Source: a virus (Duplodnaviria; Caudoviricetes). Taken from it: a stretch of 64,000 bases of DNA. The position numbers were made by a program, and so were the translations under genes. The stretch's first letter is position 1; each line of letters starts with the position of its first letter. This document shows positions 1 to 64,000 of this stretch, piece after piece. The stretch covers positions 1,209 through 65,208 of the IMG/VR virus record IMGVR_UViG_3300012208_000003; one strand, 5' to 3'. The notes beneath the pieces are model-generated. The model was not told the origin of the DNA. It did not search any database and saw only the letters and a program-made list of their open reading frames with translations.

Positions 1-2
1 TG

Positions 3-71
3 ATTTCCGACCTTGAAGGGCAAGCGTTTGCAAATTCGGCTGGCTACATTATGGAAGCCTACGAAGATTAG
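3..71 (+). CDS. 3' end of a gene cut by the window edge, probably the tail tube protein
   Basis: Open frame ISDLEGQAFANSAGYIMEAYED* ending TAG at 69-71, directly upstream of the chaperone and tape-measure genes. Confidence 0.45.
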   Translation: MSDLEGQAFANSAGYIMEAYED

Positions 72-88
72 TTAATCACAATTCTTCC

Positions 89-117
89 TTGACATCGCTC
101 GTCGACCAAATTAGGAT
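89..117 (+). promoter_or_regulatory. sigma70-type promoter
   Basis: TTGACA (89-94), 17 nt, TAGGAT (112-117) in intergenic DNA. Confidence 0.55.
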
Positions 118-289
118 TCCGTGCAGAGATGATGGGAATAGCCTTCTCATTGTTTCTCCCTTCGGTGGGCGCGGCTCGTTGATTTGGCGTGCCCACCACT
201 AAAACTTCAGTAGTTCAAGGCAGCACGGCCGTTCAAGGGCATTCGCTCACTGGCCGCAATCCAAAACAATTCAAAATGGAAGGCGAATT

Positions 290-649
290 ATGCCGCGCGT
301 ACGTGAAATCAAACTTGACAGCCTCTCTTTGAAAATTGCTCCACTGAGCTGGGATGAAGCCGAGGAGTACATCAAAGAAGGCCGGGAAATGCTGCAGCGC
401 GATCCGAAGCCTTCAGACGAGGAATGGGGCCGACGCACACTCGATTCCGTCGTCAAAGCCTTGAATAAAGGCGCAGGAACGGCGAATGGCAATGGAAATG
501 CGCGCTGGGACGCCAAGAAACTGACTTCGGAACTCGATATCGTCACGATCCATCAGCTTTATGAAGAAATCATGAAGATGAGCGGGCTCTTGACCGTTCC
601 GCGGACGGCTGCCTCGGGGGAAGCGCCGGCGACATCGACTTTGGCCTGA
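290..649 (+). CDS. tail assembly chaperone (gpG-like)
   Basis: 119 aa between tail tube and tape measure; slippery G GGG GAA at 616-622. Confidence 0.75.
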   Translation: MPRVREIKLDSLSLKIAPLSWDEAEEYIKEGREMLQRDPKPSDEEWGRRTLDSVVKALNKGAGTANGNGNARWDAKKLTSELDIVTIHQLYEEIMKMSGLLTVPRTAASGEAPATSTLA

Positions 650-1023
650 TTCGATGCCGCATCGTGACAGAGCTCGGGCTTACTCCGGATGAAGTTGGCG
701 CAATGGATTTTCCGTTTGTGGCGGAGCTATTGGAATACTGGACGAACTTTCCGCCGACCCATGTATTGCTTCGATGGTTTTCGGGATACAAAGGAACAGA
801 AGGGCGGCGCCAGAGCAATTGGCGTTCACGAAGAGCCGAGGAAATGGGCGATCACGATTACCAGCCGGAAAAACAGGTTCCAGAAATGACCGAAAAAGAT
901 TCCCGGATTGCCGCGGAATTCATGACCGGTGCGCGGCATTTGGATTGCGCGGCACCGCATATTCAGCAAGCCGTTGAGCGATTCAAAAAAGGCGAGCATT
1001 TGCTGATTCCGAAGCCGGAATAG
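616..1023 (+). CDS. -1 frameshift extension of the tail chaperone (gpGT-like)
   Basis: -1 frame from GGGGGAA is open (GGSAGDIDFGLIRCRIVTELGL...) and continuous with ORF 664..1023. Confidence 0.7.
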   Translation, partial: GGSAGDIDFGLIRCRIVTELGLTPDEVGAMDFPFVAELLEYWTNFPPTHVLLRWFSGYKGTEGRRQSNWRSRRAEEMGDHDYQPEKQVPEMTEKDSRIAAEFMTGARHLDCAAPHIQQAVERFKKGEHLLIPKPE

Positions 1024-1224
1024 ATATGGTGGAACTTACAAACAAATCCGTGCCTGCACTGCCGAGCCAATTCGCTCCCCGTCTTGTCCAACCATATCCA
1101 TCCCAATTGCTCCGTGCCTGCCGTGCCCTGTTCGAACCCCGCCAGATCCCGTCATACCAGTCCGCATCCCGCCTTCCCGTGCCACAAACATTATATACCC
1201 TAAGTTTCAAGGAAGCAAGACGAC

Positions 1225-3621
1225 ATGCCTGACAATCCATTACGCATTGGAGTCGAAGTAAATGTTGGAGAAGTAGGTAAGCTCGCCGAAGCTTCCAGGC
1301 AAGTTGCCCGCAGTACCGCCACGATGGGCGAGCAGTTCCGGGAAACAGGGAACGCCGCTACCGATATGGCCGCACGCTTTTTAAGAAGCGGCATGGATGT
1401 CGAAACAGTAAAAGGCGCGCTTGTTGGCCTAGGAAGTACTGCAAAACAAGCCGCCGCCATCATGGTTGAACTCGGTGTTGCCACTGCTACAACCGGCACC
1501 GAGATGGCCGCAACAACCACAAAGGTCGATGCATTCACCCGCCAATTAGCAAATTCTGCGATACGAATTGCGGCCAGCGAAACCGGCATGGGCCAATTGG
1601 GTTTTGCCTTCGGCCGTTTGGGCGCGATGAGTTCGACCCTGGCGCCGATTTTAGCTTCCACGTTTACAGTGTTTGCCGTCGTTGCTTTTGTGGAGATGAT
1701 CGAACGCGCAGTTGAAGCCTACGAAAAATGGGTTCACTTGGGCGAAAAGACAGTTCATAAGATCGACGACCAGACGCTTTCACTCGCGATGCAGGGCGAC
1801 CAACTCGATATCGTCAATATCCGCATTGAAAATCAAATCGCCAAGCTGGAACACAAGCCCGAGAACTTCCTGGGCCTGGCTTTGGCCGAGAACAAACTCA
1901 GGGCTGATGAACTTGCCAAGTCGCTTGAAGACGCTATTCAGAAAACCGTTACGTTATTGAAAGCCGGCCCGGGGCTGGGTTCTGCCATGTTTCTGGGTAC
2001 TGCCAATATTGCGGCAGTGGGCAAATTGATCGAGCCGCTCGAACGCGAATTACAGCTTGCGCGGATGGCCAACGATCAACAGGCTGAAAAAAGTGTTCTG
2101 CTCAAAGAACAAATTATCTTGCAGAAAGCTTTGGCCGAAGAGTTGAGCCAGCAGGTAGCGCCGGACACTGGTGCCGGAGACTTGGGGTTGACAGGCGTAA
2201 TCGGCAGAGCGCCCGATCCGGATGCTCTAAATACTTACAAATCGGCTCTTCAAGGCGTTCAAAATCAACTTGACAACATGGCGAGAACAGAGAAATCCAA
2301 TGCAGATGAGATAAAATTAGCCGCTGAACAGAAAGCAGCCGAAGCCAGAAGGTTTGCCGAGCAGGACGACAAACTTTATCAGGAAAATATCAAGAACAGC
2401 GAAAAGCTTGCCAAGGCCGATCTTGAAGCCATCACCAAACGAATGAAGCTTGAAGACGAAGCGCAACGCCGTCTCGATATCGATATAAAAAGAAATGAGG
2501 CAGAGGGAATAAAAGCCGCCAGGCAAGCCGAAGAGGCATGGCAGCGCGCCGCAGAAGTGCGCATCCGCGGGGAAGAAGAAGCCTTGCGCGTTTCCGAGCA
2601 CGCTTCGGAGAACCGCATCCGCGATATTAAGGCCCAGGAAGGCATCAGCGCTGCCGGAATCAGCAAAGGACCGATCACTGCCGTTTTTGAGCAGGAATCG
2701 CTTAGGCAACAGACGATTGTCGCTGCCGAGGCCATGCAAGAAGCGAAAGCTGCTGCGGCCAGTTATGAAGCTGAACTCGATATCGTCAAGAATGTAATGC
2801 TCGAGGTAAATCAGAACTCCGAAGAGGGTGTCAGGCAGTTCAGGGATCTCGAAAGGCAGATGCAGCAGTTGCAACATCTGATGGACAACGCCACCGCTTC
2901 CGCCGATCGCTGGGGTTCAACGCTGAAACAGATTGCCGCTCAGCAGCGCGACTTGGGCATCAGCATGACCAACATCAAGATCGCAACGGAAAACGCCGCG
3001 CACGCCGGTTTCGAGAGTTTCAATTCCGCTTTTCTTAGAATGGCTGCAGGCGGTGCAAGTTTTGCGCATGTCATGCAAAGTCTGTGGACCGGCATCGCGA
3101 ACAGTTTCATAACTTCCGTTCTCAAGATGGCCGAGGAATGGATTGCCAAAAAACTGATCATGATAGCAATAGAAAGAGCATTCGGGGCATCGGCCGCGGC
3201 AACAGCAACGGCAAGTATTGGCTTAAAAGAAGTGGACCGGCAGGCAGCGATCGGTGATGCAGCTGCCACGGCTGCGATTGCAGCGGCCTGGTTCGGCCCA
3301 GAAGCAGCAATTGCTGCGGCCGCTGAGGTCGAAGCCGCACTGCAGGGAATTACTGCTTTTGAAAAAGGCGGCCTTGTGAAAGCTGGTTTGCATGAAGGAG
3401 AAATGGTCTTGCCGGCACATATCGCAAGTTTTGTGCTACAAAGTGCCAGTGCTGCTGGCGGAGTTGGTGGGCCAGGTGGCCCGGGCGGACCAGGCGGAGC
3501 CGCCGGTCGGACAGTGAACAATAATATTCATCTCGAAATACATCATGGAGGGACGATTGGTCAAGGCGATATAACTAATGCCGTAAAACGCGCACTTCGC
3601 CAAGGTTCCTATTCGGTATGA
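1225..3621 (+). CDS. tail tape measure protein
   Basis: 798 aa, Ala-rich helical/coiled-coil; C-terminal FEKGG..LHEGEMVLP motif; synteny. Confidence 0.85.
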   Translation: MPDNPLRIGVEVNVGEVGKLAEASRQVARSTATMGEQFRETGNAATDMAARFLRSGMDVETVKGALVGLGSTAKQAAAIMVELGVATATTGTEMAATTTKVDAFTRQLANSAIRIAASETGMGQLGFAFGRLGAMSSTLAPILASTFTVFAVVAFVEMIERAVEAYEKWVHLGEKTVHKIDDQTLSLAMQGDQLDIVNIRIENQIAKLEHKPENFLGLALAENKLRADELAKSLEDAIQKTVTLLKAGPGLGSAMFLGTANIAAVGKLIEPLERELQLARMANDQQAEKSVLLKEQIILQKALAEELSQQVAPDTGAGDLGLTGVIGRAPDPDALNTYKSALQGVQNQLDNMARTEKSNADEIKLAAEQKAAEARRFAEQDDKLYQENIKNSEKLAKADLEAITKRMKLEDEAQRRLDIDIKRNEAEGIKAARQAEEAWQRAAEVRIRGEEEALRVSEHASENRIRDIKAQEGISAAGISKGPITAVFEQESLRQQTIVAAEAMQEAKAAAASYEAELDIVKNVMLEVNQNSEEGVRQFRDLERQMQQLQHLMDNATASADRWGSTLKQIAAQQRDLGISMTNIKIATENAAHAGFESFNSAFLRMAAGGASFAHVMQSLWTGIANSFITSVLKMAEEWIAKKLIMIAIERAFGASAAATATASIGLKEVDRQAAIGDAAATAAIAAAWFGPEAAIAAAAEVEAALQGITAFEKGGLVKAGLHEGEMVLPAHIASFVLQSASAAGGVGGPGGPGGPGGAAGRTVNNNIHLEIHHGGTIGQGDITNAVKRALRQGSYSV

Positions 3622-3645
3622 TGCGATCATAGGGGCAAGTATAAA

Positions 3646-4794
3646 GTGTCAAATCTTCTTCTTCCAAATCTCCGTCAGCCTCGTAATCTCAGCTGGGGTT
3701 GGCCGGTTAAAAAGACGCCGAGCTATTCAACGATCGTGCAAACTCCCGCCAGTCGCCGCGGCGAAGTCCGGATTTCCTTGACGCCCAATCCCGTTTGGAA
3801 TTTCGAGATTGATCTGACTTATATTTACGGTGATTTGCAAACGGCCAATTCGGCAATCAAAAGTTTACTGGGATTCTATAATACCGTGAAGGGAGCCAGC
3901 GATGATTGGCTGTTTCTCGATCCTTACGACAATCTTCTGACGGGCGAGTTACTCGGATATGGCGATGGTGTCACGACACAATTTCAATTTTGTCGCACTC
4001 TTGGATTCGGTGGATTCGAGATGATGCAAACCGTTTTTCCAACGGCGCTCTACATTAACAGTGTTGCTGTGCCGGCTGGCCCACAGCCTAGCGGGAATCA
4101 ATGGTATTGCGGCCTCGAGAACTTATTGAACTATTCGCAGGACTTTTCGCAATCAGCCTATTGGGTCAACAGCCTCAGTGTCGTAGTCACACCTAATAAT
4201 CAGACAGCGCCAGATGGTACTATGACCGCCGATACTCTCGCATTTCCGGCCACTGCTTTCGCGAACCTAAAGCAGAATGCTTCGATCTATTCCTCGCCTG
4301 GATTGACGGTAACTTTCAGCGTTTGGCTGAAAGCAGCAGCCCCGGTTAACGGGCCGATTTATATGGCACTAGGGCACGGTCCAGGACCATTACAGGAAAG
4401 CAATTTAATTCCTTCGATTACTACCGCGTGGCAGAGATTCTCGCTCACTAAGACATTTCCCTTTGGCCCAGGAGGGCAAGGCATTCCTTCCCCCATATAC
4501 GGAGCCATTGTCCTCAATTCAGGCCAGCCTGCAACGACAATTTATGCGTGGGGCGCGCAACTCGAACGTTGGTCATCGGCAACATCTTATGTCGTTTCTA
4601 CCAATAATGCTCCCGTGCAACCACTAGGATTGGCGAGTTTCAATATCGCGCCGGCATCCTCGTTATCCATATCCGCCGATTTCAATTACTACTATCGCTG
4701 CCGCTTTTTGGAAGATGAATGGACCGACTTATCTGAGTTTCTCTTTCAATTGTGGGAACTCAAGGCGTTGAAATTCAGGAGTTTGATCATTTGA
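3646..4794 (+). CDS. distal tail protein (DUF2460-like) with inserted beta-sandwich domain
   Basis: Follows tape measure; WLFLDPYD, GDGVTTQFQF and ADFNYYYRCRF motifs. Confidence 0.7.
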   Translation: MSNLLLPNLRQPRNLSWGWPVKKTPSYSTIVQTPASRRGEVRISLTPNPVWNFEIDLTYIYGDLQTANSAIKSLLGFYNTVKGASDDWLFLDPYDNLLTGELLGYGDGVTTQFQFCRTLGFGGFEMMQTVFPTALYINSVAVPAGPQPSGNQWYCGLENLLNYSQDFSQSAYWVNSLSVVVTPNNQTAPDGTMTADTLAFPATAFANLKQNASIYSSPGLTVTFSVWLKAAAPVNGPIYMALGHGPGPLQESNLIPSITTAWQRFSLTKTFPFGPGGQGIPSPIYGAIVLNSGQPATTIYAWGAQLERWSSATSYVVSTNNAPVQPLGLASFNIAPASSLSISADFNYYYRCRFLEDEWTDLSEFLFQLWELKALKFRSLII

Positions 4795-6164
4795 AAAATT
4801 TTTCCACGGGCCTTTTGGCTTTCCTGAAAACCACAAGGAGCTACAATCGCGCGGACCTGTTTTCCATTACGCCGATCCCGCAGAATCTTTTATTGTGGTC
4901 GCAATCTTTCAATAATGCGGCCTGGAATTACAACCAAATCACTCGGCCGGTATCTGCAACGATTTCAGCTCCGAACGGAACTTTAACTGCTAGTGCATTA
5001 GTCCCCACAGGTGGCGCGACAGATGCCTATGCGTACCAGAATGTGAATCTTATAATTGGCCAGACCTATACCTTTTCGATTTGGTTAAAAGTTCCATCCG
5101 GCTCTAAGTCTATAAATATATACATCAGCGATGGCATCAGTAATTCAACTATTTCTGCGGCCTTGACGACGTCATGGCAGCGATTTTCAGTCAGCAGAAG
5201 TTTGGCCGGGACAAACGGTGTATTTCAAATTGGTGGTGGCGGAACTTGGACAACGGGCGAAGTAGATGCGTGGGGCGCGCAATTGGAATGGTCTTCAGTA
5301 ATCGGTCCCTATGTCGCAACGCAATCAGTTCCCATCGGTCCTTACGGTCCGCGCCCGCCATCGATCAATGCGACTTCCTCACAATTTGACATCAGCTATC
5401 AGGGTGTCACCTATTCCAGTTCGAAGTTTGGCACTTGGGAACGCGGGAAAATCACGTCGGAAACATCCTTCGATTTGAAGGCCAATGATATGACGCTAAG
5501 CGTGCTCGCGCCCGGGGAACTGGTATATCCGAATACGAGTGTCACTATGATGGGAGCAGCGCAACTAGGTTTATTCGATGCCGCCCTCGTGCAGGTCTTT
5601 ACTGCCTATTGGCCCATCGGGCAGATGCCGAATCCCTATATCACTTCATGGGGCATCGAAACAAAATTTATCGGCTATATCAAGCCGAACGGCTCGATCA
5701 GCAGAAGCAGACTCGAATTCGAAGTTGCTGACGCGCTCTACCTGCTCAATCAAAAATTGCCCCGCAACATCATCCAAGCAAGCTGCCGGCATACGCTCTA
5801 CGATGCTAATTGCACCATGGTCGCGACAAATTTCAAGTCGGCTACTATGACCGTTGCCTCCGGGAGCACTCGGCAAAGCATCAATACCACTGCAACACTT
5901 GGACAATCGCCACCATATTTCACCCAGGGCTACATCACGTTCTTGACCGGCCAGAATGCCGGATTGAGTTTCACCGTCAAGCAGCAGACAAGTACTACAA
6001 ACCTTCTATTGGCTGCCGCTGTGCCTCTACCATTGGCGCTTGGCGATACGCTGACAGTATTCGCGGGGTGCGACAAAACCGAAGCAACCTGTAATGGAAA
6101 ATTCAGTAACTTAATCCACATAGGGGCTACCCCGTTCGTTCCGAATCCCGAGGTTGCTATCTAA
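4791..6164 (+). CDS. baseplate hub / minor tail protein (DUF2163-like) with inserted domain
   Basis: CRHTLYDANC and GCDKTEATCNGKFSN..GATPFVP Cys motifs; TTG start overlaps upstream stop. Confidence 0.8.
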   Translation: MKNFSTGLLAFLKTTRSYNRADLFSITPIPQNLLLWSQSFNNAAWNYNQITRPVSATISAPNGTLTASALVPTGGATDAYAYQNVNLIIGQTYTFSIWLKVPSGSKSINIYISDGISNSTISAALTTSWQRFSVSRSLAGTNGVFQIGGGGTWTTGEVDAWGAQLEWSSVIGPYVATQSVPIGPYGPRPPSINATSSQFDISYQGVTYSSSKFGTWERGKITSETSFDLKANDMTLSVLAPGELVYPNTSVTMMGAAQLGLFDAALVQVFTAYWPIGQMPNPYITSWGIETKFIGYIKPNGSISRSRLEFEVADALYLLNQKLPRNIIQASCRHTLYDANCTMVATNFKSATMTVASGSTRQSINTTATLGQSPPYFTQGYITFLTGQNAGLSFTVKQQTSTTNLLLAAAVPLPLALGDTLTVFAGCDKTEATCNGKFSNLIHIGATPFVPNPEVAI

Positions 6165-6841
6165 TGAGTAAATACACAAGATGGTTTATATATGGATTAA
6201 TGGAAAACAGTATTGTATTTTATGTCGGAAAGACCAGGAATATTTATCGTCGAATGAAAGAACATCGACAAGCACTTGGCTATTGGCCAGAATTTTGTAT
6301 TCTCGAATCAGGTACAACGTTTGCATGGTGGATTGCTGAGCGAAAATGGATTAGAAAACTTCATCCGCAATTGAAAAACATATCTCCCGGTGGTCATGGC
6401 CGCGATTTTCTTCCTGAATCTAGCCGTCGCAAAATTTCACTTGCGAATAAAGGACGGCCTAAACCGCCCAGTTTCCTGCGGAAACTCAAGAGAAACTGGC
6501 GCCTTGGTATCTACGCAGAGCGTATTGTTGCAAAGAATGCTGGGCAATTTCGTAAAGGTCAAAAGAGCGCCTTCGCCGGTTATAGACATCACGAAAAAAC
6601 AAAACTTATTTTGAGTGAAATCAGCAGCAAAAATCTAATCGGCAATAAGCGACGCCTCGGAATCCCATTCACTCCAGAGCAACGTGCGCGTCTATCTGAA
6701 ATTGGCAAGAGAAATCCGAACGGAAATCCTAAACTTATGGCCCAGCGCGCCAAAATGTTTTGGAGCAATCTGAAAGGGAAGAAACGCAAATTGTTTCTCG
6801 CTCATCGAGAAGCCGCACGGCAGAAGGCGCTCAATTCATGA
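6164..6841 (+). CDS. GIY-YIG homing endonuclease with NUMOD3-like repeats
   Basis: FIYGL..FYVGKT..RRMKEH; ESSRRKISLANKGR; AT-richer; interrupts the tail operon. Confidence 0.8.
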   Translation: MSKYTRWFIYGLMENSIVFYVGKTRNIYRRMKEHRQALGYWPEFCILESGTTFAWWIAERKWIRKLHPQLKNISPGGHGRDFLPESSRRKISLANKGRPKPPSFLRKLKRNWRLGIYAERIVAKNAGQFRKGQKSAFAGYRHHEKTKLILSEISSKNLIGNKRRLGIPFTPEQRARLSEIGKRNPNGNPKLMAQRAKMFWSNLKGKKRKLFLAHREAARQKALNS

Positions 6842-7296
6842 CTGAATCCGACCATCGCGCTCAAATCATAGCCATTGCACGATCCTGGCTCAACACACCC
6901 TTCATTGATTCGCAATCTTGCAAGGGTTTCGGGGTCGATTGTGCCTACTTCCTATCTGCAGTTGCTACTGAAGCCGGCGTAGTCGAGCACGTTGAAATAC
7001 CTCCCTATTCACCGCAAATCTATCTGCACAAGAAAGCAGATGGAACCTGGGACAATACCTATGAACAAATCATTCGTCAGTACGCGCATGAAATTTCAGA
7101 AGCCCAGGTCAAACCAGGCGACATAGTTCTTTACAAAATTGCTCACTCCTACACCCATGGTGGCATCATCGAATCCTGGCCGGATAAAATCATTCATCCG
7201 ATTCGTCCTCATGGCGTGATCTATTCATCGGCAAATGAAGGTTTCGTGCGGCAGCGCGAGCATCGTTTCTTTTCCGTGTTCACGGAGAACAAGTAA
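6838..7296 (+). CDS. tail-associated NlpC/P60 peptidase
   Basis: ARSWLNTPF..GVDCAYF, PGDIVLY..THGGI. Confidence 0.85.
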   Translation: MTESDHRAQIIAIARSWLNTPFIDSQSCKGFGVDCAYFLSAVATEAGVVEHVEIPPYSPQIYLHKKADGTWDNTYEQIIRQYAHEISEAQVKPGDIVLYKIAHSYTHGGIIESWPDKIIHPIRPHGVIYSSANEGFVRQREHRFFSVFTENK

Positions 7297-10200
7297 TGGG
7301 TTTACTGGGCGGTGGAGGCGGAAACCGTACGCAAAAGTACAATGCCGTTCGGACTAACAACTCGATTCTTGGCATCACCATCCCCATTCTTTTCGGCCAG
7401 AACCGTATTGCTGCGCGCTTGATCGATTACAACGATTTCACGGTCAACAAGGCCAAACAGCAAGGCGGCAAAGGACTTGGCAAAGGCGGCACACAATATG
7501 TCTATACCGCTTCGATTATCGCTCTCCTCGCTCAAGGCCCTATCAACGCGCTTTTGAACCTTTGGGATTCTACTGGCCGTTTCGTGCTTCTCAACTCTTC
7601 TGAGAATCATACAATCCCGGGTGGCGGCGGCACATTCACGCCGGCAAATGCTGCTATTTTCGGCAACGATCAGGGCGTTTATGTTGCGACAAGTTATTCC
7701 GTAGGTCCTTTTACGGATTACGGGTCTCCTGGGCCGGTAACGCTCACCGGAACACATAACATACCGATGGTTCAAGTCCCATCATCGCCTGGCGCCGGAC
7801 AGTACAGCGTGAATCCAACAACTGGCGTTTACAGTTTTGCCGCTGCCGACGCCGGAAAAATTACTACCGTAAATTATTCTTATTACCGCTACCAGATCAT
7901 CACCCAGGAAATCACGGTCGTGCCATTCTCCGGCCCTTATACGGTTACGGTAGACAATTCGACGAATTTCGTTGCGGATATCGGCGTGAGCTTCTATCCA
8001 AGCGGGACAGCATTGATCAGGGTAGGCAGCTCGCCGGCCGCAGGGCACTATTCGGAATCCGGAGGAACCTATACTTTCAACTCCGCCGATACCGGACTAG
8101 GCATCGTCATTCACTATCAATATAAAGATACCAATACAAGCACGAATGCCCCAACAACATTGAATCTCATGCTTGTCAGCGGTTTGCTTGGTCAGTCTCC
8201 GCTTTCCTACATGACCGGGAAGCACCCCTCAAAGGCTCTCGGTTATTCGCAACTGGCCTACATTTTTTCTTCGGGCCTCTATTTAGGTTTCACTCCGGAA
8301 TTGCCCAATTATTCGTACGAAGTTGCCGGCAATTATCAGTTTGGCGCCGGCATTCTCGATGCGAATCCCGCCGATTGCATTCTTGCCTTGCTGACCGATC
8401 CAGCCTTCGGCATCGGTTTTCCGATCAATGGCATAAGCGGTCTTGATCGTGCGTCTCTTACGCGCAATTGCTGGACAGCGAATTCTTTTTTCATTTCGCC
8501 GATCATCGAGAATCAAACGCCTTGCGCCCACATCATTGGTCCTTGGCTCGAAGCTGGCATGGTCGGTGCATTTTGGAGCGAAGGATTGCTCAAATTCGTT
8601 GCTTATAGCGATACTACGGCAGTTGGAAATGGTGTCACCTATTCGCCATCGACGACGCCGATTGTGAATATTACCGATGACAATTACATTCTTCCGAAAG
8701 ACAAGGCCGAGGATCCCGTAAAAATTACGCGATCTGCCTGGCAGGATGCCTACAACCGCGTGCAAGTCACCTATCAGGCGCGCATAAACGATTACAACCC
8801 GGAAGTTGTCTACGAACAAGATGAAGCATCGATCGGGCGGTACGGTTTGCGCATCGAGGATCCGCAGCAATATGATTTCGTCACTACGCTTGTGGCCGCG
8901 CAATACGCGGCTTCGATGCGCGTGCAGCGCAAGTCTTATATCCGGAACGAATACACTTTCAAACTTCCTGACACATTTTCGTATTTGGAGCCGATGGATG
9001 TCGTTACGATCAACGATGTTGTCCTTGGACTCTCAGGAACTCCTGTTCGAATCACAAAAATCGAAGATGATCCACAAGAAGGTTTGAGCATTACCGCAGA
9101 GGATTTCATCTGGGGCACTGCGCAGCCCGCTTACAATCCGAAAGGCGTCAACGCGCCGTATATTTTGGAGCTTGGCCAGCAGGATCCCGGGACTATCCAG
9201 ACACCGATTATTTTCGAGGCCAATCATCGAGTAACGCAAGGACTTGGTTATCAGATTTGGATTGGCGCGGCAGGACTGAATACCAATTGGGGTGGCTGCC
9301 ATGTGTGGGTTAGCCGGGATAATACGAACTTCCTCCAAGTGCAGGATATCTATGGCAATCAAGCACTCAACTCTCCTGCGCGCATGGGCCTGGCCACAAC
9401 TACGCTTCCATTTGGCGCCGACCCCGATACCACGAATTCCGTAACAGTGAATTTGAGTCAGAGCAATGCCACATTGGCCTCGGGCACGGCCGCGGATGCG
9501 GATAACCTCGTTACCCTCTGCCTGATCGATTCAGAATTGATTTCCTATCAGACGGCTACACTCGTGGGATCGAGCCTATATACGCTCGGAACCCGGCTAC
9601 GCCGTGGCGTTTTAGGAACGCCGATTGCTCCCCACGCCATCAATGCGCCATTCTTACGGATTGACGCGAATGTTTTCAAGTTTGCGCTTGATCCGTTATT
9701 TGTTGCCCAAACACTCTATTTCAAGTTCACTTCCTTCAATTTGCTCGGCAATCAGGAGCAATCACTCGACGCCGTATCGAGTTACACTTTCTCACCAATG
9801 GGAATCAAAATACCGGTCGTTGGAACGGCGCCGGCGAACGTTTTGTCCTATACTGCCAAAACCAACGCAGCTGCTTCCGCCTTGATTACATTTAGCTGGA
9901 GTACCTTCAATATCACCAGAAGCGATGGTAGCTTGATCGTCGTTCCTGCCAGTTCATCGTTGCCTGTTCCGGGCACTCCCACGCTTGGACAAGTTGCTGG
10001 CGGATCCTTGGCTTCGCGAACACGGTATGTGCGCATCGGCTATATGCGCAACGCTATGATCTGCGGCATTTCCGCTGAGAGCTCTTTCGCGGTCAGCGCC
10101 AACAACCTTTTGACAGTGACGTCACCTACGGCCCTTGCTGGCTATGATGGTTGGATCCCGCTGGTCGGCACGGCAGCTAACGGCGAATACCCAAACACAG

Positions 10201-10577
10201 TTGGCACCAACGGCATGATCGCTTTCGGCACTACGTTCACGGAACCAACAGCAGGGTTCGCTATGTCCGGCAGCCAATATTCCGACGATGCGAATGGCCA
10301 GAGAGCTGTGCGGGCACTTGATTTGACAGCGTCGACTACCTATTATTTTTATCCTTACTACAATACGAATAGCGGAGCGGTAGAATTTGCTCTCGGCGCT
10401 AATACCGCTATTAGTTTGGCTGCTTCGACCATACAAATTGCTGATGGTAATGTAGGTATGACTACAGGGCCCGTAGCTGGTGGGATTGCTACGCCGGCGG
10501 CAGGCGGTAGTGGTGGTGGCAGCGGCGGCGGCGGCGGCGGCGGTAGTGGCGGTGGCGGCGGCCATAATATTCTATGA
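7296..10577 (+). CDS. tail tip / host-specificity protein
   Basis: 1093 aa; IPILFGQNR, DANPADCI, LEPMDVVTI..VRITKIE, LRRGVLGT, YFKFTSFN; poly-Gly C-terminus. Confidence 0.85.
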   Translation: MGLLGGGGGNRTQKYNAVRTNNSILGITIPILFGQNRIAARLIDYNDFTVNKAKQQGGKGLGKGGTQYVYTASIIALLAQGPINALLNLWDSTGRFVLLNSSENHTIPGGGGTFTPANAAIFGNDQGVYVATSYSVGPFTDYGSPGPVTLTGTHNIPMVQVPSSPGAGQYSVNPTTGVYSFAAADAGKITTVNYSYYRYQIITQEITVVPFSGPYTVTVDNSTNFVADIGVSFYPSGTALIRVGSSPAAGHYSESGGTYTFNSADTGLGIVIHYQYKDTNTSTNAPTTLNLMLVSGLLGQSPLSYMTGKHPSKALGYSQLAYIFSSGLYLGFTPELPNYSYEVAGNYQFGAGILDANPADCILALLTDPAFGIGFPINGISGLDRASLTRNCWTANSFFISPIIENQTPCAHIIGPWLEAGMVGAFWSEGLLKFVAYSDTTAVGNGVTYSPSTTPIVNITDDNYILPKDKAEDPVKITRSAWQDAYNRVQVTYQARINDYNPEVVYEQDEASIGRYGLRIEDPQQYDFVTTLVAAQYAASMRVQRKSYIRNEYTFKLPDTFSYLEPMDVVTINDVVLGLSGTPVRITKIEDDPQEGLSITAEDFIWGTAQPAYNPKGVNAPYILELGQQDPGTIQTPIIFEANHRVTQGLGYQIWIGAAGLNTNWGGCHVWVSRDNTNFLQVQDIYGNQALNSPARMGLATTTLPFGADPDTTNSVTVNLSQSNATLASGTAADADNLVTLCLIDSELISYQTATLVGSSLYTLGTRLRRGVLGTPIAPHAINAPFLRIDANVFKFALDPLFVAQTLYFKFTSFNLLGNQEQSLDAVSSYTFSPMGIKIPVVGTAPANVLSYTAKTNAAASALITFSWSTFNITRSDGSLIVVPASSSLPVPGTPTLGQVAGGSLASRTRYVRIGYMRNAMICGISAESSFAVSANNLLTVTSPTALAGYDGWIPLVGTAANGEYPNTVGTNGMIAFGTTFTEPTAGFAMSGSQYSDDANGQRAVRALDLTASTTYYFYPYYNTNSGAVEFALGANTAISLAASTIQIADGNVGMTTGPVAGGIATPAAGGSGGGSGGGGGGGSGGGGGHNIL

Positions 10578-10882
10578 AGCGATGGCTGATCATCCCGATG
10601 GCCAATATCTCCAGTATCCCTGGAGAATGGCATTCCGTTCATTTAGCCGATGATCTGGCTTTTATTGGTGCAGCCGACCTCCAGCCACATGACATTACTG
10701 CATTGCAGGCGATTCCAAACGTCATCATTCTGCCGGCTATCAACTCCAGGACCGTGGTGGGAACGCAGGTCGCTAGCATCCTCACTGATTGCGGTGTCTT
10801 GGATACCGACACGACCTACGATATTCTCGAGAAAGTGATTGCCACCACCGGACTTCACCAGGTGGGATTGCGTGAAACATGA
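10574..10882 (+). CDS. hypothetical protein
   Basis: Translationally coupled (ATGA overlaps) on both sides. Confidence 0.6.
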   Translation: MKRWLIIPMANISSIPGEWHSVHLADDLAFIGAADLQPHDITALQAIPNVIILPAINSRTVVGTQVASILTDCGVLDTDTTYDILEKVIATTGLHQVGLRET

Positions 10883-11415
10883 TGGACAAAAATTCTGAGG
10901 CCCGGTTGCTCGATCTTCATCCAAAGCTCGCGCAAAAAATCCGCACACTTGCAGAAACGCTCCTCCAGGAAGGAATCGAAATCCGCGTGACGCAGGGATT
11001 CCGGAGCTGGGCCCAGCAACATGCTCTGTGGCTACAAGGCCGGGCTCCGGTAGACGATGTGAATGCCTGCCGGCTCAATTGCGGGATGCAAATTATTCCT
11101 GAACATCAGAACCGGCGCGTCACAAAAGCCAATAGCGGACAATCGTGGCATTGCTACGGAATGGCAACAGACGTTGCACCATTCCGAAATGGCTTGCCAA
11201 TTTGGGACGAAACGGATCCCGCCTGGGCCCGCATCATTACGGTTGGAGAAGCCCTCGGAATGCGAAGCGGAACCTCCTGGGGCGACGAACCTCACCTAGA
11301 GCTAACGGGGAAATGGGGTCCCGTCCCTGGTCCGGAAGTTATCCAGCTCTATCAAGACGCCAATGTCAACGGCTCTGGCACCCAGGCCGTATGGGATGCC
11401 GCTGAGATTGCCTGA
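10879..11415 (+). CDS. endolysin, M15-family peptidase
   Basis: LHPKL..VTQGFRS..Q..LW.QGR, SWHCYGMATD, DEPHLEL zinc-peptidase motifs. Confidence 0.85.
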   Translation: MMDKNSEARLLDLHPKLAQKIRTLAETLLQEGIEIRVTQGFRSWAQQHALWLQGRAPVDDVNACRLNCGMQIIPEHQNRRVTKANSGQSWHCYGMATDVAPFRNGLPIWDETDPAWARIITVGEALGMRSGTSWGDEPHLELTGKWGPVPGPEVIQLYQDANVNGSGTQAVWDAAEIA

Positions 11416-11440
11416 TCTGTGGAAATCTCCCAAGCAAGGC

Positions 11441-11470
11441 TTGACATCCGCAATATATTATTATTATTAT
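11441..11470 (+). promoter_or_regulatory. sigma70-type promoter for the recombination operon
   Basis: TTGACA at 11441 followed by TATTAT repeats 15-18 nt downstream. Confidence 0.55.
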
Positions 11471-11479
11471 TCGCGAACC

Positions 11480-11626
11480 ATGAAACGTTTGGTTTGTTCA
11501 AAATGTGGCGCGCGTTGGGTCCCAAGAACCAAAAATCCAATTCAGTGTCCACGATGCAAATCTGTAAAGTGGAAAGGCGATGGTCATCATGGCCGAACAA
11601 GCAACCAAGAAAACAGCGGAACCTAA
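11480..11626 (+). CDS. small Zn-ribbon protein
   Basis: CSKC..W.PR...P.QCPRCKS..W directly after the promoter. Confidence 0.6.
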   Translation: MKRLVCSKCGARWVPRTKNPIQCPRCKSVKWKGDGHHGRTSNQENSGT

Positions 11627-12707
11627 AAAAACAGATAACCCTGTCGTAGCAATGATTCACCAGGCTAAGCCGAATCTGATTGCACGGCTGCCGCAAGGCA
11701 TTGACCGGGACCGTTTCTTTCTCGGCATCCTAACGGCGATCCAGAAAAGCAAAGCGAATTCAAAAGAGGGGCAAAGTTTAGCCGATTGCGATCCGAACAG
11801 CGTCTTGCTGGCCGCTTATGATGCGGCCGAAGTCGGCTGCAGCCTCAGTCCTTCATTGCAGCTCGGCTGGCTGATCAACTACGGCGGCCAAGCGCAGTTC
11901 CAGCCGTCCTACCGTTTCTTTATCCAGAAAGCTTACGAGACCGGGGAAGTGAAAACTTTCTATGCCGAGTGCGTGTATGCATGCGACAAATTCGAACGCC
12001 AATTCGCCCCTAAACGGAATCTATTTCACGCGCCAGGCGACGGCGAACGATCGAGAAAAACGATTATCGGCGCCTACTCCTTTATCGAATTTACCGATGG
12101 CACGGTCGATTGGGAATATCTTACGACCGAACAGATCGAACGGCATCGGAACCATTCAAAGCAACCCAACAGCATGAAATGGGTGGCCTTTTTTGAGGAA
12201 GGTTTCCGGATCACTCCGATCAGAGTAATTGCCAAGCGCTTGCCGCTCAAGAACCGCAATCTCGAAGGGCTGGTCGAAATCGTCAATCGCGACGCCGAGC
12301 GCGACCTCGATATCCCGATAGATCAAATCTTGGAGCCTTCCATCCCGCGCCGAGTATCTGAAACGCCTGCGGAAAAGACCGTCATCACCGCTGCAACTGA
12401 AGAGTCAGCAAGCGAAAAGGCCAAAGAAGAACCGAAGCCTGCCAGCAAAGAAGCGGAAACGGCTGCTGCTACTTCCGCTACAACGAATGCTGCACCGGCA
12501 GGTTCCATGTTCGCCGAAGGCGACCAAGACCCCTATGTAACGCCCGCGGAGATACAAGACTTCTGGAATAAAGCCTTTGGTGCCAACTGGAAGAAAAACG
12601 AAGTCGTCAAGTTCATCAAGGAAACTTACAAAGTTGAAGCGCTGAAGGACATGCGGAAATCACAGCTTGCCAGCGCGTTGGACAGCATCACGCAAGCGAG
12701 GGAATAG
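11589..12707 (+). CDS. recT: RecT-family ssDNA annealing protein
   Basis: LADCDPNSVLLA..GCSLSP.LQLGWLI.Y..AQFQPSYR, IIGAYS, low-complexity tail. Confidence 0.8.
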   Translation: MAEQATKKTAEPKKTDNPVVAMIHQAKPNLIARLPQGIDRDRFFLGILTAIQKSKANSKEGQSLADCDPNSVLLAAYDAAEVGCSLSPSLQLGWLINYGGQAQFQPSYRFFIQKAYETGEVKTFYAECVYACDKFERQFAPKRNLFHAPGDGERSRKTIIGAYSFIEFTDGTVDWEYLTTEQIERHRNHSKQPNSMKWVAFFEEGFRITPIRVIAKRLPLKNRNLEGLVEIVNRDAERDLDIPIDQILEPSIPRRVSETPAEKTVITAATEESASEKAKEEPKPASKEAETAAATSATTNAAPAGSMFAEGDQDPYVTPAEIQDFWNKAFGANWKKNEVVKFIKETYKVEALKDMRKSQLASALDSITQARE

Positions 12708-13370
12708 GTGCTGGCGCGGGGTTGCAATTTTGATGAGGCCACCCATGCCTACACCATGGATGGCCGGATCGTTCCAAGCTGCACTCGGGCTTTGGACCAC
12801 GCAGGGCTTATTAGTTACGAGATGGTGCGTAAAGAAATCCTTGAGCGCAAGTCCACAATTGGGACGCTCGTTCATCTTGGAAGCCACTACTACGATGAAG
12901 GAACGCTCGACTGGAAGTCTTTCAAAGAAGATAATCCTGCCGATCAGGATACCAAAGGCCGTATCGAGGCCTGGGCCAATTTCCGCAGCGATACCGGGTT
13001 TGTCCCACGTTTGATTGAAGAACCATACATTGCCACGATCAATGGCATGACGTATGGGCTAAAAATTGATCGCGAAGGATTGATGCGTGGGCAAGAAGCT
13101 ATCATTGAAATCAAGAATAGCGCGAACGTCGAACCCTTCTGGGCGATCCAGCTCGCCGGCTATGCGCTTGGCGTGCCGGACGGAAAGCATACTTCAGCAA
13201 GAGCTTTATTTGCGCGCCGGCGCCGCATCGCTGTTCAATTGTTCCCTGATGGACGGTATCGAAAGCATGACTTCACGGACTTCCAGGACGCTGAGATTTT
13301 CATTTCGACGCTCCATATAACGACCTGGAAATTAAATCACAGCAGCCCATTGCGGAAAATAGAGGAGTGA
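12708..13370 (+). CDS. PD-(D/E)XK exonuclease, RecT partner
   Basis: FDEATHAY..VPSCT, GTLVH, KIDR..IIEIK..QLAGY. Confidence 0.75.
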   Translation: MLARGCNFDEATHAYTMDGRIVPSCTRALDHAGLISYEMVRKEILERKSTIGTLVHLGSHYYDEGTLDWKSFKEDNPADQDTKGRIEAWANFRSDTGFVPRLIEEPYIATINGMTYGLKIDREGLMRGQEAIIEIKNSANVEPFWAIQLAGYALGVPDGKHTSARALFARRRRIAVQLFPDGRYRKHDFTDFQDAEIFISTLHITTWKLNHSSPLRKIEE

Positions 13371-14068
13371 TAATGGCCGACCAGATGCCTGTTGTTGTCT
13401 TTGATAGCAAAAAAGTTCAAGAAATACAGGCCAGCATTCCGAAACTCGTAGCCCAGGCCAAGGATTTCGAAGTACTGGCGAACAACGACGATTATCTGGC
13501 GAGTGGAAGTTTACTGGACGTCATTGTCGCGCGGCAGAAAAAGATTACCGAGTTTTTCGAAGAGCCCGCAAAGCAGGCCAACAGCGTCCATAAATTCATC
13601 ACCTCGTTGCGGGCGACATTGCTGATGCCATTACAACAGGCCGAAAACCTGATAAAGCGGAGCCGGTTAGACTTCCGTGCCGAAAAAGAACGCGAGAGAC
13701 TAGAGAAGGAAGAAGCCGACCGCAAAGCGGCCAAGGCCGAAGCGGAGCAGCAAGCTTTGCAGGAAGCCGCAAGGATGGAAGAAATCGGCGAAACCGAAGC
13801 CGCCAACACGATCATAGAACGAGCGGCAATTGCGCCACCGCCGCCCGTGATCGTTCCGAGCACCATCCCAAAAGAGCAAGGCCATTCTATCCGCAAGGTT
13901 TATAGATACCGGGTCATGAATCCAGCCCTCCACAAGAGAGAATTCTTGATCCTGGATGAATCAAAGGCTCAGGCCATCGTAACGAAGCTAGGTCCCGACG
14001 CCGCTGGCATCATCGGCGGAATCGAAGTATTCCAGGAAGAAGTTGAGACTGTCAGGAAAAGAGCATGA
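13367..14068 (+). CDS. coiled-coil phage protein
   Basis: 233 aa coiled coil, coupled to neighbours. Confidence 0.65.
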   Translation: MIMADQMPVVVFDSKKVQEIQASIPKLVAQAKDFEVLANNDDYLASGSLLDVIVARQKKITEFFEEPAKQANSVHKFITSLRATLLMPLQQAENLIKRSRLDFRAEKERERLEKEEADRKAAKAEAEQQALQEAARMEEIGETEAANTIIERAAIAPPPPVIVPSTIPKEQGHSIRKVYRYRVMNPALHKREFLILDESKAQAIVTKLGPDAAGIIGGIEVFQEEVETVRKRA

Positions 14069-14072
14069 GCAA

Positions 14073-14438
14073 ATGACCGAAGAAAAATGCCCTGAATGCT
14101 TTGGCTTTCGCGGATTGCCTAAAATTCTGCATGACCAGGAAGAGCCACGGGAATGCGCTAACGACTTTCACAAGTCCATGGCTCCAATTGTGGAATTCCC
14201 GACACCGGAGATTCAGCAACCGGAAGAAGTGCCGGCACAACCGGCCATGCAACAAACGATTCGCAAGCCAATTTGCCCCTACTGCGGCACGGACGGGAAA
14301 ATTTGCGGTTCGCTGACGGACCTCGGGCCGTTTAAAATCATGGTCGTAAGTTGTGGCAACAATGATTGCCGGAAATTCCTTGGAGTATTCCAACCGCTGG
14401 GGCTAGAAATGGTGCAAACGCCGGGAGTGACGCATTAA
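14073..14438 (+). CDS. Cys-rich hypothetical protein
   Basis: CPEC, CPYC, C...C motifs. Confidence 0.55.
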   Translation: MTEEKCPECFGFRGLPKILHDQEEPRECANDFHKSMAPIVEFPTPEIQQPEEVPAQPAMQQTIRKPICPYCGTDGKICGSLTDLGPFKIMVVSCGNNDCRKFLGVFQPLGLEMVQTPGVTH

Positions 14439-14447
14439 GAGGATTAT

Positions 14448-15101
14448 ATGGCCGTACGTGGCAAAGACATGTCGCCGCTGAATCCTGTCGATGATTTCTC
14501 GCAACCGACTACTGTCCCGGGTTCTCCTGCCGAAGAACAAGTCGGTGCAGAGTTTGAAGTTGGGCCTGCAGAGTTTGAAGTTGGGTCTGAGCCTGAACAG
14601 CCAGCGCTCGGATTAGAAGGTCCGCCACAGCCGGCCGAGCCCAAGGCTATTCGCAACGGCAAGATGCTTGCCCAATTCGTGCGGCCACATTTTGAGAAAG
14701 AAGAATCCGGGGATCGTTTCGTTGGATTTGAATTCGCATTTCCGCTAACCAAGGAACACGAAGAGAACGGGCATCTCCCGGCTGAAGTCCTGGCCGAATG
14801 GAAGCACATGCGCAAAGGCAATGTAAAGCGCACGGAAGTCGAGAGCGTCGCGCAACAGACGATTGCTGTCGGGCTTGTGCCCGATGATCCGGAGAACGAT
14901 CTGGTGCTTGTGGCAGCAATGATCGAGCATCCGGTTCTTGCTAGCATTGAAGAGAAAGGCTCGGGAAAGTTGCAAAAAGTCATTCGGTTTTCTTTCCGCG
15001 CGGTAGTTGACCAAGTGGAACAGATTGCGCGATTTGCCGTCGACCATCACGGCGATCCGGTTTGGATTAGCTTGCAAAGAGCACAAGACAATTTGTTCTG
15101 A
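14448..15101 (+). CDS. hypothetical protein
   Basis: 217 aa ORF with GAGG ribosome-binding site. Confidence 0.65.
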   Translation: MAVRGKDMSPLNPVDDFSQPTTVPGSPAEEQVGAEFEVGPAEFEVGSEPEQPALGLEGPPQPAEPKAIRNGKMLAQFVRPHFEKEESGDRFVGFEFAFPLTKEHEENGHLPAEVLAEWKHMRKGNVKRTEVESVAQQTIAVGLVPDDPENDLVLVAAMIEHPVLASIEEKGSGKLQKVIRFSFRAVVDQVEQIARFAVDHHGDPVWISLQRAQDNLF

Positions 15102-15166
15102 TAATGGTTTTCGATGATGTTGTTGGCGTGGCACGGAAGTAAAGGACTGGCGAGTCGCGATGCGTC

Positions 15167-17026
15167 GTGATAAGACGAGGCGCGGTTTTGCCGGCACGGA
15201 GGTCTGGAGCGGTGCATATTGTAATTGGAAAATCCGAGGGCAAGAACGTTTCCTTGGATGTAAAGGCACTGCTCCGGACCCATCTTCTAATTTGGGCGAG
15301 CACGGGAGGCGGAAAATCGTTTTTGATTCGTCGCATGGTTGAGCAATTGTTCGGGAAAACGCCAATTTTGATCATCGATCGCGAAGGCGAATTTCAAACC
15401 CTGCGCGAAAAATTTGGGTTCGTGCTCGTAGGACAAAATGGCGAAACGCCAGCCGATCCAAGGTCAGCCAAAATCGTAGCTGAGCGACTCCTCGAGATGC
15501 GCGCGTCGGCCGTGTGCGATCTATTCGAACTGAGCCATGAGGCACGTCATGAATGGGTAAGGAATTTTTATCTTGCACTGATCAATGCTCCGAAGCGACT
15601 TTGGGGACCCACAACAGTTTGGTTGGACGAGGCCCATTCCTTCGCTCCTGAGAAAGGGCAAGGTGAATCGATCGCCTACGGCGCCGTGACCGACTTCAAT
15701 GGCGTTGCCCGTAAACGAGGTTTTGGAAGCATCTTCGCCACACAACGCCTAGCCAAACTCAGCAAGAATGCCACAGCCGAAATGTACAACCAGGCAGCTG
15801 GTCCAACAGCGCAGCAATCCGATAGGGACCGTGCGGCCTACGAGATGGGCATTAGCGGGAAGGCGGCGGTGACGGAATTTTCTGACGCTTTACGTACGCT
15901 TGACCCTGGGAATTTCTTCTTTCAGGGCCGTGCTATTTCGATGGACAAGGTTCTCGTCAAGGTTGGTCCAATCCAGACTTCCCATGGAACTGAAACAACT
16001 GGCAAGGCCGCCGCCAAGGCACCGCCAACGCCAGAAGAAGTTAAGAAGATGCTGCCGAAACTAGCCGATCTTCCGAAAGTAGCCGAGGAGCGAGCCAGGA
16101 GTGAAGCCGATCTACGTAAAGAAATCCGCGAATTGAAGCAACAGTTGCGAGCCCAACCGGCCATGACAACAAAAGTTGTCACCGCCCACAAACCCATCAA
16201 AGCTTCCGCTGCGGAGATTCGCCATATACTTCAGGCAGAACTCGATCCATGGCGCAAATTCGCCCAGGATGTGCGTCGCCGGCTGGTTGACTCGATGGAA
16301 TTGATCAACAAGTTTGGCAGCATGTCGTTGGATTTCGCCAATAAGGCAGGTGACTACCTCAAAGAGTATGGCCCGATCCCCAACTATCCAGTTCTGCATC
16401 CTGACTTCAAGGCATTGAAAACAAAGGTGATTGCCCATGGAACCTTACCAGTATTACGCCATGACGAAAATCCTGTCGCGCATCGAACGGAAACTCAACC
16501 GCATCCAGCGCAACTTAACCGCGCGCGAGCAGCTCCGGGCGCTGGCGAGCGTTCCACATGGAACGGCGACCTCCCGCAAGGCGAGAAAGAAATCCTGATT
16601 GCCATTGCTCGCTATCAGGAAGGCGTCGAACGGAACCAACTCACCGTCCTAACTTCATATAAGCGATCGACCAGGGACGCTTATATTGCCAGGCTCAAGC
16701 CTAAAGGCCTGATCGAACTGCGCGGCGATCGGATCCTTGCGACCGAAGCCGGCATTGCAGCCCTGGGCAGCGACTATACGCCTCAACCTGCCACTGGCGA
16801 GGAATTGCAGCGATACTGGATGTCGGAACTTCCCGAGGGCGAGAAGAAAATCCTCCAATTGCTGATTGCTGCAGGCGGGGAGCCCGTAGACAGGGAGAAA
16901 TTGGACGAAGCCACGGGATTTGCCAGGTCCAGCAGGGATGCTTATCTAAGCCGCCTGGGTGCCAAACGCTTAGTGCATGCGATTGGCCGCGGTCAAGTGC
17001 AGGCTTCTCAAAGTTTGTTCACATAG
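15167..17026 (+). CDS. HerA/FtsK-like ATPase with duplicated C-terminal winged helix
   Basis: ASTGGGKS, IDREGEF, LDEAH, ARKRG..ATQR; two LP.GEK.IL...RS(T/S)RDAY repeats. Confidence 0.8.
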   Translation: MIRRGAVLPARRSGAVHIVIGKSEGKNVSLDVKALLRTHLLIWASTGGGKSFLIRRMVEQLFGKTPILIIDREGEFQTLREKFGFVLVGQNGETPADPRSAKIVAERLLEMRASAVCDLFELSHEARHEWVRNFYLALINAPKRLWGPTTVWLDEAHSFAPEKGQGESIAYGAVTDFNGVARKRGFGSIFATQRLAKLSKNATAEMYNQAAGPTAQQSDRDRAAYEMGISGKAAVTEFSDALRTLDPGNFFFQGRAISMDKVLVKVGPIQTSHGTETTGKAAAKAPPTPEEVKKMLPKLADLPKVAEERARSEADLRKEIRELKQQLRAQPAMTTKVVTAHKPIKASAAEIRHILQAELDPWRKFAQDVRRRLVDSMELINKFGSMSLDFANKAGDYLKEYGPIPNYPVLHPDFKALKTKVIAHGTLPVLRHDENPVAHRTETQPHPAQLNRARAAPGAGERSTWNGDLPQGEKEILIAIARYQEGVERNQLTVLTSYKRSTRDAYIARLKPKGLIELRGDRILATEAGIAALGSDYTPQPATGEELQRYWMSELPEGEKKILQLLIAAGGEPVDREKLDEATGFARSSRDAYLSRLGAKRLVHAIGRGQVQASQSLFT

Positions 17027-17239
17027 GAGGCAGTGCCGATGGGCGATTATAATCTTCAGGCCGGGACAAGGTTTTGGTGAGGTGACCACTCCTCTCCCGG
17101 CGGGAGAAGCTTCTCAGGCTACGCATGAGTTTGAAACCTCTACGTTAACGCCTGAAGGCCCGATCCGGGCCCACTGTCCTTGCGGACCGAAGGAGACTAT
17201 AGCAATGCCTTATCAAAAGCAAGCACTAGGGAGGACGAT

Positions 17240-17823
17240 GTGAGCGATTATAGTTTCCAGGCCGGAGACAAGGTATTGGTCAGTTCGTCGATCAGTAGCA
17301 TCGATGCTGAAACGGGCCGCGTACAGGTCAGTTTGATACCGGGCGTGACGATTGCCATGAACAAGAATGTTTTGATCCCCGCCAATCGCATCCTGGAACT
17401 GGAAGGACAAGTGGCTACCGTTGCAAAGGAAGCAGCTGCTCTTCAGAACGAACGCGATTACGCTCTTGCGGAATGGCACAAATGCGCGCAATTCGCAGAC
17501 AAGTGCCATGCTCTGCTCGATGAAACCGCGAAGGAATGCTTGGTGACGAAATCATTCGTTGAAAAAATAGAACAAGCGCGCCAGGGTGGCCCGCCAACGA
17601 CTTGGCTTGGAGAAAAGAGTTAGATATGGAAAAACAACTTATCCCCGAAGTAAGTATACAGCAACTGATCGACGCCGGGTTCAACGCTTTCGGGTTGCAA
17701 CTTTTCGCCGAATCCGTCGCCGGCAAGACGGATGCCAAGACGTTTGAGCCGTTCACGTTCAAGTTCCGGAATATCAAGATAACCCTAGCTCCGGATGGCG
17801 AAGTGGATACCAGCCATCACTGA
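17240..17823 (+). CDS. two small hypothetical proteins (17240..17623, 17626..17823)
   Basis: GGAGG-preceded GTG start and closely spaced downstream ORF. Confidence 0.5.
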
Positions 17824-17831
17824 TCAAAAAT

Positions 17832-18578
17832 ATGACCGAAGACCAACAGACGGAAATCCTGTATCGCTGCACGGTGGATGAAGCCGAGCAGAATCATGCC
17901 CAGATTGCCGCCAAGGCTGGCGCAATCCTCGCGCGGGATACCGATTCGCTTGCGCGGTCGGTAATCGATAGCCGCGAGACTCTGACTCTTGGTCTATATC
18001 CCTTGATTATGAGGAAGGAATTTGGCGACACGCTTTGCCTGCTGGCCTATGCCTGCGAACACCCGACGCGCAGAAAGAAGAGGACACCGATGGACGTCGA
18101 TGAAATGGTTGAAAAGTGGATCCCACTGATCCGAGAATTGGCCGTGGCCCACGATATCGACAAAAAGGATGCTGCCAGTGCAGCACTTGACGATCACCTA
18201 TTGCCGGTCATCGCCGCGCCAGTGGCGCAGATTCGCGAATTCTACAGAAAGCTGACCGCTGAACTGAAGGCGGATGAAACCATTCCTTGGGCAATTTGGC
18301 GCTTATTCGACTTCTGGGGATCTTCCGTTTTAGATAAAATTGGCGCAGAGCAGGAACTGCAACTCAAGACCGAAATCGCTAAACGCATCGCCGAGAATTC
18401 CATGGCATTGATTTCGCGGGAAGATTGGCTGAATTCCATGATCGGCGCGCTGCAATGGCGGTCGCCAGAAAAACTTGCTCAAATCGAGAAGAAACTCGAA
18501 GAAGGGCACAAACCGAAGATCAAGGGCCGGGAGTCCTGTTTATTCTTGGTGGTTGATGAATGCGAGGTGATGTTATGA
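17832..18578 (+). CDS. hypothetical protein
   Basis: 248 aa ORF in operon. Confidence 0.65.
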   Translation: MTEDQQTEILYRCTVDEAEQNHAQIAAKAGAILARDTDSLARSVIDSRETLTLGLYPLIMRKEFGDTLCLLAYACEHPTRRKKRTPMDVDEMVEKWIPLIRELAVAHDIDKKDAASAALDDHLLPVIAAPVAQIREFYRKLTAELKADETIPWAIWRLFDFWGSSVLDKIGAEQELQLKTEIAKRIAENSMALISREDWLNSMIGALQWRSPEKLAQIEKKLEEGHKPKIKGRESCLFLVVDECEVML

Positions 18579-18723
18579 AAAAACGAAAGGCTACACGATT
18601 CAAGAGTGGCATTTGCAGATTTTGTTCTTGCACTGAGTCCAACGCCTGCATCATCAACGGAATCGGTTGCCATTGGATCGACAAAGCCAGAACGATTTGC
18701 TCGGGATGCATCCAAAAACGCCC

Positions 18724-19110
18724 ATGAAGATTTATGAAGTCACGCGCAGCACTTCCGGCCAGATCGGCGTGCTCGTGAAAACCGGCAAAAGAAATGCAAC
18801 GCTTCTCAAGCATTGCGCTTTACATTCACCTACGGGCATGGAGACCGGTTACAACGGGAGTGGCCCAGGTGACCTATCGGCCTCGATCCTGGCCGATTAT
18901 TTCGGCGTCAGTCCCAAGCGCGTAATCAACGTATGGAAGAAATCTTGGGGTCTTGACGATAGCTTGGCTCTCAAAGTCATCCAGCTTCATCACCCGTTTA
19001 CGAGGCATTTCGTCTCCGCTCACCGGCTGGACCCAGGCGAATCGTATGAAATTTCCGACAGTGAAATCGCCATATGGTTAAATGATCAGCATGACTTTTC
19101 CGCCGCTTGA
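18724..19110 (+). CDS. hypothetical protein (DUF6166-like)
   Basis: HSPTGMETGYNGSGPGDL..IL motif. Confidence 0.55.
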   Translation: MKIYEVTRSTSGQIGVLVKTGKRNATLLKHCALHSPTGMETGYNGSGPGDLSASILADYFGVSPKRVINVWKKSWGLDDSLALKVIQLHHPFTRHFVSAHRLDPGESYEISDSEIAIWLNDQHDFSAA

Positions 19111-19582
19111 GCCTCCGCGCATATTGTTGCACGTCACGATTCCCGGCCAGCCGCATGTACAGCAACGCGCCAGGGTCAGCGGTACTATCTGGAGCAAAAA
19201 AGGCAAACGATTTGTCCCTCGTTTCTATGATCCGAACAGCGAAGAGAAGAAAACTTTCCAGTGGCAGTTGAAAGCTGCCTGCCCAACATTAAAACCGGAA
19301 CTTCATGCTCGCATCGGGATACGACTTGATATCTGGACCGCGAAACATAATGCGGCGAAAGAAGATTGCGACAATTTCCTAAAATTCGTAATGGACGCAT
19401 TATCGCCGCCGAAACCGAAACGCAAAAGAAAAAAGGGAGAACCACCGATCGATCTGAGCAAATACTTTGCCGCCTGGGGCAATGACAATCAAGTAGACGA
19501 AGCATATGTTCGGATCTGGCGCGGCGCACTGAACCCCAAAGTAGAGATATTCGTCTACGAACTTCCGGAAGGAGAATTTTAA
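19091..19582 (+). CDS. rusA: RusA-like Holliday junction resolvase
   Basis: IPGQP..QRAR, DCDNFLKFVMDAL, WGNDNQV. Confidence 0.8.
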   Translation: MTFPPLEPPRILLHVTIPGQPHVQQRARVSGTIWSKKGKRFVPRFYDPNSEEKKTFQWQLKAACPTLKPELHARIGIRLDIWTAKHNAAKEDCDNFLKFVMDALSPPKPKRKRKKGEPPIDLSKYFAAWGNDNQVDEAYVRIWRGALNPKVEIFVYELPEGEF

Positions 19583-20049
19583 TGCAGTCGCTGCAAATCC
19601 GTTTCGTTTCCGGCAAAGGCTGGGACAGCAAATTCATTGAATGGTGCTCAAGATGTATGTTTTCGCACGTTGAGCTGCTCTTCGGCGACCGCACATTCGG
19701 CGCACAACTGAAAGGCGGCGTTCGCTGGCGCAAAACCAATGACCATTGTTATCGAAAAGCAGTTGCGGCCGAGGTATGGCAAATACCGATCACGGACGAG
19801 CAACAAGCCTTGCTAAAGAAACTCATCGCCGACGCCGAAGGCGCGCCTTACGATTGGCTGGCGATCCTGTCATTCGCGCTCGGTTCTCATCGGTTTCATC
19901 TTGCCGGAGCATGGATTTGCTCGGGGTATTTGGCTGCGCTTATTGACTCGCTGAACCTATTTACCATGGTATTTGATCCGGAGAATTATTCTCCGCGGGA
20001 TGTTTATATGTTAGTGCCCAATATACCTGGAGCCACTAGACTCGCCTAG
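19582..20049 (+). CDS. permuted papain-like (YiiX-type) protein
   Basis: FSHVEL early; G.PYDW..WICS late; SPRD. Confidence 0.7.
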   Translation: MQSLQIRFVSGKGWDSKFIEWCSRCMFSHVELLFGDRTFGAQLKGGVRWRKTNDHCYRKAVAAEVWQIPITDEQQALLKKLIADAEGAPYDWLAILSFALGSHRFHLAGAWICSGYLAALIDSLNLFTMVFDPENYSPRDVYMLVPNIPGATRLA

Positions 20050-20088
20050 GAACTGGACGTACACTTTCAAACAGGAGAATCTCACGAC

Positions 20089-20685
20089 ATGTTAAGCCGC
20101 AAACACCTTACCAAAGGGGCCCTTGCTGTCGTATTGTCGTCCATGCTCGTTGTCAACGGCTGTTGGGTTAAGTCGCAGTGGATCCAGACTGCGATCAACG
20201 ATCTTCCGACGCTTATTCAAATTGTTACCTCTCTTATCAGCATCGCCAGTGCCGCGCAGGGAAAAGCGCAGATCGATGCTTCCATGGCCGCTCAGATTCA
20301 ATCAGTCGGGAGCCAGGTGCAATCCGATTTGCAGCTTCTGCAGAATCTTGTGAACACTTATCAATCGGCCGACGCTGCCACCAAGCCAGGATTATTGAAC
20401 AAAATCGATACCAGCCTTGCTACGGTTCAGACGAATTTGACGGGATTGCTAGCGGCTTTCCACGTGAACAATACTGCCCTGCAGGCCACGATCGCAGCCT
20501 CTATTAGCTTGGCCATGACAACTATTCTCGCGATCCAATCTCTCGTCCCGCCTCCTCCTGCGGCAACGGCGGCTCGCAGAGCTATTTCGGCAAGCCCCAT
20601 CAAGCCAATGTCGTCTCACGACTTGAAGGCGGCATTCAACGGCGTCGTCAATTCAAACGGTTATGGCCAGTTCGCCATCAACTAG
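20089..20685 (+). CDS. putative lipoprotein
   Basis: Basic N-terminus, hydrophobic stretch, VNGC lipobox-like motif. Confidence 0.6.
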   Translation: MLSRKHLTKGALAVVLSSMLVVNGCWVKSQWIQTAINDLPTLIQIVTSLISIASAAQGKAQIDASMAAQIQSVGSQVQSDLQLLQNLVNTYQSADAATKPGLLNKIDTSLATVQTNLTGLLAAFHVNNTALQATIAASISLAMTTILAIQSLVPPPPAATAARRAISASPIKPMSSHDLKAAFNGVVNSNGYGQFAIN

Positions 20686-20692
20686 GATAACG

Positions 20693-21478
20693 ATGCCACC
20701 ACTGAAAGTTTCTCCATCGGGACGGCGCTGGGGCTATTTACGCGATGTGCACGATCATCGGGATCTTGGCATTGCCAGTTTTCTAAATCTTGCACGCGAT
20801 CCGCATCCGCCGGCTGTTGACCTGGAATCTTTTTGCGGTCCCGTTCGCGATCAACAAAACTTGGGTTCTTGCACCGCTCATGCCGGGGTTGGTATGCGTG
20901 AATTCCTGGCGCGCAAGTATCAGTCGCAGACGCCTATCTTGTCGCCTTCATTCCTTTATTATCAGGAACGGCTGCTCGATGGCTCGCTCGATCAGGGCGA
21001 TTGCGGGTCGTACGGTCGTACCGTCTGCCGCGCGCTTAATCAGTTCGGCGTGTGCACTCTTGGTGAAGAACCTTACATCACGGCAGAGTTCGCGACAGCA
21101 CCTAACCAAACCCAACTTACCGATGGCCTCACCTGGAAAGGCGGCGCCTACCATCGCATCGCCAACGTGCAGGACATGAAATCCTGTCTTGCCAGCGGTT
21201 ATGTGTTTGCGATCGGCTTCACCGTTTATGAATCGTTCGAAGCTGTTCGTTCAGATGGCTTGTGGAATCCGGATACTAACGAGCAAATTATGGGCGGGCA
21301 CGAAGTTTTGGCAATCGGCTATAACGATTCTGTCAACGGTGGGTCGTTTAAAGTTCGCAATAGCTGGGGTCCTGGATGGGCATCCTCCGGAAATTTTTGG
21401 ATGCGCTATAAAGATGCTGCCAATCCCAATATTCTGCAAGATGCGTGGATTCTTCATCTCGGCAAGAGCTGGGGATAG
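20693..21478 (+). CDS. C1A papain-family cysteine peptidase
   Basis: RDQQNLGSCTA, GGHEVLAIGY, RNSWGPGWASSG. Confidence 0.9.
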   Translation: MPPLKVSPSGRRWGYLRDVHDHRDLGIASFLNLARDPHPPAVDLESFCGPVRDQQNLGSCTAHAGVGMREFLARKYQSQTPILSPSFLYYQERLLDGSLDQGDCGSYGRTVCRALNQFGVCTLGEEPYITAEFATAPNQTQLTDGLTWKGGAYHRIANVQDMKSCLASGYVFAIGFTVYESFEAVRSDGLWNPDTNEQIMGGHEVLAIGYNDSVNGGSFKVRNSWGPGWASSGNFWMRYKDAANPNILQDAWILHLGKSWG

Positions 21479-21635
21479 AACACCAAAACAAATGCATCGT
21501 TGACCGCCCAGCATATGCAGCATAGCCTGTTCATAAGGGACGGAAAGGCCGACTCCCTCCAGAGCACATCTTGAGAGAGAACATCCCGCTGGTTGGCAAC
21601 CGTCCCTCTCTGGAGAAAAATAAAGGAGAGTCTGC

Positions 21636-21881
21636 GTGACTACTCTTATCGCTGTCATAACGGTTGCGGGTATGTGGGCTTGGGCAGTGGCGCACCAACT
21701 TGTCATTTATTATTTCTGCTCCGTTGCCATCGACCAGCTTCCCAAACCTTCCGGGAATAATCCCTTCTACACTTGGTTCTTCGGAATGCTTCATCTCGTC
21801 GCGGCAAATTGGAACCGGGCTAAGATGGGTGTTATGACGAAGCCCGATATAATCAAGGTCGACCCTGTTCCAAAAGCATGA
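21636..21881 (+). CDS. small membrane protein (holin candidate)
   Basis: GGAG RBS; hydrophobic segments. Confidence 0.45.
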   Translation: MTTLIAVITVAGMWAWAVAHQLVIYYFCSVAIDQLPKPSGNNPFYTWFFGMLHLVAANWNRAKMGVMTKPDIIKVDPVPKA

Positions 21882-22381
21882 AACGCCTTCTGATTTTTTT
21901 CCTGCTCACTACTGCCGCTAACGCAGGACCAAAGCATTTTGTTAAATCCGTTGGTTCACAGTTCAAGCGCACTTTCTATACTGATGTCAAAGCACACCCA
22001 CTGGCCTGGGGAGTGCCATTGGCACTGCAATTTGCAATTGTTTTCTCGGATGCCGGAAGTTCCTGTGCCTTGCCAGAAAGAATGCAGGAAGTCGGATTAT
22101 CTCGATATTTCATTGGAAGATATCCCAAGTGTCATAAATACGTCTTATGGACGGCTGCCTCGATGACGGTTCATGCCACGGCCGAAAATTGGCTAGCGAA
22201 TAAGTTCACTGATGCGTGCCTGACCGATGCTGTAGACAGAGGCAGCATATGGTGGAAGGTTCCAGCTCATACACACGATCCATCAGACTGTTTCAAGTGG
22301 GTACCAATTACTGACACGATTGCCATTGGAGCTCGTGAGATTCCGGCAATTAAGGGCAACGTGAATCTTCTTCAAAAGTGA
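21878..22381 (+). CDS. secreted/membrane hypothetical protein
   Basis: Signal peptide MKRLLIFFLLTTAANA. Confidence 0.55.
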   Translation: MKRLLIFFLLTTAANAGPKHFVKSVGSQFKRTFYTDVKAHPLAWGVPLALQFAIVFSDAGSSCALPERMQEVGLSRYFIGRYPKCHKYVLWTAASMTVHATAENWLANKFTDACLTDAVDRGSIWWKVPAHTHDPSDCFKWVPITDTIAIGAREIPAIKGNVNLLQK

Positions 22382-22547
22382 TGAAATATAGCAATTTGAT
22401 CGGGCGGTTTGCACTCTCACTACGCAGGTGGTGGACGAGAAAACGCGCTTGTCCAACCTGCAAAGTAACGGTCGATGGTCATGGCGACGCGCATCACCAA
22501 CCCGGCTGCAAGAACGCACCAGATTGAAACTTAGTGCTTAAGTTTAG

Positions 22548-22576
22548 TTGACACGGCTTCAAAGCAAGACTATCCT
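22548..22576 (+). promoter_or_regulatory. sigma70-type promoter
   Basis: TTGACA, 17 nt, TATCCT, ending 10 nt before ATG 22586. Confidence 0.65.
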
Positions 22577-22585
22577 CAGAGAATT

Positions 22586-23229
22586 ATGTCAGTTGAAGAA
22601 ACGATGAAAGTCGTTGAACTGGTTCGTCGCGGCCTGATTTCAACAGACGACGCTCGCAGGATGCTCGGTTTCGTGGACAAAGTTACTCCGCCAGTTCTTA
22701 CAACAAACCATACAAATTTTCTTGGCGAGAGTTACATTCCTGCCTGGCCGTCCGATTGGTCCTTCACGGTCGATACAGTAACGGTAACGAATACTACAGT
22801 ACCTAACGGTTCTTCTAATTCTCCCGCACCGGTCGACTTCGAAAAATGGAAAGAAGACTTTGGGGCTCAGTTTATCCGGGAGAAAGCCTTGCCAAAGTCC
22901 GATCCGGAACCGGAAATTCTTCCGCTTCATGCAAAGCGTAAAATCACGCTGGAAACATGAAAAAGAAAAAATTAAAGAAGCTTCTCCGGCAAGCATTGGA
23001 GAAATCTAAGCCGGCCCCCAAACGTGCCCGCCGCAAGGCGCCAGCAAAACCATTCCAGCATTCCAAAGACGTGCTTTCTCTCATGCAAAAAGTGAAACGA
23101 CAGCTCGAAGATCTCAAGAAACCCGTCTGGCCGCGCATCGATACTTCCTGGCAACCTACTGCCGCTGAATATCGCGCCATGGACCGCACCCTGTCGATGA
23201 TGGAAGTCGACCCGCGGCTATATTCTTAG
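22586..23229 (+). CDS. two hypothetical proteins (22586..22960, 22957..23229)
   Basis: Coupled ORFs downstream of the promoter. Confidence 0.55.
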
Positions 23230-23830
23230 AGTGCTTGCGTCTCCATCTACATTGTGCTGCGGTATTTTTGTGAGTTTGGCAACAATATGTTTGCTGCTCA
23301 ATCCGTGGAACGAACACTTTATTGCACCATAAGCACTTGCGCTCGCGGCCCAAATCGCCAGGTGCATCCGCACAGACTACAGATATAGTTAGCAAATCTG
23401 ACTCGCCATCGGATTCCGCGTGCACGATTACATCTTGGGCAATAGATTTTTGCTTTGGGTGCACGATTGGAATAGATTTTTCCTTTGGATAATAAAACCT
23501 TACTATTCTTAGTTCCCATTTCGCTGGTCCTCTCTTTGAATTGCAACGATAACATACCGGCTCAACATCAAGTGGTTTGGCATAATCACGATGGTCGTAA
23601 ACAGTGGCTCTATTTCCACAGTCACGACAAGCTGTTTCAATTAACTTTAAGTTAGGCAGGAGACCACTTTGCACTGCCCGGCGAACGATAGTACCGGCTC
23701 GTTTGGCTGCGCAGCTGTGGGCGATATGTTCTAAGGCCGTGAGTTTAAGCACCGCATCTATATATATATCATTAAAAATTTCCCTTGACACGTAAAATAG
23801 CAGGTGTATTCTTTGAATCGCTCCTGGCAC
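23156..23830 (-). CDS. HNH-like protein with C-terminal Cys motif (start uncertain)
   Basis: CRDC..YDHRDYAKPLDVEPVCYRCN; CLWC..F.PR..Q.YC; AT-rich; the only convincing - strand gene. Confidence 0.6.
   Translation of the reverse strand: MPGAIQRIHLLFYVSREIFNDIYIDAVLKLTALEHIAHSCAAKRAGTIVRRAVQSGLLPNLKLIETACRDCGNRATVYDHRDYAKPLDVEPVCYRCNSKRGPAKWELRIVRFYYPKEKSIPIVHPKQKSIAQDVIVHAESDGESDLLTISVVCADAPGDLGRERKCLWCNKVFVPRIEQQTYCCQTHKNTAAQCRWRRKHSKNIAAGRLPSSTGCGPWRDIQRQ
23785..23812 (+). promoter_or_regulatory. promoter for the structured RNA array
   Basis: TTGACA (23785-90), 16 nt, TATTCT (23807-12); predicted start near 23819-20 coincides with unit 1. Confidence 0.65.
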
Positions 23831-23942
23831 TGTTTAGGCGTTACATGGGCCAATTGGTAGGCCAACTGATTCTTAATCAGTCTATCCTGGTTCAAATCCA
23901 GGTGTGATTCCCCGCAAGGGGCGCTTGAACGACATCCAGGGC
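23820..23942 (+). ncRNA. Y RNA-like unit 1 (tRNA-Lys(CTT)-like cloverleaf cargo)
   Basis: CCTGG/CCAGG stem, CACTG, TTTAGGCG/CGCTTGAA, TTACATG, CGACAT; D, anticodon (TTCTTAA) and T arms inside. Confidence 0.75.
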
Positions 23943-23993
23943 ACTTAATTATCCCGGACCTTCGGGAGAACAGAAGATCCGGTTTTATGAGCT

Positions 23994-24126
23994 TGGCTGT
24001 TACTGCAACTGCGTACATGTGAGAGTAATCTCATCTTAGGTTCGACTCCTAAGTCCGGCGCCTATGCCGGACGCCCGTGGGGGCACCATGTTCCCGAAAG
24101 GGAATCGCAGCGGCGACATACAGCCA
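23994..24126 (+). ncRNA. Y RNA-like unit 2 (permuted tRNA-like cargo)
   Basis: TGGCTGT/ACAGCCA, TACTG, CTGCG/CGCAG, TACATG, CGACAT; T arm TTAGG-TTCGACT-CCTAA then loop-closed GTCCGGC/GCCGGAC. Confidence 0.75.
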
Positions 24127-24133
24127 TCGTTTT

Positions 24134-24249
24134 TGGCGACACTGAATAAGGCTACATGACTGTCGGCGAATAGCCGACCCCCCTCCACCAATCAATGGGG
24201 GGGGGGGCCGCGCAAGCGGGACTATTGAAACCTTGTTCGACATTCGCCA
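24134..24249 (+). ncRNA. Y RNA-like unit 3 (three-hairpin cargo)
   Basis: TGGCGA/TCGCCA, CACTG, AATAAGG/CCTTGTT, TACATG, CGACAT. Confidence 0.75.
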
Positions 24250-24256
24250 GTATTCT

Positions 24257-24382
24257 TGGCGGTCACTATTCGGGATACATGGATAGAGCACCAGCTTCAC
24301 CGCTGGAGATCACTGGTTCGAACCCAGTTAGCTGTAATGGCTATAGCTCAGTGAAACACAACACCCAGATGACATACCGCCA
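24257..24382 (+). ncRNA. Y RNA-like unit 4 (tRNA permuted at the D loop)
   Basis: TGGCGGT/ACCGCCA, CACTA..TGACAT, TACATG; GATAGAGC, anticodon-like arm, T arm, closed acceptor, TAGCTCAG. Confidence 0.75.
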
Positions 24383-24389
24383 TTGTTTT

Positions 24390-24529
24390 TGGCACTCACT
24401 GTATCTGCTTACATGTCATATGGAGACCGAGGTCGTTGGTTCGAATCCAACCGTCCCCATTTCGACGGGGACGTAGCTCAGTGGTAGAGCGCGTAGGCCG
24501 AAAGGCCAAAGCGGATCGACATAGTGCCA
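24390..24529 (+). ncRNA. Y RNA-like unit 5 (YrlA-like T arm, acceptor, D arm order)
   Basis: TGGCACT/AGTGCCA, CACTG, TACATG, CGACAT; GTTGG-TTCGAAT-CCAAC, CGTCCCC/GGGGACG, TAGCTCAGTGGTAGAGC. Confidence 0.8.
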
Positions 24530-24607
24530 TTCTATTATCCGGACTCGATGTTTCGCTAAAAAAAGCGCGGTACAGGGCGGCTGGCCTATGCGGGGTCCGG
24601 AAAATCT

Positions 24608-24674
24608 TGGCCTTCACTGGCCGGCTTACACGACTGTTAATCGTACGCAACACAAGCCGACCGACATAAGGCCG
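24608..24674 (+). ncRNA. Y RNA-like unit 6 (anticodon arm only)
   Basis: GGCCTT/AAGGCC, CACTG, TACACG, CGACAT; ACGA-CTGTTAA-TCGT hairpin. Confidence 0.7.
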
Positions 24675-24720
24675 TTCTGAATTTTCAACCAACCGTGAAC
24701 GTGTTGAAAATCGCAGTACG

Positions 24721-24758
24721 GCGGCCAGGGGCTTGATGAACCTGGCCGCATCTGTTTT
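24721..24758 (+). terminator. terminator-like hairpin closing the RNA array
   Basis: GCGGCCAGG/CCTGGCCGC followed by ATCTGTTTT. Confidence 0.45.
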
Positions 24759-24771
24759 AGGGAGAAACAAA

Positions 24772-25397
24772 ATGGGAAGCGACAAGACCGATGTAGCGGT
24801 AGCACCATCCACAAAAAAGAAATCCGACGACAGATTTTATTTATTGGAATTCACAAACCGTCCCGCACGGTGGGGTGACGTTGGTTCGTTGCTCCGATTA
24901 CAAGGTGTAGTCATTGGGGGCGGTGGGACCGGTGCCGTTTTGATGTTGCCGGGCACAATGCCGAAAATCGGCGAAGCCGGGTGGAGCGCGAACTGGCTTG
25001 AACTTAGCCTCGAAGAATGGAGCGATTGGCTTCAGGCCAGTGATTCCCTCAAATTCTTGTCGGCCCAAGTTTGACCGGTCCGCAAGGCGTAACGCTGCCA
25101 AAAATTTGGGCGCGAAAATTGCGCTATGAAGTGTCCGGCGCAGTTCAGCAAAAAGTTTGGGCTGCTGACCGTTTTAAATGCTATTACTGCGGCGCGAAAA
25201 TGGGTGACACGCTTTTGACGGTTGATCATTTTGAGCCACTTGAAAATGGCGGCAAAAACGATCCTACGAATTTTCTGACGGCCTGCCGGCGTTGCAACAA
25301 AGATAAAGGCAGCGAACCGGCAGAAAAATTTTGCGAGAGACGGCACATCGACTTCGAAGCCGTGAAAATATATCTGGCATCTCGTAAGATTTCTTAG
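24772..25397 (+). CDS. HNH endonuclease, apparently split by a -1 frameshift (24772..25074 + 25044..25397)
   Basis: Strong RBS at 24772; second frame has CYYCG..LTVDHFEP..GG.N..N..TACRRCNKDKG but no RBS. Confidence 0.65.
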
Positions 25398-25406
25398 GAG
25401 AGAGCA

Positions 25407-25799
25407 ATGCCCGAGAGAATCGAACTGGAAATATCCGAGTGGGGCAGGCCAATCGTTTACATCGCCGACTACTACGAAAGATGCATACCGGGCGTGGCTG
25501 TCGAAGGGATCTCAAATCGCTGTTTATTCAACAGCCGTAAGGAAGCGATCCGCTGGGCTAAGTTCTCGGCAAAGCACAAGATCGACTGGTCCAGTTGGAA
25601 GGCGCCGCAAGGACAATATCCCTACGAGAGCGCTCGGGATGATGTTAGGTTAACACCAACGTTCATCGCTGAGCAGGGACAATGGCCAGAGGAGCCGCAC
25701 GTCAAAGTAACGGTGACGAAGGTCGAGGTATGTGGAGAGTTCAATTGGTGGGCCAAAGAAGCGGATGGAGATTGGAACGAGAAAGGCGGTGTCCAATGA
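25407..25799 (+). CDS. hypothetical protein
   Basis: AGGAG RBS, 130 aa. Confidence 0.6.
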   Translation: MPERIELEISEWGRPIVYIADYYERCIPGVAVEGISNRCLFNSRKEAIRWAKFSAKHKIDWSSWKAPQGQYPYESARDDVRLTPTFIAEQGQWPEEPHVKVTVTKVEVCGEFNWWAKEADGDWNEKGGVQ

Positions 25800-27004
25800 A
25801 AGCATTCGGTTGGGTCTTTGCAATTTTACTTTTTGCAGTGCCGGCGCGGGCGCAGGATTGCGACAACGTTGTGGCCGATTATTCCGGCAGTCTCAAGTCC
25901 GGCGACGCAGAGCGGATTCAGGCAGCCGCGCAACCACTCATAGCTCAGGGCGGCGATCTGCGTGTGCGTATCATCGGCACGACAACGAATCTCGACATGG
26001 ACGAAAAAAACATCGAGCGAAGCTGCTTGTCATGGCAATCTCCGAACCATGGCCGAAAGTCCAGTTTGATCGTGCTGATGGTTTCGCCGCTTAGCCACAA
26101 GATGGGCATCTATTTCGGCAGTGCGTTCGATCATGCGCTCGCAGACCATTGGAACCGGATCAAAACCGATTACATGGGGCCGCATTTCAAGACTGGCGAT
26201 TGGGCGGGCGGGTTCGTTGCAGTCGAGCAGCAGATTACAAGCAGGATCAAGGCCGCTAAAGACGAAGCCGTTCATCCGGCAACTATTACCACGGTCAACC
26301 AGGCGGAAGACTTATCCGGACTATGGATCGTTCTCAAATGGTCCTTATTTCTAGCCTTTCTGGTAGTTGGCATGTATTTCGCGCTTGCCTGGTGGAATAA
26401 GCGCCGGAAAGCGCAGCAGGAATTGCGTGAAGCACAGCAGTTGGCGATTACGACGAAGGCTTGCGCGGCTGATTTACTCAACAAGGCAAACAGCGCCAAG
26501 ACTGCCACGCTCGATAGAGCCTTAGAGGAATTTGCGAGGCTGGACGGGTCGCTACGCAATGACCCTAACGCCGATGATCTGACGATTGAGGAATATCATG
26601 TCATTGCTTTGCAGTACCAGAAAATCGTGGACATGCTCGATAGAACTTCGATCGACAGGATGAATCGGCCTGTCCAACCATCGGTAGCACCGCCGCCACC
26701 GAAGAAGCAGGCAAAAGCAGCAGCGGCAACGACAGGATCTCCCGGAGCGCCTTCGACTTCGACAACGGTCATCAACAATACGGAAGTGGTTCCAGTCCCG
26801 ATAATCATCCCGGAGCCGGTAAGAGAACGCGAACGAGACCCAGAGCCTTCCCATAGCCACCGTTCAAGCCGTAGTTCTGACGATGACAGCAGCGGCGGAG
26901 GTTCAAGTAGTTGGAGTAGCGGGTCCAGCGATAGCGGTGGTTCTTCGGACTTCGGCGGTGGTGGGAGCGATAGCGGCGGGGGAGGAGGCAGCAGCGATTT
27001 TTGA
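25796..27004 (+). CDS. TPM-domain membrane protein with Gly/Ser tail
   Basis: Signal peptide; V.D..G.L, LIVLMVS..MGIYFG, PHFKTGDWAGG; TM helix; GGSSDFGGGG tail. Confidence 0.75.
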   Translation: MKAFGWVFAILLFAVPARAQDCDNVVADYSGSLKSGDAERIQAAAQPLIAQGGDLRVRIIGTTTNLDMDEKNIERSCLSWQSPNHGRKSSLIVLMVSPLSHKMGIYFGSAFDHALADHWNRIKTDYMGPHFKTGDWAGGFVAVEQQITSRIKAAKDEAVHPATITTVNQAEDLSGLWIVLKWSLFLAFLVVGMYFALAWWNKRRKAQQELREAQQLAITTKACAADLLNKANSAKTATLDRALEEFARLDGSLRNDPNADDLTIEEYHVIALQYQKIVDMLDRTSIDRMNRPVQPSVAPPPPKKQAKAAAATTGSPGAPSTSTTVINNTEVVPVPIIIPEPVRERERDPEPSHSHRSSRSSDDDSSGGGSSSWSSGSSDSGGSSDFGGGGSDSGGGGGSSDF

Positions 27005-27130
27005 TACGAGTTCACCGTCCTACGCCGTCCAGTGGCGAGCGGACGTGAGTACGTTCCACTGGCAGGGAGGCTATCGCGCTAGTTAGGCGTGGCCTCCCTG
27101 AGACGATCTTTAACGAAAAGGAGAACACAA

Positions 27131-27817
27131 ATGTCAGGATTCTTAGCAAAACTTCGCGTGGTCACGTTGGGCTCCGTGCACGATCTACTTGATAGGGCCA
27201 TCGATTTAAATTCGCCGTCCGTGATCCGGCAGTACACCCGGGATCTAGAGGACGCGCTCGACCGCATGAAGAGCGAAGCGGCGGTCCAGGCCGGCACAGT
27301 TCGTACCTTGCAGCGCGAAAAAGGAGAGCTCGAAGGCCGGATCAAGACCACCGAAGTAACGATTCAGCACCTGGTTCAGGCCGGGCACGAAGACTTGGCG
27401 CGGCCGAAAGCGGCTGAGCTAACACGCATGCGAGCCAAATTTGCCGGAGCGGATGAAAATATCGAACACGCAAGAAAAGCGTCTACCGATATCGACATTG
27501 CCGTTTCCAATCTCGAAGGCAAGCATGCCGAAATGGTCTCCAGAGTACGCGAACTCGAACAACTCGACCGCGATACCAAGGCCAAGAATTCCGCAGCATC
27601 AGCTCTGGCAGCAGCTGGCCGACTGATCCAGGGCGGCAGCGATGTCAATGTGGACGATGTGCAAAGCCGCATGAAGGCGAGTAACGATGTCGCTCAGGAA
27701 AAATTCGCCAGGGCGCTCGGCGAATCTGCCATCCAAGAAGACGCGGAAACCGCCGCGGCTACCGATGCTGTTTTGGCGGAATTTCGACAAGGCAAAGTGG
27801 CAAGCAGTAAGTGGTAA
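27131..27817 (+). CDS. pspA: PspA/IM30-family protein
   Basis: N-terminal amphipathic helix, LLDRA..SP..IRQY.RDLE, long coiled coil, G.EDLAR. Confidence 0.75.
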   Translation: MSGFLAKLRVVTLGSVHDLLDRAIDLNSPSVIRQYTRDLEDALDRMKSEAAVQAGTVRTLQREKGELEGRIKTTEVTIQHLVQAGHEDLARPKAAELTRMRAKFAGADENIEHARKASTDIDIAVSNLEGKHAEMVSRVRELEQLDRDTKAKNSAASALAAAGRLIQGGSDVNVDDVQSRMKASNDVAQEKFARALGESAIQEDAETAAATDAVLAEFRQGKVASSKW

Positions 27818-27836
27818 GCAGTTTAGGCGCGGAGTC

Positions 27837-27909
27837 GCAGGCATGGCGTGTAGAGAATCGGAGTGGTACGCATTGACATGGCCGGCACTGGTTCGGCAGG
27901 GCAGCGCAG
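27837..27909 (+). ncRNA. pentamer (NNNNG) guide-like array A
   Basis: GCAG, G at 27845 to 27900 every 5 nt, GCAGC, GCAG. Confidence 0.85.
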
Positions 27910-27924
27910 GCACGGTGAGTTGAC

Positions 27925-28167
27925 GTGAGCACCATCGAAGAACGCATCAAGACGCTCGTCAGCGACAATCTCGGCGTTGGCGAGGAGGAAGTCACATCCA
28001 ATGCATCGTTCGAGCATGATCTTCACGCGGATTCATTGGATATCGTTGAATTGGTCATGGTAATTGAAGAAGAATTCAAAATCGAAATACCCAACGAGCA
28101 AGCAGAGGAGCTCGTCAACGTTGGGCTCTTAATTGAGTATGTGACCAAGCGCGTTGGGAAGCAGTAA
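27925..28167 (+). CDS. acpP: acyl carrier protein
   Basis: [39 protein letters not shown]. Confidence 0.9.
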
Positions 28168-28207
28168 GTAGTTTGGGCGCGGAGCAGTAAAAGCACGGTA
28201 GGTCATC

Positions 28208-28286
28208 GCAGGCGCGGACAGGCGGGTTTCGGTTTGTGAAGGAGAGGCTAGTCATGTCCCGGCATGAAGGGGGCAAGGCATTGCAG
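28208..28286 (+). ncRNA. pentamer guide-like array B
   Basis: GCAG, 14 units (one hexamer), GCAG. Confidence 0.85.
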
Positions 28287-28300
28287 GCAAGGAGACGTTT

Positions 28301-29806
28301 ATGAATGAAAGTGGTCTATCGAAGAATAAAATCATCGCGGAGCTTTCGAAGTCCGCGCATGGCAGTTTGCAAGAATATGTGTCCGTCGGCAAACAGGCCG
28401 CAACGGAGCACGGCGAATTTTTCGCACATCTAATTGCTTGGGATCGCTTGAAAGGCGCGATTCGCGACAGCAAAATTGCTTTGCCGATCGTGAGTTTACT
28501 GGCCCCAAATTATCCGGCCGAATTTGTGGAGAATTCGCTGGCAGCTCTTTCTCTGCTCAATCCCCGCGAGCAGCTCAAGGCGCTCCGGTTCGTGCTAGAG
28601 ACACGTGTGCCCGGACACATGACTTCAATCACCCATACTCTTGGCATTTCGCTGCTCGAGCGCGAAAAAAATTGGCCAAAATGGGAACGGCAAATGCTCC
28701 AGCACCGTGCCGTGCTCAAGGAATTGTTCAGCCTTTTGCACGTCAAGCCGCGCGATCAGCGCACCAAAGCATGTCTCTGGCGTTGCGATAAGCACGATGG
28801 CAAGCGCATTCCGCTGCCGTATCCGGAAGGTGGGCTGTTTGAAATTGTGGCACGGCTCAAAGACCTGCCACCGACGGAAGCGGCCGGCGTAATCATGAAT
28901 AAAAAAATTCCGTTCCTTGTTGCCATGGGAGCGCTCGGCGAGAAAGCCCGAGAAACGGATCTCGTGTTGGCGCTCATCAAATCAATGACGAGCACGGAAT
29001 TGATCACTAACACGAAGATGCTCGAACGCCTGGGCATCAAGACGAACCCGGCGCTGCGCGGCGCTTTCCAGGAAGCGCTGGAAAAGGCCGGCAAGAGCAC
29101 GGCCAACATTCTCAAGACGACTCGTGCGGCTGAGAATATCGACGATGAAGAATTGAAAGAGAATCTTCGTGGCTTGCAAGAAAAACAAATTGCAAGCCTT
29201 GGCGGCGAAGGCAATTGGGCCGTTTTGGCCGATAAGTCAGGTTCCATGACCAAGGCGATCGAACTTGCCAAACATGTTGCTGCTACTTTGGCAAAATTGG
29301 TCCATGGCAAAGTGTGGTTGATCTTTTTCGACACTGCGCCACAATCCATCGATGTTACGGGCATGGCGCTGGACGTTATCAAAAACGTTACACGATACGT
29401 TCAAGCTAACGGCGGAACATCGATTGGATCCGGTTTATTGCGCCTATTCGAAGCGAAAGAGGAGGTTGACGGCGTTTGCATTATTTCGGACGGCGGCGAA
29501 AATACAGCGCCGACGTTCCCGGATGTCTACAAACGATATTCGGAGATGTTCAGGAAGATGCCGCCAGTTTATCTTTATCAGACGCAAGGCGACTCGCCGG
29601 CATTGATTACGACGATGCAGCAAGCTGGACATGACATGCAGGTATTCGACTTGCGCGGCCAGGAGACCGATTTTTACTCCCTGCCAAATCTTGTTCAGAC
29701 GATGCGGACTCAAAGGTTTTCCCTGTCGGACGAAATTATGGGAACAAAACTTTTGCAGTTGTCGGATGCTTACAAGACGACTGTCAAAAAAACGGCCACG
29801 GCGTAG
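28301..29806 (+). CDS. Ro60/TROVE-like protein with C-terminal vWA domain
   Basis: Helical N-terminal 300 aa (KIPFLVAMGAL, SMTSTELITN..L.RLG); MIDAS DKSGS, GGTS, ISDGGEN. Confidence 0.65.
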   Translation: MNESGLSKNKIIAELSKSAHGSLQEYVSVGKQAATEHGEFFAHLIAWDRLKGAIRDSKIALPIVSLLAPNYPAEFVENSLAALSLLNPREQLKALRFVLETRVPGHMTSITHTLGISLLEREKNWPKWERQMLQHRAVLKELFSLLHVKPRDQRTKACLWRCDKHDGKRIPLPYPEGGLFEIVARLKDLPPTEAAGVIMNKKIPFLVAMGALGEKARETDLVLALIKSMTSTELITNTKMLERLGIKTNPALRGAFQEALEKAGKSTANILKTTRAAENIDDEELKENLRGLQEKQIASLGGEGNWAVLADKSGSMTKAIELAKHVAATLAKLVHGKVWLIFFDTAPQSIDVTGMALDVIKNVTRYVQANGGTSIGSGLLRLFEAKEEVDGVCIISDGGENTAPTFPDVYKRYSEMFRKMPPVYLYQTQGDSPALITTMQQAGHDMQVFDLRGQETDFYSLPNLVQTMRTQRFSLSDEIMGTKLLQLSDAYKTTVKKTATA

Positions 29807-29950
29807 AAATCGGCGTGCCCGTCACGTTCCGAAAGGCTTGACCGGTATCTAGGTTGAGAGTGACGGAGCCGGTAAAAGGGACAAGCACTAACGTTCCTCT
29901 GGCACACGTGGGGACGGCCAATTCACCGGCCGTCCTGCCAGTTAGGCATG

Positions 29951-30103
29951 GCAGGCGCGGAGAGTCTTGACGAGATACGATTTGGAGGGACGTGCAGCGG
30001 TCCGTTCCGTCGAGGCTGGCAGCGGCAGCGCAGGCTTGGCGAGTCACGTTCTGGTAAGTCACGTTGTGGAGAGTAGAGGAAAGACCGGAACGCGGCAAGG
30101 CAG
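29951..30103 (+). ncRNA. tandem pentamer guide-like arrays C1 and C2
   Basis: GCAG (29951), 15 units, GCAG (30030), 13 units, GCAG (30100). Confidence 0.85.
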
Positions 30104-30140
30104 GCATGGAGTTAAATTCTAATGAAAGGAGGACAAGAGC

Positions 30141-30449
30141 ATGCTCAATGCGTTGAAATCTTATAGCCCTCAAAGACTAGATACTGAAGAGTTAATTGAA
30201 CTCGCAGGATTTGGTCGATTGCTTGAGGCAGAATTCACTTTGTTGAGTGTTGAAATTCCCGAATGGATTGGCAATCAATTAAAGGCCATTAGACGGGAAA
30301 TCAAAATGCGTAACGCCGATGCTATCGCGAACAAACTTCGCGCCGCAAAGGCCCGCCTTTCAACGCTCGCAACAGTAGATGAAAAAAGAGCCGCAGTTGC
30401 AGCCGAAATCGCTCAACTTGAAGAACTGGCAAAGGCCGCAAGCGCCTAA
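30141..30449 (+). CDS. helical hypothetical protein
   Basis: AGGAGG RBS, 102 aa. Confidence 0.75.
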   Translation: MLNALKSYSPQRLDTEELIELAGFGRLLEAEFTLLSVEIPEWIGNQLKAIRREIKMRNADAIANKLRAAKARLSTLATVDEKRAAVAAEIAQLEELAKAASA

Positions 30450-30571
30450 GCAACGGCGATCCTGTGCATGTGGGTGCGGACGCAAGTTTTCCCCACGCGT
30501 CCGCACCCAACTTTATTTCTCGGTCCGGTGCAAGAACCGGGCGGCGCAGACACGCTGGCGAAAGAACGGGA

Positions 30572-31243
30572 ATGGACGAGCACATTGAATGCCGGCTGGC
30601 ACCAGAAACCGCAAACGAAACTATTGCCTGGCGCGACATCCGCAGGCGGACATTGCGCGAAATGGGCTATATCAAATGCGGCCATCCGTATCATCGGATT
30701 GTTCCATTAAGTCCTTCCAGGGCAACTGGCCTTCAGTACGTACAGGTTACATGCGCATCTTGTTCGGCAGAATTATCAGATGGTTCTATCCCGCGTGATC
30801 CAGCGGGCACTTGGATTGGTGGCACGATTGATGCCGGAATTGATTGGGAAACCATAGACGGATTGTGGCCGAAGCAGGCGGAAGAGCGGAAACGCAAAGC
30901 ATGAATAAACTCGACAAGCGGATCGAGCAAGTCCGTGAGGCTTTGCATGAAGCTGGCCATGGATTGCCCGTTGCCGACTGGACGAGATTGCTTGAAGAAA
31001 TCGCTGCCGACATTGAAGGCCATTTAGACGCAATCAGAGAAGAACAGTTAGACGATGAAAGTTGAACTCAACGAAGAAGGTCGTCAGTTGATTCTCTTGG
31101 CGCTTGCCGAACTGGCCCTATCGCGTCCCGGATTTGATTATGCCCTACGGCAACTGGCGTTGCTTTTCTTTGGCGAAGAGATGTTCGATCATTTCAAAAA
31201 ACTTAATGCGGATCGCGTAAAAGAATCGCGTAGCCTGGTATGA
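30572..31243 (+). CDS. three small hypothetical proteins (~30572..30904, 30901..31065, 31055..31243)
   Basis: Coupled ORFs with overlapping start/stop codons. Confidence 0.5.
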
Positions 31244-31752
31244 ATCCTCCCGGCATCATCCTGATCAATCCTCGTTTCCCTCACAATGTGGCGGCGACGA
31301 TCCGCGCGTGTTCCTGCTTCGGGGTCCCTTCCTTGTTCTGGACCGGCTGGCGAGTGGATCCGACGCAATACGATCGTTTACCGCGCGAAGAACGCATGAA
31401 GGGATATCGGGACGTCACCTGGCGGCACAGCGACCGGCCATTCGATCATTTTAAGAATGCTATCCCGGTCTGCATCGAGATTCATCCGGACTCAATTGCC
31501 CTGCCTGATTTTGTCCATCCCGACAATGCGGTGTATGTATTCGGTCCGGAGGATGGCAGCGTCCCGCAAGTAATTCGCCGTCTTTGTTATTCCTTTGTGC
31601 ATATTCCATCGTTTCACTGCTTGAATCTTTCGGCAGCGGTCAATGTTGTGCTGTACGATCGGGCCATGAAAGAGCATCCGGCAGCCGGCATGAGCGTCGC
31701 CAAACATGAAGTCCGCGGGGAGATCCCGGTACCGGGATGGGATGGACGATGA
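31240..31752 (+). CDS. SPOUT (SpoU/TrmH/TrmL-like) RNA methyltransferase
   Basis: NPRFPHNVAATIR.C..FG, VFGPEDGSV, IPS..CLNLSAAVNVVLYD. Confidence 0.9.
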   Translation: MNPPGIILINPRFPHNVAATIRACSCFGVPSLFWTGWRVDPTQYDRLPREERMKGYRDVTWRHSDRPFDHFKNAIPVCIEIHPDSIALPDFVHPDNAVYVFGPEDGSVPQVIRRLCYSFVHIPSFHCLNLSAAVNVVLYDRAMKEHPAAGMSVAKHEVRGEIPVPGWDGR

Positions 31753-32922
31753 GCCGCATAGAACTCGAGAAGCAGGACAATGGCTGGCTTGTCCGATACG
31801 GAGAATTCTGGGAAGACCACCTGTGCCTTGATGAGGCTTTAGGTTGCGTGGCCTCGATCATGTTCACGGGCCATGCACCATACCTCAAAAACGAACTTCA
31901 GCATTATCTATGGAATATCCATTACGCTCCAAATGACCTGCCGAAATTGCTTCCTGAGAGGGCTGGCCAAACATCACCATGATCGACCACGAAGAGAAGA
32001 AAACCTTAATCACCAACGATACCCGAATGGGAGAAGCGGAACACCGTACCTTGATGGAAGATTCCGGCATAATCGTTACGCCAGAGAAGTTGAAAGAGCT
32101 TGCCGCGCGGTCCCGCGAACGGAAGCTGGAATTTGATGTGATCGCTTGTGCCGGCATGAGCTATCAGCGCGCTCTACGGATTCGCGAACTGCGCAGCAAA
32201 TTAAGTTGGCGCGGCGTAGCCCTTGAGACTTATGCCGAATGGGAAGCAGATGCGCTCTGGGAACCTTCGACGAACCAACTGGCCGGCGTGGCGCTTTGTG
32301 AAGCCGCCGCGCATGTTCTTTCAGAAGACCCTCATAAATCTCCGTGGCAAGCGATGCAATAAATGGCCGAAGAACTCTGCATCACGATTCCCTGCAAGCC
32401 GGCAAAGCCTTGGACGGATGCCGATGTACGGCCGATTCATGTATTCCTCGGCAACGATTCAACCGGAGCAGCGCGAACCTGCTGGCAGTGCCCTTATTGC
32501 AAATGGCAATTCTATCGGCGCAAATCGTGCGAGAAACATATGGGCATGGTTATGAACACTCCCGCGGGCTGCCCGGTCTTGAAAGCCCAGGATGAAGCCC
32601 GGCGCGCGGACAGAAAGAAACTGGATTGAATTTATTTCCAATATGCTAAACTTTCTGCCTGGAGGTTCACATGGGGCAGAAAGTCCGCGCGAAGTTCCAA
32701 GTCCAAGGCGTGAAGAAGACATCGTGGGGCGGCACAGTCATTGAGCTTCAGCCGCAATACGATACATCGATCCCAGAAGACCAACGGTTTGCCAAAGCGA
32801 CACCTTCCGGATTGATTTCCTTGACCATTGACAATCCTTTGGCGGTAGACTTTCTGCAGCTCGGGAAATTCTTTTATGTCGATTTCACGGAGGTTCCCGC
32901 GGCGATGGTAGCGGGCGGTTAA
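31749..32922 (+). CDS. four small hypothetical proteins (31749..31982, 31979..32362, 32363..32629, 32671..32922)
   Basis: Coupled ORFs; 32363 has CPYC..C..H; 32671 has ED.RFAKATPSG.I.L.IDN. Confidence 0.55.
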
Positions 32923-33073
32923 TCAAATTTTCACTTGCAACAGATATGGGCCCACCGGAAACTGGAACAGGGGATGGAGAGAGGCGTCGGTATTTTCCGG
33001 TACCGATCGTCTGCGGTGCCAAGAACGCTGGGCCTTGGTGCTGTCCCATCCTCCCTTTTAGCGCAGGAGGGGC

Positions 33074-33727
33074 ATGGATATTAGCGGAAAGTCGGAAGCC
33101 TCAACTAGTTCTACATTGATCGTTGGCGCTGTTGCACGAATCCAAACAATCGCCGAAAATTTCTGGCATGTCATAAACATGCGTAGGCCCGAAGGCTGTG
33201 ATTGTGCCGGCTGCCGGATGCATCGCTTATTGCCGGAATCTTTGCATGCGGATGCGCAGGATCAAATCCGCTGCCTCAATGCATTCGTCGCCTGGGAAGT
33301 GGCTATTGAAAACCTGGTCACGACCGAAGGCAAAAACGATCTGCTGACAAATTATCTGAAAGGCTCGAGTTACACGGCGGCATTCTACGCGGCTCTCGTA
33401 AACAATGCATCGTTTACCGCTTATGCCGCTGGCGACACGGCCGCACAGATCAATGGCACGAATGGCTGGCTTGAAGGCGTGCCCTACTCGAACGCTAATC
33501 GCGTAACCTGGACTGGCGGGACCGCTGCTGCCGGATCGATCGACAATTCCGCTTCCCCGGCCGTTTTCAATATCAATGCCACGCTTACCGTACGCGGGGC
33601 TTTCTTAAGTACCAGCAACGTAAAAAATGGCACAGGCGGGAAGCTCTATGGCGAAGCCGATTTTGCCGCCGCACGATCAGTATTGAGCGGCGACACGTTA
33701 AATTGCACAATAACTTGTACTGTATGA
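33074..33727 (+). CDS. putative virion structural protein
   Basis: AGGAGG RBS; ENLVTTEG, TVRGAFL, RSVLSGDTL. Confidence 0.6.
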   Translation: MDISGKSEASTSSTLIVGAVARIQTIAENFWHVINMRRPEGCDCAGCRMHRLLPESLHADAQDQIRCLNAFVAWEVAIENLVTTEGKNDLLTNYLKGSSYTAAFYAALVNNASFTAYAAGDTAAQINGTNGWLEGVPYSNANRVTWTGGTAAAGSIDNSASPAVFNINATLTVRGAFLSTSNVKNGTGGKLYGEADFAAARSVLSGDTLNCTITCTV

Positions 33728-34374
33728 TAAATGATATAACAGGGAATAGATTCGGTAGGCTTGCCGTTATACGCAGGGCCGGTTCAACTCCATATACTCC
33801 TTCTGGCGGTAGACGTTCATTATGGCTGTGTCGCTGTGATTGCGGTAAAGAAATAACGCGGACAAAAGATGACCTTTCTAGTGGTCATACAGCTTCGTGC
33901 GGCTGTTTCAGGCGCGATGTAATGTTCAACAAAGCCTTGAAACACGGTCACAATTTACCGGGTAAGCGGACTCGAACATATGAGGCTTGGGCGTCCATGT
34001 TGGCGCGTTGCCTGAATCCTAAAAAGGAAGGATTCGCCAATTATGGGGGCAGGGGAATAATTGTTTGCGAGAGATGGCAGGAATCATTCGCGGATTTTCT
34101 TGCCGACATGGGCGAGTGTCCACCCGATTTATTTATCGACAGGGTCGATAACGACAAAGGCTATTTCAAATCCAATTGCCGATGGACAGACCGAACCACG
34201 AACAACCGCAATCAGAGGAAGAGCATCAGGGTGGATGGAGTTCCACTCGCGCAAATTGCAGAAGAGGTCAAAGTAAGCTACAGGCGTCTCAAATATCAAG
34301 CCGTCACAAAAAAGTTACCTCTTGATCTTGCCATAGCGAACGCTAAGCAATTGGAAATCGGAATTAAAGCATGA
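33724..34374 (+). CDS. HNH homing endonuclease
   Basis: DITGNRFGRL, WLCRCDCG, SCGC, YGGRGI.VCERW, IDRVDNDKGY..NCRW..N.RN. Confidence 0.9.
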   Translation: MINDITGNRFGRLAVIRRAGSTPYTPSGGRRSLWLCRCDCGKEITRTKDDLSSGHTASCGCFRRDVMFNKALKHGHNLPGKRTRTYEAWASMLARCLNPKKEGFANYGGRGIIVCERWQESFADFLADMGECPPDLFIDRVDNDKGYFKSNCRWTDRTTNNRNQRKSIRVDGVPLAQIAEEVKVSYRRLKYQAVTKKLPLDLAIANAKQLEIGIKA

Positions 34375-35315
34375 CGCCACTTGGCTATCAAGATCCGGCA
34401 GTTAAGACAGCGCAACTGGACACTACAACAGTAGTGCCTGCTCCCATAGGCGGCGTCGATACTGTCCGTGAAAATATTCAAGCCTATCTGCCGGCTGACA
34501 TGCAAATGCTGATGATGGCGGTGAGGCAGCTCGGTGAAACTCTTTTACTTTTAGAAAAAAAGTTTAGCCTTCCGGAAGCCGCTCTTTCGGTTGCTTTGGC
34601 GGAAGGTCATCCAATCATTCCGGTTGCGATTACAGACAGTTTGGATGTTGTCGGCAATTCTTCTCGTCCGCTACGTGTGGATCCAATTGGCACAACACCG
34701 CAACCCGTAAGCGGTACTGTGAATGTTTCATCAAGCCCCTGCTGGAGTATTGGTATCAGTTCAAGCGGAATTCCGACGCCAACTCCTATTGATCCAATAG
34801 CTGCGCTGAGTTGCGTCATCTTGCAAGACTCTGCCGGTAAATTATGGGCTTTGGGAATCACTGCGAACGGATTGATGACCACGACGTCCATTGCGATCGG
34901 AGCTCCTGTTAGTTTATTTTTGAATGATCCAGGCGGAACTACGTCATGGAGCATCAGTGTATCTACCTCCGGGCTTTTGACGATAACCAGCATCCCGTTC
35001 GGTAATTATCCAACCAGCTTGTCTTTGAGCAGCAGCGTGCCCCAATTGGTTGTCGGCACAGTGACTGTTGTTCAAGGGGCTTCGCCCTGGAATGTGACCG
35101 GCACGGTCAGCGTGCAAAACCAAATTGGACCGACGAATTTCCCTGCGATCCAGGCAGTGCAATTCAACGATGGCGTAACGACTTATGATTTGCGAGGGCT
35201 GGATGCAGTACTAAGAGCTGTTCTCAGGCAATCAATCGAATCCAAAACATTTTTTGCGCTACATGCTGGTGGTTTTATGCCCGAGATGGAAACATTGCCA
35301 TTTCTAGGGGGATAA
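34371..35315 (+). CDS. putative virion protein
   Basis: QPVSGTV and QG.SPW.VTGTV motifs; W.I.(V/I)...G repeats. Confidence 0.55.
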   Translation: MTPLGYQDPAVKTAQLDTTTVVPAPIGGVDTVRENIQAYLPADMQMLMMAVRQLGETLLLLEKKFSLPEAALSVALAEGHPIIPVAITDSLDVVGNSSRPLRVDPIGTTPQPVSGTVNVSSSPCWSIGISSSGIPTPTPIDPIAALSCVILQDSAGKLWALGITANGLMTTTSIAIGAPVSLFLNDPGGTTSWSISVSTSGLLTITSIPFGNYPTSLSLSSSVPQLVVGTVTVVQGASPWNVTGTVSVQNQIGPTNFPAIQAVQFNDGVTTYDLRGLDAVLRAVLRQSIESKTFFALHAGGFMPEMETLPFLGG

Positions 35316-35321
35316 AGAGCT

Positions 35322-37391
35322 TTGAAGATTTTAATCAAAATATTTTGCGGGCCCTTGTTTTTGATCTTGCTCTTCGGCATTGTCACGATCGAGCAATATT
35401 TCATGATGCCGCCTGTGGCTCGAGCTCAAGCAAACGTAGTTTGCGCAGCCAACTTGCCATGCACCATTACCAGTGCTTGGACTTTCACCGGCGCGCAGAT
35501 GTTCACTCAATTAAACGGCTGCCAGTATGTCAATGCCACGCAAACATTTGCGCAAGCTCTTGCCGCAGCAGGTTCAGTAGGTTGTATCGAAGTTACTCCC
35601 GGAACTTATACGGTAAGCGCGAGTGCGCTCATCCCCTATGGCGTCACCCTGCGTTCCACCAGCGGAGGAATTCTATCAATAGCTACGGGAGTCACTTTAA
35701 CTATTGCAGGGAACATCCTAGGCAGCCCTAACGGGCAAATCTTCGCTTACGTTGGGACCGGTGCAACAGTCATTGCGCAAAGCTTGGTTGAAGCTCTATG
35801 GTTTCCAGGCGCTAATCTCGGCGTGCAAATAAATAACGCCGCATTGGCCCTGAACAACGCCAAGGGCGGAGGTAACACCCACGGAGCCGGGAAAATACAT
35901 ATCGTGGGCGGAGCTTATTCCGTTCCACTTGGCGTCATTAATCCGCAGGCGGATGTAATCATTTCTTGCGATGAGAACCAGGCGACGGCCATCAACTTTA
36001 CCGGAGCGTCGGGGATCGCTCTGCTTTTCAACGTTGGCACGGCTGGAGGGACATATTACGAGTGGGGCCAAGGAATCGAAAACTGCCAGCTGTACGGCCC
36101 AGGCTATCCAAGCGGCTCAGGACAAGCAGGAACGGGGATTCAAATAGGCGATTCGACCCATGCAACGATAGGCTTGAAGATGGAGAACAGCTATCTTGCC
36201 GGATTCTCAATAGGCTTAACTTGGGGGAATACCTCCGCTTGGGGAGCGAAAATAGACCACACGGTATTTACGTTGAACACTCAGGACTTTGTATATAACC
36301 TGAATCTAGGCGGCGGCACAGAAAATATAGCACTGGACCACGTAGTTTTCGCTCCAAGCTACAACGCAATAATCGCCAACGACGTGGTGATTGGACCAGG
36401 GAATACCACCACAGATATTTTTTTTAGTAACTGTTCTTTCGACAATGGGGAACTGGTTGTCTCTAACACCTCGGCGGTTGGCTTGACAAAGCCGCATTTC
36501 GAATACAGCACCAATACGACGACACCGTTTGCCGCTATCAGCGGCGGAGCGTTCGTAACTATGTACACTCCGGTTGTGCAATACGATCCGGTCAGCGGAA
36601 CCGTTCCAACATCCGTATTTTCCGTGAATAGTTCGACGCTCGATATCTACTCGCCAAAAATGAATTCCAATGTGGCCATCACGAATTATCTGAACGCTAC
36701 TTCTTCGGCAACCAGGGTATGGGGGATCGAACAATTAAATGGGATCGGAGGCCCAACTTATTCCGGAGGTTGGCAGATCGAATGCGGCACAACTACACAG
36801 ACCTGCAACTATGTTCTGGGCGCAGGCGCATTTAACGTCTCAGCCACAGGCGGCATCAATCTTCAGAACAATACTGCCGTTACGGGTCTGCTTACGGCTA
36901 CGGGAAACACCGCAGCTCTCACCGCCGATTGGACCTGTGGCACCGGCGGTACGGTTTCCTCCTGCGTGGCCGCGACGATCATTGGTTCTGGCGGTGGAGT
37001 GCCTCTTACCTTCACGCTTCCGCTAGTCGCACGGTCCTACACGCTCGAATGCGACGGCGTAGTGGGGCAAGCCACCGCAGTGACCGCCAATAGCTGGAAT
37101 CTGCTAACAGCGACGAATGGCGCGACGAATGTTACCACATCCTACAGCATGAACACGGCAGTAACAGCCATGACTGGCGGGGCGACTACTGATCAGGCGT
37201 CAACAACGACAACTTTCTTAATTGGTCCGACATGGACGCTTGGTGGCACAGCGACCAAGATGCCTTTTCATATCTATGCGAAGATTGAAGGCGCGTCGGC
37301 TTCAGGAACAGTGGTCAGTCTCCAATTAGTTGCTCCAACAGTCGGAGATTTGGTTACCATCTATCGCGGCACATCTTGTAGGATCTTCTAA
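35322..37391 (+). CDS. beta-helix (pectin lyase-like) spike / depolymerase candidate
   Basis: 689 aa, Gly/Thr/Asn-rich; I.V.PGTY and QINNAA..GKIHI..GAY; N-terminal hydrophobic segment. Confidence 0.6.
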   Translation: MKILIKIFCGPLFLILLFGIVTIEQYFMMPPVARAQANVVCAANLPCTITSAWTFTGAQMFTQLNGCQYVNATQTFAQALAAAGSVGCIEVTPGTYTVSASALIPYGVTLRSTSGGILSIATGVTLTIAGNILGSPNGQIFAYVGTGATVIAQSLVEALWFPGANLGVQINNAALALNNAKGGGNTHGAGKIHIVGGAYSVPLGVINPQADVIISCDENQATAINFTGASGIALLFNVGTAGGTYYEWGQGIENCQLYGPGYPSGSGQAGTGIQIGDSTHATIGLKMENSYLAGFSIGLTWGNTSAWGAKIDHTVFTLNTQDFVYNLNLGGGTENIALDHVVFAPSYNAIIANDVVIGPGNTTTDIFFSNCSFDNGELVVSNTSAVGLTKPHFEYSTNTTTPFAAISGGAFVTMYTPVVQYDPVSGTVPTSVFSVNSSTLDIYSPKMNSNVAITNYLNATSSATRVWGIEQLNGIGGPTYSGGWQIECGTTTQTCNYVLGAGAFNVSATGGINLQNNTAVTGLLTATGNTAALTADWTCGTGGTVSSCVAATIIGSGGGVPLTFTLPLVARSYTLECDGVVGQATAVTANSWNLLTATNGATNVTTSYSMNTAVTAMTGGATTDQASTTTTFLIGPTWTLGGTATKMPFHIYAKIEGASASGTVVSLQLVAPTVGDLVTIYRGTSCRIF

Positions 37392-37411
37392 AGGATTAAA
37401 GGGGAATAAAA

Positions 37412-38167
37412 ATGCTTTCACCACAAGCACTTCTGAAAGTCATCATCAGCAATCTTTTGCCGGGCTTCAATGCCGACAATCCAAATCAAGATGCTCCCCT
37501 ACGTGGAGATTCTTACGGAGGATTATTCACCAACTCCATTGTGCCGACGAAGCATCTGCTGGCTGCCGAGGGTACCTATTTCACCGCGAATAACGCACAA
37601 ACTGGCCAAGCTACCGCTGCCACCGCGCCTCTTGCGTTCACGGCAACGACTCCCGCATTCATTATTTTCAATAACGCGCCTTCTGCGAGCCAGATCAAAA
37701 TCTATCTCGATTATGTGCTTTGGGCCGTTTCGGTGGCTCCGACAGCCACAACCAGCGTGCAACTTGCCGTTGTGCGCGATCTTGGCAACCGTTTTTCAGC
37801 GCTTGGCACTGGCGGTGCCGCACTTACGCCGGCAAAAACAAACTCAGCCGGAAAAGGATCAAACGCTCTCGTATGGTCTGGCGGCCAGCTCGTAGCCACG
37901 GCCGCAACGTCAGCGGCAGTCACACTTGTCGGGAATCGTATTCTTCGTGGAACGATTCCGATCATCAACGACGTCTACGTCGGTCAGTTCGGTTCTGTCG
38001 ATGGCGTAGTCGCTGGCGTCGCTGCAGCAGCTGTTGCGAGTCACATACTCGAACCATTGCCAGCCGCCGTCGCAAATCCTGGCGAATCGTTGCTCGTTTA
38101 TCTCTGGTATCCCGCGATGTCGGCGGCACAAACAAACCTACCGGAAATCGGCTGGTGGGAGCGGTAA
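37412..38167 (+). CDS. putative virion protein
   Basis: 251 aa Ala/Thr-rich beta protein ending GWWER. Confidence 0.55.
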   Translation: MLSPQALLKVIISNLLPGFNADNPNQDAPLRGDSYGGLFTNSIVPTKHLLAAEGTYFTANNAQTGQATAATAPLAFTATTPAFIIFNNAPSASQIKIYLDYVLWAVSVAPTATTSVQLAVVRDLGNRFSALGTGGAALTPAKTNSAGKGSNALVWSGGQLVATAATSAAVTLVGNRILRGTIPIINDVYVGQFGSVDGVVAGVAAAAVASHILEPLPAAVANPGESLLVYLWYPAMSAAQTNLPEIGWWER

Positions 38168-38174
38168 AAGTGTT

Positions 38175-38978
38175 GTGCCGGCAGCTTTCCTAAATCAGGC
38201 AAGTACTCGTTGGGAGCATTATTTCACGATGTCGCTCTCGATGGATGCTAGTGCCGACCTACAAGATTCCACGAATTTGACAGTATTCGTCCTCGAGTCG
38301 TTGATTGGTTCAGCTTCGATTGTAGATTCCTGCAGTATGACGATGCCAGTCTCCGGATTGCTTGTTGGCGCAGCCGATACCATTCCTTCCATCGCTCTCG
38401 CGATGCCGGTATCAGCAATGCTTTCTGGAGCTACCGACATCGCAACGTCACTCATCTTGACGATCCCGGTAAGTGCAGGCTTGGATGCCAATGCCGCACT
38501 AAGCGATTCCGCCGGCAATCTTTTTCTTAATTCCATGTCACTGACAGTTTCTGCGGATATTGCAATCATTGCCGTCGACGCGGAATCCGTATCGATCTCA
38601 CTGGATACTACGGCCATTCTGGCCGATTCCACCTCTAGCACAATGGTTGCTTCCGGAATATTTGCCGGGGCGGTCGACATTACACCTTCGAATATCGTCA
38701 GCATGAGCGCATCGGCCGCTATTATCGGCTCCGCTGGATCCACGAGCAGCGGTGGGTTTACTTATGTCGGCGAGGTCAGTTTCAGTGGATTGGTAGCGGA
38801 CCTGACAGTTTCATTCATGATTGGTGCAGCACCGCCAGTATCGCCGCGTTGGCCGGCAAATTACATACAGCCGGATTTTCGTGTTCCATCAGTCAATTCG
38901 CTCGTTGCCGATTATCCAGTAGGCGAAAACATGTTGAAATTGGATTGGCCAATTCCCAAACATGAGGAGCCAAAATAA
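38175..38978 (+). CDS. Ser/Ala-rich repeat protein with C-terminal QPDFR module (start uncertain)
   Basis: About 21-aa imperfect repeats (MPVS...A.D). Confidence 0.55.
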   Translation: MPAAFLNQASTRWEHYFTMSLSMDASADLQDSTNLTVFVLESLIGSASIVDSCSMTMPVSGLLVGAADTIPSIALAMPVSAMLSGATDIATSLILTIPVSAGLDANAALSDSAGNLFLNSMSLTVSADIAIIAVDAESVSISLDTTAILADSTSSTMVASGIFAGAVDITPSNIVSMSASAAIIGSAGSTSSGGFTYVGEVSFSGLVADLTVSFMIGAAPPVSPRWPANYIQPDFRVPSVNSLVADYPVGENMLKLDWPIPKHEEPK

Positions 38979-39014
38979 ACACTCTTAACTAGAAACTTAG
39001 GCTGCAAGAAAGTA

Positions 39015-39043
39015 TTGACAGGGTTCGTTTAATGTGTGAGTCT
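39015..39043 (+). promoter_or_regulatory. promoter directly upstream of array D
   Basis: TTGACA, 17 nt, GAGTCT preceded by TGT. Confidence 0.45.
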
Positions 39044-39049
39044 TTAAGT

Positions 39050-39125
39050 GCCGGGGCAAGGCGCGGCGTGACCAGTCCCGACGAGCATTGGCCGGGTACG
39101 TCCCGAACGTGGCAGGGCAGGAATG
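39050..39125 (+). ncRNA. pentamer guide-like array D
   Basis: G at 39050 to 39105 every 5 nt, hexamer AACGTG, GCAGG, GCAG. Confidence 0.85.
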
Positions 39126-39135
39126 GCACAGTAGA

Positions 39136-39855
39136 ATGTCTTTTAAGTTAAATCCGATGGATATTGACGGCCCAAATCGGCCTGACAATGCCACACAGGC
39201 CGATTTTCGCGTCCCTTTCACCGATCCTGAGGTAGCTGATTATCCGGTTGGCATGAACGTATTAGATTTGAGCTGGCCAATCCCGCGATACAATCAGCCG
39301 AACTAGGAGATTCGCATGGGAAATTACGTTCAGCCGGATTCTGATACGAAAAAAAATTCGCAAATAACGGTTCAGACAGGCATCAATGCGTTGATACCAG
39401 GTCCGGCACACGCCGGCAATCATACGCAAAGCGATTTTCGAAAGCCGACGATCGTGCCAACCCCGGGAACGGCAACGAAAAATCCGATCGCATTGACATG
39501 GCCGCTGCCAGCATACGTTCAACCAAATAATGCGACGAGCGTCACCGGGTTAAAAGGTCCGATGGGAACAAGCAACAATCCTCATTAGGAGAATGAAAAA
39601 ATGCCGAACTATTCTCAACCTAACTCAGGCAATCCAGTCTTGGATTCGCGCGTCGGTGTTATCGCCGTGACTGGCAATGCTTTCGTGAATGGGCCGGTTT
39701 CGCCAGGAAATCACATCCAGCCGAACACTAGCGCTCCTCCTGCTAACCGGCATGGTGCCAATTTTGCCGTGGGCGGTAACCCGATGAATATCGGAACGGT
39801 GACACGGTATGTGCAACCAATTTCCGCCAAGGAATTCCCGTCCGGTAAAATATAA
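39136..39855 (+). CDS. three small Pro/Asn-rich related proteins (39136..39306, 39316..39588, 39601..39855)
   Basis: Shared N.(Y/H).QP, DFR.P, L.WP.P.Y.QP motifs; AGGAG RBS on the last two. Confidence 0.65.
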
Positions 39856-39895
39856 ACTTTCCCCATAAGTTTCCAGTCGTGCTAGTCTATTTCTC

Positions 39896-39968
39896 GGGCG
39901 CGTAGCTCACTTGGGAGAGCGCGGGCTTTGCATCCCCGAGGCAGTCGGTTCGATTCCGATCGCGTCCA
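39896..39968 (+). tRNA. tRNA-Ala(TGC)
   Basis: GGGCGCG/CGCGTCC acceptor with G3:U70; loop TT-TGC-AT. Confidence 0.85.
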
Positions 39969-39979
39969 CAGATTTATAT

Positions 39980-40053
39980 GGCGTCGTAGGGAAACGGTTT
40001 AACCCGCTTGTTTTGGGTACAAGAGATTGTCGGTTCGAATCCGACCGACGCCA
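39980..40053 (+). tRNA. tRNA-Pro(TGG)
   Basis: GGCGTCG/CGACGCC; CTTGT-TTTGGGT-ACAAG; TTCGAAT T loop. Confidence 0.85.
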
Positions 40054-40090
40054 CTTTTTGTGATCCGCCGCGTGGCCTAGCGTTCAAGGC

Positions 40091-40188
40091 TCTAGGAGTG
40101 GTGGGTAGCGCGTGGTCCAACGTGAGAGCCTTCTCTGGGCTTAGTGGTTGGCTCTCGTTCGGGACGGATAAGCTTAGGCACTCCTAGA
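40091..40188 (+). ncRNA. unidentified rod-shaped RNA within the tRNA cluster
   Basis: TCTAGGAGTG/CACTCCTAGA outer and GAGAGCC/GGCTCTC inner stems. Confidence 0.5.
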
Positions 40189-40202
40189 AAAAAATTTTAC
40201 GG

Positions 40203-40274
40203 CCCGCGTTAGCTCAATGGTAGAGCCCCGGCTTGAAGCACCGGTAATGTTCGGTTCGATTCCGATACGCGGGA
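40203..40274 (+). tRNA. tRNA-Phe(GAA)
   Basis: CCCGCGT/ACGCGGG; loop TT-GAA-GC. Confidence 0.8.
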
Positions 40275-40286
40275 TCAAGAGTTTGT

Positions 40287-40362
40287 GGCCCTGTTACCGT
40301 AACGGATAGCGGTCTTGAGTTCTAATCAAGATGTGCGAGTTCGAATCTCGCCAGGGCCTCCA
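40287..40362 (+). tRNA. tRNA-Arg(TCT)
   Basis: GGCCCTG/CAGGGCC; CTTGA-GTTCTAA-TCAAG; encoded CCA. Confidence 0.85.
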
Positions 40363-40367
40363 AGTTT

Positions 40368-40459
40368 GGAGTCGTGGCCGAGTTGACTTAGGCACCGGGC
40401 TGTAGCCCCGGAGTCCCATCGGGACCTAGACGAAGGTTAGAGCCCTTCCGACTCCACCA
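40368..40459 (+). tRNA. tRNA-Tyr(GTA)
   Basis: GGAGTCG/CGACTCC; CCGGG-CTGTAGC-CCCGG; long variable arm; CCA. Confidence 0.8.
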
Positions 40460-40464
40460 GATTT

Positions 40465-40540
40465 GGGTGCGTAGCTCAGTTGGCAGAGCATTCGATTCTT
40501 AATCGACAGGTCGTGAGTTCAAAACTCACCGCACCCACCA
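40465..40540 (+). tRNA. tRNA-Lys(CTT)
   Basis: GGGTGCG/CGCACCC; loop TT-CTT-AA; CCA. Confidence 0.9.
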
Positions 40541-40545
40541 AGTTT

Positions 40546-40621
40546 GGCTCTGTAGCTCAGCAGGAAGAGCAGCGGGCTCATAATCCGCGCGCCGTTGGTT
40601 CGAATCCAACCAGAGCCACCA
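40546..40621 (+). tRNA. tRNA with CAT anticodon (elongator Met or Ile2)
   Basis: GGCTCTG/CAGAGCC; GCGGG-CTCATAA-TCCGC; CCA. Confidence 0.9.
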
Positions 40622-40637
40622 GGTTGGACAGGTGTTC

Positions 40638-40733
40638 GGGAGGTTAGCCTCAATTGGTAAGGCAGCGGACCTGAAACCCGCCGATGGTCGGCGAACCCGG
40701 CCAATGTGAGTTCGAATCTCACACCTCCCGCCA
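40638..40733 (+). tRNA. tRNA-Ser(TGA)
   Basis: GGGAGGT/ACCTCCC, G73, CCA; loop CC-TGA-AA; long variable arm. Confidence 0.85.
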
Positions 40734-40800
40734 AATTCAAGCGTAGTTATAAATTGCCATACCACCAGTTGAGGATAGTTGACATCAGAACTACAACTGC

Positions 40801-41031
40801 TTGATGATGGCGTTCATGGCGCAAGCAGCGCCCAACGTCAGCTTCGATATTCACCGCACGCTGGTCTCGCCGGAGAGCCAAGCTAAAATTATCCATTTGC
40901 TGTTCGTGCAACAATTGAGTGTAGACACGGTAGCTCGCCGTTTCGGCGTTGGTCGCACTACTATTCGGAGGATTCAAACTGCTTATTGTGAGAAAATAGC
41001 GGCAGGAAGGACCGATGGCCATGGACACTGA
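40801..41031 (+). CDS. small HTH protein
   Basis: SVDTVARRFGVGRTTIRRI. Confidence 0.6.
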   Translation: MMMAFMAQAAPNVSFDIHRTLVSPESQAKIIHLLFVQQLSVDTVARRFGVGRTTIRRIQTAYCEKIAAGRTDGHGH

Positions 41032-41614
41032 AAAACCGACAACGGTGAGAACGATTCCCATCGGCGATCTCTTGCCCGACGAGGCCAACGCAAACCGCGG
41101 AACCCCGCGAGGCCGGAAGCTCCTGAAAAATTCCATCAAGAAACTTGGCGCGGGCCGCTCGATCCTGGTCGATAAAAACTTCACAACTCTGGCAGGTAAC
41201 AAGACCTTGGAGGAAGCCAAGAAACAAGGCTATACGCGCGTAACGGTTGTCGATACTGACGGTAAAACACTTGTGGCTGTGCGGCGAACCGATCTGGACA
41301 TACAGGACAAGAAAGCACAAGAATTGGCTTTGTTCGACAATCGCTCAAGTGAATTGGACCTAAGTTGGGACCCGGAAATACTAAGTCAGACAGAAGCCGA
41401 CTTGACGGAATTGTTCGAGCCTTTGGAGCTCGAGAAGCTTTTGAATGAAGGAAAGAACACCCGGGAGCCCGAGGCGATCGATTTGCAGCCGCCGCCGAAA
41501 ATGGTTTGGATTCTACTCGGCATTCCGTTCAACCGTTTTGATCTAGTCCGGGAAAATCTCGCGGCATTGGAAAGTGAAGCAGAAATTTCTGTGCAGTCAG
41601 CAAGAAACGAATAA
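41021..41614 (+). CDS. ParB/Srx-like N-terminal domain protein
   Basis: IGDL.PD..NAN.G, SIKKLGAGRSILVD..LAGNKT, LALFDNR..EL..W. Confidence 0.7.
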   Translation: MDTEKPTTVRTIPIGDLLPDEANANRGTPRGRKLLKNSIKKLGAGRSILVDKNFTTLAGNKTLEEAKKQGYTRVTVVDTDGKTLVAVRRTDLDIQDKKAQELALFDNRSSELDLSWDPEILSQTEADLTELFEPLELEKLLNEGKNTREPEAIDLQPPPKMVWILLGIPFNRFDLVRENLAALESEAEISVQSARNE

Positions 41615-41629
41615 GATTCAGGAGGTATC

Positions 41630-42302
41630 ATGGGAACACGCTCACGTTCATTGCGGCCGCAAGATGAAGAAGAAGATTCGCCGGCCACTCCTGCTCCGGC
41701 ATTACAAAAAGAAGCAGATCCAATGCTAACACCGCCATGGTCAGTGCCAGCCTCGCCACAACCGGAAGTGGTCCCCATTGTTGACCAAACTCCTGCGTCT
41801 CCACCAGCTCCAAAGGTCGGGCTATTCTGTCAAGCATGCGGCAGTTCCGCCGTAGGCATTGCTGGCGGGATGAGGCGCTGCAATCAGTGTGGCAACTCCT
41901 GGGCATAGACACACAATCCAAATTAAGGGGGAATCCCAGCGTTCGAGGCTGGAATATGAACTTATGAACGCTGGGGATACTGGGGACAATAAAGAGCTCA
42001 TCTTCAAGGAAATTCTTCCCGAAGAGCGTATAGCCAGGCTAGTGATGATCTTGGCAGAAACTCCCAATTTTACTGCTTTAACTATGACCGAAATGGCCGC
42101 GGTAATATCGCCCTATGTACAACTCGAGATCCTGGATGCCCGACATCAGGAACGCGTTCTATGTCTGACGGATTTCTACAATTTGCGCGAGAAATTGATT
42201 AAAAGAGAGCGGGACTCTTTCCAAACAAAGAGCGAGCTGATCGCACAGATTCTAGCGCGCCCAGAAGCCAAGACCCTCGGCTTTCTCTACGATAAGAGTT
42301 AA
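41630..42302 (+). CDS. two hypothetical proteins (41630..41908 Zn-ribbon; ~41964..42302)
   Basis: AGGAGG RBS; CQAC..CNQC. Confidence 0.55.
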
Positions 42303-42449
42303 GCCTTAATTTAGCCTTACTTCAGCATGGTACGCAGTTTGGTAATTCTCAAATTAGAGTACTATCTAGTTACAACTAAACACAGTTGTCATAAACCTAC
42401 CCTCTATCTACTTTCGCTTTCCCTTCTCCCGCCCTTCCTGTCTTTCCTC

Positions 42450-42478
42450 TTGTCTAAACCTACAGGCTAGGTTATAAT
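42450..42478 (+). promoter_or_regulatory. strong sigma70-type promoter starting the early-type region
   Basis: TTGTCT, 17 nt, TATAAT in a 250-bp non-coding gap. Confidence 0.75.
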
Positions 42479-42552
42479 AGACTCCAAAGTAAGAGTTTAC
42501 CTCCACCAATGCGAGCTAGACCAAAGCATTCAGGGAGGATGGAGAAAAGAAA

Positions 42553-42855
42553 ATGGCGATGGCAAAAAGGATTCGACGGGAATTAGGCAAGAGCCGAGAA
42601 TTGCTCTGGCTTTTGCTCGATGGTAAGAAATGCTTCTTCTGCAAGAAACTGCTGCTGGAATCTCCTGGTACAAAAATTCGTTTTGGGAATTCCACTGCGC
42701 CGCCGTTGGACCTGGATATCACCTTGCACCACAAAGATGGGAACCATGCGAACAATGGCAAGTTTGGGAACCGCAAGAATGTCGATCTGTCACATGCCTC
42801 GTGTCACAAAACGTTCCATGCGAATGAAGTATTCCGGACATGGAGGGCAGCATGA
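42553..42855 (+). CDS. HNH-motif protein
   Basis: CFFC..ITLHHKDGNHANN..N..LSHASCHKTFH. Confidence 0.75.
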   Translation: MAMAKRIRRELGKSRELLWLLLDGKKCFFCKKLLLESPGTKIRFGNSTAPPLDLDITLHHKDGNHANNGKFGNRKNVDLSHASCHKTFHANEVFRTWRAA

Positions 42856-43064
42856 ACATCTTGCATTCGAAGCTGGAAGATGGCGTGCGCAAATTCACGG
42901 TCCAATCCCTGAGCGATGCGCGCCGTCATTACATCATCACCCGCCGCGCAACCAATAAATGGCAGTGTTCCTGCCCACGCTGGATTTATGGCGTGAAACA
43001 AACCGATGGGACGCGCCGTCGCGAATCGTGCAAACACATCCTTGCTATCCGGGAGATGGTATGA
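42852..43064 (+). CDS. SWIM zinc-finger protein
   Basis: WQCSCPRW...CKHI. Confidence 0.75.
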   Translation: MNILHSKLEDGVRKFTVQSLSDARRHYIITRRATNKWQCSCPRWIYGVKQTDGTRRRESCKHILAIREMV

Positions 43065-45312
43065 CAAATCCTATGGTACGCAGTTTGGTTCCCCCTGAAA
43101 ATATCCTCGCCAATATCCCTAAGACGAAGCAGGATACATTCTTTCTTCTCGATAGGGTACAGCGGCACCTAGAAAAGTCCGGCCGGAAGGATTGCCAGGT
43201 GTTCGTTAGTCCACAAGAGACGAGCGCCATCATTCAGAAGTTAATCGCCAAGGTTTCGCAGAAATGGGTTCGCAACGCGAAAACTTCCAGAAAAGACTTG
43301 CAAACTTTCCGGCGCGCCAAGCGCCGCGTCCGCCGCGTCCAATACAAAGATAAAGTGCAAGTCTTTATCAAGGCGACGGTCCCTGCACTGCGGGCATCCT
43401 TGCCGAAGATACACGGCCAGGGTTTCCTCTCTAAACCCGTCGCAGTTTATCCCTACCGTCCGATGGATACATTCCTGGGCGGTCACCGCGTCAACGTCTA
43501 TCGCCAGGGTTCGCGATTTGACGTGATAGACGGTCTTTGCGGAATTCCAATTCTCGCTGGGCTCACGCGCCGTGGGCTCAAGAAAGTGGTGCAATGGTGA
43601 GACCGACATACATTCTCTGCTATTGCGGCCTGTACCATCCGGTCGATGCTGACAAATTATTTGATTCTCCGAACCATCCGGTCACAAAGATTCCATGGTT
43701 GCGTTTTACAGCCGCAGAACTTGATGGGATGCACGGACGTGGCCAATGGGCTGTGACAAAGGAAGTGAAGCCATGCGACGAATAGATAAATGGAACAACC
43801 AAAAACGCAATGCGTGCCTCAGCGAATTCCGCCGCATGATCGCCGGATGCCGCGAGGCGCAAATCGAGAACGCCATAACTGCGGGCCGGTCTTTGGCGAA
43901 GCTGATGCTTGATGGCCACGTTACCATCACCGGGATCGATGGCGTTCAAATGGAGCGGTTCCGGCGCCGGTACGCAGTTGTGCCGCATCTGAAGCACGTT
44001 ATGTATGCCGTGGCGACTGGCCAGCTCACTGACGATTTATTGGAACAGCGCCTGAACCGCAAATTCCCAGCCTACCGATTGCCGAGCGGACGTCTGCGCT
44101 TGGTCGCCCGATGCGCGCTTTGTTCGAAGCGCACTTGCCGGTGCGTTCCAGCCGACACCCGGCCAGCAAAACAGCGCAAGCAATCACCGGCGCATCCGTT
44201 GGTTGGCACAGTGGTTTCCGTCCGTGGTTTGAACCAGTAAAAGGAGAAACGAATGAACACATGCAAATTCTGCGAATTCACCTGGACGGAAAACCATCCA
44301 TGCGAGCGCGGGATGGACTATGAGACGGGCGAAGTCTATTACTGCGGCTTTCAAGCTTGCCCGATGTGTGGCGCATGCCAAGGCCGCAATGACATTTCTC
44401 CCGAGTCCATCCGTTCTGCGAAACACATAAGGGCTATTCGGGAAGGGCATTCGTCATGAAACTCAAACGGATTAGTTTTATGCGTGTCGATAACCGCATC
44501 GGGCTTGGCGATGCTTTGCCGAATCTGGCCGACATGTTGCGCTACGATGTGGCATTTCAATGCCAGGCTGACCCGCACTTGATCGCTTTCCCGGTATTCC
44601 AGACAAAGGATGGCAACCTGGGCGGTACGATCACTCATGGCCGCTGGGCTTCCTTCGGAGTACTGGTCAAGTATTTGACGGATGCGCAAGACGCTCTGGC
44701 CAGAGGTTATGACAAAAGCCAATGGATAACGTTTCGCCATCCGCGAATATTCGGCCAGTTAGATTACGGGAAGCTGGTTCCCATCACTCTCGAAGCCTAT
44801 TGCCAAGCCAAAGACCCAAGAGACCTTTAGCCTAGCCGCGCTGTATGCGACGTTCAAAAAAAGTCACTCACTGTGCGATATTTCTGCCCAAAACAGTATA
44901 TGCAGCATTACAGCGTAGCGCATGACGCCGAACATGCGCAAAGGGAGAAACGATAATGGGAAACATTCCTCCAGATGAACAGCAGATTCCAGAACCAGAG
45001 CCGGAAGAAGACCTCCGACAATTCTTCGATAGTTCAGAGCAAGTACTCGCGATGAGCATCCAGAAGACTGGCATGAAACAGTTATGGGAACGCCAGACGT
45101 TTTTCAGCACCTATGAATCGCGGCTGCAGGCGCTTGCCGTGCGGCACAATCTGGAGCCGGCCATCCTCAAAGCATTGGTCGAAGACGCCTTCGGAACGTG
45201 CGATACTCCTCCTGCCGAGCAAGAGGCTAAGTTAGCGCTGATGAAACTAGCTAAACTGAAGATCGGGCCTTGCTCCGTGAATTGGCTCTTCCAAGTCCAC
45301 ATTCTAAAATAG
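43061..45312 (+). CDS. run of small hypothetical early-type genes (43061..43600, 43594..43785, 43773..44240, 44253..44459, 44456..44830, 44956..45312)
   Basis: Coupled ORFs with RBSs; no recognisable family. Confidence 0.5.
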
Positions 45313-45471
45313 GAGCGAAGATGACCGAAACCATGAATGAAATCCGCATCCGCGGCTGGCAGGTTCTTTTCGTGATGGGCGTGCTGTTGCTCGAGACCTG
45401 GTGGATTGTCAAATCGGTGGCCGATAGCATCGGCTACTAAAACAAAATCAAACAAAAAAGGGAGAAACAAA

Positions 45472-47031
45472 ATGGCTCTAAGTTTTATTAAACAGTTCAA
45501 TCTGGCGCGGCGCGCATCCGCTCCATTGATTGCCGTCCGGACGCCGGACATCGAGGCGACCATCAAGACGATTGCGCTCAACAAAGACAATGCCAATTCG
45601 CCGATGATTCTGCACGATTGTGTCCGCGGGTTGACGGCCGTAAACGATCAGGCCAAAGGATTAATCCGGGCACTTGGAGACCCTGCTTCTCTTGCGAACC
45701 CAGTCGAAATGCTGGTCAAGGCGATGCAGATGCCCAAAGAAGCGATTCTCTTCATGGCCAATCTGCACCGGTTCTTTCACGACCCAGCGGTCGTACAAGC
45801 CATCTGGAACCTGCGCGGAGCCTTCAAAACCAATACACGCACTTTGGTTATTGTTTGCCCGGACGTTACGCTTCCTCCGGAGATTGCCCAGGATGTTCTT
45901 GTCCTGGACGAGCCTTTGCCGGATGCCAATCGCCTGGAAGCGATCGTAGCGGAAACCTATTCGGCGGTGAGCCAGCCAAAGCCGGCTGCCGAGACCATGT
46001 CGCGCTCTGTTGATGCGCTTTGCGGCCTGGCTGCCTTTGCCGCAGAGCAAGTTTGTGCCATGAGCATCCGGAAGACCGGCATGGACCTGGAACAGCTCTG
46101 GGAACGAAAGAGACAACAGATTGAACAAACACCCGGCCTCAAAGTGTGGCGCGGCCAGCAACGTTTCAAGGATATTGGCGGCTGCGAGAACATCAAGAAA
46201 TTCCTGACCAGCGTGATGAATGGCAAGAACCGCCCGCGCGCCATCGTCTTTCAGGATGAAATCGAAAAGCAATTTGCGGGCGGCGAAGGCGGCGACCTGA
46301 GCGGCACAACGCAAGAGCTCCTGGGCAATCAGCTCTCTTTCATGCAGGACCACGACTCAACCGGCATCATGTCGATCGGGCATCCCGGCGTCGCCAAATC
46401 CGATATCGCCAAAGCCTTTGGAAACGAAGCTGGCGTGCCAACGATACAGTTGGATCTCGGAAATGCAAAGGGAAGTTTGGTTGGCGAATCAAACGCCAAC
46501 ATGCGCGCGATTCTCAAGGTTATTGAAGCCGTCTCGCAGGGACGAGCCTTGTGGATTGCTACCTGCAATAACATTCAAGGATTGCCGGCAGAACTACGCA
46601 GCCGGTATACCTTTGGCACGTTTTTCTATGACTTGCCGACACCTTCCGAACGCAACCTGATCTGGAACATCTATTTCGAAAAGTTCGATTTGAAGGACCG
46701 CGACAAGCCGCTCGACACCGGATGGAACGGAAGAGAAATCAAGAATTGCTGCCGGTTGGCGCATGACCTAGAAGTCCCGCTCCGGGAAGCTGCGACCTAC
46801 ATCGTTCCGCTATCCACCAGCGCCTCCGAGCGCATCACTTCCCTGCGCAAGGAAGCCGATGGCCGCTACATTTCCGCCGCCTATCCCGGGCCCTACAAAG
46901 CGCCCGAAGGCATGGATGAAACCGAACCCGAGAAGATGGTTGTCGCTGTCGGCATCTTGAATACCCCTAAGCGCAAAATCTCTACTGGCGGCAGTGGGTC
47001 CGGAAGCAAAGGCAGCGGAAACGTAAACTGA
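45472..47031 (+). CDS. AAA+ ATPase (Ycf46-like)
   Basis: FKDIGGCENIK, DEIEK, GHPGVAKS..AKA, GSLVGES, ATCN..LPAEL..R..FFYDLP. Confidence 0.85.
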   Translation: MALSFIKQFNLARRASAPLIAVRTPDIEATIKTIALNKDNANSPMILHDCVRGLTAVNDQAKGLIRALGDPASLANPVEMLVKAMQMPKEAILFMANLHRFFHDPAVVQAIWNLRGAFKTNTRTLVIVCPDVTLPPEIAQDVLVLDEPLPDANRLEAIVAETYSAVSQPKPAAETMSRSVDALCGLAAFAAEQVCAMSIRKTGMDLEQLWERKRQQIEQTPGLKVWRGQQRFKDIGGCENIKKFLTSVMNGKNRPRAIVFQDEIEKQFAGGEGGDLSGTTQELLGNQLSFMQDHDSTGIMSIGHPGVAKSDIAKAFGNEAGVPTIQLDLGNAKGSLVGESNANMRAILKVIEAVSQGRALWIATCNNIQGLPAELRSRYTFGTFFYDLPTPSERNLIWNIYFEKFDLKDRDKPLDTGWNGREIKNCCRLAHDLEVPLREAATYIVPLSTSASERITSLRKEADGRYISAAYPGPYKAPEGMDETEPEKMVVAVGILNTPKRKISTGGSGSGSKGSGNVN

Positions 47032-47032
47032 A

Positions 47033-47407
47033 ATGTCCGTTTATCTTGAGTGGTACGTCAAGAATGTGGAGCAACAGAAAGACAGAACCGCTTTCCTGGT
47101 TGTCTCCATAAAGAATACCGCCGCCCGATTCACCGTCTATCGCAAGGGCACCGAATGGCATTGCCCTTGCGATACCACAGAGGGCGTCGCCGGCACTACT
47201 GTTTGGATTGAAGGCCCGATCGCAGGCGCTTGCACTCACATTTGCAGAGCGTTTTTTTATTACTGGAACATGCTCAAACATGCTGAGGACATGAAACAAC
47301 AAGTCAAGACCATGGCCGAGGCCTCGAAACAGACTAAAAAGGCCGTGGCCAATCCAAGCACCCCGCTGCTTGAAACCAAAAAAAGGAAGATCACGCTCAA
47401 GGACTAA
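47033..47407 (+). CDS. SWIM-like zinc-finger protein
   Basis: WHCPC...CTHI. Confidence 0.6.
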   Translation: MSVYLEWYVKNVEQQKDRTAFLVVSIKNTAARFTVYRKGTEWHCPCDTTEGVAGTTVWIEGPIAGACTHICRAFFYYWNMLKHAEDMKQQVKTMAEASKQTKKAVANPSTPLLETKKRKITLKD

Positions 47408-47643
47408 TATGCTCTCCTACAAAATGACGAAATTCCGGGGCATCGAAATGCCCAACGAGCCAGTGACGGAACTGATCGTCCACATCCATGCCGGCAAAAC
47501 GGATGTTGTTGAATTCTGGATTCCCGGCTCGCGCTTCCCGCAAACCGCCCTGCTCGACAAGGCGCAATTTGAAAGGATGTGGCCTGGGTCAATCAGCAAT
47601 TCGCAGCGTTAGAACAGCAAGTCCGGGAAATTCATTAAAAAAC

Positions 47644-47673
47644 TTGCCCTATAACTTGTTTTTGTAGTAGAAT
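47644..47673 (+). promoter_or_regulatory. promoter directly upstream of array E
   Basis: TTGCCC, 18 nt, TAGAAT with AT-rich upstream tract. Confidence 0.55.
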
Positions 47674-47685
47674 TCAGTCGGCATG

Positions 47686-47763
47686 GCAGGCTTGGACAGT
47701 CGAGAGTTGGACCGTCCGGTCAAGCACCTGCTTGCAGTGGCGTGGAATGGCTTGGAATCGCAG
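47686..47763 (+). ncRNA. pentamer guide-like array E
   Basis: GCAG, 14 pentamers (12 end in G), GCAG; hairpin 47773-47798 follows. Confidence 0.85.
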
Positions 47764-47827
47764 GCGAAGCTAAAAGGCGCATCTTCTGGTGCGCCTTTCT
47801 AATTTCAAAAACGAAAGGAAGTGCATC

Positions 47828-48265
47828 ATGTCTCATGTAAGTAAATTCGAATTACAGGTCACCGATCTCGACAGTTTAGATGCAGCCTGTAAAGAATTAG
47901 GGCTAGAGCTCGTCCGTAACCAGCAAACGTACAAATGGTATGGCCGTTCCGTTGGCGATTATCCAGTTCCACAAGGCTTCACTGAACAGGACCTGGGAAA
48001 ATGCGAACATGCAGTCAGAATCCCAGACAATCGAACCGCTTACGAAATCGGTGTTGTCAAAAGCCGCACTGGCAAAGGTTATGAATTGCTTTGGGATTTT
48101 TATGCCGGCGGCTACGGCATGGAAGCGAAGGTCGGCAAAGACGGCTGCAAGTTGAAACAGCAATACGAAGTGCAGCATGGCGCTCGCTTTTGGCGTCGCA
48201 AAGGCTACAGGGTCACAACGCAAACTCAACAAGACGGCCACATCCGCGTGAAGTGCAGTCGATAA
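47828..48265 (+). CDS. DUF1257 (Ycf35-like) protein
   Basis: MSHV..I.DL..L..AC..LG, YEIGV, Y.L.WD, LKQ.Y. Confidence 0.7.
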   Translation: MSHVSKFELQVTDLDSLDAACKELGLELVRNQQTYKWYGRSVGDYPVPQGFTEQDLGKCEHAVRIPDNRTAYEIGVVKSRTGKGYELLWDFYAGGYGMEAKVGKDGCKLKQQYEVQHGARFWRRKGYRVTTQTQQDGHIRVKCSR

Positions 48266-48297
48266 GTTAAGAGTTTCAAAAAAAAAGGAGAACAAAA

Positions 48298-48486
48298 ATG
48301 GCTCATGATATCGTCATCGACGTTGCACCGAACGGAGAAGTGAAAATTGAAGTCAAAGGATTCAAAGGCGCGGGCTGCAAGGCGCTCACAAAGGAATTCG
48401 AAGAGAGCCTAGGTAAAAAGATCAGCTCTGTTGACACAAAGGAGGTTTATGAGTCGGAACGAATTCCAGTTCGCAATCGCGCCTGA
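48298..48486 (+). CDS. DUF2997-like protein
   Basis: I...GEVKIEVKGFKG.GC..LT..FEE.LG. Confidence 0.75.
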   Translation: MAHDIVIDVAPNGEVKIEVKGFKGAGCKALTKEFEESLGKKISSVDTKEVYESERIPVRNRA

Positions 48487-48775
48487 CGGCATGATCACCG
48501 CGATCTACGATGATGACTTGGCCGATCTGCTTGCCGAGGCCAGCCAGGTCAAAATCGAACGGGCAAGTTTCGTCGAGCCGCATCCAGACGGCGGCTGGTT
48601 CGCAGATATGGCGCCCAGCGGCGGACCGGTTCTTGGACCTTTCCGCTTGCGCGAAGAGGCCCTTCGAGTCGAACGCAGCTGGCTCGAGAACAGACTCTTC
48701 GAAGAGCCGCCATGCACTTGCCCAGGTGAGATTCTGCCCATCCGGGCAACCTGCCCATTGCATGGTGACCGGTAA
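48449..48775 (+). CDS. hypothetical protein of the AAA module
   Basis: I.RAS.VEP..W.ADM.P.GGPVLGPF..R.EAL..E..WL. Confidence 0.65.
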   Translation: MSRNEFQFAIAPDGMITAIYDDDLADLLAEASQVKIERASFVEPHPDGGWFADMAPSGGPVLGPFRLREEALRVERSWLENRLFEEPPCTCPGEILPIRATCPLHGDR

Positions 48776-49285
48776 TGCTGAAGCAACTGCCCGATGGACG
48801 CACTGTCGAAATCATCCCATTGACCTACGGACGCGCCAGAATTGTCATAGGCCATCCTGACGATCTTTCCTACGATGATGCCTGGTGATATGACACTCCA
48901 GAAGCTGCGGTCGCAGCTTTACTTCAATGGGACCCACTGAAAACACCTGAACCGGACGGTTGGATGCGTCATCCACATACTGGCAGGCGTCGACCTGGCG
49001 GAGATCCCCGAAAAGAATATGTTCACCGATGAATGGAGGCTTGAATGATTACTTTCAAAGCAGGGGACATTGTGACTGTCAGCCGGCTGAATTGCTACGA
49101 CGAACCAATAACGCAAACCGTTCAGTTGATCGAACGGCAGAAGGACGGGAACGTGCCCGGGTGGTCTGCCCGGGTCCAGGCTCCACGCAAACAGAAAGGT
49201 CGGCTCACCTGGGTAGCGGATGGCGAGATGCCAGATTTGCCGGGGCAAGAAGTGCAAACTAAGGTTTGAAAAAGGGAGAAACAAA

Positions 49286-50386
49286 ATGAAAGCAGCAACA
49301 GCAGCGCAGAAGTCTATTAGACATTTGGCAGCACTGAAAGCGTGGGCCACAATGCGAGCAAGAAAAGGTCAGCCTGCGCCAGTACCAAAGCCAGTAAGAC
49401 CCCGACCGAAGATGGAACCGCACAAGAAGATCGTATTGCCGAAGCAGGAACGGCCGGTATCAGCAAACGAGCTGCTTTTGCGAACCGTCGTTTTGATTTT
49501 GACTTTCAACGGCATCGGCAACCGCCGCAAAGTGCAATCCGATGAATTCCAGGCCGCCTCAACGCCGAACGCAAAGAATGACAATTGGTTCAACACCACC
49601 AAGAAACTCCTCGATGCCGAAGAGCTCGAAAAAATTACTTCGCTGTATGGCGAGCTACACCGGTTTGTCGAGAGCCGGGCGCTGCCATCCATGATCAAAA
49701 AAGGCGTCCATCTTCTTCCACTGGATTTCATCGAGGAAGTGAATGCCCGGCTGAAACAAGGTGAGAAAGATCTCGAGCCGCTGGTCGAGAGCATGGTCAA
49801 GAAACTCAACACCTACATTGCCGAAGCCAAAGCCCGGCTATCGAAAGTAAAAGTGGGCGATCAGGTCAAAAACTTCTTCAACGAGGACGATTACCCGACC
49901 GGGAAAGAATTGCGCGCCGCTTTCAAGCTGACCTGGCGATTCGTCTATGTGGACAGTGCCAAGAATCTTGAAGCGGTTTCCAAGGAGATCTACGAAGAAG
50001 AACGCGCGAAGGCCGAGGCCGCTTGGGCCGAAACACGTGAAACCATCAAGCAACTGCTTCGTACGCAGTTATCGGAATTGGTCGATCATTTGGTTACTCG
50101 ACTAACACCGGACGAAAGCGGCAAGAAGAAGATCATTCGCGATGATTCAACTAACAGGTTGCAGGAATTCTTGACGACTTTCGATTCGCGGAACATTGTC
50201 AATGACGTACAGATGAAAATCCTTGTCGACCAGGCCAAGAATCTGCTCAAGACAGCAGACGCCGACATGCTCCGGACAGATAAGACCGTCCGCGACTACG
50301 TTAGACACGGGTTTGAAACCGTTCAAACTTTACTAAGCGGCATGGTGGTTGACAAGCCTCACCGCTCCATCAAACTCGAAGATTAG
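49286..50386 (+). CDS. DUF3150-like protein
   Basis: K.LLD, G..LLP, F..DDYP, L..LV.HL..RL, L.EF..F..RN. Confidence 0.6.
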   Translation: MKAATAAQKSIRHLAALKAWATMRARKGQPAPVPKPVRPRPKMEPHKKIVLPKQERPVSANELLLRTVVLILTFNGIGNRRKVQSDEFQAASTPNAKNDNWFNTTKKLLDAEELEKITSLYGELHRFVESRALPSMIKKGVHLLPLDFIEEVNARLKQGEKDLEPLVESMVKKLNTYIAEAKARLSKVKVGDQVKNFFNEDDYPTGKELRAAFKLTWRFVYVDSAKNLEAVSKEIYEEERAKAEAAWAETRETIKQLLRTQLSELVDHLVTRLTPDESGKKKIIRDDSTNRLQEFLTTFDSRNIVNDVQMKILVDQAKNLLKTADADMLRTDKTVRDYVRHGFETVQTLLSGMVVDKPHRSIKLED

Positions 50387-50411
50387 GCCCTAAGTTCTAT
50401 GATAGACTATT

Positions 50412-50500
50412 TTACGGCGAGGCATGGCGTGCAACGTTCAGGCCTGATGTGGTGAGGTCGGTCCTGGCACGGCCCGACGATTTGAGGCAGGGCCGGCACG
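50412..50500 (+). ncRNA. pentamer guide-like array F
   Basis: G at 50416 to 50476 every 5 nt; ends GCAGG-GCCG; preceded by extended -10-like TGA-TAGACT (50400-08). Confidence 0.85.
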
Positions 50501-50506
50501 CTTCCC

Positions 50507-50541
50507 AAAAGGCGGGAGATTCTTTTTCTCCCGCCTTTTTT
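50507..50541 (+). terminator. intrinsic terminator after array F
   Basis: AAAAGGCGGGAGA/TCTCCCGCCTTTTTT. Confidence 0.85.
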
Positions 50542-50564
50542 ATATCCCGCTTCGAAGATTAACC

Positions 50565-50593
50565 TTGCTATTTCATAGACCCTAAGATATAAT
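50565..50593 (+). promoter_or_regulatory. sigma70-type promoter
   Basis: TTGCTA, 17 nt, TATAAT. Confidence 0.75.
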
Positions 50594-50615
50594 CCTAAAG
50601 GAAAAGGAGCCGGGC

Positions 50616-50936
50616 ATGTTACCAGATGGCCGTTATGCAACCCCTTGCGGACCCGGTATCTATCGGTTGATTTGGCTGAAAACCGTCGTTGGTGATTTGG
50701 GAGAAATAGACCGAGGGATGTTTGGCAAGCGCATCGTGTATTACAAATTGCGAAAGAGCAGATGGCAAGCATTTGCATTTCTGAATGATGCCGGAGAGTT
50801 GCAGATTCATCGGAAGTTCCAGCTCACTTGGACGCCAGAACAGGTGGCCGCCATCCGGTCCGCAGTTATGGCGATTCAGGAAAAGCCGGAAGCAGCGCGA
50901 GATTTGTATCTCGAAGTTGTTGCAGTAAAGCAGTAA
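50616..50936 (+). CDS. hypothetical protein
   Basis: AGGAG RBS, 106 aa. Confidence 0.65.
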   Translation: MLPDGRYATPCGPGIYRLIWLKTVVGDLGEIDRGMFGKRIVYYKLRKSRWQAFAFLNDAGELQIHRKFQLTWTPEQVAAIRSAVMAIQEKPEAARDLYLEVVAVKQ

Positions 50937-50942
50937 GGCACG

Positions 50943-51043
50943 GCAGGCGAGGAGAGATGCGTCAAGGGGAGAATTGGATAGCCGAGCAGTGCAGTGGCAA
51001 GGCAGCGCAGGAACGGCTAGGGCGGACGCCGAAAAGTCCGCCC
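50943..51043 (+). ncRNA. pentamer guide-like array G with GCCGAAAA-loop hairpin
   Basis: G at 50946 to 51001 every 5 nt, GCAGC, GCAG; hairpin 51020-51043. Confidence 0.85.
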
Positions 51044-51068
51044 AAATTATTTACAAGGGGAGAAACAA

Positions 51069-51905
51069 ATGGCGACTCGCACATGGAAGGGCTTCATCAG
51101 TTTCGGCCTGTTATCAATTCCAGTCGGCCTTGCAGTAGCTGCACGGGATGAACATATCTCATTGAACATGCTGCATTCAAGTTGTAAGGGCAGAATCAGA
51201 ATGCCGCGAACATGCGAAATCTGCAAGACGGTTGTTCCATCGGAAGAAATCGTCAAAGCCTATCCGACCGGGAATGATGCGTATGTCGTTCTGACAGAAC
51301 AAGAAATCGACGCCATTGAACCGCAATCCGGCAAGACCATAGAAATCAGTCATTGTGTTCGTGCCGCTGAAGTGGATGAAGTTTATCTTGGCGAATCTTT
51401 TTTCATTCTTCCAGAGGCTCCAGGATTGAAAGCATACGGTCTTCTGGTCCGAGCATTGAAGGATTCCGGCCGAGTGGCGCTCGCGCAAATCTGCAAAAGC
51501 AATCGCGAACATATCGTATTGCTTCGGCCGCGCGGCACCGGTCTCGTGGCGCACTTTTTGTTTTACCCAAGCGAAGTCCATAAGGTCGCCGAATTCGATT
51601 CGATCGTATCGCCAGACCTATCAAAAAATGAAATCGCCCTAGCCCTAAAGTTGGTGGAGTCCTTGGCATCTGATTTTTGTCCAGATGAATTTGAGAATGG
51701 CTATGAAATGCGGCTCAGCCAATTGATTGCCAGCAAAATGGATAGTAAAGTCGCGGCTCCGACGCCGGTCAATGTCCCGACAAAAGTCCCGACAATCGAT
51801 ATCGCTAGTGCGCTTATCGCATCGCTCGCGTCTCCGAAGCGCAAGGCCGGTACAGAAGAGGCCGCTCCGAAGGGCAAAGCCAAAAAGGGCAAGAAAGCCG
51901 CCTAA
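51069..51905 (+). CDS. ku: Ku DNA end-binding protein
   Basis: WKGFISFGLLSIPV.L, EEIVKAY..YVVLT..EI, KAY.LL..AL, REH.VLLRP, ASALIASL. Confidence 0.92.
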   Translation: MATRTWKGFISFGLLSIPVGLAVAARDEHISLNMLHSSCKGRIRMPRTCEICKTVVPSEEIVKAYPTGNDAYVVLTEQEIDAIEPQSGKTIEISHCVRAAEVDEVYLGESFFILPEAPGLKAYGLLVRALKDSGRVALAQICKSNREHIVLLRPRGTGLVAHFLFYPSEVHKVAEFDSIVSPDLSKNEIALALKLVESLASDFCPDEFENGYEMRLSQLIASKMDSKVAAPTPVNVPTKVPTIDIASALIASLASPKRKAGTEEAAPKGKAKKGKKAA

Positions 51906-52335
51906 CCCATGCCTATTTATCGTGTGCATTTACATCTGCAAGCGGATGTCCTTTCCGACGACCCTGCAGATGCAGTTCATGATGTTTCGACGCTGGTCAA
52001 AACGCAGCTTGCCAGAATCCCTCGCAGTGTTTTCGAGTGGACCATCAAAACAATCACGGCGGAGACGCTAGAGAAGAAACCGCCACAACAGACGACGGCG
52101 AGGAACAAATGAAAGACCGCTTCATCGTCAAAGTACAAGTCAGTCTGACGACCACGACGCCCGTTTCTCAGGTGCTGATCTACAACGAGGATCACTCGAT
52201 CATGCAACAATTCGACGCGTCGGACGAACTAGTCAGGCGCGTTGGGTCACGCATGAAGCGGTATATGTGGGCGCACCTTGACCGGTACGACCGTTTGCAT
52301 CTGGACGAAGATGCGCCGACCCAGGAGTGGTGACA

Positions 52336-52518
52336 ATGGCCGACACATTGCTTCCGCTTCACATCGTTGCCAAGCGATTATCAATCGCCTTGCCAACCAT
52401 CCGTGCGTGGGTTTGGCAGCACAAGATTGAATTTGTACGCATCGGCCGGTGCGTCCGAATCCGCGAATCGGTCGTTGAAGATTTGATCAAGAAGGGAACC
52501 GTTCCAGCAAAAGAGTAA
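52336..52518 (+). CDS. excisionase-like HTH protein
   Basis: VAKRLSI...TIRAWV...I..VRIGR.VRI. Confidence 0.75.
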   Translation: MADTLLPLHIVAKRLSIALPTIRAWVWQHKIEFVRIGRCVRIRESVVEDLIKKGTVPAKE

Positions 52519-52530
52519 AAGGGAGGAACA

Positions 52531-53562
52531 ATGTACCGCAAATTTTTGTCTCTAGGCAATTCAAAAGAACTAGGCTACGCCTTCGATTCACAGGCTTTCG
52601 ATATGAAGGCACCGATGCACGACCATTTCCGCGCATTCCATACATACGGCGACGGCGCCGTGCAGCATTCCCCAGATTGGGCCGTGACTTTCGAACAACT
52701 CAGCGACTATCTGGCTTCGTTGGCCGAAGTGATGCAAACCGACGAAGAATTGCTGGACAGCGCCAAATACGCTCTGGGCAGACGGCCGTCAACAAAGGCG
52801 ATCGAATTTGCCGCTTCGGTCATCTGGAAAGCGGCAAAGGATACTGACAAAGTTTGGCGTCCCAAGTATTTCTCCGTCACGGAAATGAAAATCTCCTCTT
52901 CGTCGGAAAAGCGGCATGACAAGCGGTATCAGGAAATCACTGACGTCCATGACGGGACGCCGGGAGCAATTTTCCGCGTTCTCATCCCTGAGCATTCCGA
53001 TGGCATCGAGAAGTACTCTTATGCCTCGGCCATTCGCGATTGGGTGCTCGAGGGCGACAACCGCGGCTACATGCAGTTGCCTGGGCTCTTCCTCAAATGG
53101 TCGAAAGATCAGCAAGACGCGCAGAAATTGCGCGACGCTTACGAAGCTTGCTGGAATCTCGTTCAAGCCTACCAGTATCGCCACATGGCAATCGGACATT
53201 TGGAAAATTACAAACGGCATTTGCCACCGCCCGATGTAGCCAAGAGCGACGCTGCCTGAGAAACGCCAATGACGAAAACGAAGGGCGTCCTGCGCGGCGT
53301 GAAATTTTCCGGCAGCCACCAGACCTACATCGAGGCGGCGCGCGCTTATTTGATCCTCTGGAAAACGCTGCCCTCGATCAGCAAAATTGCCATCGGCATC
53401 ATCGAGCCTTGCCCTCCCGGGCAGGTTCACGTCAAATACCAACTCTTTGACCATGCCATTCGCGCGCGAGTGCGTGGTCAAGCAGCCGTTCAAACATTCT
53501 GGATCTATGGCCGGAACCTGACAGCTTTACTGCAGCAACTTGAGGAAAGGGAGAAACCATGA
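52531..53562 (+). CDS. two hypothetical proteins (52531..53259, 53269..53562)
   Basis: GGAGG RBS; operon spacing. Confidence 0.6.
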
Positions 53563-53975
53563 AAGCGAAACTGGTATTCAAAGGCTCGGAAGTACGCAAA
53601 CTAATCGACGATTCAAAGAAGGCGAAGGAACGCTCGATCCCCTATGTAGGTCCAAGGAAGAACGTTCCCGTGGGCCTGCTGCTCGTCAAAGACGATGGCG
53701 TGTATCTCATATCCAATGCCGTCACGAAACAAACTCCATCTGAATCCGGGCTCATTGCCTATGCCACCGGATATGGTCCTCCAAGCAAGCTGGTCGATCA
53801 AGATGCGCGCGGCGAGCAATATGAAAAAATACGCCGGGCCGTCGGCGGCGACGATTTTGCCGAAGCCCTGGCGATCAATCCGTCGACGGAGAAACTTATT
53901 GTCGCCGGCATGGACTTCATCGTCTATCTGACTCCCGACAAGGTAAGCATCCAAATCCGGGCGGCGGCGGCATAA
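53559..53975 (+). CDS. DUF3085-like protein
   Basis: LLVKDDGVYLISN, AYA.G..P, GGDDFAE. Confidence 0.7.
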   Translation: MKAKLVFKGSEVRKLIDDSKKAKERSIPYVGPRKNVPVGLLLVKDDGVYLISNAVTKQTPSESGLIAYATGYGPPSKLVDQDARGEQYEKIRRAVGGDDFAEALAINPSTEKLIVAGMDFIVYLTPDKVSIQIRAAAA

Positions 53976-53979
53976 GGCC

Positions 53980-56321
53980 ATGACTCTCGATAAAGCCCTC
54001 AATGCGTTGCCTGACATCCTATTGGCCAATGTGGACCTGGGCCACCAAAAGACTCCAGCCGATTTGCTGTTCATGGCGGAAACAGAATTAAGCCTCTTCG
54101 AAGAAGGTGAACCCGAGACGGAGATCAAAAGCGCCAAAGATGTGCGTGAAGTCAAAGCCTACATTAAGATGATGCGCAAAGAGTGCAAGCCATGATCGAG
54201 AACGCTCAACGGCAAGCCTGCGGCAATTGCGGCAAGGGAGATTTTGCCGTTTACATCACGCGGTCGGCAATCAAAGCCTACACCAAATATATCGTCGAAT
54301 GCCTCAACTGCAAGAGCACCACCATCATTCAGCCAATGCCAGCCAAACTCGAAGCAGTTTTTGGCGAAGGCAGCGAAGGTATCCTATGCACTCTATCCAC
54401 GATCGAATAACGATTCCGGCGTTCCTCTCGCACTTACCGGTCCATCAAGGACTCCCCGTACCGTTCACCGTGCTCTATGTGAAGGGTATCCCGGACTTCC
54501 GGGTGATCGATCCTGTCAAGCGCAGCGCCTGCGTCCTGCAGAAACTCTGCGCCATCTGCGGCCGGGCGCTTGGTGAATACGCCTGGTTCATCGGAGGCCC
54601 GAAATCCATTGAGGGTTCACACCTGTTCATGGACCCACCACAGCATGAACATTGCGCCAGGTTCGCCATCGAAATCTGCCCGTTTCTCAGTGGCAGGGTT
54701 ACAGAAACCAATCGCACCAGGCCGATTCCGATTGAAAGTGGCGACGTCCCGCTAGTGACTCCCACGCGCAGCGAAAAGATTGGGATGCGCCGCACTAAGA
54801 AATACCGCCTGGTGAATTACCAGGGCTATGCGCTTATCGAAGTCATCCGCTGGTATGGCCTGCCAATCTGGTTGGCCTAGAAAGGAAGGGAACAATGAAA
54901 ATGCAATACGCAGCGCTTGAAAGGTTGCGCGAAGCTGAATCGTTCATCGGCAGTCCCGTGAATAGCTTGTTCATGGACGAACTGTCGGGGCGGCCGCGCC
55001 AGCAATGGCTCGATTCCGTGCGCGACATTCTACGCGCCAATGGCATCGAGCCGGAAAACCTGGAGGGACCATGGCACACATTCTGAAACCGCAACCAAAA
55101 CACACGAAACTCAGCAAGGTAACCGGGATTCCCTACCAATGTAAATCGTGCGGGAAGATCCAAATCGATACCGGCTATCAGGGAAGCGAAATAACCAATT
55201 GCAATCGAACCAATTGCCACGGCGACGATGTCCGGCCTGCTGGCCCATTGCAAACTTTTCGATTCATAGTCTATTCCAATGTTCGCATCAAGCGGAGGAA
55301 ACGTGTGCAACTCAAAAACTCCAAACCGTGATGTTAGCAAACTCGATCGCTGGGTATGGGACGTATCGATCGACCATCCAATTGCTTTCTGGCTGGCTGT
55401 CGTCGTCATTGGCTCCACGTTTGCCATTCCGCTGGCCATGTTCTTGAACTGGCTAGCTGCTCGCTGAGGGAGATTATGAAATTCAAAGAGCTCGATCGCT
55501 GGCTCCAGGATTTGCGCATCGAAGAGCCAGTGTACTTCTGGTTCCTTGCCACAGCGGCAGTTGGTTTCGTACTGGTCATCATCCCGCTGGCTATTTTCCA
55601 TTTGCTAGCCAGTTTCTAAAGGAGACCAATGGTCTGCATAAAAATCATTGCCAATGCTTTGCTGATTCCAAGGCCGGAAGATGGCCAGTACATCAAGGAG
55701 TTCCACCCGGACACCGATGAACTTGGCCTTGGAACGCTGGTCACCACGTCAAACATCACCGAGGCCATGCAGTTTGCCAATTCCGAAGAAGCGATGAAAT
55801 TCTATCGGCAACAAAGCAAACGGTGCCCACTTCGCATGGATGGCATGCCAAATCGACCGCTGACAGCTTTCACGGTTCAGATTGCGAGGTTCAATGCCGC
55901 GCCCTAAACGCGCAGTTCCGATTGAACGATATACGGCCATGTCATTGGCTCAAGTATCAGAACAGCTTGGCCTGACGCCGATGCGAATTTGGCAGATCGA
56001 ACAGAAGGCCCTCGAGAAAATCCGCCAGGAACTGATTGCGCGAGGGATTGTCACTCCATCTGGGAGGTGGGCAAGCCGATGATTTGTACACCTTGTCAGC
56101 AGCCACTTGAAGAAGGCCAAGCGGCCATCTTTGGCCTGGACCGCGGCGATGGCACCTTAACTTTTGGTTGGACATGTTGCCACCAGCCCGTGGGAGACGT
56201 TGCCGTAATTCTTGGCTCCATGGTCTGCACGGAGAAATGGCTAAATGGAAATCCACAGTACGTGGATGTCATCAGCATCCTGATTCAGAACCATAAGCAT
56301 GCAAGAGAGGCAAGCCGATGA
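53980..56321 (+). CDS. run of small hypothetical genes, including a sigma70-region-4-like HTH (55894..56082)
   Basis: Coupled ORFs; MSLAQVSEQLGLT..RI.QIEQKALEKIR. Confidence 0.55.
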
Positions 56322-56809
56322 CTCGCAAAGAATTTGGATCCGAACGCACTGTTTGTAGTTGCAAGGTTTGCAGAAAAAATTGTGAAGTGATGCCAGGTTT
56401 TTTGCTCCCAAGCGATTTAACTCGAATGGTTCCAGCCGATGCGGAACCATTCGCCTGGGCCGAAACAAATCTCTTGGCTTCACCTGGCGCTTTGGTGATG
56501 AAAGGTCGCACGCAATTTCGAATTCCAACACTTGTTCCGGCCGTCCGGGCCGATGGCAGCTGCAAGAATCTCACGCCCGAAGGTCTTTGCGCCATACACG
56601 AAATCAGCCCGTTTGGCTGTGCCTTTTTCGATTGCCATGGTGGCCCCGGGCAAGACCATCTAGCCAATATCGGCTTGCAGGCGATCTATAAATCCATGTT
56701 TGTGGACCTACACAGTCTCTATAGGCGGCTTTGGACGCACTTGGCCGAACGCGGGCTCGTCCAACAAGCCGCGGAAGTGCTACGCGCCAAAATGAGAAAG
56801 CAACTCTAA
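56318..56809 (+). CDS. Cys-cluster (YkgJ/CxxCxxCC-like) protein
   Basis: CSCKVC..NC, C..L..GLCAIH..SPFGC.FFDC. Confidence 0.7.
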   Translation: MTRKEFGSERTVCSCKVCRKNCEVMPGFLLPSDLTRMVPADAEPFAWAETNLLASPGALVMKGRTQFRIPTLVPAVRADGSCKNLTPEGLCAIHEISPFGCAFFDCHGGPGQDHLANIGLQAIYKSMFVDLHSLYRRLWTHLAERGLVQQAAEVLRAKMRKQL

Positions 56810-57309
56810 TGATCAAATGGGAACCGCTCCAGCCAGCAATTGCCGTTTCTCGCATACCGGACCAGGACATTAGAAATCGCGCAGAACAGAAAAATGCGAA
56901 GGAAGCGAAAGTTTTCAGAAACAATCTCTTCACCGTCCACAAACGCGAAAGGCCAATCGTCGATAAAGATGGAGTCGAAGTTGGGACACTAATCCAACTC
57001 TCTATCCACGATCACGCTCGCAGCACACGCCGCGATTGGCGGCACTTCCAAAGAATCAAAAATGAATTGCTTGGCCCGGAGGAAGAAGCCGTTGAACTCT
57101 TTCCAGCCGAATCCAGATTGGTCGACACATCCAATGAATATTTTTTATGGAGCATCAAAGGCTGGAAGTGGCCAGTTGGATTTAACGAACGGTGGGTTTC
57201 AGAAGGCGGCTATGACATCGGTGCCCGGCAGCGCAAATGGGACGACGAAAGCCGGCCCGCCGATTGCCGCGATATCACAAAAAAGGATATCGAGGATTAT
57301 CTGAAATGA
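56809..57309 (+). CDS. hypothetical phage protein
   Basis: DW..FQRIKNEL.G.E.EAVELFP.ESRLVD..N. Confidence 0.65.
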   Translation: MIKWEPLQPAIAVSRIPDQDIRNRAEQKNAKEAKVFRNNLFTVHKRERPIVDKDGVEVGTLIQLSIHDHARSTRRDWRHFQRIKNELLGPEEEAVELFPAESRLVDTSNEYFLWSIKGWKWPVGFNERWVSEGGYDIGARQRKWDDESRPADCRDITKKDIEDYLK

Positions 57310-57319
57310 GTTTGCCGTG

Positions 57320-57429
57320 GCAGGAGAGGAGAGATAAGGCTCGGAGAGAAGAAGGCGAGGCTAATCCGGGCGTGGTCAGCACTGTTACGGCAAGGCAGGA
57401 ACGGCTAGGGCGACGCCGCGAAGTCGCCC
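57320..57429 (+). ncRNA. pentamer guide-like array H with GCCGCGAA-loop hairpin
   Basis: GCAG, 14 units (one hexamer), GCAG; hairpin 57408-57429. Confidence 0.85.
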
Positions 57430-57453
57430 ATCTTTAAAAAGGGAGAAACAGAA

Positions 57454-58557
57454 ATGAAGGCAACGATTTTGTATTACAACGATTTGGCAACAGGCGGAAG
57501 CAGCGACAAGGAATACCGCGTTCAGATTGAGCATTTCAAAAAGGGCCAGTGGAATCCGGCACCACAATTGGAAGGCTACGTCGTGCTATTCCAGTACGGG
57601 CGCCGCGGCGGAACACTCACGGCTGGTCATAAATGCGATCCGGTTCAACTCGCAGAAGCAGAACGCATCTACGACAAATTGGTCCGCGAAAAAACTTCAA
57701 AGGGCTACGTCGGCGCGGAGGCCGGCACCGCGGCTCCGCTCGCGCCAGTCGAACCGCCAGACAATAGTACGCGGACACAGTTCCCGGTCGAGCTGCTCGA
57801 GGAAGTCACGCGGGAAGAAGCAGAACTATTGGTTAAAGATGACCGCTACCTTCTGCAAACCAAACTCGACGGGCATCGCCGTCAAATTGAAAAGACAAAG
57901 ACCGGCGATTTTGTGGGTTATAACAAGAAAGGCGAGCCAGTTGCCCTCTCGGCAGAGTTGGTCAAGAGTCTCAAAGCCATCACCCTTGATTCTTTTTTCC
58001 TTGATGGCGAGATCATCGGCGACAAGTATTACGCCTTCGATATTTTCTTTGCTGATGGCACGAATATCAGAACCATGCCTTATGAAAAGCGCTGGCTGCT
58101 TCTTGATGAGAAGGCTCCGGATTTCGCGGTCGATACCTGGCATTCAACGGCTCAGAAGCAAGCCGCCCTAGCATTGCTTCTGAAACGACGCGCTGAAGGT
58201 ATTTGTTTCAAACGCAAAGATGCACCTTATCGCGCAGGTCGGAACGGTCAACATAAGAAATTCAAATTCCTAAAGAGTGCTAGTTGCAAGGTCATTGGAA
58301 TGGGTCACAAAGGTCACAATTCTGCGACACTCGCACTGCTCGACAAAGGCAAATGGCGCGAAGTTGGTCGTGTCAGTTTGAACGGGAAAGATTCACGAAT
58401 CAAGCTTGGCTCGATTCTTGAAATCACATTTTTATATGTCGGAAGTGGCGGCCGTTTGTATCAACCGCGCGTCAAGGAAATGCGCACAGATATAGCCGAA
58501 TCGGAATGCGTTTTCGCTCAACTCAAGAAGGCTTTCAAAGAAGGGATTGCAGCCTAA
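57454..58557 (+). CDS. WGR-domain ATP-dependent DNA ligase
   Basis: SDKEY..YGRRG..KGY; KLDG.R, LDGE, AFD, EGICFK..Y..GR, KFK, QPR..R.D. Confidence 0.88.
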   Translation: MKATILYYNDLATGGSSDKEYRVQIEHFKKGQWNPAPQLEGYVVLFQYGRRGGTLTAGHKCDPVQLAEAERIYDKLVREKTSKGYVGAEAGTAAPLAPVEPPDNSTRTQFPVELLEEVTREEAELLVKDDRYLLQTKLDGHRRQIEKTKTGDFVGYNKKGEPVALSAELVKSLKAITLDSFFLDGEIIGDKYYAFDIFFADGTNIRTMPYEKRWLLLDEKAPDFAVDTWHSTAQKQAALALLLKRRAEGICFKRKDAPYRAGRNGQHKKFKFLKSASCKVIGMGHKGHNSATLALLDKGKWREVGRVSLNGKDSRIKLGSILEITFLYVGSGGRLYQPRVKEMRTDIAESECVFAQLKKAFKEGIAA

Positions 58558-58567
58558 GTTTGCCGTG

Positions 58568-58671
58568 GCAGGAATGGCCAGTCCTGGCAAGTCGAGGCAA
58601 GTCGGGACCAGAATTGGCCGGGCCAGTTGCGGCAAGGCAGGAACGGCAAGCGGCGGCCGACAACGCCGCTT
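58568..58671 (+). ncRNA. pentamer guide-like array I with GCCGACAA-loop hairpin
   Basis: G at 58571 to 58636 every 5 nt, GCAG; hairpin 58648-58671. Confidence 0.85.
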
Positions 58672-58690
58672 TCTTTATCAGGAGAAACCA

Positions 58691-59408
58691 ATGAAAGCGA
58701 TTCATCTGAAGCCACAACTTGCTGGTGGGAAGATTTTCAGCACGAAAGTGGGCCGGAAGTGGACCTACATCAAAGTGCGCCTGGCAACAAAAACGATCAA
58801 GCGCGCAATCGCAATGGCCGGGAACTAGATGTTAAACCGTGCTCGACAGCCAATCCGTTACTGGATTGCCCGGACATTTTTAGAAGCGCTGTGGTTCATC
58901 TGTGGACTGAACAGAAAGCAATGAAAGGAGAAACTATGGGAGGCGAAGAATTCTTCACTGAAAGAAGGGGGAGCGATTTGGAAGCTACGTTCCGCGAAGC
59001 AGTAGAAAAAGCGCAATACGACCATGGGCACAGCGGCTACACCGGAACCATTGGCGAAAAAGTGAGTGCGATTCTTCGCGCTACCGTCGGTACCTGGGGC
59101 GAGGCGCGCGAATTCGCCCGGAACGATTTGCGCAAGAATGGCGATGACCACGACAAGTGGGGTCCAGCCTGGGCAGTGAAAGTGACCGAACCAGGCAATG
59201 TAGGCTTCCTCTTTTACGGCGTGGCGAGTTCCTGACCATGAAGAAAAAGAAGAAGCGTGATTGGTCAAAGGTCATCGAAGAACTTTGCCTGTGCGGCCAC
59301 AAAAAATCGCAGCATGGTGGAGTAGTTCATCATCTTGAGTGCTTCCAATGCGCTTGCACGCGATTCACTTGGAAAGCATTCCTCAATAAGCAAGGGAAGC
59401 AAATTTAG
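58691..59408 (+). CDS. three small hypothetical genes (58691..58828, 58936..59235, 59238..59408)
   Basis: AGGAG RBSs; GHSGYTGTIGEK..DKWGPA motif in the second. Confidence 0.55.
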
Positions 59409-59428
59409 ACAAAGTTTGCCATGTCAAG

Positions 59429-59543
59429 GCAGGTAGGGCATGGCGCGGCGCGGCTTGGTTGGCCATGGAATGGCTTGGCAGGCAGCGGCGCCGCAGGCAT
59501 GGCAAAGAAGGACGGCAAAGCCGGAGAGCCGCGAATCTCCGGC
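59429..59543 (+). ncRNA. pentamer guide-like array J with GCCGCGAA-loop hairpin
   Basis: G at 59432 to 59487 every 5 nt, GCGCC, GCAG; hairpin 59520-59543. Confidence 0.85.
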
Positions 59544-59567
59544 ACTAACTAAAAGGGAGAAACGAAA

Positions 59568-61052
59568 ATGCCAGAACTACAAAATGTGGAGCTCACGAAG
59601 TTGCGGGAGAGTAAAACCAATCCACGCCAGCTTTTCGACAAAAAAGGAATGGACGAACTGATTGCGAGCATCAAGGAAACCGGAATCATTACGCCACTCA
59701 TCGTCAGGTCCGTGAACAACGGTGCAATGGAAATCGTAACCGGCGCTCGTCGCTTTAGAGCAGCACAAGAAGCCGGACTTACTACGGTACCGGTAATCGT
59801 GCGGCAACTGGCCGATGAAGAGGCGCTGGAAATTCAAATCATCGAAAATCTGCAGCGCGCCGACATCCATGCATTGGAAGAATCTGCCGGCTATTTACAA
59901 CTCCAGAAAGAATGCAAATTCACTTTGGAGCAACTTGCGAAGCATGTTGGGAAGTCACCAGCCTATGTGCAGCGAAGATTGAAATACCGCGATCTTATCG
60001 AGCCGATCCGGAAGTTATTCCTTGAAGGCAAAATCGGCGTTGCCCATGCCGATCAGGCCGCGCGGCTTCAGCCGGAGCAGCAGAAAGAGATCGTGCCTTG
60101 GCTGAAGCGTGGCGACAGTGCGCGCAACCTCGCGGATGAAATCGCACGGCATTTCTTTCTGGTACTAAAGCAGGCTCCATTCGATACGACTGACGCGAAG
60201 CTGGTGGCCAAAGCGGGGTCCTGTGTGACTTGCCCGAAGCGCACTGGATTCAACAAGGCGCTATTCGAGGATATTAAATCTGCCGATACCTGCACCGACC
60301 CAGCCTGCTTCGAGGAAAAGACCCGGGCCTTCATCAAGATTCAAGTGGGCACCCACAAGGACGCGATCCTGCTGAGCATTGCTTCGCAGTATGAATCTTC
60401 CAGGGCAAAACACCTGACGACCTGGGTAAAAGCCGGCGACAAGAATTGCCCGGACACAAAGCAAGGCGTGGTAGTCGAGCAGGTCGGCTATACCTATGCC
60501 AATCTCAAGCAGGAAGCGAAGCTTGGCCAGGTGTTGAAGATTTGCGTCAATGCGAAATGCAAGACGCACCAGTCTTACGCTTCTGACTCCGGCTATAGGC
60601 GCAGTGATGCATCAAAGCTAGCCGACAAGAAGCGCCGGATTGAGCTGCGGCGCCGTGCCTTGGTGTTCAAAGAACTGGCGGCCGACCAGTTCGATGTAAA
60701 GGAGCGGGACTACCGCGCGATCCTGGACCACGCGATCGAAGGGCTCAGCCACGATCACGCAAAAGCAGTTTGCGATTCGATGGAATGGCAGCCAGCAGCC
60801 GCCAAGTACGGTGGCAAGGACTATCACGGCACGGTCAAGAAGAACCTTGCCAAACTGTCTCCTGAAGGTGTCGAGCAGTGGCTCTACCTGCTAATGCTGG
60901 CGGAATCCGACTTGTGGTTCCACAGCGGCAGCACCAACAAAGGACAACTACTCGATGCCAAAGCAAAACAAGCCGGTGTCCCACTTGCCGAACTCGCCAA
61001 ACAGGCCAGCGAAAAGAAAGCCAAGGCTGCCGCGCCCAAGAAGGTCGCATGA
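59568..61052 (+). CDS. parB: ParB/Spo0J-family protein with Cys-rich C-terminal region
   Basis: NPRQLF..EL..SI..GI..PLIVR, GARRFRA, ENLQR.D, HTH; CVTCPKR, CTDPACF. Confidence 0.85.
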   Translation: MPELQNVELTKLRESKTNPRQLFDKKGMDELIASIKETGIITPLIVRSVNNGAMEIVTGARRFRAAQEAGLTTVPVIVRQLADEEALEIQIIENLQRADIHALEESAGYLQLQKECKFTLEQLAKHVGKSPAYVQRRLKYRDLIEPIRKLFLEGKIGVAHADQAARLQPEQQKEIVPWLKRGDSARNLADEIARHFFLVLKQAPFDTTDAKLVAKAGSCVTCPKRTGFNKALFEDIKSADTCTDPACFEEKTRAFIKIQVGTHKDAILLSIASQYESSRAKHLTTWVKAGDKNCPDTKQGVVVEQVGYTYANLKQEAKLGQVLKICVNAKCKTHQSYASDSGYRRSDASKLADKKRRIELRRRALVFKELAADQFDVKERDYRAILDHAIEGLSHDHAKAVCDSMEWQPAAAKYGGKDYHGTVKKNLAKLSPEGVEQWLYLLMLAESDLWFHSGSTNKGQLLDAKAKQAGVPLAELAKQASEKKAKAAAPKKVA

Positions 61053-62177
61053 AGTCAGACATTGTCGTTACCTTGGATATCACCGTCCCAACCAGGCACC
61101 TTGCCGCCTTCTATAAGGACATGGAGTCGATGTTCGGAAAGAAGGCGATGCGCAAGATCGTGCAAGCAGTTAAAGCCGGGACACCATATCCCATCCCGCA
61201 TGTCCTCCTCAAGAGGACTTGGCATACCGTCCCATGGACCCGGACGAGAAAGCAGGCGAAGGAATGAACCAGGCACGCACTCGCTTGTTTCGCGCCCTCG
61301 AACAGATACGGGAATGCATCACAAAGCCGGATGGCTTCATCTATTCCTGCCCAGCCGACTTCATCATCGAGCATGGGATCTGGTACGAGCCAGTGGCTTA
61401 TCCTCCAGACGGCTACCGCGGCCTTCCAAAACACTGTTTCGGGAATAGTCTTTTTGCAGGCGCAATCCATAACCTTAAATATATCGAAGGCTATGCGCTA
61501 CCCGGTTTCGGTGGGGCAGACTTGCCAGTTCCTCATGCCTGGAACGCGGATGCACAAAACATTCTGCTCGACTCAACCTGGCTCAATGAAGGTTCCGCTT
61601 ATGTGGAATTTTCTCTCGAACGAGCCGATTCAGCGACTTGGGATGGCGATGCTTCTATCCTCAACGATTGGCATCGCGGATTCCCGCTTCTCAAACAACG
61701 ATGGAAAGGAGAAATTACGTTCCCGGCGAGTGAACGGCTCCGATTATTACGCGCCGGACGCGTCAAGGAATGCATTCAACTGATGGAGGAAACAAGATGA
61801 AGAAGCGCAACAAAATCTTCCCGAAGACGATGCGGACAATTGATGCAGCCATCAAAGCCGAAGAGAAACAATGGAAAATACGCCGTGATGAAGTGCTGGC
61901 AGAAGAAGCAAAGGAGCCACTGCTCTGGTGGTATTGCTCTTTTGCCGATGAAACATTTCGTGGCGTTTGCATCATCGAAGCGCGTGGCGTTGTTGGCTGT
62001 GCCATCCGCGCCCATGAATTAGCAATCAGTCCGGGTGGTCAAATGGTCGCCATTCCTATCGATCGAGAAGATCTTCCGCCGGACCAGTGGCGCAATAGAC
62101 TGCTCACTGCCGAGCAGGTAAAAGCGCTTTGGCCGGATTCGAAAAGTCTCGGTGAATGGGAGAAAGACGAAGCATAA
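61049..62177 (+). CDS. three hypothetical proteins (61049..61267, 61264..61800, 61797..62177)
   Basis: ATGA-coupled; second has CFGNS..YIEGYA..HAWN..D.TW (Cys-His-Asp-like). Confidence 0.6.
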
Positions 62178-62203
62178 AAATCAAACAAAAAGGGAGAAAC
62201 AAA

Positions 62204-62527
62204 ATGGTAACGAAACTGCAACCGAGTGCGCAGTACATCGCGCGTTGGCAAGTCACCAGCATGACTTCCGATGCCGAATACATAGTTTCCATGAAGGCCG
62301 ACGGCACCTGGGCATGTTCCTGCCCGTTCTGGAAGTTTCACAAAGCGCCCAAGGTCGCGTGCAAACACATCGACTTGATCTTGTCCAAGGAACCTATCGA
62401 CAAGAGCCGGACGACGCCTGCGGCTGAACAGGCATTCATCCGGGCCGGCCGTAAAATCACAAGCAGTGCTCCGATCGAGCCGGTATTTCTGCTGCAAACG
62501 ACGCGAAGTATTGTTTTGCAGGACTAA
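62204..62527 (+). CDS. SWIM zinc-finger protein
   Basis: WACSCPFW...CKHI; GGGAGAAAC leader. Confidence 0.75.
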   Translation: MVTKLQPSAQYIARWQVTSMTSDAEYIVSMKADGTWACSCPFWKFHKAPKVACKHIDLILSKEPIDKSRTTPAAEQAFIRAGRKITSSAPIEPVFLLQTTRSIVLQD

Positions 62528-62635
62528 CCATGCCTGCGGTGCCATACCAAATCGGGCCGGTTCTTGACATGCCCAACCGAACCATTTCCAGCCAATTCAT
62601 ACCCCGCCAACAAAGATTCTACCATAGGAGGATAG

Positions 62636-63526
62636 GTGCAAAGTAAACTTAATTTTCCGCAATCATTAACTGAACGCTATCGTCCTAGGAGGATTTCTGA
62701 CTTCTTGGGACTGCATAAACCGAAGCGCATCTTGGAGGCTTTCATCAAGAATCCATTCGATGCAGCGTTCTTTTTTCTCGGCCCAAGCGGAGTCGGAAAA
62801 ACAACTCTTGCCATGGCTCTCGGTGAACAGATCAACGCCTACGTTCATCAAATTGCTAGTCGCACTTGCGACCTGGAAGCAGTCGAGCGCGTAGCTCATA
62901 TTTGCAGTCTGATCCCGTTCAATTTCACAACAGGGAAGCCGTGCAGTTACAACCTGGTGATCGTAAATGAAGCGGATCAAATGACACTGAGCGCACAGAA
63001 TTTCTTCCTGTCCAAATTGGATGCAACAGCGCCACCACCACGCACCATTTTCGTTTTTACAGCAAACTCAACGCAGGGACTTGACGAGCGGTTCCTGTCT
63101 CGATGCCGACAAGTGGATTTCAGCGCAGATTCTCTTGAAGGCGAACTCGAGGAATATCTGAGCAAAATTTATAAGCGAGAGGGTGGCAAATATCCGATCA
63201 ATTTCTGCGACATAGCCAAAGCCGCTAAATTCAACGTCCGGACGGCCATCAATTCTTTGGAGACAGAACTCTTGATTGGCTCTAATCGGAAAGGTCTTCC
63301 AAGTGGAGATTTGAAAATCCTTCCTGAACACATTCACGATTGCGAGAAATGCCATAAACCGTGGAAATGCTCCGAGATGAAGTGCAAATTGCCCCATTCA
63401 AGTATCTGCCCAACTTGTGGCGGGGCCAGCACAATCGGCACTGAGCGAGCACGAAAAGCTTGGGCCACAATCAGAAAAAATATTGCCGCGGACTTAAAAC
63501 AGAAAAAGAAAGGACGACGACCATGA
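62636..63526 (+). CDS. clamp-loader-clade AAA+ ATPase (RFC/RarA/DnaX-like) with Cys-rich tail
   Basis: ERYRPR..DFLG, GPSGVGKTT, IVNEADQMT..AQ, FLSRC, R.AIN. Confidence 0.85.
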   Translation: MQSKLNFPQSLTERYRPRRISDFLGLHKPKRILEAFIKNPFDAAFFFLGPSGVGKTTLAMALGEQINAYVHQIASRTCDLEAVERVAHICSLIPFNFTTGKPCSYNLVIVNEADQMTLSAQNFFLSKLDATAPPPRTIFVFTANSTQGLDERFLSRCRQVDFSADSLEGELEEYLSKIYKREGGKYPINFCDIAKAAKFNVRTAINSLETELLIGSNRKGLPSGDLKILPEHIHDCEKCHKPWKCSEMKCKLPHSSICPTCGGASTIGTERARKAWATIRKNIAADLKQKKKGRRP

Positions 63527-64000
63527 AGCGAGGAACAGATTACGTACCATCTTCCCGGCTGAATTGTCTTGTTTGTTTTTCAGTTGCCGGCAAGCAGAAA
63601 CCGCCACTGTGTTCGATGCATGCTGCCGCACCAAATCTTTTGGCTGCATGCAAGAGGGTCTATGAAGAACTTGATGACCGCTACGATGTGGACCGGCCAG
63701 GCCAAGACATTAAAGAATATCCATTCAACGGCGTGGGAGAGCTGCTCGGCGTACTAAGAGAAGCGATCAGACTCGCAGAGGAGGCAGCGGCATGAATCTC
63801 GAATACAAGACACTCTACAAGGGCGAAATCATTGGCAACCATTCTTTGGGAGTCGAGGTTCGCGTTTCGCTGCATCGGCCCATAACCGAAGCGGATGAAC
63901 GCGCCGCGAGGCAATTGGCTGACAAACTGGTAGAAGCCTTGCAGCTAGAGACAGCTCGGCTCGATCCCGATGTTGCCGTTGAACGAGAACTCGAACGCCA
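63523..64000 (+). CDS. hypothetical protein (63523..63795) and start of a gene cut by the window edge
   Basis: AAAPNLLAAC motif; ATGA coupling at 63792. Confidence 0.5.

Follow-up and report, generated by a model that had tools for sequence, protein, structure and literature searches.

Candidate VIPR-type solo guide-RNA genes dispersed through a soil phage, some of which match related phages' versions of neighbouring loci

Intergenic pentamer arrays in the phage genome

The window analysed here, a stretch of 64,000 nucleotides, represents 43% of a soil phage genome of ~150 kb. In it we counted 15 intergenic arrays of 10–20 pentamers each, with a G at every fifth base, a degenerate G-G-Y-N-N consensus, a GGCAGG handle at one end and a GGCAAGGCAGGMAYGG tail at the other. 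A further unit, Z0, in the 1208 contig bases preceding the window, was counted as the 16th. The units and their partial matches to the phage's own genes are given below as window positions, with mismatches allowed in the period-5 runs of G.

931..974, minus strand: partial self-match of M1b (21/30 bases, first six dinucleotides consecutive) inside the plus-strand gene 730-1023, skipped base at codon position 3
1043-1117, minus strand: M1b, guide unit in tandem with M1a, ending in GCAGGCACGG
1118-1187, minus strand: M1a, guide unit in tandem with M1b, ending in GCAGGCACGG
directly upstream of M1a/M1b (1043..1187), minus strand: promoter-like TTGAAA...TATAAT
15135-15184, plus strand: N1, ten pentamers in the gap preceding a HerA/terminase-like gene
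27329..27366, minus strand: partial self-match of A in a PspA-like gene (19/26 bases, 9/13 dinucleotides), skip on the wobble position
27836-27900, with tail to 27915, plus strand: A, 13 pentamers and tail GCAGCGCAGGCACGG, flanked by the PspA-like gene and an acyl carrier protein gene
28207-28271, with tail to 28293, plus strand: B, 13 pentamers and tail-like GGCAAGGCATTGCAGGCAAGG, just 5' of a VWA-domain gene
28352..28389, plus strand: partial self-match of B (18/26) in the VWA-domain gene (codons 18-30), wobble base skipped
29950-30024 and 30024-30088, plus strand: C1 and C2, head to tail (whole array 29945..30109), laid out as handle GGCATGGCAGG, guide, delimiter GGCAGCGGCAGCGCAGG, guide and tail GGCAAGGCAGGCATGG
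30225-30268, plus strand: partial self-match of C1 (19/30) in the following gene (30141-30449), codons 29-43
30351-30388, plus strand: partial self-match of C2 (17/26) in the same following gene
38859, 39187, 39418 and 39607 (within 38859..39635), plus strand: sites in adjacent ORFs that match D or D1, the relative's guide
39046-39125, whole unit 39015..39126, plus strand: D, preceded by a promoter-like sequence of the TTGACA type and ending in tail GGCAGGGCAGGAATGG
47685-47754, full minigene 47644..47800, plus strand: E, with promoter TTGCCC-18-TAGAAT (47644-47673), handle GGCATGGCAGG, 13 guide pentamers (47690-47754), tail-like CGCAGGCGAAG and then a terminator-like hairpin
48343..48383, minus strand: counterpart, in the phage's own DUF2997 allele, of the site that E matches in relatives
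50072..50121, plus strand: partial self-match of F (26/34 bases, seven consecutive dinucleotides) in gene 49286-50386, skip on the wobble position
50412-50496, minigene to 50540, plus strand: F, 17 pentamers, then a terminator hairpin and T run
50942-51021, with handle and hairpin 50937..51043, plus strand: G, with handle, guide, tail GGCAGCGCAGGAACGG and hairpin (51020-51043), just 5' of a Ku gene
57310-57409, with hairpin to 57432, plus strand: H, with a degenerate 5' part and tail GGCAAGGCAGGAACGG, just 5' of a DNA ligase gene
57484..57542, plus strand: partial self-match of H (24/40 bases, six consecutive dinucleotides) in the ligase gene (codons 11-30), wobble base skipped
58567-58646, with hairpin to 58671, plus strand: I, 13 guide pentamers, tail GGCAAGGCAGGAACGG and hairpin (58648-58671)
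59308..59354, plus strand: partial self-match of J2 (21/32), ~80 bp upstream of the J insertion
59414-59507, plus strand: J, with two pentamer registers that overlap and end in GCAGGCATGG
62539-62608, minigene 62528..62640, minus strand: M2, 14 pentamers, tail GCACCGCAGGCATGG and promoter TTGCAC...TAGAAT

The ten loci named in an initial annotation of this DNA were all present within a few bases of the positions given there, and N1, M1a, M1b and M2 had been overlooked. Runs of at least nine consecutive G at period 5 with zero mismatch numbered 12 on the plus strand and 3 on the minus strand; by the same criterion A and T gave 1 and 0 runs at period 5, and G gave 3, 0, 3 and 0 at periods 3, 4, 6 and 7. 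Across 231 pentamers, position 5 was G in 95%, position 1 was G in 53%, position 2 was C in 46% and a pyrimidine in 66%, and positions 3-4 were near uniform. The first G, earlier described as the only invariant base, is thus near-invariant (95% vs 53% for the second). The reported GCAG bracket proved real: the motif GCAGGMAYGG was found 15 times against 0.83 expected (0/100 shuffles reached 15), with 12/15 copies at array ends. Each of the 16 units falls in a gap flanked by convincing gene calls and overlaps only weak calls of 43-51-aa ORFs. The weakest members (N1, Z0 and the 5' half of H) are degenerate, and N1, the weakest of all, is without an informative match. No Rfam family matched the arrays, and the overall number of promoter-like and terminator-like sites within 46000-64000 was not above that in shuffles.

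Guides read with a one-base skip

The initial annotation took the arrays for VIPR-type guides that skip the wobble base, and the arrays behave accordingly. Signal came only from pentamer positions 3-4 with a one-base skip, which is the published VIPR rule, and in 6/7 near-array matches the skipped base was the third of a codon in the ORF at that site; the self-matches of C1 and C2 both keep the reading frame, the wobble base being the one skipped. The genome-wide best match lay within 700 bp of the array in 7/16 arrays (A, B, C1, F, H, J2 and M1b; 2.25% expected per array, binomial P = 2.8e-8) and, in the close relative G001, in 4/8 arrays. The 15 other position/skip combinations placed 0–0.81 arrays next to their best match.

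These self-matches are partial, covering about 60–76% of read bases. Recomputed dinucleotide counts came close to those first reported (A 9/13, B 7/13, C1 8/15, C2 7/13, F 11/17 and, at the homologous site, E 8/14). The claimed match to nearby genes stands as regards location, which is highly non-random, but only F and A clearly beat 200 shuffles as best self-match in the whole 65-kb genome. The F match (26/34 bases, 11/17 dinucleotides) was reached by 0/200 shuffles; for A, 19/26 bases were reached by a fraction of 0.02 of the 200 shuffles and 9/13 dinucleotides by none. M1b was borderline, as was J2 by dinucleotides only.

Targets and guide turnover in related phages

We compared the phage with three relatives, the close relative G001 (92 kb) and the more distant G002 and G003, each with a completeness rating of 100%. 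With positions 3-4 and a one-base skip, five guide/non-self-genome pairs had identities of at least 0.80 (maximum 0.89), compared with 0–2 for other combinations, and guide identity on relatives' genes reached 82–89%.

At least two guides match the allele of a rival relative almost perfectly and spare the phage's own. Guide E matched the DUF2997 alleles of G001 and G002 at 25/28 and 24/28 bases, scores reached by 0/300 shuffles (shuffle maxima 21–22), whereas the own allele matched at only 16/28, less than the 18.3–18.8 that the best scores of shuffled guides averaged, and is therefore spared by guide E. The target alleles of G001 and G002 differ at 8/12 skipped bases, yet the guide matches both. 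An 18-base sub-guide of E retrieved exactly three contigs from IMG/VR, namely the two relatives and one unrelated contig. Guide M2 scored 23/28 on G001 (0/300 shuffles) and 18 on self; its target is a gene of 93-110 aa that occupies the M2 locus in G001, where this phage has the array, and a homologue of that gene is absent from this contig. Likewise, the G001 guide Q1 matched the third phage, G002, at 22/26 (0/300 shuffles) and its own allele at 18/26.

Eight guides were testable on the close relative. Two were clearly better there (E, 25 vs 16; M2, 23 vs 18), J2 was marginally better (23/32 vs 21/32, with 5/300 shuffles reaching 23), D and G were equal on both, and F, H and I were better on self (F, 26/34 vs 24/34). 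The earlier proposal that the guides hit relatives' alleles and spare self thus holds for guides E and M2 and for Q1 of the relative, is marginal for J2 and gains no support from the one close relative in the case of D, F, G, H and I. Searching with decoded patterns, as had been suggested, succeeded for the E sub-guide, but exact-pattern IMG/VR scans with guides A, F and I gave no perfect target. The three guides of G002 gave no match. The relative's guide D1 matched its own downstream gene at 19/22, a score that 0/300 shuffles reached and that exceeds the 80% published as the threshold for a target; this looks like self-targeting. Guide D shares 7/10 dinucleotides with the relative's guide, and the four D/D1-matching sites encode a repeated peptide motif, N-Y-x-Q-P-D-F-R-x-P, each matching the D or D1 guide at 15–16/20 bases.

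The guides turn over between relatives. At the E and G loci the handle, tail and hairpin are conserved and the guides differ; the same-locus guides E/E1, G/G1 and I/I1 are unrelated, although flanking genes are 75–91% identical between phages. Four of the eight minigenes (F, H, J and M2) are missing from the syntenic part of G001, and J sits inside an insertion of ~116 bp relative to that phage.

Related arrays beside Vipr genes

The RAMP-like protein envisaged in the initial annotation did not materialize, and searches of the 65-kb fragment, the 92-kb relative, G002 and G003 revealed neither a Vipr nor a Vap homologue. The arrays' tail also delimits long NNNGG arrays at eight loci on seven viral contigs (of these loci, L055 and L064 are near-identical copies). 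A protein of ~210 aa adjoins the long arrays in 5/7 contigs, and its profile matches SUSP1 Vipr (E = 2.5e-13) and the PDB chain 'SUSP1 Vipr protein' (E = 2.2e-8). The long arrays beside Vipr genes (viral contigs L036, L038, L044, L047, L051 and L052) share the exact 16-mer GGCAAGGCAGGAACGG and the handle-guide-delimiter layout with this phage, but consist of many tandem canonical NNNGG units next to the ~210-aa Vipr, whereas those of the phage are single, relaxed and without the protein. They probably correspond to what the first VIPR preprint calls 'staggered arrays' (fig. S18), as far as its available text allows them to be compared.

Discussion

The available parts of the VIPR preprints describe a 1-nt skip, wobble alignment, solo vrRNAs and self-matches below non-self matches, mention NNNNG variants, and contain no self-target of at least 80%, the target threshold. 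Type II VIPR is described there from Escherichia phage SUSP1 and a Pseudomonas fulva prophage (10.64898/2026.04.26.720920; 10.64898/2026.04.26.720927). The arrays studied here share with it, as far as it is set out in those parts, tandem 5-nt units with two variable bases as guide, one target base skipped per unit on the codon wobble, targets on either DNA strand and in competing mobile elements, and a conserved 3' part after the repeats (10.64898/2026.04.26.720920). They differ in that only the first G is near-invariant (95%, against 53% for the second G and 66% for the pyrimidine) and in that no vipr or vap gene was found in this phage. Moreover, their 3' part consists of a short GGCAAGGCAGGMAYGG motif, in some units joined by a hairpin, where the accessible text gives SUSP1 a pseudoknot tail, and the units occur alone or in pairs, dispersed across at least 62 kb, where VIPR units are described as clustered by the vipr-vap operon.

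Closer still in some respects are the solo or orphan vrRNAs that a further preprint, in its available portions, reports from VIPR-null SUSP1-like phages and F5 satellites; shared features are guide genes without a vipr in the same genome, a self-match below the rival match, wobble alignment and the idea of using another element's Vipr (10.64898/2026.10.15.759431). The VIPR-null phages described there carry 1–2 solo vrRNAs at the deleted vipr-vap site, targeting vipr, other vrRNAs or satellites (10.64898/2026.10.15.759431). Our phage, by contrast, has ~15 minigenes at many loci, each apparently aimed at a rival version of its own neighbouring locus, and these loci hold ordinary phage genes, among them DUF2997, an adenylosuccinate-synthetase homologue and a small ORF.

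In T4-like phages, free-standing homing endonuclease genes are likewise small intergenic insertions, present or absent between close relatives, which target the adjacent locus of element-free genomes and whose carrier's site is protected by sequence differences. A homing-like drive fits the array anatomy, although here specificity would sit in an RNA and an effector made elsewhere, with no linked nuclease. Virus-borne mini-CRISPR arrays target closely related viruses and rely on host Cas proteins. They thus resemble our arrays in having guides on the virus, the effector in trans and related viruses as targets, but their spacers are contiguous in one array and lack the linkage of guide to target locus.

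Self-regulation, in which guides bind the phage's own neighbouring genes partially and tune or time transcription, the matches in relatives being a by-product of homology, seems unlikely. The adjacency of best self-matches to arrays (7/16 and 4/8), the position of sites near the 5' end of downstream genes (B, codons 18-30; H, 11-30; C1, 29-43), the 19/22 match of D1 to its own gene, the partial conservation of D between relatives and the better self-match of F (26/34 vs 24/34) would all suit it. Yet E matches its own allele less well than shuffled guides do on average while fitting two foreign alleles at 24–25/28, the M2 target gene is absent from this contig, guides at E, G and I that are unrelated between 75–91% identical flanks misfit a conserved regulatory site, 4/8 minigenes are absent in the relative, and the published work, in its accessible parts, is without self-targets of at least 80%.

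We regard as improbable a decoy role, with guide-like RNAs soaking up or misdirecting a hostile Vipr of the host or a rival and guide content being secondary. Such a role has parallels in phage 'RNA anti-CRISPRs' and satellite solo vrRNAs, the latter redirecting a helper's Vipr according to the available text of the second preprint, and would agree with the failure to find vipr in this lineage, the high copy number (15 units in 64 kb) and the handle and tail common to Vipr-linked arrays. It is at odds with the non-arbitrary guide content, which follows a 2+1 rule in wobble register against neighbouring genes and reaches 82–89% identity on relatives' genes, and a pure sponge has no need of guide-to-locus linkage.

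It is highly improbable that the arrays are DNA-level repeats located between genes by chance, whether as sites of protein binding, hot spots of recombination or remnants of pentanucleotide slippage. No Rfam family covers them, and N1, Z0 and the 5' half of H are degenerate, but such repeats cannot explain why the matches depend on pentamer position and skip length, and they sit badly with the strand-specific succession of promoter, handle, variable region, tail and hairpin and with arrays beside Vipr genes being delimited by the same tail. Slippage itself is ruled out because the units are not copies of one another.

On balance, the arrays are probably solo guide-RNA minigenes of the VIPR kind, directed against relatives' versions of the neighbouring locus. 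Each minigene would encode a short RNA with a GGCAGG-type 5' handle, 10–14 relaxed G-G-Y-N-N pentamers, a GGCAAGGCAGGMAYGG tail and often then a hairpin. The RNAs, if made from these loci, would be loaded by a Vipr-type protein, which a co-resident element would supply in trans or the unsampled part of the genome would encode, with one filament protomer per pentamer by analogy with the published system. The two N bases would pair with DNA and every third target base, the codon wobble, would be skipped. Intended targets would be the divergent allele, or alternative gene cassette, of competing relatives at the neighbouring locus, where binding may silence or damage the rival. The phage's own copy, keeping only homologue-level similarity (~60–76% of read bases), would be spared, and placement of the guide beside the immune allele would keep recombinants from turning the guide on themselves. 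We conclude that some 15 such candidate guide genes probably form a variant of the VIPR kind in this phage, each linked to the locus that it would target in rivals.

Organization of the pentamer arrays

The 65,208-base record is classed as linear in IMG/VR, with a CheckV completeness of 43%. Nearly all genes of the window lie on the + strand, and they include tail, lysis and recombination genes, Ku, an ATP-dependent ligase, two ParB-like proteins, a clamp loader, several homing-endonuclease genes and nine tRNAs. The eight public runs listed for this phage (hereafter G000) are all soil metagenome DNA, with no RNA run among them; contigs from four public runs, the longest in the public soil runs being 147 kb, represented the same phage and added nothing further on the arrays. 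Runs of at least nine guanines at a period of five bases occurred 12 times on the + strand and three times on the − strand, compared with one run for A and none for T at the same period, and 3, 0, 3 and 0 runs for G at periods of 3, 4, 6 and 7. When mismatches were permitted, 15 units of 10–20 pentamers, spread over 12 loci, were found in the window, and one more in the preceding 1208 bases. All ten loci listed by the initial annotation (A to J) were present, and N1, M1a, M1b and M2 were additional to them. Every unit sits in a gap between convincing gene calls, and no Rfam family corresponds to the arrays.

Array units in the window
1043-1187, − strand: M1a and M1b
15135: N1
27836-27900: A
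28207-28271: B
29950-30024: C1
30024-30088: C2
39046-39125: D
47685-47754: E
50412-50496: F
50942-51021: G
57310-57409: H
58567-58646: I
59414-59507: J (J2 is one register of J)
62539-62608, − strand: M2

The pentamer form is a relaxed G-G-Y-N-N. The earlier description of the first G as the sole invariant base was borne out: across 231 pentamers the first scaffold position (position 5) was G in 95%, compared with G in 53% at position 1 and a pyrimidine in 66% (C in 46%) at position 2, and positions 3-4 were near uniform. A GGCAYGGCAGG-like handle opens the units and GGCAAGGCAGGMAYGG closes them; there are 15 occurrences of the decamer GCAGGMAYGG (0.83 expected), 12 of them at array ends. Promoter-like hexamers are located immediately 5' of D, E, F, M1 and M2, and a hairpin is found 3' of the tail in units E through I. 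A simple scanner picked up the promoter of E, hairpins at G and I and a weak stem following F, and missed the rest of these signals. The promoter hexamers of several minigenes and genes have a recurring motif, CCCTAAG/CTTAGGG, between them or close by; this motif may represent a promoter element specific to the phage.

Occurrences of CCCTAAG/CTTAGGG
1188-1215, − strand, window
39015-39045, window
50380-50411, window
50565-50593, window
36680-36712, reverse complement of G001, a close relative of the phage

Several of the gene neighbourhoods in which the arrays lie were also recorded. A guide minigene is found directly before each gene of the end-joining pair, G before Ku and H before the ligase, and minigenes A, B and C1/C2 occupy the gaps between and after the PspA/IM30-like, acyl carrier and VWA genes. 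Because three genes are of homing-endonuclease type, the genome also holds protein-based selfish elements.

Neighbouring genes in the window
6164-6841: homing-endonuclease-type gene, GIY-YIG/NUMOD3
23839-23910: ninth tRNA
25071-25397: homing-endonuclease-type gene, HNH
27131-29806: PspA/IM30-like protein, acyl carrier protein and 501-aa VWA-domain protein in a row
33703-34374: homing-endonuclease-type gene, HNH
39896-40730: eight-tRNA cluster, just downstream of minigene D and small ORFs
45472-48486: module of an AAA ATPase, two small ORFs, DUF1257 and DUF2997
51069-51905: Ku homologue
57454-58557: WGR-domain ATP-dependent DNA ligase

Reading rule and matches to neighbouring genes

VIPR, the subject of three preprints from 2026, was described as a compact locus in which a protein gene is accompanied by an accessory gene and a small number of guides (bioRxiv 10.64898/2026.04.26.720920). 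According to the main text of that preprint, the guides (vrRNAs) are made of 9–16 GGY/NN units followed by a tail, and one protomer of Vipr, a minimal RAMP protein with a G-loop, is bound per unit to give a filament. The vrRNAs are small RNAs of ~100 nt that are recovered together with Vipr. Pairing with DNA is by the NN bases, and one target base is skipped per unit, at wobble positions; the targets are competing phages and satellites, with a target threshold of 80%. That preprint also mentions the repeat variants NNNGG, YNNNG and NNNNG, 'staggered' arrays and six different families of vap (bioRxiv 10.64898/2026.04.26.720920).

We scanned 16 reading rules, combining the dinucleotide position in the pentamer (1-2, 2-3, 3-4 or 4-5) with a skip of 0–3 bases, by matching each guide against the whole genome and counting the arrays whose genome-wide best match was no more than 700 bp away. 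Under the rule of positions 3-4 with a one-base skip, such a proximal best match was obtained for 7/16 arrays (A, B, C1, F, H, J2 and M1b), the chance of at least 7/16 at 2.25% each being 2.8e-8. Other pentamer positions did not match the neighbouring genes equally well, the other 15 rules giving 0–0.81 arrays. In the independent relative G001 the same rule placed 4/8 arrays near their best match, and the other rules 0–0.67. The skipped base was codon position 3 of the covering ORF at 6/7 proximal self-sites in G000 and at least 3/4 in G001. The proposal that the guides skip the wobble base was thus upheld, and the signal came from positions 3-4 with a skip of one alone, in two genomes and across genomes.

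The self-matches are partial (matched read bases: F 26/34, A 19/26, M1b 21/30, B 18/26, J2 21/32, C1 19/30 and H 24/40), with up to seven matched dinucleotides in a row, and F and A alone clearly exceeded shuffled guides in genome-wide self-matches. What had been reported as an imperfect match to neighbouring genes is therefore real by virtue of the place and codon register of the matches, which are significant, and not of the scores, which by themselves are not, except for F and A. Inspection of the F alignment by eye gave no pattern of G:U wobble or extra scaffold-base pairing that would explain the mismatches.

Guides that match the alleles of relatives

A protein search of IMG/VR retrieved G001, and three farther relatives were also compared. 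The first 34.5 kb of G001, reverse-complemented, is collinear with window positions 31055-64000 at 73–91% nucleotide identity, and G001 extends 57 kb past the end of the G000 contig; provided that the CheckV estimates hold, the unsampled part of the G000/G001 genome amounts to ~25 kb. A scan of metagenomes for Ku yielded a 30%-identity relative as its sole find, a scan of genome contigs with the AAA ATPase yielded none, and BLAST of 6 kb against a phage collection gave no match.

Relatives of the phage
G001: 91,829 bases; 60% complete; eight arrays
G002: 178,858 bases; rated 100% complete; 67% amino-acid identity on the AAA ATPase; one cluster of three units
G003: 94,628 bases; rated 100% complete; 51% identity; no convincing array
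G004 (stretch L065): 39 kb; 58% identity on the VWA protein; no array in the 39 kb

Guide E matched G001 at 25/28 read bases (25/26 excluding the handle pentamer) and G002 at 24/28. Both sites fall within DUF2997 of the relative concerned, a gene some 550 bp downstream of the E locus; the match is to the antisense strand, and the skips are at wobble positions, a register that was verified in G001 by hand from the gene start. The homologous site in G000's own DUF2997 scored 16/28, and none of 300 shuffles attained the observed scores (shuffle maxima 21 and 22). The two foreign alleles differ at 8/12 skipped bases and both are still matched; guide E shows neatly, in a natural case, the reason for skipping the wobble base. 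An 18-base sub-guide of E retrieved three contigs from IMG/VR, namely G001, G002 and one unrelated AT-rich contig, the latter being about the chance expectation for 18 specified bases. Between G000 and G001 the AAA ATPase is 94% identical at the protein level, but DUF1257 just 38% and DUF2997 roughly 45% (by eye), which marks the ATPase module as a hypervariable cassette that is the target of guide E.

Guide M2 matched G001 at 23/28 (0/300 shuffles), with wobble register worked out by hand from the ORF coordinates, in a small gene that has a good ribosome-binding site and occupies the exact place of the M2 minigene in G000; a homologue of this gene was not found in G000. The G001 locus (L028:18330-18900, − strand) has tail-like GGCAGGGCAGGCGCGG and promoter-like sequence with no guide pentamers, and looks like an 'empty' minigene site beside the gene targeted by M2. 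In the reverse direction, the G001 guide Q1, located just upstream of an adenylosuccinate-synthetase (PurA-like) homologue, matched the G002 allele at 22/26 (0/300 shuffles), with the skipped bases at codon position 3, compared with 18/26 on its own allele. Overall, five pairs of a guide and a non-self genome reached an identity of at least 0.80 under the 3-4/skip-1 rule, against 0–2 under the other 15 rules.

Two further features of G001 were observed near its guides or elsewhere in the contig. Phage adenylosuccinate-synthetase homologues can make 2-aminoadenine DNA, and the hairpin domain of the second protein suggests a sponge for cyclic-nucleotide defence signals.

Genes of note in G001
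L028:8076-9200, − strand: adenylosuccinate-synthetase homologue (Pfam E = 4e-43), directly after guide Q1
L028:4658-4867, + strand: small protein with an Acb2/Tad1 hairpin domain

Guides turned over between G000 and G001 at several loci. The two phages are nearly identical at the G locus in the handle and across ~60 bases that take in the tail, hairpin and ribosome-binding site, and the guide between these conserved ends differs and is 10 bases shorter. The E locus keeps its promoter region and carries unrelated guides. D is the exception, with 7/10 guide dinucleotides common to both. The collinear part of G001 lacks F, H, J and M2: J lies inside a ~116-bp insertion with conserved flanks, and a duplicated promoter-like segment is found where F is absent.

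Guides that do not discriminate against self

The initial annotation had the guides hit relatives' alleles and spare self, which stood for E, M2 and G001's Q1 and not for most other testable guides. Among the eight G000 guides testable on G001, E and M2 were clearly better on G001 and J2 marginally so (23/32 vs 21/32 on self, a score of 23 being attained by 5/300 shuffles); D and G scored equally on both, and F (26 vs 24), H (24 vs 22) and I (19 vs 17) scored better on self. On G003, F reached 26/34, equal to its self score, and for B, C1 and C2 the G004 sites were no better matches than those of self. Near-perfect matches in relatives, also predicted, were obtained for E (25/28 and 24/28), M2 (23/28) and G001's Q1 (22/26), and scans of IMG/VR with the exact patterns of I (24 bases), F (22 bases) and A (22 bases) gave 0 matches. 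The guides of G002's single cluster had no match in G000–G003.

One guide matched its own genome well. The G001 guide D1 scored 19/22 on its own downstream gene (0/300 shuffles), above the 80% target threshold of the preprint. The D guides match the peptide motif N-Y-x-Q-P-D-F-R-x-P, which is repeated in four consecutive ORFs; in the window these surround minigene D (38859-39635), and the 19/22 match of D1 is to G001's own copy of the motif. The D guides may serve self-regulation or may be directed against this gene family.

A shared tail with Vipr-linked arrays and the search for an effector

The exact tail 16-mer was found in 32 IMG/VR stretches, comprising 22 without arrays, most of which are probably chance matches, two from G001 and eight with long tandem NNNGG arrays delimited by the tail motif. 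The eight stretches represent seven contigs, since L055 and L064 are near-identical copies; their pentamer arrays (L055 2865-3435 and L064 2166-2738) are very long, as many as 75 units sharing a register. In five of the seven contigs the arrays adjoin a conserved protein of ~210 aa, the profile of which matched SUSP1 Vipr (E = 2.5e-13) and the PDB chain 'SUSP1 Vipr protein' (E = 2.2e-8). As their tail is common to Vipr-linked arrays, the scattered units and a bona fide VIPR subtype have a scaffold in common. Contigs of soil MAGs also carry relatives of this Vipr.

The initial annotation had pointed to the rest of the genome for a RAMP protein, and the search returned none. The Vipr profile found nothing in G000 (43% complete) or G001 (60% complete), including in six-frame translations of both, nor in G002, G003 and G004; a motif search of G000 and G001 was equally empty, and hhalign against their 445 ORFs gave probabilities all below 3%. 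For the vap-like gene of the same-tail loci, which represents one of the six described families, there was no homologue in G000–G003. The DUF1257 gene lies directly after minigene E, the position of vipr in SUSP1, and was considered as a hidden effector; an identical DUF1257 protein is encoded on a 133-kb contig. Its model (pLDDT 91, from a 47-sequence alignment) had no match in the PDB at E ≤ 0.001 with Foldseek, and the highest Z in a wide VIA-align search was 5.1; the 50 matches listed contained no RAMP, did include KA1-like domains (Z 3.8–4.5) and gave no clear solved fold. DUF1257 was rejected as a candidate.

Proposed solo guide minigenes and their significance

The best-supported account of these arrays is that they are solo VIPR-type guide minigenes, whose effector and expression we infer. 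Each minigene would be kept beside the locus whose rival versions it recognises, and the partial self-matches would be the shadow of homology between the spared own allele and the real targets. The effector would be a Vipr of the same-tail family, provided by another element in the cell or by the unsampled part of the genome, with silencing by the published VIPR mechanism.

The arrays resemble VIPR guides in their tandem 5-nt units of scaffold plus variable NN, here relaxed and with 10–20 units per array, in the NN plus 1-nt skip rule with skips on codon wobble positions, and in a conserved 3' part at the array ends, which differs from the SUSP1 pseudoknot tail. They also have NN targets of at least 80% in competing elements (E, M2 and G001's Q1), with G001's D1 on self as the exception. 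Unlike in VIPR, a vipr gene beside the arrays was not found in G000 or G001. Solo vrRNAs are reported from satellites and vipr-less phages in the main text of a second preprint, with self-match scores below rival scores (bioRxiv 10.64898/2026.10.15.759431). Those of VIPR-null phages comprise one or two guides at the deleted vipr-vap site, directed against vipr, vrRNAs and satellites, whereas here there are 15 units at 12 loci, with DUF2997, a small ORF and a PurA-like gene as targets; no vipr remnant was detected in G000 or G001 by profile, motif, six-frame or hhalign searches. In the parts of the three VIPR preprints consulted, we found no account of numerous scattered guides that are individually linked to their target loci, and the supplements may hold cases.

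A more elaborate alternative, which we consider unlikely, is that the minigenes are RNA-guided selfish cassettes, each made up of a guide and an adjacent immune allele, with an outsourced effector and replacement of the rival locus by recombination. In a mixed infection the guide would arm a Vipr-type effector hired from the host or another element, the effector would disable or cut the rival's version of the locus, and recombination with the carrier genome would then substitute it, so that guide and linked allele would spread like free-standing homing endonuclease genes. The insertion polymorphism of F, J and M2 and the adjacency and self-resistance of E and M2 would fit such elements; G001, which is without F, H and J, carries no clearly better-matching sites for them. 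If this were true, the phage genome would be a mosaic of at least 12 independent RNA-guided drive loci. RNA decoys, in the form of solitary repeat units, imitate the scaffold and carry no meaningful guide, in contrast to the specific, register-correct matches seen here.

Read as solo VIPR-type guides, the arrays differ from known VIPR in that the guides lie away from the locus, about fifteen of them in one phage fragment in which no protein gene was found. If this account is true, gapped-code guides would serve competition between close relatives, allele by allele, beyond satellites and prophages. Linkage would hold guide and immune allele together in a toxin-antidote or homing logic with RNA as the aiming part, and 'guide-only' genomes may be common and missed by protein-first searches.

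Follow-up and report, generated by a model that had tools for sequence, protein, structure and literature searches.

The analysis of a 64,000-nucleotide stretch of DNA from an uncultured soil phage (the window) revealed a run of thirteen G-initiated pentamers between pspA and an acyl-carrier-protein gene. This element, array A, is very probably a VIPR vrRNA, and its most likely function is to silence the pspA gene of a competing phage while sparing that of its own genome. Four features are directly observed: the repeat architecture, matches that follow codon phase with one base skipped, a better match to a relative than to self, and a handle motif in common with arrays adjacent to vipr genes. 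The likely role, silencing of a competitor with sparing of self, is proposed because the relative's allele matches at 11 of 13 dinucleotides and the phage's own allele at 9 of 13.

VIPR has been characterised in Escherichia phage SUSP1 and in a Pseudomonas fulva prophage. In the accessible text of the papers concerned, three bioRxiv preprints of 2026, vrRNAs are described as 9-16 G1 G2 Y3 N4 N5 repeats, and Vipr as a RAMP relative of ~20 kDa whose filament has one protomer for each repeat, with GGY sequestered and N4 N5 presented. The latter pair with double-stranded DNA, every third target base (usually the wobble base) being skipped, and competing phages and satellites are transcriptionally silenced; natural targets were called at a match of at least 80% NN, where no self match was found (10.64898/2026.04.26.720920, 10.64898/2026.04.26.720927, 10.64898/2026.10.15.759431). 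Double-stranded DNA is bound, silencing proceeds from either strand, and inferred targets lie on both (10.64898/2026.04.26.720920, 10.64898/2026.04.26.720927). The same text of the VIPR papers describes frequent internal repeat degeneracy, the repeat variants NNNGG, YNNNG and NNNNG, and seven Vipr types obtained by structure search. vrRNAs are further described there as small RNAs, ~100 nt in length, which are recovered together with Vipr on purification and have an invariable structured 3′ tail.

Array A and similar elements in the window

The thirteen pentamers of array A have the form G-N-N-X-X on the plus strand at 27840-27904, with G as the first base in 13/13: ggcAT ggcGT gtaGA gaaTC ggaGT ggtAC gcaTT gacAT ggcCG gcaCT ggtTC ggcAG ggcAG. 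When the 3′ motif is counted, G is found in 15/16 phased positions, and canonical GGY occurs in 7/13 units. Positions 4-5 of the units, reverse-complemented, read CT CT GA AG CG AT AA GT AC GA TC AC AT, which reproduced exactly the dinucleotide list of the first-pass annotation; the span given there, 27837-27909, holds all 13 units together with a few flanking bases beyond 27840-27904. The array occupies a 107-nt gap with pspA on one side and the acyl-carrier-protein gene on the other. It carries the 3′ motif, folds no better than shuffled sequences (z +1.56), and a scan called neither a sigma-70-like promoter nor a terminator beside it.

About 15 vrRNA-like arrays of 12-18 phased units each are present, singly or in pairs, in intergenic positions spread over at least 60 kb of the window (Table 1). 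Runs of at least eight identical bases (G, or C for minus-strand arrays) were found 18 times with period 5, never with period 4 and once with period 7. With one miss allowed the number of period-5 arrays was 19, of which about 15 were taken as real intergenic elements. Candidates at 60632, 45788 and 21121, which lie inside ORFs, look spurious or redundant, as does 59408, which adjoins 59432, and these were rejected as separate arrays. Common to the arrays are the motifs GGCAYGGCAGG at the 5′ side and GGCARGGCAG(C)GCAGGNAYGG at the 3′ side; with at most one mismatch, ten matches were found in the contig and none in the reversed control. Of 248 units, 54% have G at G2, 73% a pyrimidine at Y3 and 41.5% the full GGY, the invariance of G1 over the same units being built into the array search.

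Inspection by eye showed several arrays to be immediately preceded by promoter-like hexamers and immediately followed by terminator-like hairpins, which gives them the look of small RNA genes. Folding of the repeat cores was no stronger than that of shuffled sequences (z +1.56, +1.13 and +0.33), and the value of -4.19 obtained for 50412-50555 is owed to the terminator. GC-rich hairpins with a GNRA-like or GAAA-containing loop follow several arrays (51007-51040, 57398-57430, 58640-58670 and 59520-59545; for example GGGCGGAC-GCCGAAAA-GTCCGCCC), and a ribosome-binding site and the start of the next gene are found directly 3′ of such hairpins, which could be tail structures or processing sites. 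The search of the window against Rfam at gathering thresholds returned nine tRNAs only. Their genes lie at 39896-40733 and 23838-23913, eight of them (Ala, Pro, Phe, Arg, Tyr, Lys, Met and Ser) in one cluster, and tRNA-Lys(CTT) occurs twice in the window. Genes for one GIY-YIG and two HNH endonuclease-like proteins are also scattered in the window (6164-6841, 25071-25397 and 33703-34374). Comparison of window positions 25000-32900 with GenBank phages by blastn gave no match.

Table 1. Positions in the window of the arrays and of the pspA gene with its target-like site
Feature	Position	Strand	Remarks
pspA (PspA/IM30 family), gene with target-like site	27131..27817	+	PF04012, E 5.4e-11; 53 homologues
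Own pspA stretch, codons 66-78, ELEGRIKTTEVTI	27326..27364	+	array A antisense match 9/13 dinucleotides (69%)
vrRNA, array A	27840..27919	+	13 guide pentamers G1-N-N-X4-X5 at 27840-27904, then conserved 3′ motif GGCAG-CGCAG-GCACGG
Array B, vrRNA-like	28201..28275	+	upstream of 501-aa VWA/Ro-like gene
Two adjoining vrRNA-like arrays	29954..30092 (29954-30043, 30018-30092)	+	period-5 runs
vrRNA-like array	15139..15203	+	9/14 to G002 gene 161852-162445, sense, in frame, p 0.03
vrRNA-like array	39040..39109	+	matches NYxQPDFRxP motif, family of small neighbouring proteins
Free-standing vrRNA gene	47678..47800	+	repeats 47689-47758; promoter-like TTGCCC-N18-TAGAAT just upstream; terminator-like hairpin after
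Free-standing vrRNA gene	50412..50555	+	repeats 50416-50500; strong terminator hairpin
vrRNA-like array	50946..51025	+	upstream of Ku gene; hairpin after
vrRNA-like array	57354..57413	+	upstream of ligase gene; handle motif GGCAAGGCAGGAACGG
vrRNA-like array	58571..58660	+	downstream of ligase gene; handle motif; 16 G in phase
vrRNA-like array	59432..59511	+	upstream of ParB-like gene; weak matches only
vrRNA gene	62524..62608	-	extended -10 (TGGTAGAAT) upstream
Two adjoining vrRNA-like arrays	1039..1183 (1109-1183, 1039-1103)	-	behind TTGCTT-N17-TATAAT promoter-like site

Matches in codon phase

The window was searched with patterns of the form XXnXXn, a skip of one base being the single spacing tested. 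The reverse-complemented XX of array A proved to be identical to codon positions 1-2 of pspA in nine of thirteen cases, at GAG CTC GAA GGC CGG ATC AAG ACC ACC GAA GTA ACG ATT, in frame with the ATG at 27131. No other match of this quality exists on either strand of the window, the runner-up scoring 6. When the order of the dinucleotides was shuffled 1000 times, a window-wide maximum of 9 was reached once and one of at least 8 in 19 cases. The antisense match to pspA reported in the first-pass annotation was thereby confirmed as non-random.

The register of the match was analyzed with 14 arrays, five dinucleotide registers and two orientations; as sense and antisense mirror each other, these 140 tests amount to 70 independent ones. 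Outliers were obtained at positions 4-5 alone, for array A (antisense, 9/13) and for array 50416 (sense, 9/13, becoming 11/15 when extended), each score being reached in 0/200 shuffles. For several other arrays the same register gave the window-wide best match in the neighbouring gene, in frame. With register and orientation freely chosen, the 70 independent combinations would be expected to yield ~0.07 chance matches at p = 0.001. We nevertheless regard the possibility that the 9/13 match is chance numerology as negligible: the match is the unique best of the window and falls in the adjacent gene in codon phase, array 50416 behaves likewise in the same register, and the relative's allele described below changes exactly the two codons needed to raise the score to 11/13.

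The comparison was also made in a set of three genomes of related phages: the window contig (G000), G001 (91.8 kb, 60% complete) and G002 (178.9 kb, 100% complete). A best match at p <= 0.05 was obtained for 11 of the 41 arrays of these genomes (60 shuffles per array). Nine of the 11 were wobble-aligned in called genes, one was at the start of an uncalled small ORF and one was off-phase. The off-phase match belongs to array B, which also shows a weak sense match (7/13) at 28355, in frame in the next gene. The wobble-aligned matches comprise five in sense and four in antisense orientation, which bears out an earlier claim that guides occur in both. Targeting of DNA and not of mRNA, as proposed in the first-pass annotation, would agree with what has been published on VIPR (10.64898/2026.04.26.720920, 10.64898/2026.04.26.720927). 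The XX composition of 248 core units correlates with that of codon positions 1-2 (r 0.78), the values for positions 2-3 and 3-1 being -0.06 and -0.07, respectively; for arrays with no target found, r for positions 1-2 is 0.60 (n 92 dinucleotides). The code, worked out from the letters of the DNA alone, was then found to be identical to the published VIPR rule.

Several details concern the units that do not follow the general pattern and the letters outside the guide positions. The third base of the target was unrelated to pentamer positions 2-3 and to the letters that follow G, and no mismatch asymmetry of the kind that tolerance of G:U pairs would leave was seen. Where a letter other than G, mostly T, stands at the periodic G position (as in GATTT at window 50476-50480 and CCTGC at 47729-47733), the matched codon ended in a pyrimidine in 10/10 counts, duplicates included; for Asp and Phe, XXT would encode the same residue.

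The two adjoining arrays 29954-30043 and 30018-30092 match gene 30141-30449 in sense orientation and in frame (8/15 and 7/13, respectively). The array in G001 that is homologous to 39040 matches the NYxQPDFRxP motif too, with 8/11 and 9/14 in two analyses. The motif, N-Y-x-Q-P-D-F-R-x-P, is repeated in small adjacent ORFs at window 38856-39855 and in the C-terminus of gene 38034-38978; neither Pfam nor PHROG gave a match for the family members 38034-38978 and 39316-39588. For arrays 50946, 57354 and 58571 no targets were found in the window, G001 or G002.

A number of other explanations of the periodicity were considered. The triplet TAG is present in the XXG register of other arrays, so nothing suggests translation, and decoding of the dinucleotides into a peptide is a reading aid only; translation, including quintuplet translation, was rejected on this ground and also because, in split codon boxes, matches to both members occur. 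No explanation of the codon-phased matches is offered by two-layer G-quadruplexes, CsrA-type sponges, sigma-54 promoters, codon strings that bind tRNAs or a Y RNA acting as partner of the neighbouring Ro-like gene, and all of these were rejected. It is known that TRAP-like ring proteins bind RNA at a regular period, which offers an analogy for the 5-nt G repeat. An RNA bound every 5 nt by such a ring, or acting as a sponge, would account for the spacing of G and for the unstructured cores, its dinucleotides carrying no targeting information. It would account neither for the codon-phased matches to genes of the neighbourhood and of relatives, nor for the codon-like XX composition, nor for the co-occurrence of the handle with vipr genes, and we consider it very improbable.

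Alleles of relatives and possible turnover of guide cores

A metagenome contig of 5.4 kb, L158, is 80-87% identical to window 21133-27372 and ends inside pspA, which is 96% identical over the 80 residues present; this one truncated contig is the sole source of the 11/13 allele. Its homologous codons are GAG CTC GAA GGC CGC ATC AAA GTC ACC GAA TCC ACT ATC, giving the dinucleotides GA CT GA GG CG AT AA GT AC GA TC AC AT (ELEGRIKVTESTI). Array A matches this allele at 11/13 (85%) and its own at 9/13, a self match below the 80% NN level of the VIPR papers. The two alleles differ in four wobble bases, which the guide ignores, and in two codon changes, Thr to Val and Val to Ser. Both changed codons are units matched by array A in L158 and mismatched in self. 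On this comparison the best-matched putative target of array A is pspA as it occurs in a closely related phage, and the window's own stretch at 27326-27364 is probably a spared self allele. Two matched units separate the alleles, and their discrimination by the guide is putative.

The first-pass annotation had proposed that homologues of PspA be compared with the dinucleotides of array A, and had decoded these as ending in ...RIKVTESTI. The RIKVTESTI predicted by this decode is present in L158 pspA, and the comparison did reveal a homologue scoring above self (11/13 vs 9/13). The 53 PspA homologues obtained by protein search reached a best amino-acid-compatible score of 10/13, against 9 for self. 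A DNA scan was performed with the nine 3′-most target dinucleotides of array A as the query. It gave 0 matches in the viral contigs scanned and 30 loci in the metagenome contigs scanned; 29 of the 30 belong to one unrelated gene family with a score of only 9/13, and the thirtieth is L158. Separately, in soil runs X3 and X4 a low-depth contig carries 7 other letters in place of the 108-nt spacer (window 27006-27115) that leads from a TPM-domain gene to pspA, a strain-level variation immediately 5′ of the latter. Among the sequencing runs listed as containing the window sequence there was no RNA run; contigs of four DNA runs were compared, and in the two that contain part of the sequence arrays A and B are left uncovered.

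Preference for non-self is not confined to array A. Of nine gene families, six show a non-self best match, two a tie and one, that of array 50416, a self match; one of the ties concerns array A, whose match to its own pspA equals that to G002. Other arrays match relatives at 12/12-12/13, 9/9, 10/11 and 12/14, their own alleles being poorer or absent. For array 47689, 12/13 core dinucleotides (92%) agree, sense and in frame, with a small gene present in both G002 and G001, for which no counterpart was found in the window. The antisense match of array 62608 is to a small G001 gene absent from the window, at 12/14 (86%). The G001 array beside the ligase gene matches G002 ligase at 9/9 (KEGKAKPLP), the allele of G001 itself reading KKGETVALP, and G001 array 49319 scores 10/11 on G002 and 7/11 on self. 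For array 15139, the window's own orthologue of the G002 gene, 41015-41614, matches at 6/14. Non-self matches of at least 80% NN were thus found for array A, 47689 and 62608, and self matches of this quality for none. A partial exception is array 1183, which matches its own gene at 1405-1428 (sense) in 7/8 core dinucleotides but in 8/16 overall.

These data bear on the possibility that the arrays regulate their own neighbouring genes, own matches of 60-73% bringing about graded self-repression and the link with relatives being incidental. The arrays do lie ~0.1-1 kb from the version of the matched gene that the same genome carries, array 50416 matches its own gene at 50075 (sense, 11/15) slightly better than that of G001 (10/15), and the core of array 1183 fits its own gene. 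Self-regulation is nevertheless improbable in our opinion. It is at odds with the predominance of non-self or tied best matches in the nine families and with the two targets that are genes absent from the window; moreover, by the account of the VIPR papers no self match reaches 80% NN, and that of array A is 69%.

The comparison of G000 with G001 also identified homologous scaffolds that carry unrelated cores, namely 47689/74454, 50946/70727 and 58571/62132, in which promoters, flanks and tails are conserved. This suggests core replacement rather than slow drift. At the syntenic locus (window 62523-62650, G001 58380-59100) the scaffold of G001 is empty, the 5′ motif being joined directly to the tail, so that the 62608 guide core and its target gene are mutually exclusive between the window and G001. 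Because unrelated cores occupy homologous scaffolds and the G001 scaffold is empty where the target gene persists, the alignments suggest that cores are gained, swapped or lost. They hint at a way of writing new guides, of which the accessible text of the VIPR papers holds no description.

In G002 pspA, the acyl-carrier-protein gene and the gene for a 501-aa protein abut with no arrays between them, and its only clear array cluster consists of 2-3 arrays at 47911-48075. The ~1.8 kb upstream of this cluster (46100-47900) contains no convincing ORF, and the cluster ends beside a 556-aa gene on the other strand. The 501-aa protein, encoded in the window at 28301-29806, has a weak VWA_CoxE match and a weak match to the PHROG 'RNA-binding protein' family phrog_850, and we take its N-terminus to be reminiscent of Ro60/TROVE proteins. 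Its gene has vrRNA-like arrays on both flanks in the window and none in G002.

Relation to VIPR and the serving Vipr

The window arrays resemble the vrRNAs of VIPR in their tandem G1 G2 Y3 N4 N5 units with N4 N5 alone variable and in the same register, in the two-on, one-off reading with the wobble base skipped, in the use of either strand, in their intergenic position in phage genomes and in the lower match to self. They differ in that they are scattered, each in the vicinity of its own genome's version of the matched gene, and not clustered beside vipr-vap; in that G2 and Y3 are often degenerate; and apparently in their 3′ end, seen as a G-rich motif followed by a hairpin or terminator and with no pseudoknot tail noticed. 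This dispersed layout, with an array beside the target's own allele, is not mentioned in the accessible text of the VIPR papers. As presented there, the crRNA of Class 1 CRISPR on Cas7 is similar in being held by a RAMP-family filament whose thumbs break the guide-target duplex periodically. However, Class 1 crRNA pairs through 5/6 nt with equal periods, whereas the window guides would use 2/5 nt on 2/3 target nt, and CRISPR repeats, cas genes and known spacer acquisition are all lacking in the window. A CRISPR array proper (direct repeats of 20-50 nt with spacers and cas genes) was rejected, the repeat search having found short motifs only; Pfam searches over 94 window ORFs detected no cas domains.

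A further link to VIPR is provided by the handle GGCA[AG]GGCAGGAA[CT]GG, which (with at most one mismatch) occurs five times on the plus strand of the window and not in controls. The vipr gene of SUSP1 was assigned by position, as the gene after the first vrRNA (NC_028808.2 28474-29061), and this presumed vipr is assigned to phrog_4652 (E 7.9e-96). So is the gene that immediately precedes the tandem arrays in the viral contigs L016, L010 and L009, all three of which were found through the window's handle motif alone. In IMG/VR, 518 of 599 pattern-matched stretches encode a phrog_4652 relative. Period-5 G runs accompany vipr on its strand in 77 of the best 80 of these 518 loci; the handle is present on that strand in 20 of the 80 and is absent from the opposite strand and from controls. 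No DNA-level resemblance of the 80 best Vipr loci to G000, G001 or G002 was detected. A scan of genome contigs for the handle gave at least 120 loci, mostly single chance matches, of which 11 had a period-5 run of at least 10; among the matches listed there was no clue to the host.

No Vipr was detected by any of the searches performed. In the window contig, G001 and G002, a six-frame search with phrog_4652 (E <= 1) and a protein search with SUSP1 Vipr gave no match, and a four-sequence HMM run over six-frame ORFs gave a best E of 2. Likewise, hmmscan of 42/94 window ORFs and a scan for the G-loop motif revealed no Vipr, the best probability obtained with hhalign against 270 ORFs was 1.9%, and vap1 (phrog_5926) was not found in the contig searches. 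A complete VIPR locus, with vipr and vap beside the vrRNAs, was accordingly not found in G000, G001 or G002, and since no vipr was found the arrays are classed here as vrRNAs and not as a complete VIPR locus. The window contig is 43% complete. Because no Vipr was found in it or in the two relatives, the arrays may be solo vrRNAs; equally, a divergent Vipr could escape all of the searches because Vipr proteins are very diverse, with seven types.

If the phage has no Vipr of its own, the arrays would be orphan vrRNAs loaded onto a Vipr that a co-infecting or resident element provides, acting as decoys or as borrowed weapons against the relatives of that element. Such solo vrRNAs have been reported from vipr-null phages, and their self matches are lower than the non-self ones (10.64898/2026.10.15.759431). 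The complete genome of G002, which encodes no detectable Vipr and still has 2-3 arrays, is consistent with this explanation, as is the presence of the handle in a quarter of the phrog_4652 loci sampled. The window arrays share with the solo vrRNAs of SUSP1-like vipr-null phages and F5 satellites the lack of vipr in the genome, insofar as it was recovered, the wobble alignment and the weaker self match. On the other hand, the contig is far from complete and the diverse Vipr types could evade the searches. In addition, the ~15 arrays of the window greatly exceed the 1-2 solo vrRNAs described at the vipr-vap1 deletion site, and the targets described for the latter are vipr genes, other vrRNAs, satellites and host repeats (10.64898/2026.10.15.759431), whereas those of the window arrays are ordinary phage genes: pspA, ligase and small or unknown genes. 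We consider the orphan explanation possible but rather doubtful.

In the explanation that we prefer, each unit of array A would consist of a fixed part, G1 usually followed by G and a pyrimidine, held by one Vipr protomer, and a free part, N4 N5. The partners of the 13 free dinucleotides would be codon positions 1-2 on the coding strand of pspA, the wobble base being skipped. The best target would be the pspA of the related phage, the phage's own allele being off at two further codons. Filament formation by Vipr, recognition of double-stranded DNA and repression of transcription are carried over from the VIPR papers, and we infer that the RNAs are expressed and loaded in this phage as well. 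The serving Vipr could be a product of the part of the genome (57%) that the contig lacks, or of another element.

Free-standing homing endonuclease genes recognise conserved, codon-constrained sites in the adjacent gene of relatives, and the linked own allele is resistant. By a similar logic, the vrRNAs of this phage might form dispersed modules of a guide plus a resistant allele, the guide lying within ~1 kb of a mismatched own copy of the gene that it silences in relatives; we put this forward as a tentative and, on balance, unlikely proposal. The parallel is limited in that no link to a nuclease is shown here and the characterised VIPR types repress transcription and do not cut. If such modules exist, recombinants arising in mixed infections would inherit weapon and immunity together, as in the case of homing genes and poison-antidote pairs.

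Overall, the window provides an independent confirmation, from sequence only, of the two-on, one-off code of VIPR in an uncultured soil phage far from the Escherichia coli and Pseudomonas systems. It also offers a natural example of allele discrimination, in which the pspA of a rival and that of the phage itself would be told apart by two amino-acid-changing codons. The ~15 scattered guides, each beside a spared own allele and with no vipr seen, bear on the use of orphan guides and on the renewal of guide cores, the latter being relevant if VIPR is seen as a forerunner of adaptive immunity.

Follow-up and report, generated by a model that had tools for sequence, protein, structure and literature searches.

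G-anchored pentamer arrays in a soil phage carry codon-register, wobble-free copies of neighbouring coding segments

Introduction

What is held in a G-rich stretch that separates two small phage genes, and do its variable bases have anything to do with the proteins encoded on either side? The question arose in a soil phage whose genome of 65,208 bp is a single contig, 64 kb of which form the window, meaning the whole stretch of DNA analysed here. Its genes include those for a tail module like that of gene transfer agents, RecT, exonucleases, Ku and a ligase, along with ParB-like proteins and a cluster of tRNAs. The stretch at issue, which we call Array D, lies between the end of ORF A (38978) and the small ORF B (39136-39306). 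A first-pass annotation had read 13 dinucleotides in it as the codon prefixes of a peptide motif, N-x-x-Q-x-D-F-R-x-P, shared by three flanking genes, and had proposed that the array starts at a predicted transcription start and may serve as one guide to a repeated paralogous motif.

Results

A pentamer array lies among small ORFs that share a peptide module

Array D (39048-39128, plus strand) is a non-coding run of NNGNN pentamers, all of which have G at position 3. Its in-register part (39048..39107) consists of 12 pentamers (GTGCC GGGGC AAGGC GCGGC GTGAC CAGTC CCGAC GAGCA TTGGC CGGGT ACGTC CCGAA), which give the spacers GT GG AA GC GT CA CC GA TT CG AC CC. The 3´ part (39108..39128) begins with a C slip at 39108 and continues with GTGGC AGGGC AGGAA TGGCA. 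The 13 dinucleotides of the first-pass annotation are present as it read them, 11 of them in register from 39053; the last two follow the one-base slip at 39108, which had gone unmentioned, and the GTGCC pentamer at 39048 and two pentamers at the other end had been omitted. A 3´ boundary repeat, GGCAGGGCAGGAATGG, with two mismatches to the consensus given below, occupies 39111-39126, and no clear 5´ copy of the repeat is present at this array. Array D does not fold better than its shuffles (z -0.37). Just 5´ of it is a promoter-like site (39015..39043, plus strand) made up of TTGACA (39015-39020), 17 nt and a weak -10 element, GAGTCT. This is where the transcription start had been placed; TTGACA-17-GAGTCT is a weak match to the consensus, and the consensus promoter scan missed it and called an alternative sigma-70-like site instead (39109..39137, plus strand; GTGGCA-17-TAGAAT, 9/12 matches to consensus) that overlaps the 3´ end of Array D and the ATG of ORF B. 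A promoter-like element is kept at the equivalent site of a relative (L257, TTGACA..GAGCCT).

Four small ORFs on the plus strand surround the array. ORF A (38229..38978, in a frame open from 38034) carries a C-terminal module, ANYIQPDFRVPSV, at 38856-38894; it has no Pfam or PHROGs family, and a homologue search was also empty. ORF B (39136..39306, 56 aa) carries the module DNATQADFRVPFT at 39184-39222. This ORF is missing from a soil-metagenome variant in which 39128 is joined to 39311 (runs X3 and X4), so that Array D abuts ORF C. The latter (39316..39588, 90 aa) has one homologue, of 89% identity, and two module copies, GNYVQPDSDTK (39319-39351) and GNHTQSDFRKPTI (39415-39453), and ORF D (39601..39855, 84 aa) has the degenerate copies PNYSQPN.. 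and GNHIQPN... Similarity among the three module segments was also detected at the DNA level by the repeat search (D1-D3).

The N-x-x-Q-x-D-F-R-x-P peptides stand where they had been reported in three of these ORFs. Read as codon prefixes, the spacers match 7/13 against each of DNATQADFRVPFT, ANYIQPDFRVPSV and GNHTQSDFRKPTI; for the ORF A module, the seven matched units are counted out of 12 or 13. Because the modules are paralogues, these three matches are not independent. Shuffled Array D dinucleotides reached seven or more matches against the four flanking ORFs in 238/20000 trials (P 0.012), and the nucleotide-level test with targets within 700 nt gave P 0.006. A search of IMG/VR for a perfect Array D target returned 0 matches. 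Taken alone, the evidence from Array D is suggestive. What makes the link convincing is that other arrays of this genome, and arrays in relatives, obey the same rule, as described below. In the case of Array D, the echoed stretch is the G-N-x-x-Q-P-D-F-R-x-P module found in the paralogous small ORFs A to D.

Array D belongs to a lineage-wide family of repeat-bracketed cassettes

We defined a G-period-5 cassette as at least eight Gs at period 5, located between genes, with GGCAnnGCAGGCAyGG at one or both borders. With its 12 + 4 units and a repeat at the 3´ border, Array D is one copy of such a cassette, which recurs throughout the lineage. Runs of at least eight Gs at period 5 were found 13 times on the plus strand and three times on the minus strand, and no other combination of base and period gave more than eight runs once these arrays read at period 10 are set aside. 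With single misses allowed, the genome has 16 arrays, whereas shuffled sequences average 2.3 and never exceed 5. Each holds 8-16 units in register with a spacer of exactly 2 nt, and the variable run of a cassette comprises 10-16 pentamers. In the set of 193 pentamers, G fills position 3 in 99% of cases and position 4 in 54%, and position 5 is occupied by C in 50% and by G in only 4%, for a consensus of N-N-G-(G>A,T)-(C>A,T). The most frequent G triplets are GGC (62), GGT (20), GTC (19) and GGA (18), while GAG occurs once. Positions 1-2 are variable, and their composition resembles that of codon positions 1 and 2. The boundary element is a direct repeat of 16 nt with 19 occurrences against 1.55 expected, 17 of them at array borders, and it brackets one or two units per site.

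All arrays are intergenic and sit at gene junctions, with the G strand being the strand of the downstream gene in 12/15 arrays of the window; three of the 15 are inverted between plus-strand genes, and the minus-strand ORFs at those places receive non-coding scores. Genes of various kinds stand downstream of the arrays (Ku, ligase, ParB, acyl carrier protein and others). A -10-like box (TATAAT, TAGAAT or TAGACT) lies 4-9 nt before the arrays 1128(-), 62543(-), 47689 and 50416, and the promoter-like site of 47689 was called by the consensus scan as well. Hairpins follow the arrays 50416 (50507-50545, z -4.5), 50946 (51020-51043) and 58571 (58648-58671), and for some arrays a hairpin lies between the array and the ribosome-binding site. 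Genome-wide, promoter-like and terminator-like sites show no excess over shuffles, and the arrays' own folding is not above shuffles either (z from -0.4 to +1.9). In a scan with Rfam 15, only tRNAs reached the gathering score and nothing was found on any array at E up to 5. Tandem Repeats Finder reported no repeats, and neither Pfam nor PHROGs gave an RNA-binding candidate in the phage. A search for RNA runs containing the sequence gave none.

Spacer dinucleotides match neighbouring genes in codon register

The spacer dinucleotides of the 12 arrays with at least 12 units were compared with the whole genome, on both strands, at a fixed stride. When pentamer positions 1-2 were read at stride 3, the best match genome-wide fell within 600 nt of the array for 9/12 arrays, whereas each of 23 other settings of position and stride, strides 2, 4, 5, 6 and 7 included, gave this result for 0-1/12 arrays. 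Shuffling the order of units yielded P<0.02 for 9/16 arrays (Fisher combined 1.6e-9), and the fraction of units matched fell from 0.576 in an array's own flank to 0.437 when flanks were taken from other arrays (Mann-Whitney P 4e-6). Three array-target pairs were confirmed by eye. With coordinates worked out by hand, the matched bases were always codon positions 1-2 of an ORF, including seven ORFs of at least 90 aa. Targets comprise 10-16 consecutive codons within about 500 nt of the array, on either side and either strand. Of the well-supported arrays, seven have the sense of the gene and one, 27840, is clearly antisense; two further arrays are antisense only if the small ORFs there are real. 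Only 54-75% of the units of an array are matched, and 7/16 arrays lack a nearby match. The mismatches comprise 46 transitions and 41 transversions, and the array base at these 87 positions is A in 27, C in 29, G in 18 and T in 13. No PAM-like motif was seen by eye beside the targets.

The strongest cases are spread over the window. Among the plus-strand arrays, array 27840 (27838..27915), which has boundary repeats, matches the minus strand at 27329-27366 (9/13; P 0.0005), antisense to codon positions 1-2 of the PspA-like gene in ORF 27089-27817. The array at 28209..28292 matches 28352-28390, in frame in ORF 28301-29806 (7/13; P 0.005), and scores 9/13 against the allele of this target in L257 and L259. 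At 29945..30109, two tandem arrays (29954-30024 and 30028-30088) have their targets in ORF 30141-30449, at 30225-30269 (8/15) and, for array 30028, at 30351-30389 (7/13). Array 50416 (50414..50545) matches 50072-50119 in the upstream ORF 49220-50386 at 11/16 units, seven of them consecutive (P 0.002). With its TAGACT box, array and terminator with a 13-bp stem, this unit looks like a free-standing RNA, predicted from the sequence to be about 125 nt long. Another upstream match is that of the array at 59430..59502, which lies 5´ of the parB-like gene at 59568 and matches 59308-59342 (7/12 units, 19/24 nt; P 0.014). On the minus strand, two tandem arrays at 1048..1185 follow a TATAAT box (P 0.0025 and 0.0045); array 1063(-) matches 943-977(-) at 8/12, and the second match of the pair is on the plus strand at 1405-1440, in frame in ORF 1225-3621 (7/12).

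Other arrays have a weak nearby match or none. Array 50946 (50937..51043, plus strand), which is followed by the hairpin 51020-51043 and the Ku gene, has a weak one (6/12, P 0.15). We found none for the plus-strand arrays at 15137..15186 (P 1.0), at 47680..47765, which comes after TTGCCC-18-TAGAAT, and at 57367..57411, a short array 5´ of the ligase gene, nor for the 16-unit array 58571 (58569..58671, plus strand; P 0.75) with its terminator-like hairpin at 58648-58671 or the minus-strand array at 62528..62610, which comes after a TAGAAT box (P 0.35).

Several other ways of reading the pentamers were tried and rejected. The third codon base is not encoded in pentamer position 4 or 5, which agree with it in 16 and 21 of 85 cases, the level expected by chance, and positions 4-5, 5-1´ or 2+4 carried information for 0-1/12 arrays. 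Translation of the arrays is excluded because some units are TAG and N-N-G gives the wrong residues; the starts are inconsistent as well. Mismatched units agree with the target at the amino-acid level only in 7/64 cases, compared with 1.3% expected (P 1.7e-5; Leu, Arg or Ser read from the other codon family). An amino-acid-level code was also rejected, since single synonymous steps, together with a Thr intermediate found in relatives, account for these seven. In this lineage, the dinucleotides hold a codon-register, wobble-free copy of a neighbouring coding segment. The spacer-codon effect is strong and specific, and we know of no mechanism that accounts for the link between arrays and neighbouring codons.

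The correspondence recurs in relatives, with gain and loss of cassettes

Metagenomic and IMG/VR relatives with 79-90% protein identity also bear arrays. In one of them, a provirus record of 91.8 kb that was fetched in full (G001), the best match in the record at stride 3 lay within 700 nt for 3/6 arrays, compared with 0/6 at strides 2, 4, 5 or 6. The ortholog of Array D in L257/G001 has the spacers AC AA TA AC CA CC GA TT AG AA CC. In L257, their best match is PNYSQPDFRNP, at the N-terminus of the ORF D ortholog, in 8/11 units and 19/22 nt, a score reached by 0/500 shuffles; the corresponding values are 9/19 for L259 (12/500 shuffles) and 7/11 for L260 (6/500 shuffles), and the L259 array carries the match on into ...R.PLSP.T..R. 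The first-pass annotation had asked for a family member matching better than 7/13. This genome has none, but the 8/11 match in L257/G001 supplies one.

Between Array D and its L257 ortholog, six units are unchanged, and these are the units for the conserved N, Q, P, D, F and P of the module. All four units at x positions differ, and the Arg unit has changed synonymously from CG to AG. By our own arithmetic, a partition this clean has a chance of 1/462. That units are conserved where the module is conserved fits the idea of one array for many paralogues. The proposal of one guide for a repeated paralogous motif stands insofar as the spacers do hold the module's codon prefixes, a relation that also extends genome-wide and into relatives. 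The word guide fits less well: most arrays run in the sense of the mRNA, and only 54-75% of their units are matched.

The cassettes themselves come and go. Those at 27784-27924, 28165-28288 and 29847-30107 are missing in relatives of 80-89% nucleotide identity; L257 and L258 lack all three cleanly, as indels. A same-site array in L259, among relatives that are 85% identical, has unrelated spacers. Three arrays fit a relative's allele better than their own (9 vs 7/13, 9 vs 8/15 and 8 vs 7/13). When ORF C was compared with L257, 6/10 differences fell inside the module copies, which make up 25/90 residues (P 0.025). The other targets are not clearly hypervariable (P 0.03-0.6), and hypervariability of targets was set aside, the enrichment of differences being weak.

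Related arrays outside the lineage lack a local match

A scan for the boundary motif together with eight period-5 Gs gave at least 129 stretches in IMG/VR and, among bacterial genomes of many phyla, at least 124 contigs. The (NNGGC)n arrays outside the lineage share the boundary motif GGCAYGGCAGGC and are often tandem, with up to seven units of 5k+4 nt; their triplet is almost always GGC, in a set chosen for a GGC majority. Cluster F mycobacteriophages are among the carriers, for example Saal, which has an array between genes 50 and 51 that overlaps the start annotated for the second of these. For 376 arrays from other phages and bacteria, there was no local match (mean z 0.09) and no stratum stood out, a null result that doubles as a negative control for the method. 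The Saal spacers likewise had no echo across 49.8 of 57.8 kb. No protein of this phage occurred in the 2-kb flanks of 80 IMG/VR array loci, and no neighbouring gene family recurred in more than five array loci; the only protein common to this phage and Saal is an HNH endonuclease.

Searches of the open full-text literature turned up no description of G-period-5 arrays or of a correspondence of 5 nt per codon, and the array scaffold seems to be undescribed. The 12-bp repeats of Tweety gp54 (PMC2884959) are a different thing, and nothing relevant to the arrays was found in PMC7474061.

Discussion

Comparison with known systems

The closest likeness is to the Bacillus trp leader, in which 11 (G/U)AG triplets separated by spacers of 2-3 nt are wrapped on the ring protein TRAP to control a terminator. 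The arrays share with it a G-anchored triplet plus 2-nt spacer that sets a 5-nt register, about 11-16 unfolded repeats, a 5´ leader position and, for some arrays, a terminator-like hairpin that follows. They differ in having GGC or GNN instead of GAG or UAG (GAG in 1/193 triplets) and in spacers that copy codons, whereas TRAP spacers carry no information. No TRAP gene (Pfam TrpBP) was found among the 76 phage ORFs scanned. CRISPR arrays are also built from a short direct repeat that brackets a variable segment matching another nucleic acid, and the periodicity seen here suggests a protein backbone, as the Cas7 backbone on crRNA flips out every sixth base. However, the repeat here is 16 nt rather than 23-47 nt, the period is 5 with two informative bases per unit, and the target is read at two bases of three and sits beside the array in the phage's own genome, mostly in sense orientation; by Pfam and PHROGs, the phage has no cas genes. 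A diversity-generating retroelement would also keep a non-coding copy of a short coding segment no more than a few hundred nt away from it, in one case here beside tail-end genes, but the arrays spend 5 nt per codon where the target spends 3, so the two are unequal in length. Such an element is excluded because Pfam and PHROGs give no reverse transcriptase and the mismatches have no adenine bias.

A T-box leader resembles the arrays in carrying codon information before a terminator, but it has one specifier codon in a folded leader, compared with an unfolded row of 10-16 units. The (NNGGC)n arrays of other phages and prophages are alike in their boundary motif, GGCAYGGCAGGC, and in G at period 5, and unlike in being more regularly GGC, often tandem and free of local spacer matches. 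We rejected a sponge RNA of the CsrB/RsmZ type, as GGA makes up only 18/193 triplets and there is no significant fold to present hairpin-loop motifs, and a ToxI-like RNA of a type III toxin-antitoxin system, as there are no tandem repeats of ~36 nt and the downstream genes are diverse.

How the correspondence may have arisen

Chance is scarcely credible as an explanation. It would make the decoding numerology, born of two-codon-box freedom and the choice of offset, and Array D alone, at P 0.006-0.012 before correction for the several arrays tried, would lend itself to this, as would our own arithmetic that about one 7/13 match per array is expected genome-wide. The effect is, however, specific to positions 1-2 and stride 3, local and repeated in a second genome, and the identical pipeline yields nothing on 376 unrelated arrays. 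We also find it highly improbable that the arrays are silent templates for targeted variation of the neighbouring gene, like the TR/VR pairs of retroelements with the copy kept in a 5-nt code. Array D does adjoin fast-evolving tail-end modules, and the differences in ORF C are concentrated in module copies, but Pfam and PHROGs give no reverse transcriptase, the mismatches are not adenine-specific and the other targets are not clearly hypervariable. Only slightly better placed, and still very unlikely, is mimicry of codons, by which the N-N-G row would bind tRNA anticodons or another codon-register reader, as a T-box-like sensor with several specifiers before a terminator. The codon-register match, the sense majority, the hairpins after several arrays and the excess of amino-acid-only agreements (7/64 mismatched units, P 1.7e-5) would suit such a sensor. 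A tRNA sensor would be indifferent to order, however, and N-N-G stands for Lys, Glu or Leu at units whose targets encode Asn, Asp or Phe, with some units being TAG; one array is clearly antisense and others target the upstream gene. In addition, single synonymous steps account for five of the seven amino-acid-only matches, and relatives carry a Thr intermediate for one of the two Ser switches.

An element acting at the DNA level, such as a site where a RecT-type recombination protein loads or pairs single-stranded DNA, or a recombination linker with template switching, is unlikely but deserves more weight than these. The phage encodes RecT and exonucleases, RecT-type annealing proteins bind with a site size of about 5 nt and assemble into rings of 11-18 subunits, and the arrays lie at gene junctions, differ as cassettes among relatives and occur in both orientations. 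Against this, the G strand is on the coding strand in 12/15 arrays, several arrays are just 3´ of -10-like boxes, and Saal has no recombination protein in common with this phage. A possible though quite uncertain origin is that the arrays are mobile or rebuilt leader cassettes in which only the G scaffold is functional, for example as a protein-binding attenuator or RNA sponge, while the spacers are filled from nearby DNA and decay neutrally. Cassettes do differ between close relatives by clean presence/absence indels, targets occur on both strands and both sides, no farther than about 500 nt away, mismatches are transition-rich as decaying copies would show, some arrays fit a relative's allele better than their own, and the arrays of other phages do without any local match. 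The reading frame would nevertheless be invisible to a DNA-level copier, yet every match is in codon register; we know of no enzyme that copies two of every three bases and adds G-N-N. The conservation of Array D tracks the protein module, which needs selection or repeated re-copying, and same-site arrays in 85%-identical relatives bear unrelated spacers. Overall, the 54-75% match, the transition-rich mismatches, the dispensable cassettes and the predominance of sense arrays favour copies that were written and are now decaying, while the conservation of Array D units at conserved module positions favours either an RNA whose spacers are read while a protein holds it or repeated re-copying.

A working model of a protein-held leader RNA

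We tentatively propose that the arrays give rise to a protein-held leader RNA displaying wobble-blind dinucleotide guides for gene-specific control in cis. We give this proposal about the same modest weight as the written copy and adopt it as the working model since it can be tested more sharply. The array would be transcribed as a 5´ leader, and an oligomeric protein would grip the G-N-N triplets in the 5-nt register, arranged as TRAP is on the trp leader. The dinucleotides between the gripped triplets would be left exposed and could recognise the neighbouring gene in codon register, blind to wobble. Sense arrays cannot pair with the mRNA that they echo because they have the same sense; their partner, we infer, would be the template DNA strand, and that of antisense arrays the mRNA. 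The outcome would be control in cis, acting for instance on read-through of the hairpin 3´ of the array, or recognition of alleles and paralogues that have diverged. A bolder extension, which we consider doubtful, is that the repeat-bracketed, G-anchored RNA is a programmable reader with which a phage controls its own genes or acts on related phages, the (NNGGC)n arrays being the same device with targets elsewhere.

Implications

No known regulatory RNA, guide RNA or mobile element is comparable to a non-coding array that holds the codons of an adjacent gene in order and in frame, five bases to the codon and with the wobble base left out. Should the dinucleotides be read, they would form a recognition code in step with the genetic code, whose targets could not escape through synonymous mutation; with the wobble base ignored, one array could recognise diverged alleles and paralogues despite synonymous change. 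If the arrays are only written, a process that copies coding sequence in codon register into another periodicity would itself be new. Read or written, the effect is open to testing with reporter constructs, and the G-period-5 scaffold reaches beyond this phage to the well-studied cluster F mycobacteriophages and to more than 250 viral and bacterial contigs across phyla.

Relatives differ by precise indels of array cassettes

Comparison of the phage with relatives at 80-89% nucleotide identity revealed that the cassettes, in which an array of NNGNN pentamers is bracketed by a 16-nt direct repeat, are present or absent as exact insertions/deletions. Relative to L257, a sequence from one such relative, indels were seen at window 27784-27924 (L257 9722-9753), 28165-28288 (L257 9990-9992) and 29847-30107 (L257 11549-11551). 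In several of the indel cassettes a conserved module, AGCAGTTTRGGCGCGGAG, is found at the 5´ end, and these cassettes also supply the preceding gene with its stop codon.

Variation was also observed for the small ORFs A to D around Array D (window 38229-39855), which consist of copies of a ~45-residue module delimited by Y-x-Q-P-(D/N). This module crosses ORF borders (RYNQPN* to MGNYVQPD, and AYVQPNN.. to MPNYSQPN), and its copy number varies among relatives, with two modules in ORF B of L257. In contigs from two soil runs, position 39128 is joined to 39311, indicating a natural variant that lacks ORF B and in which ORF C is also altered (DFR to DYR). Immediately downstream of these ORFs lies a cluster of eight tRNA genes (39896-40733). 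A tRNA-Lys gene is found apart from this cluster, at 23838-23913, and a weak match to YrlA, a Y-RNA-like family, was detected at 24413-24525 (36.7 bits, short of the 69-bit gathering threshold).

Among the relatives retrieved in full, the closest, the 91.8-kb G001 (the IMG/VR record of L266), is classed by IMG/VR as a provirus, such that its host could be identified from the flanking DNA.

Arrays in phage Saal and a distant match

In Saal, a cluster F mycobacteriophage, the region between genes 50 and 51 holds a tandem array of four 59-nt (NNGGC)n units (Saal 36584-36832; positions 2492-2740 of the segment L255). The annotated start of gene 51 falls within this array; the true start is more probably an ATG further downstream, which has an A-rich leader.

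For the array at 15139-15184, upstream of a HerA-like gene, the best genome-wide match of spacers to codon positions 1-2 was 7/10, in frame, at 49961-49989, a borderline score given that ~0.1 such matches are expected by an arithmetic estimate. This match falls in ORF 49220-50386, the gene also echoed by the array at 50416.

Putative RNAs from arrays

At 50414-50593, what appears to be a free-standing RNA gene of ~125 nt comprises a TAGACT box followed by an array and a terminator with a 13-bp stem. Gene 50616 has a separate TTGCTA-17-TATAAT site 3´ of this unit. Three further arrays, at 1063-1183 and 62543-62608, are on the minus strand, inverted with respect to the surrounding plus-strand genes, and have -10-like boxes of their own. 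Since the minus-strand ORFs downstream of all three are non-coding by score, these inverted arrays may give rise to antisense RNAs.

Follow-up and report, generated by a model that had tools for sequence, protein, structure and literature searches.

A putative stand-alone VIPR guide RNA gene beside a divergent allele of its predicted target in a tailed phage

What a short array of pentameric repeats is doing between two genes of a tailed phage, and why its variable bases spell an imperfect copy of part of the gene immediately upstream, is the question raised by the locus described here. The array, termed F, lies in a 64,000-bp stretch of DNA (the window), which covers almost the whole of a 65,208-bp virus record estimated by CheckV to be ~43% complete. 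Nearly all genes of this phage are on the + strand, and they include tail genes and genes for RecT, a HerA-like helicase, Ku, an ATP-dependent ligase, ParB and a clamp-loader-like ATPase; homing-endonuclease-like genes of the GIY-YIG and HNH types occur at dispersed positions (6164-6841, 25071-25397 and 33703-34374). We propose, with a probability of about 0.8, that F is a stand-alone VIPR guide RNA gene, paired with the resistant allele of its own phage as weapon and antidote between close relatives.

Array F occupies an insert of 165-175 bp that separates the stop codon of a 366-aa gene (49286-50386) from the promoter of the next gene (Table 1). Each pentamer consists of a G-rich triplet followed by a variable pair, units 1-9 reading ggcGA ggcAT ggcGT gcaAC gttCA ggcCT gatGT ggtGA ggtCG and units 10-17 gtcCT ggcAC ggcCC gacGA tttGA ggcAG ggcCG gcaCG; the triplet is strictly GGY in 10 of the 17 units and begins with G in 16. 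A GGCAG or GGCA[AG]GGC motif is found near the 3′ end of most arrays of the window phage and of its sister phage G001, and units 16 and 17 of F have no match in the upstream gene. Judged from these patterns, the last three units probably form a conserved handle rather than guide, although the placing of unit 15 (AG), inside the GGCAG-GGC motif, is less firm and it may belong to the handle. The earlier note had described a complete promoter-guide-terminator unit. The hairpin with its T-run at the end of the insert is real, but the promoter is predicted from resemblance to the phage's own CCCTAAGATATAAT, a copy of which lies at 50580-50593, and a consensus scan called no sigma-70 promoter for the cassette. 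A consensus scan for terminator-type hairpins returned at the tail only a weaker overlapping one (50501-50518), and RNA folds of F and of a second array, E, showed hardly any structure apart from the tail hairpin (z -4.0 and -2.4). Array F was not reported by Tandem Repeats Finder, and Rfam covariance models run over the whole window at the gathering score matched 9 tRNAs only, with no match for array F. These tRNA genes, eight of them clustered at 39896-40733 and a lone tRNA-Lys at 23838-23913, are ordinary, and the idea of odd decoding with five-base codons was dropped. G001 has ~3.5 kb of extra DNA inside the tRNA cluster (G001rc 5864-9401).

Table 1. Positions of array F, the features around it and the related arrays in the window
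Feature	Position	Strand	Basis or remark
Upstream gene, 366 aa, weakly DUF3150-like	49286-50386	+	ORF with RBS GGGAGAAAC
Self site, 15 codons	50075-50119	+	Codon positions 1-2 against F pairs, 11/15 (24/30 bases)
Left copy of duplicated gene end, ATCAAACTCGAAGATTAG	50369-50386	+	Perfect 10-bp core TCGAAGATTA at 50376-50385
Promoter-like start of the cassette, CCCTAAG...TATGAT = CCCTAAGTTCTATGAT	50388-50403	+	Likeness to phage CCCTAAGATATAAT promoters
Array F, vrRNA repeat tract	50416-50500	+	17 in-phase pentamers
Array F guide pairs, units 1-15	50419-50490	+	
Array F last three units, GGCAG GGCCG GCACG	50486-50500	+	Recurring 3′ motif
Tail, 13-bp GC-rich hairpin then T-run, terminator-like	50507-50541	+	RNA fold; kept in L032
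Right copy of duplicated gene end, ATCCCGCTTCGAAGATTAA	50544-50562	+	Marks insert end; core TCGAAGATTA at 50552-50561
Promoter of the next gene, TTGCTA-17-TATAAT	50565-50593	+	Consensus promoter scan
vrRNA E unit: promoter TTGCCC-17-TAGAAT, 17 pentamers, hairpin tail	47644-47800	+	First pair at 47687
Own DUF2997 gene, self allele for the guide E target	48298-48486	+	8/13
Further arrays, first part	27838-27915, 28179-28300, 29957-30095, 39053-39130, 47687-47770	+	
Further arrays, second part	50944-51030, 57307-57415, 58564-58660, 59430-59515	+	

The product of the upstream gene matches Pfam DUF3150 weakly (E=0.0043, under the curated cut-off). Forty-two homologues of the protein were found, and an identical protein is also encoded on a 132.7-kb contig; the gene had no relative among prokaryotes, searched at one genome per species, and blastn of 49000-51100 against GenBank phages gave no match. 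In the frame of this gene, on the same strand as array F and ~300 bp from it, lies a stretch of 15 codons, GAA TTG GTC GAT CAT TTG GTT ACT CGA CTA ACA CCG GAC GAA AGC (ELVDHLVTRLTPDES), whose first two positions agree with the guide pairs of F at 11 of 15 units, the mismatches being at units 2, 4, 6 and 8 and the last seven units identical. The 15 pairs and this self site had both been listed in the earlier note and proved exact when the sequence was rechecked; recomputation gave the same score, the same 5′-side mismatches and the same seven identical units. In the phage's own genome (65,208 bp, both strands) no other site comes close, the runner-up reaching 6/15. The further claim that the self codons are AT-shifted fared worse: their GC3 of 0.40 lies under the gene's 0.61, but a value as low is found in 10% of its 15-codon windows. 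Such a shift of wobble bases matters little in any case, because the code skips them and only a leucine switch at unit 6, described below, counts.

When the order of the F pairs was shuffled 500 times, the best scores ranged from 6 to 10 and never reached 11, and in a second run of 300 shuffles the guides reached at most 9. An all-against-all scan of the genome (period-5 query starts against period-3 sites) returned one unrelated 11/15 pair, and control query periods of 4 and 6 gave 11/15 and 10/15, respectively; the score of F is significant only because the query was preset by the phase of the array and the match lies in frame, on the same strand and close by. A preset local test was applied to 17 arrays (11 of this genome and 6 of G001) in 10-unit windows and zones reaching 700 bp to either side, the remaining zones of each genome serving as its background. 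Seven of the arrays had a local match in codon phase at empirical p <= 0.04 and ten had none, and every one of the seven best local matches keeps codon phase, four being sense and three antisense. Spurious matches of the G-rich arrays at 10495-10562 arise from a GGC/GGT triplet repeat, which codes for a glycine/serine run in a large tail protein gene.

A code of this geometry is on record. As far as the available text of the VIPR preprints goes, a vrRNA comprises 9-16 or more GGY-NN pentamers and a conserved structured 3′ tail, arrays are called from at least 4 units with relaxed NNNGG, YNNNG and NNNNG units admitted, and the system silences transcription in competing phages or satellites (10.64898/2026.04.26.720920). 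Vipr is described there as a small RAMP of ~20 kDa with an RRM core, a G-loop and a thumb, each protomer of which binds one repeat and buries GGY; the vrRNA of ~100 nt co-purifies with it, and its NN pairs read double-stranded DNA on either strand without a PAM, each third base, usually the wobble base, being skipped (10.64898/2026.04.26.720920, 10.64898/2026.04.26.720927). F and the related arrays share with these systems the GGY-NN pentamers, the one-base skip at the wobble position, the use of either strand and the location in a phage; F itself has tandem pentamers, hypervariable NN pairs on a kept scaffold and targets with a one-base skip. It departs from the published systems in its triplets, which are looser than GGY, and apparently in its tail, a plain GC hairpin with a T-run; the tail of the SUSP1 clade is reported as a pseudoknot in the same text (10.64898/2026.04.26.720920). 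Published arrays lie beside vipr, and in the SUSP1 locus that we inspected (Escherichia phage, type II exemplar, NC_028808.2) GGT-NN arrays flank genes of 195 and 146 aa; here, in contrast, single guides are scattered over at least 10 intergenic gaps, and the incomplete contigs yielded no recognisable vipr or vap gene. Since the class was first described in 2026, it is already known, and the gapped code itself is not new.

The relation between F and its neighbour became clearer when sister phages were compared. The viral collection held a single close relative, G001, a sequence of 91.8 kb that shares synteny with window positions 31055-64000 at ~75-90% identity; two of its genes just past the window end resemble, by eye, an HNH-type nuclease and a methyltransferase. 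G001 lacks the F cassette, and in it and in the metagenome loci L033-L036 the gene ends ATCCGCCTCGAAGATTAA and is followed directly by CCTTGC and the next promoter. Among the 15 metagenome loci compared, L031 is of the window type and L033-L036 are of the G001 type, and L032 carries at the same site a cassette, F′, whose pairs differ from those of F at exactly units 2, 4, 6 and 8, the same four at which F fails to match its own gene. The promoter-like start, the phase, the tail hairpin and the 3′ units are all kept between the two cassettes, and 4 of 15 guide pairs are changed. The L032 protein differs from the window protein at 27 of 366 residues, 4 of these 27 being inside the 15-residue self site.

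Guide F agrees with its own allele at 11/15, with the L032 allele and that of L038 (a 55%-identical homologue) at 12/15 each, and with that of G001 at 10/15. Guide F′ agrees with its own allele at 10/15, with that of the window at 14/15 and with that of G001 at 12/15, against genome-wide runners-up of 6-7. Counted per base, F scores 24/30 (0.80) on self and 27/30 on L032, and F′ scores 29/30 on the window and 23/30 on self. Natural VIPR targets are called at an NN match of at least 80%, and the available text reports no self match that high (10.64898/2026.04.26.720920). Our guides show the same order, with 12/15 non-self against 11/15 self for F, 14/15 against 10/15 for F′ and 12/13 against 8/13 for E, the case of F depending on the counting of unit 15: its best non-self score exceeds self by one unit and lies barely at the published line, and if unit 15 is assigned to the handle the scores become 10/14 for self and 11/14 (79%) for L032. 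The reading of the array in the earlier note as a guide in a transcription unit of its own is supported in that F, read in a gapped code, spells a rival allele and fits its own less well; the accompanying AT shift is not significant.

Array F spells the family consensus at positions where its own protein is unusual among 38 aligned homologues. At position 8, D or E is found in 34 of the 38, and T in the window protein, the sister P0002 and the distant P0039; at position 2, M is found in 18 of the 38; and natural alleles with threonine at position 4 exist (P0008 and L021). At unit 6 the window has TTG and L032 has CTT, both leucine, and each guide carries the version of the other phage, so this change is synonymous yet visible to a code that skips wobble bases. 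A perfect 15-pair target pattern had 0 matches in the viral collection, 16 viral homologues reached at most 10/15, and the pattern of the cassette tail had 0 matches in viral contigs.

A one-base skip alone gave high scores that were not trivial. F′ matches the window at 14/15 with a one-base skip and at 7/15 with skips of 0 or 2, and E matches G001 at 12/13 with a one-base skip and at 6-7/13 with those other skips; overall, a skip of 1 gave 14/15, 12/15 and 12/13, skips of 0 and 2 gave 5-7, and the high scores at a skip of 3 are arrays matching themselves. TRAP is a ring-shaped RNA-binding attenuation protein whose sites consist of GAG/UAG triplets separated by 2-3 base spacers that hold no information. 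Were F a tract of this kind, its triplets would be bound, its two-base spacers would be free and the codon match would be due to chance, and both the period of 5 with a conserved triplet and the position of several arrays in leaders, ahead of a hairpin and the RBS of the downstream gene, would be in keeping with it. If the spacers were free, however, they would not read, in frame and on one strand or the other, as alleles of adjacent genes in both phages, and the F triplet is GGY rather than GAG/UAG, at odds with the definition of a TRAP site; the same periodicity is, moreover, accounted for by the VIPR structure in the text available (10.64898/2026.04.26.720927). We regard such a tract as very improbable, and the ideas of a TRAP-like attenuator and of a G-quadruplex were dropped because the VIPR preprints explained the period.

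Since F matches its own upstream gene better than any other site in its genome, it might instead dock there through the seven perfect 3′ units and damp the transcription of that gene. The self score of 24/30 lies on the cut-off of 0.8 per base given, with mismatch positions unweighted, in the available part of the follow-up preprint (10.64898/2026.10.15.759431), assembly of the guide complex is described, likewise in accessible text, as starting at the 3′ end (10.64898/2026.04.26.720927), and several other arrays match their own neighbouring gene, below threshold. Self-regulation predicts the opposite of what is seen for F′ and E, both of which fit the allele of another phage better than their own, and no self match at an NN score of at least 80% is reported in the preprint's own sets as far as these are available (10.64898/2026.04.26.720920). 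Autoregulation is accordingly unlikely in our estimate. Partial docking on the self site is nevertheless possible under the proposed reading of F as a guide against rivals, because VIPR assembly and DNA unwinding are stated in the same source to run 3′ to 5′ from the tail end (10.64898/2026.04.26.720927), where seven units of the self site match without exception. The proposal of the earlier note that mismatches confined to the 5′ half would be enough for immunity is plausible from the natural pattern.

Guide E provides a second locus at which non-self ranks above self. Its units 2-14 match the DUF2997 allele of G001 at 12/13, antisense and aligned to the wobble positions, against 8/13 for its own allele; E and its G001 counterpart E′ have the promoter and the first unit in common, and their remaining pairs are entirely different. 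At least nine further arrays of the same type were found, all on the + strand and in intergenic gaps. Several of them end in GGCA[AG]GGCAG followed by a GC hairpin just ahead of the RBS of the next gene, the GC hairpins of the other arrays differing from that of F. Matches in codon phase are antisense for E, array A and a G001 array at 21096, and sense for F. Between phages ~85% identical the arrays are hypervariable or present in one and absent from the other; the array at 59430 and the one ahead of the ligase gene are absent from G001. L032 has at 540-690 an extra array with a hairpin tail, between the stop codon of the preceding gene and the RBS, which the window lacks, and a search of both phages gave no target of this array scoring 7/9 or more.

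Some of these arrays and their surroundings gave observations of their own. Small ORFs on both sides of array D (39053-39105) contain a repeated peptide motif, N-[AY]-[TVI]-Q-[PA]-D-[FYS]-R-x-P (sites 38859, 39187 and 39319), and the pairs of the array read as a variant of it, G N A V Q P D F R T P. In G001 the corresponding array reads N Y T Q P D F, with an 8/10 match to a motif copy at G001rc 5266. Array A (27843-27900) is antisense, in codon phase, to the upstream PspA-like gene (minus strand, 27363-27328; 9/12), and six consecutive pairs of the pre-ligase array (57352-57380) spell KEYRVQ of the N-terminal region of the ligase (57508-57525), in frame. Between arrays A, B and C lie an acyl-carrier-protein gene (27925-28167) and a gene for a 501-aa protein (28301-29806) with weak VWA (CoxE-like) and "RNA-binding protein" PHROG matches. 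A segment of ~410 bp at 58828-59239, absent from G001, holds an ORF of ~100 aa with its own RBS.

A VIPR guide would need a Vipr protein, but neither the 65-kb genome nor the 92-kb contig of the sister phage, which are 43% and 60% complete (CheckV), yielded a recognisable Vipr gene. No RAMP family was found with Pfam (87 window ORFs and 61 G001 ORFs), PHROGs (47 ORFs) or NCBIfam (30 ORFs). SUSP1 Vipr, searched against six-frame ORFs of at least 80 aa from both phages, gave a best phmmer E-value of 2.8 and Smith-Waterman scores of at most 50, and a regular expression for the C-terminal G-loop found nothing convincing. Two Vipr candidates that were folded had no RAMP match, an ESM Atlas search with 42959-43597 returned only leads under 0.9, and a PDB sequence search with 28301-29803 returned a single match (E=0.63). 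The contigs are incomplete, and Vipr proteins are themselves described, in the text available, as unrecognisable by sequence (10.64898/2026.04.26.720920). The available part of the follow-up preprint records phages that have lost Vipr but carry solo vrRNAs, and states that solo guides can use a rival's Vipr and that their self-match scores lie under their non-self scores (10.64898/2026.10.15.759431). Guide F may be loaded by the phage's own effector or, as with these solo guides, by that of a rival.

Such Vipr-less phages, the failure to find a Vipr gene and the low share of strict GGY triplets in F would also fit a relic, that is, a decaying and functionless leftover in a phage without an effector. 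Against decay stand the comparison with L032, whose cassette has four changed guide pairs but preserves the promoter-like start, the phase, the 3′ units and the hairpin of the tail, and the keeping of at least 10 arrays on the + strand in intergenic gaps; an effector may moreover be missing merely from a contig that is less than half complete, and the published solo guides, according to the portion of the preprint at hand, can work with the Vipr of a rival (10.64898/2026.10.15.759431). We therefore judge a relic improbable, and return to F as a working guide.

As such a guide, F would act by the published mechanism. Each pentamer would be taken up by one Vipr protomer, its G-rich triplet buried and its two variable bases left exposed for pairing with double-stranded DNA. 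The pairing would pass over every third base of the target, the codon wobble, and the gene so bound would no longer be transcribed. We infer that F RNA is made and loaded by a Vipr, own or rival's, and that its binding silences the gene of the rival. The guide spells a stretch of 14 or 15 codons in the rival sister phages' version of the upstream gene, and the phage's own copy, different at four units, scores lower; guide and putatively resistant allele would thus be kept together as a linked pair.

This arrangement can be set beside several known systems. CRISPR self/non-self avoidance and phage-borne mini-arrays likewise set an RNA guide against a competitor and spare self through mismatches. 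F differs from CRISPR in lacking a repeat-spacer array, contiguous pairing, a PAM and adaptation genes, and in ignoring the wobble bases. VIPR systems, as presented in the accessible text, have, like F, competing phages as their target and self scores under the threshold, but the target of F is an allele of a gene that the guide's own phage carries adjoining the guide, unlike those published. The solo vrRNAs of SUSP1-family phages and F5 satellites likewise stand alone without an adjacent vipr and target relatives; in the part of that preprint available, however, no vipr or satellite target region is covered by homology in the guide-bearing phage itself (10.64898/2026.10.15.759431), so that the published guides sit in phages without a target homologue, whereas here the homologue lies 300 bp from the guide. 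A further difference from these solo vrRNAs is that two sister phages here carry, at the same site, guides against each other's allele. A guide beside its own resistant allele, with sisters mutually armed at one site, is not described in the available VIPR literature, supplementary tables aside.

The allele of L032 is thus matched by the window guide, those of the window and G001 are matched by the guide of L032, and G001 has no cassette. The adjacency of guide and own allele suggests that they are kept together because a recombinant that brought guide and sensitive allele together would become its own target. More tentatively, and at slightly worse than even odds, guide and resistant allele may form a tightly linked haplotype with reciprocal guides in sisters, driving an allelic arms race at a 15-codon hot spot in which escape comes through amino-acid changes and a synonymous Leu CTN/TTR switch; cassettes that come and go between duplicated gene ends may then spread by recombination together with the protecting allele. 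A limit of the wobble-proof design is that amino acids with six codons permit synonymous escape. The locus offers a natural three-haplotype series (window type, L032 type and the cassette-less G001 type) in which guides can be read against alleles and the positions that separate self from non-self can be seen. It is thus a concrete test bed for the mismatch tolerance and polarity of VIPR, for which the published scoring, in the text available, is unweighted (10.64898/2026.10.15.759431), and it presents guides aimed at a rival's version of a gene that the phage also needs.
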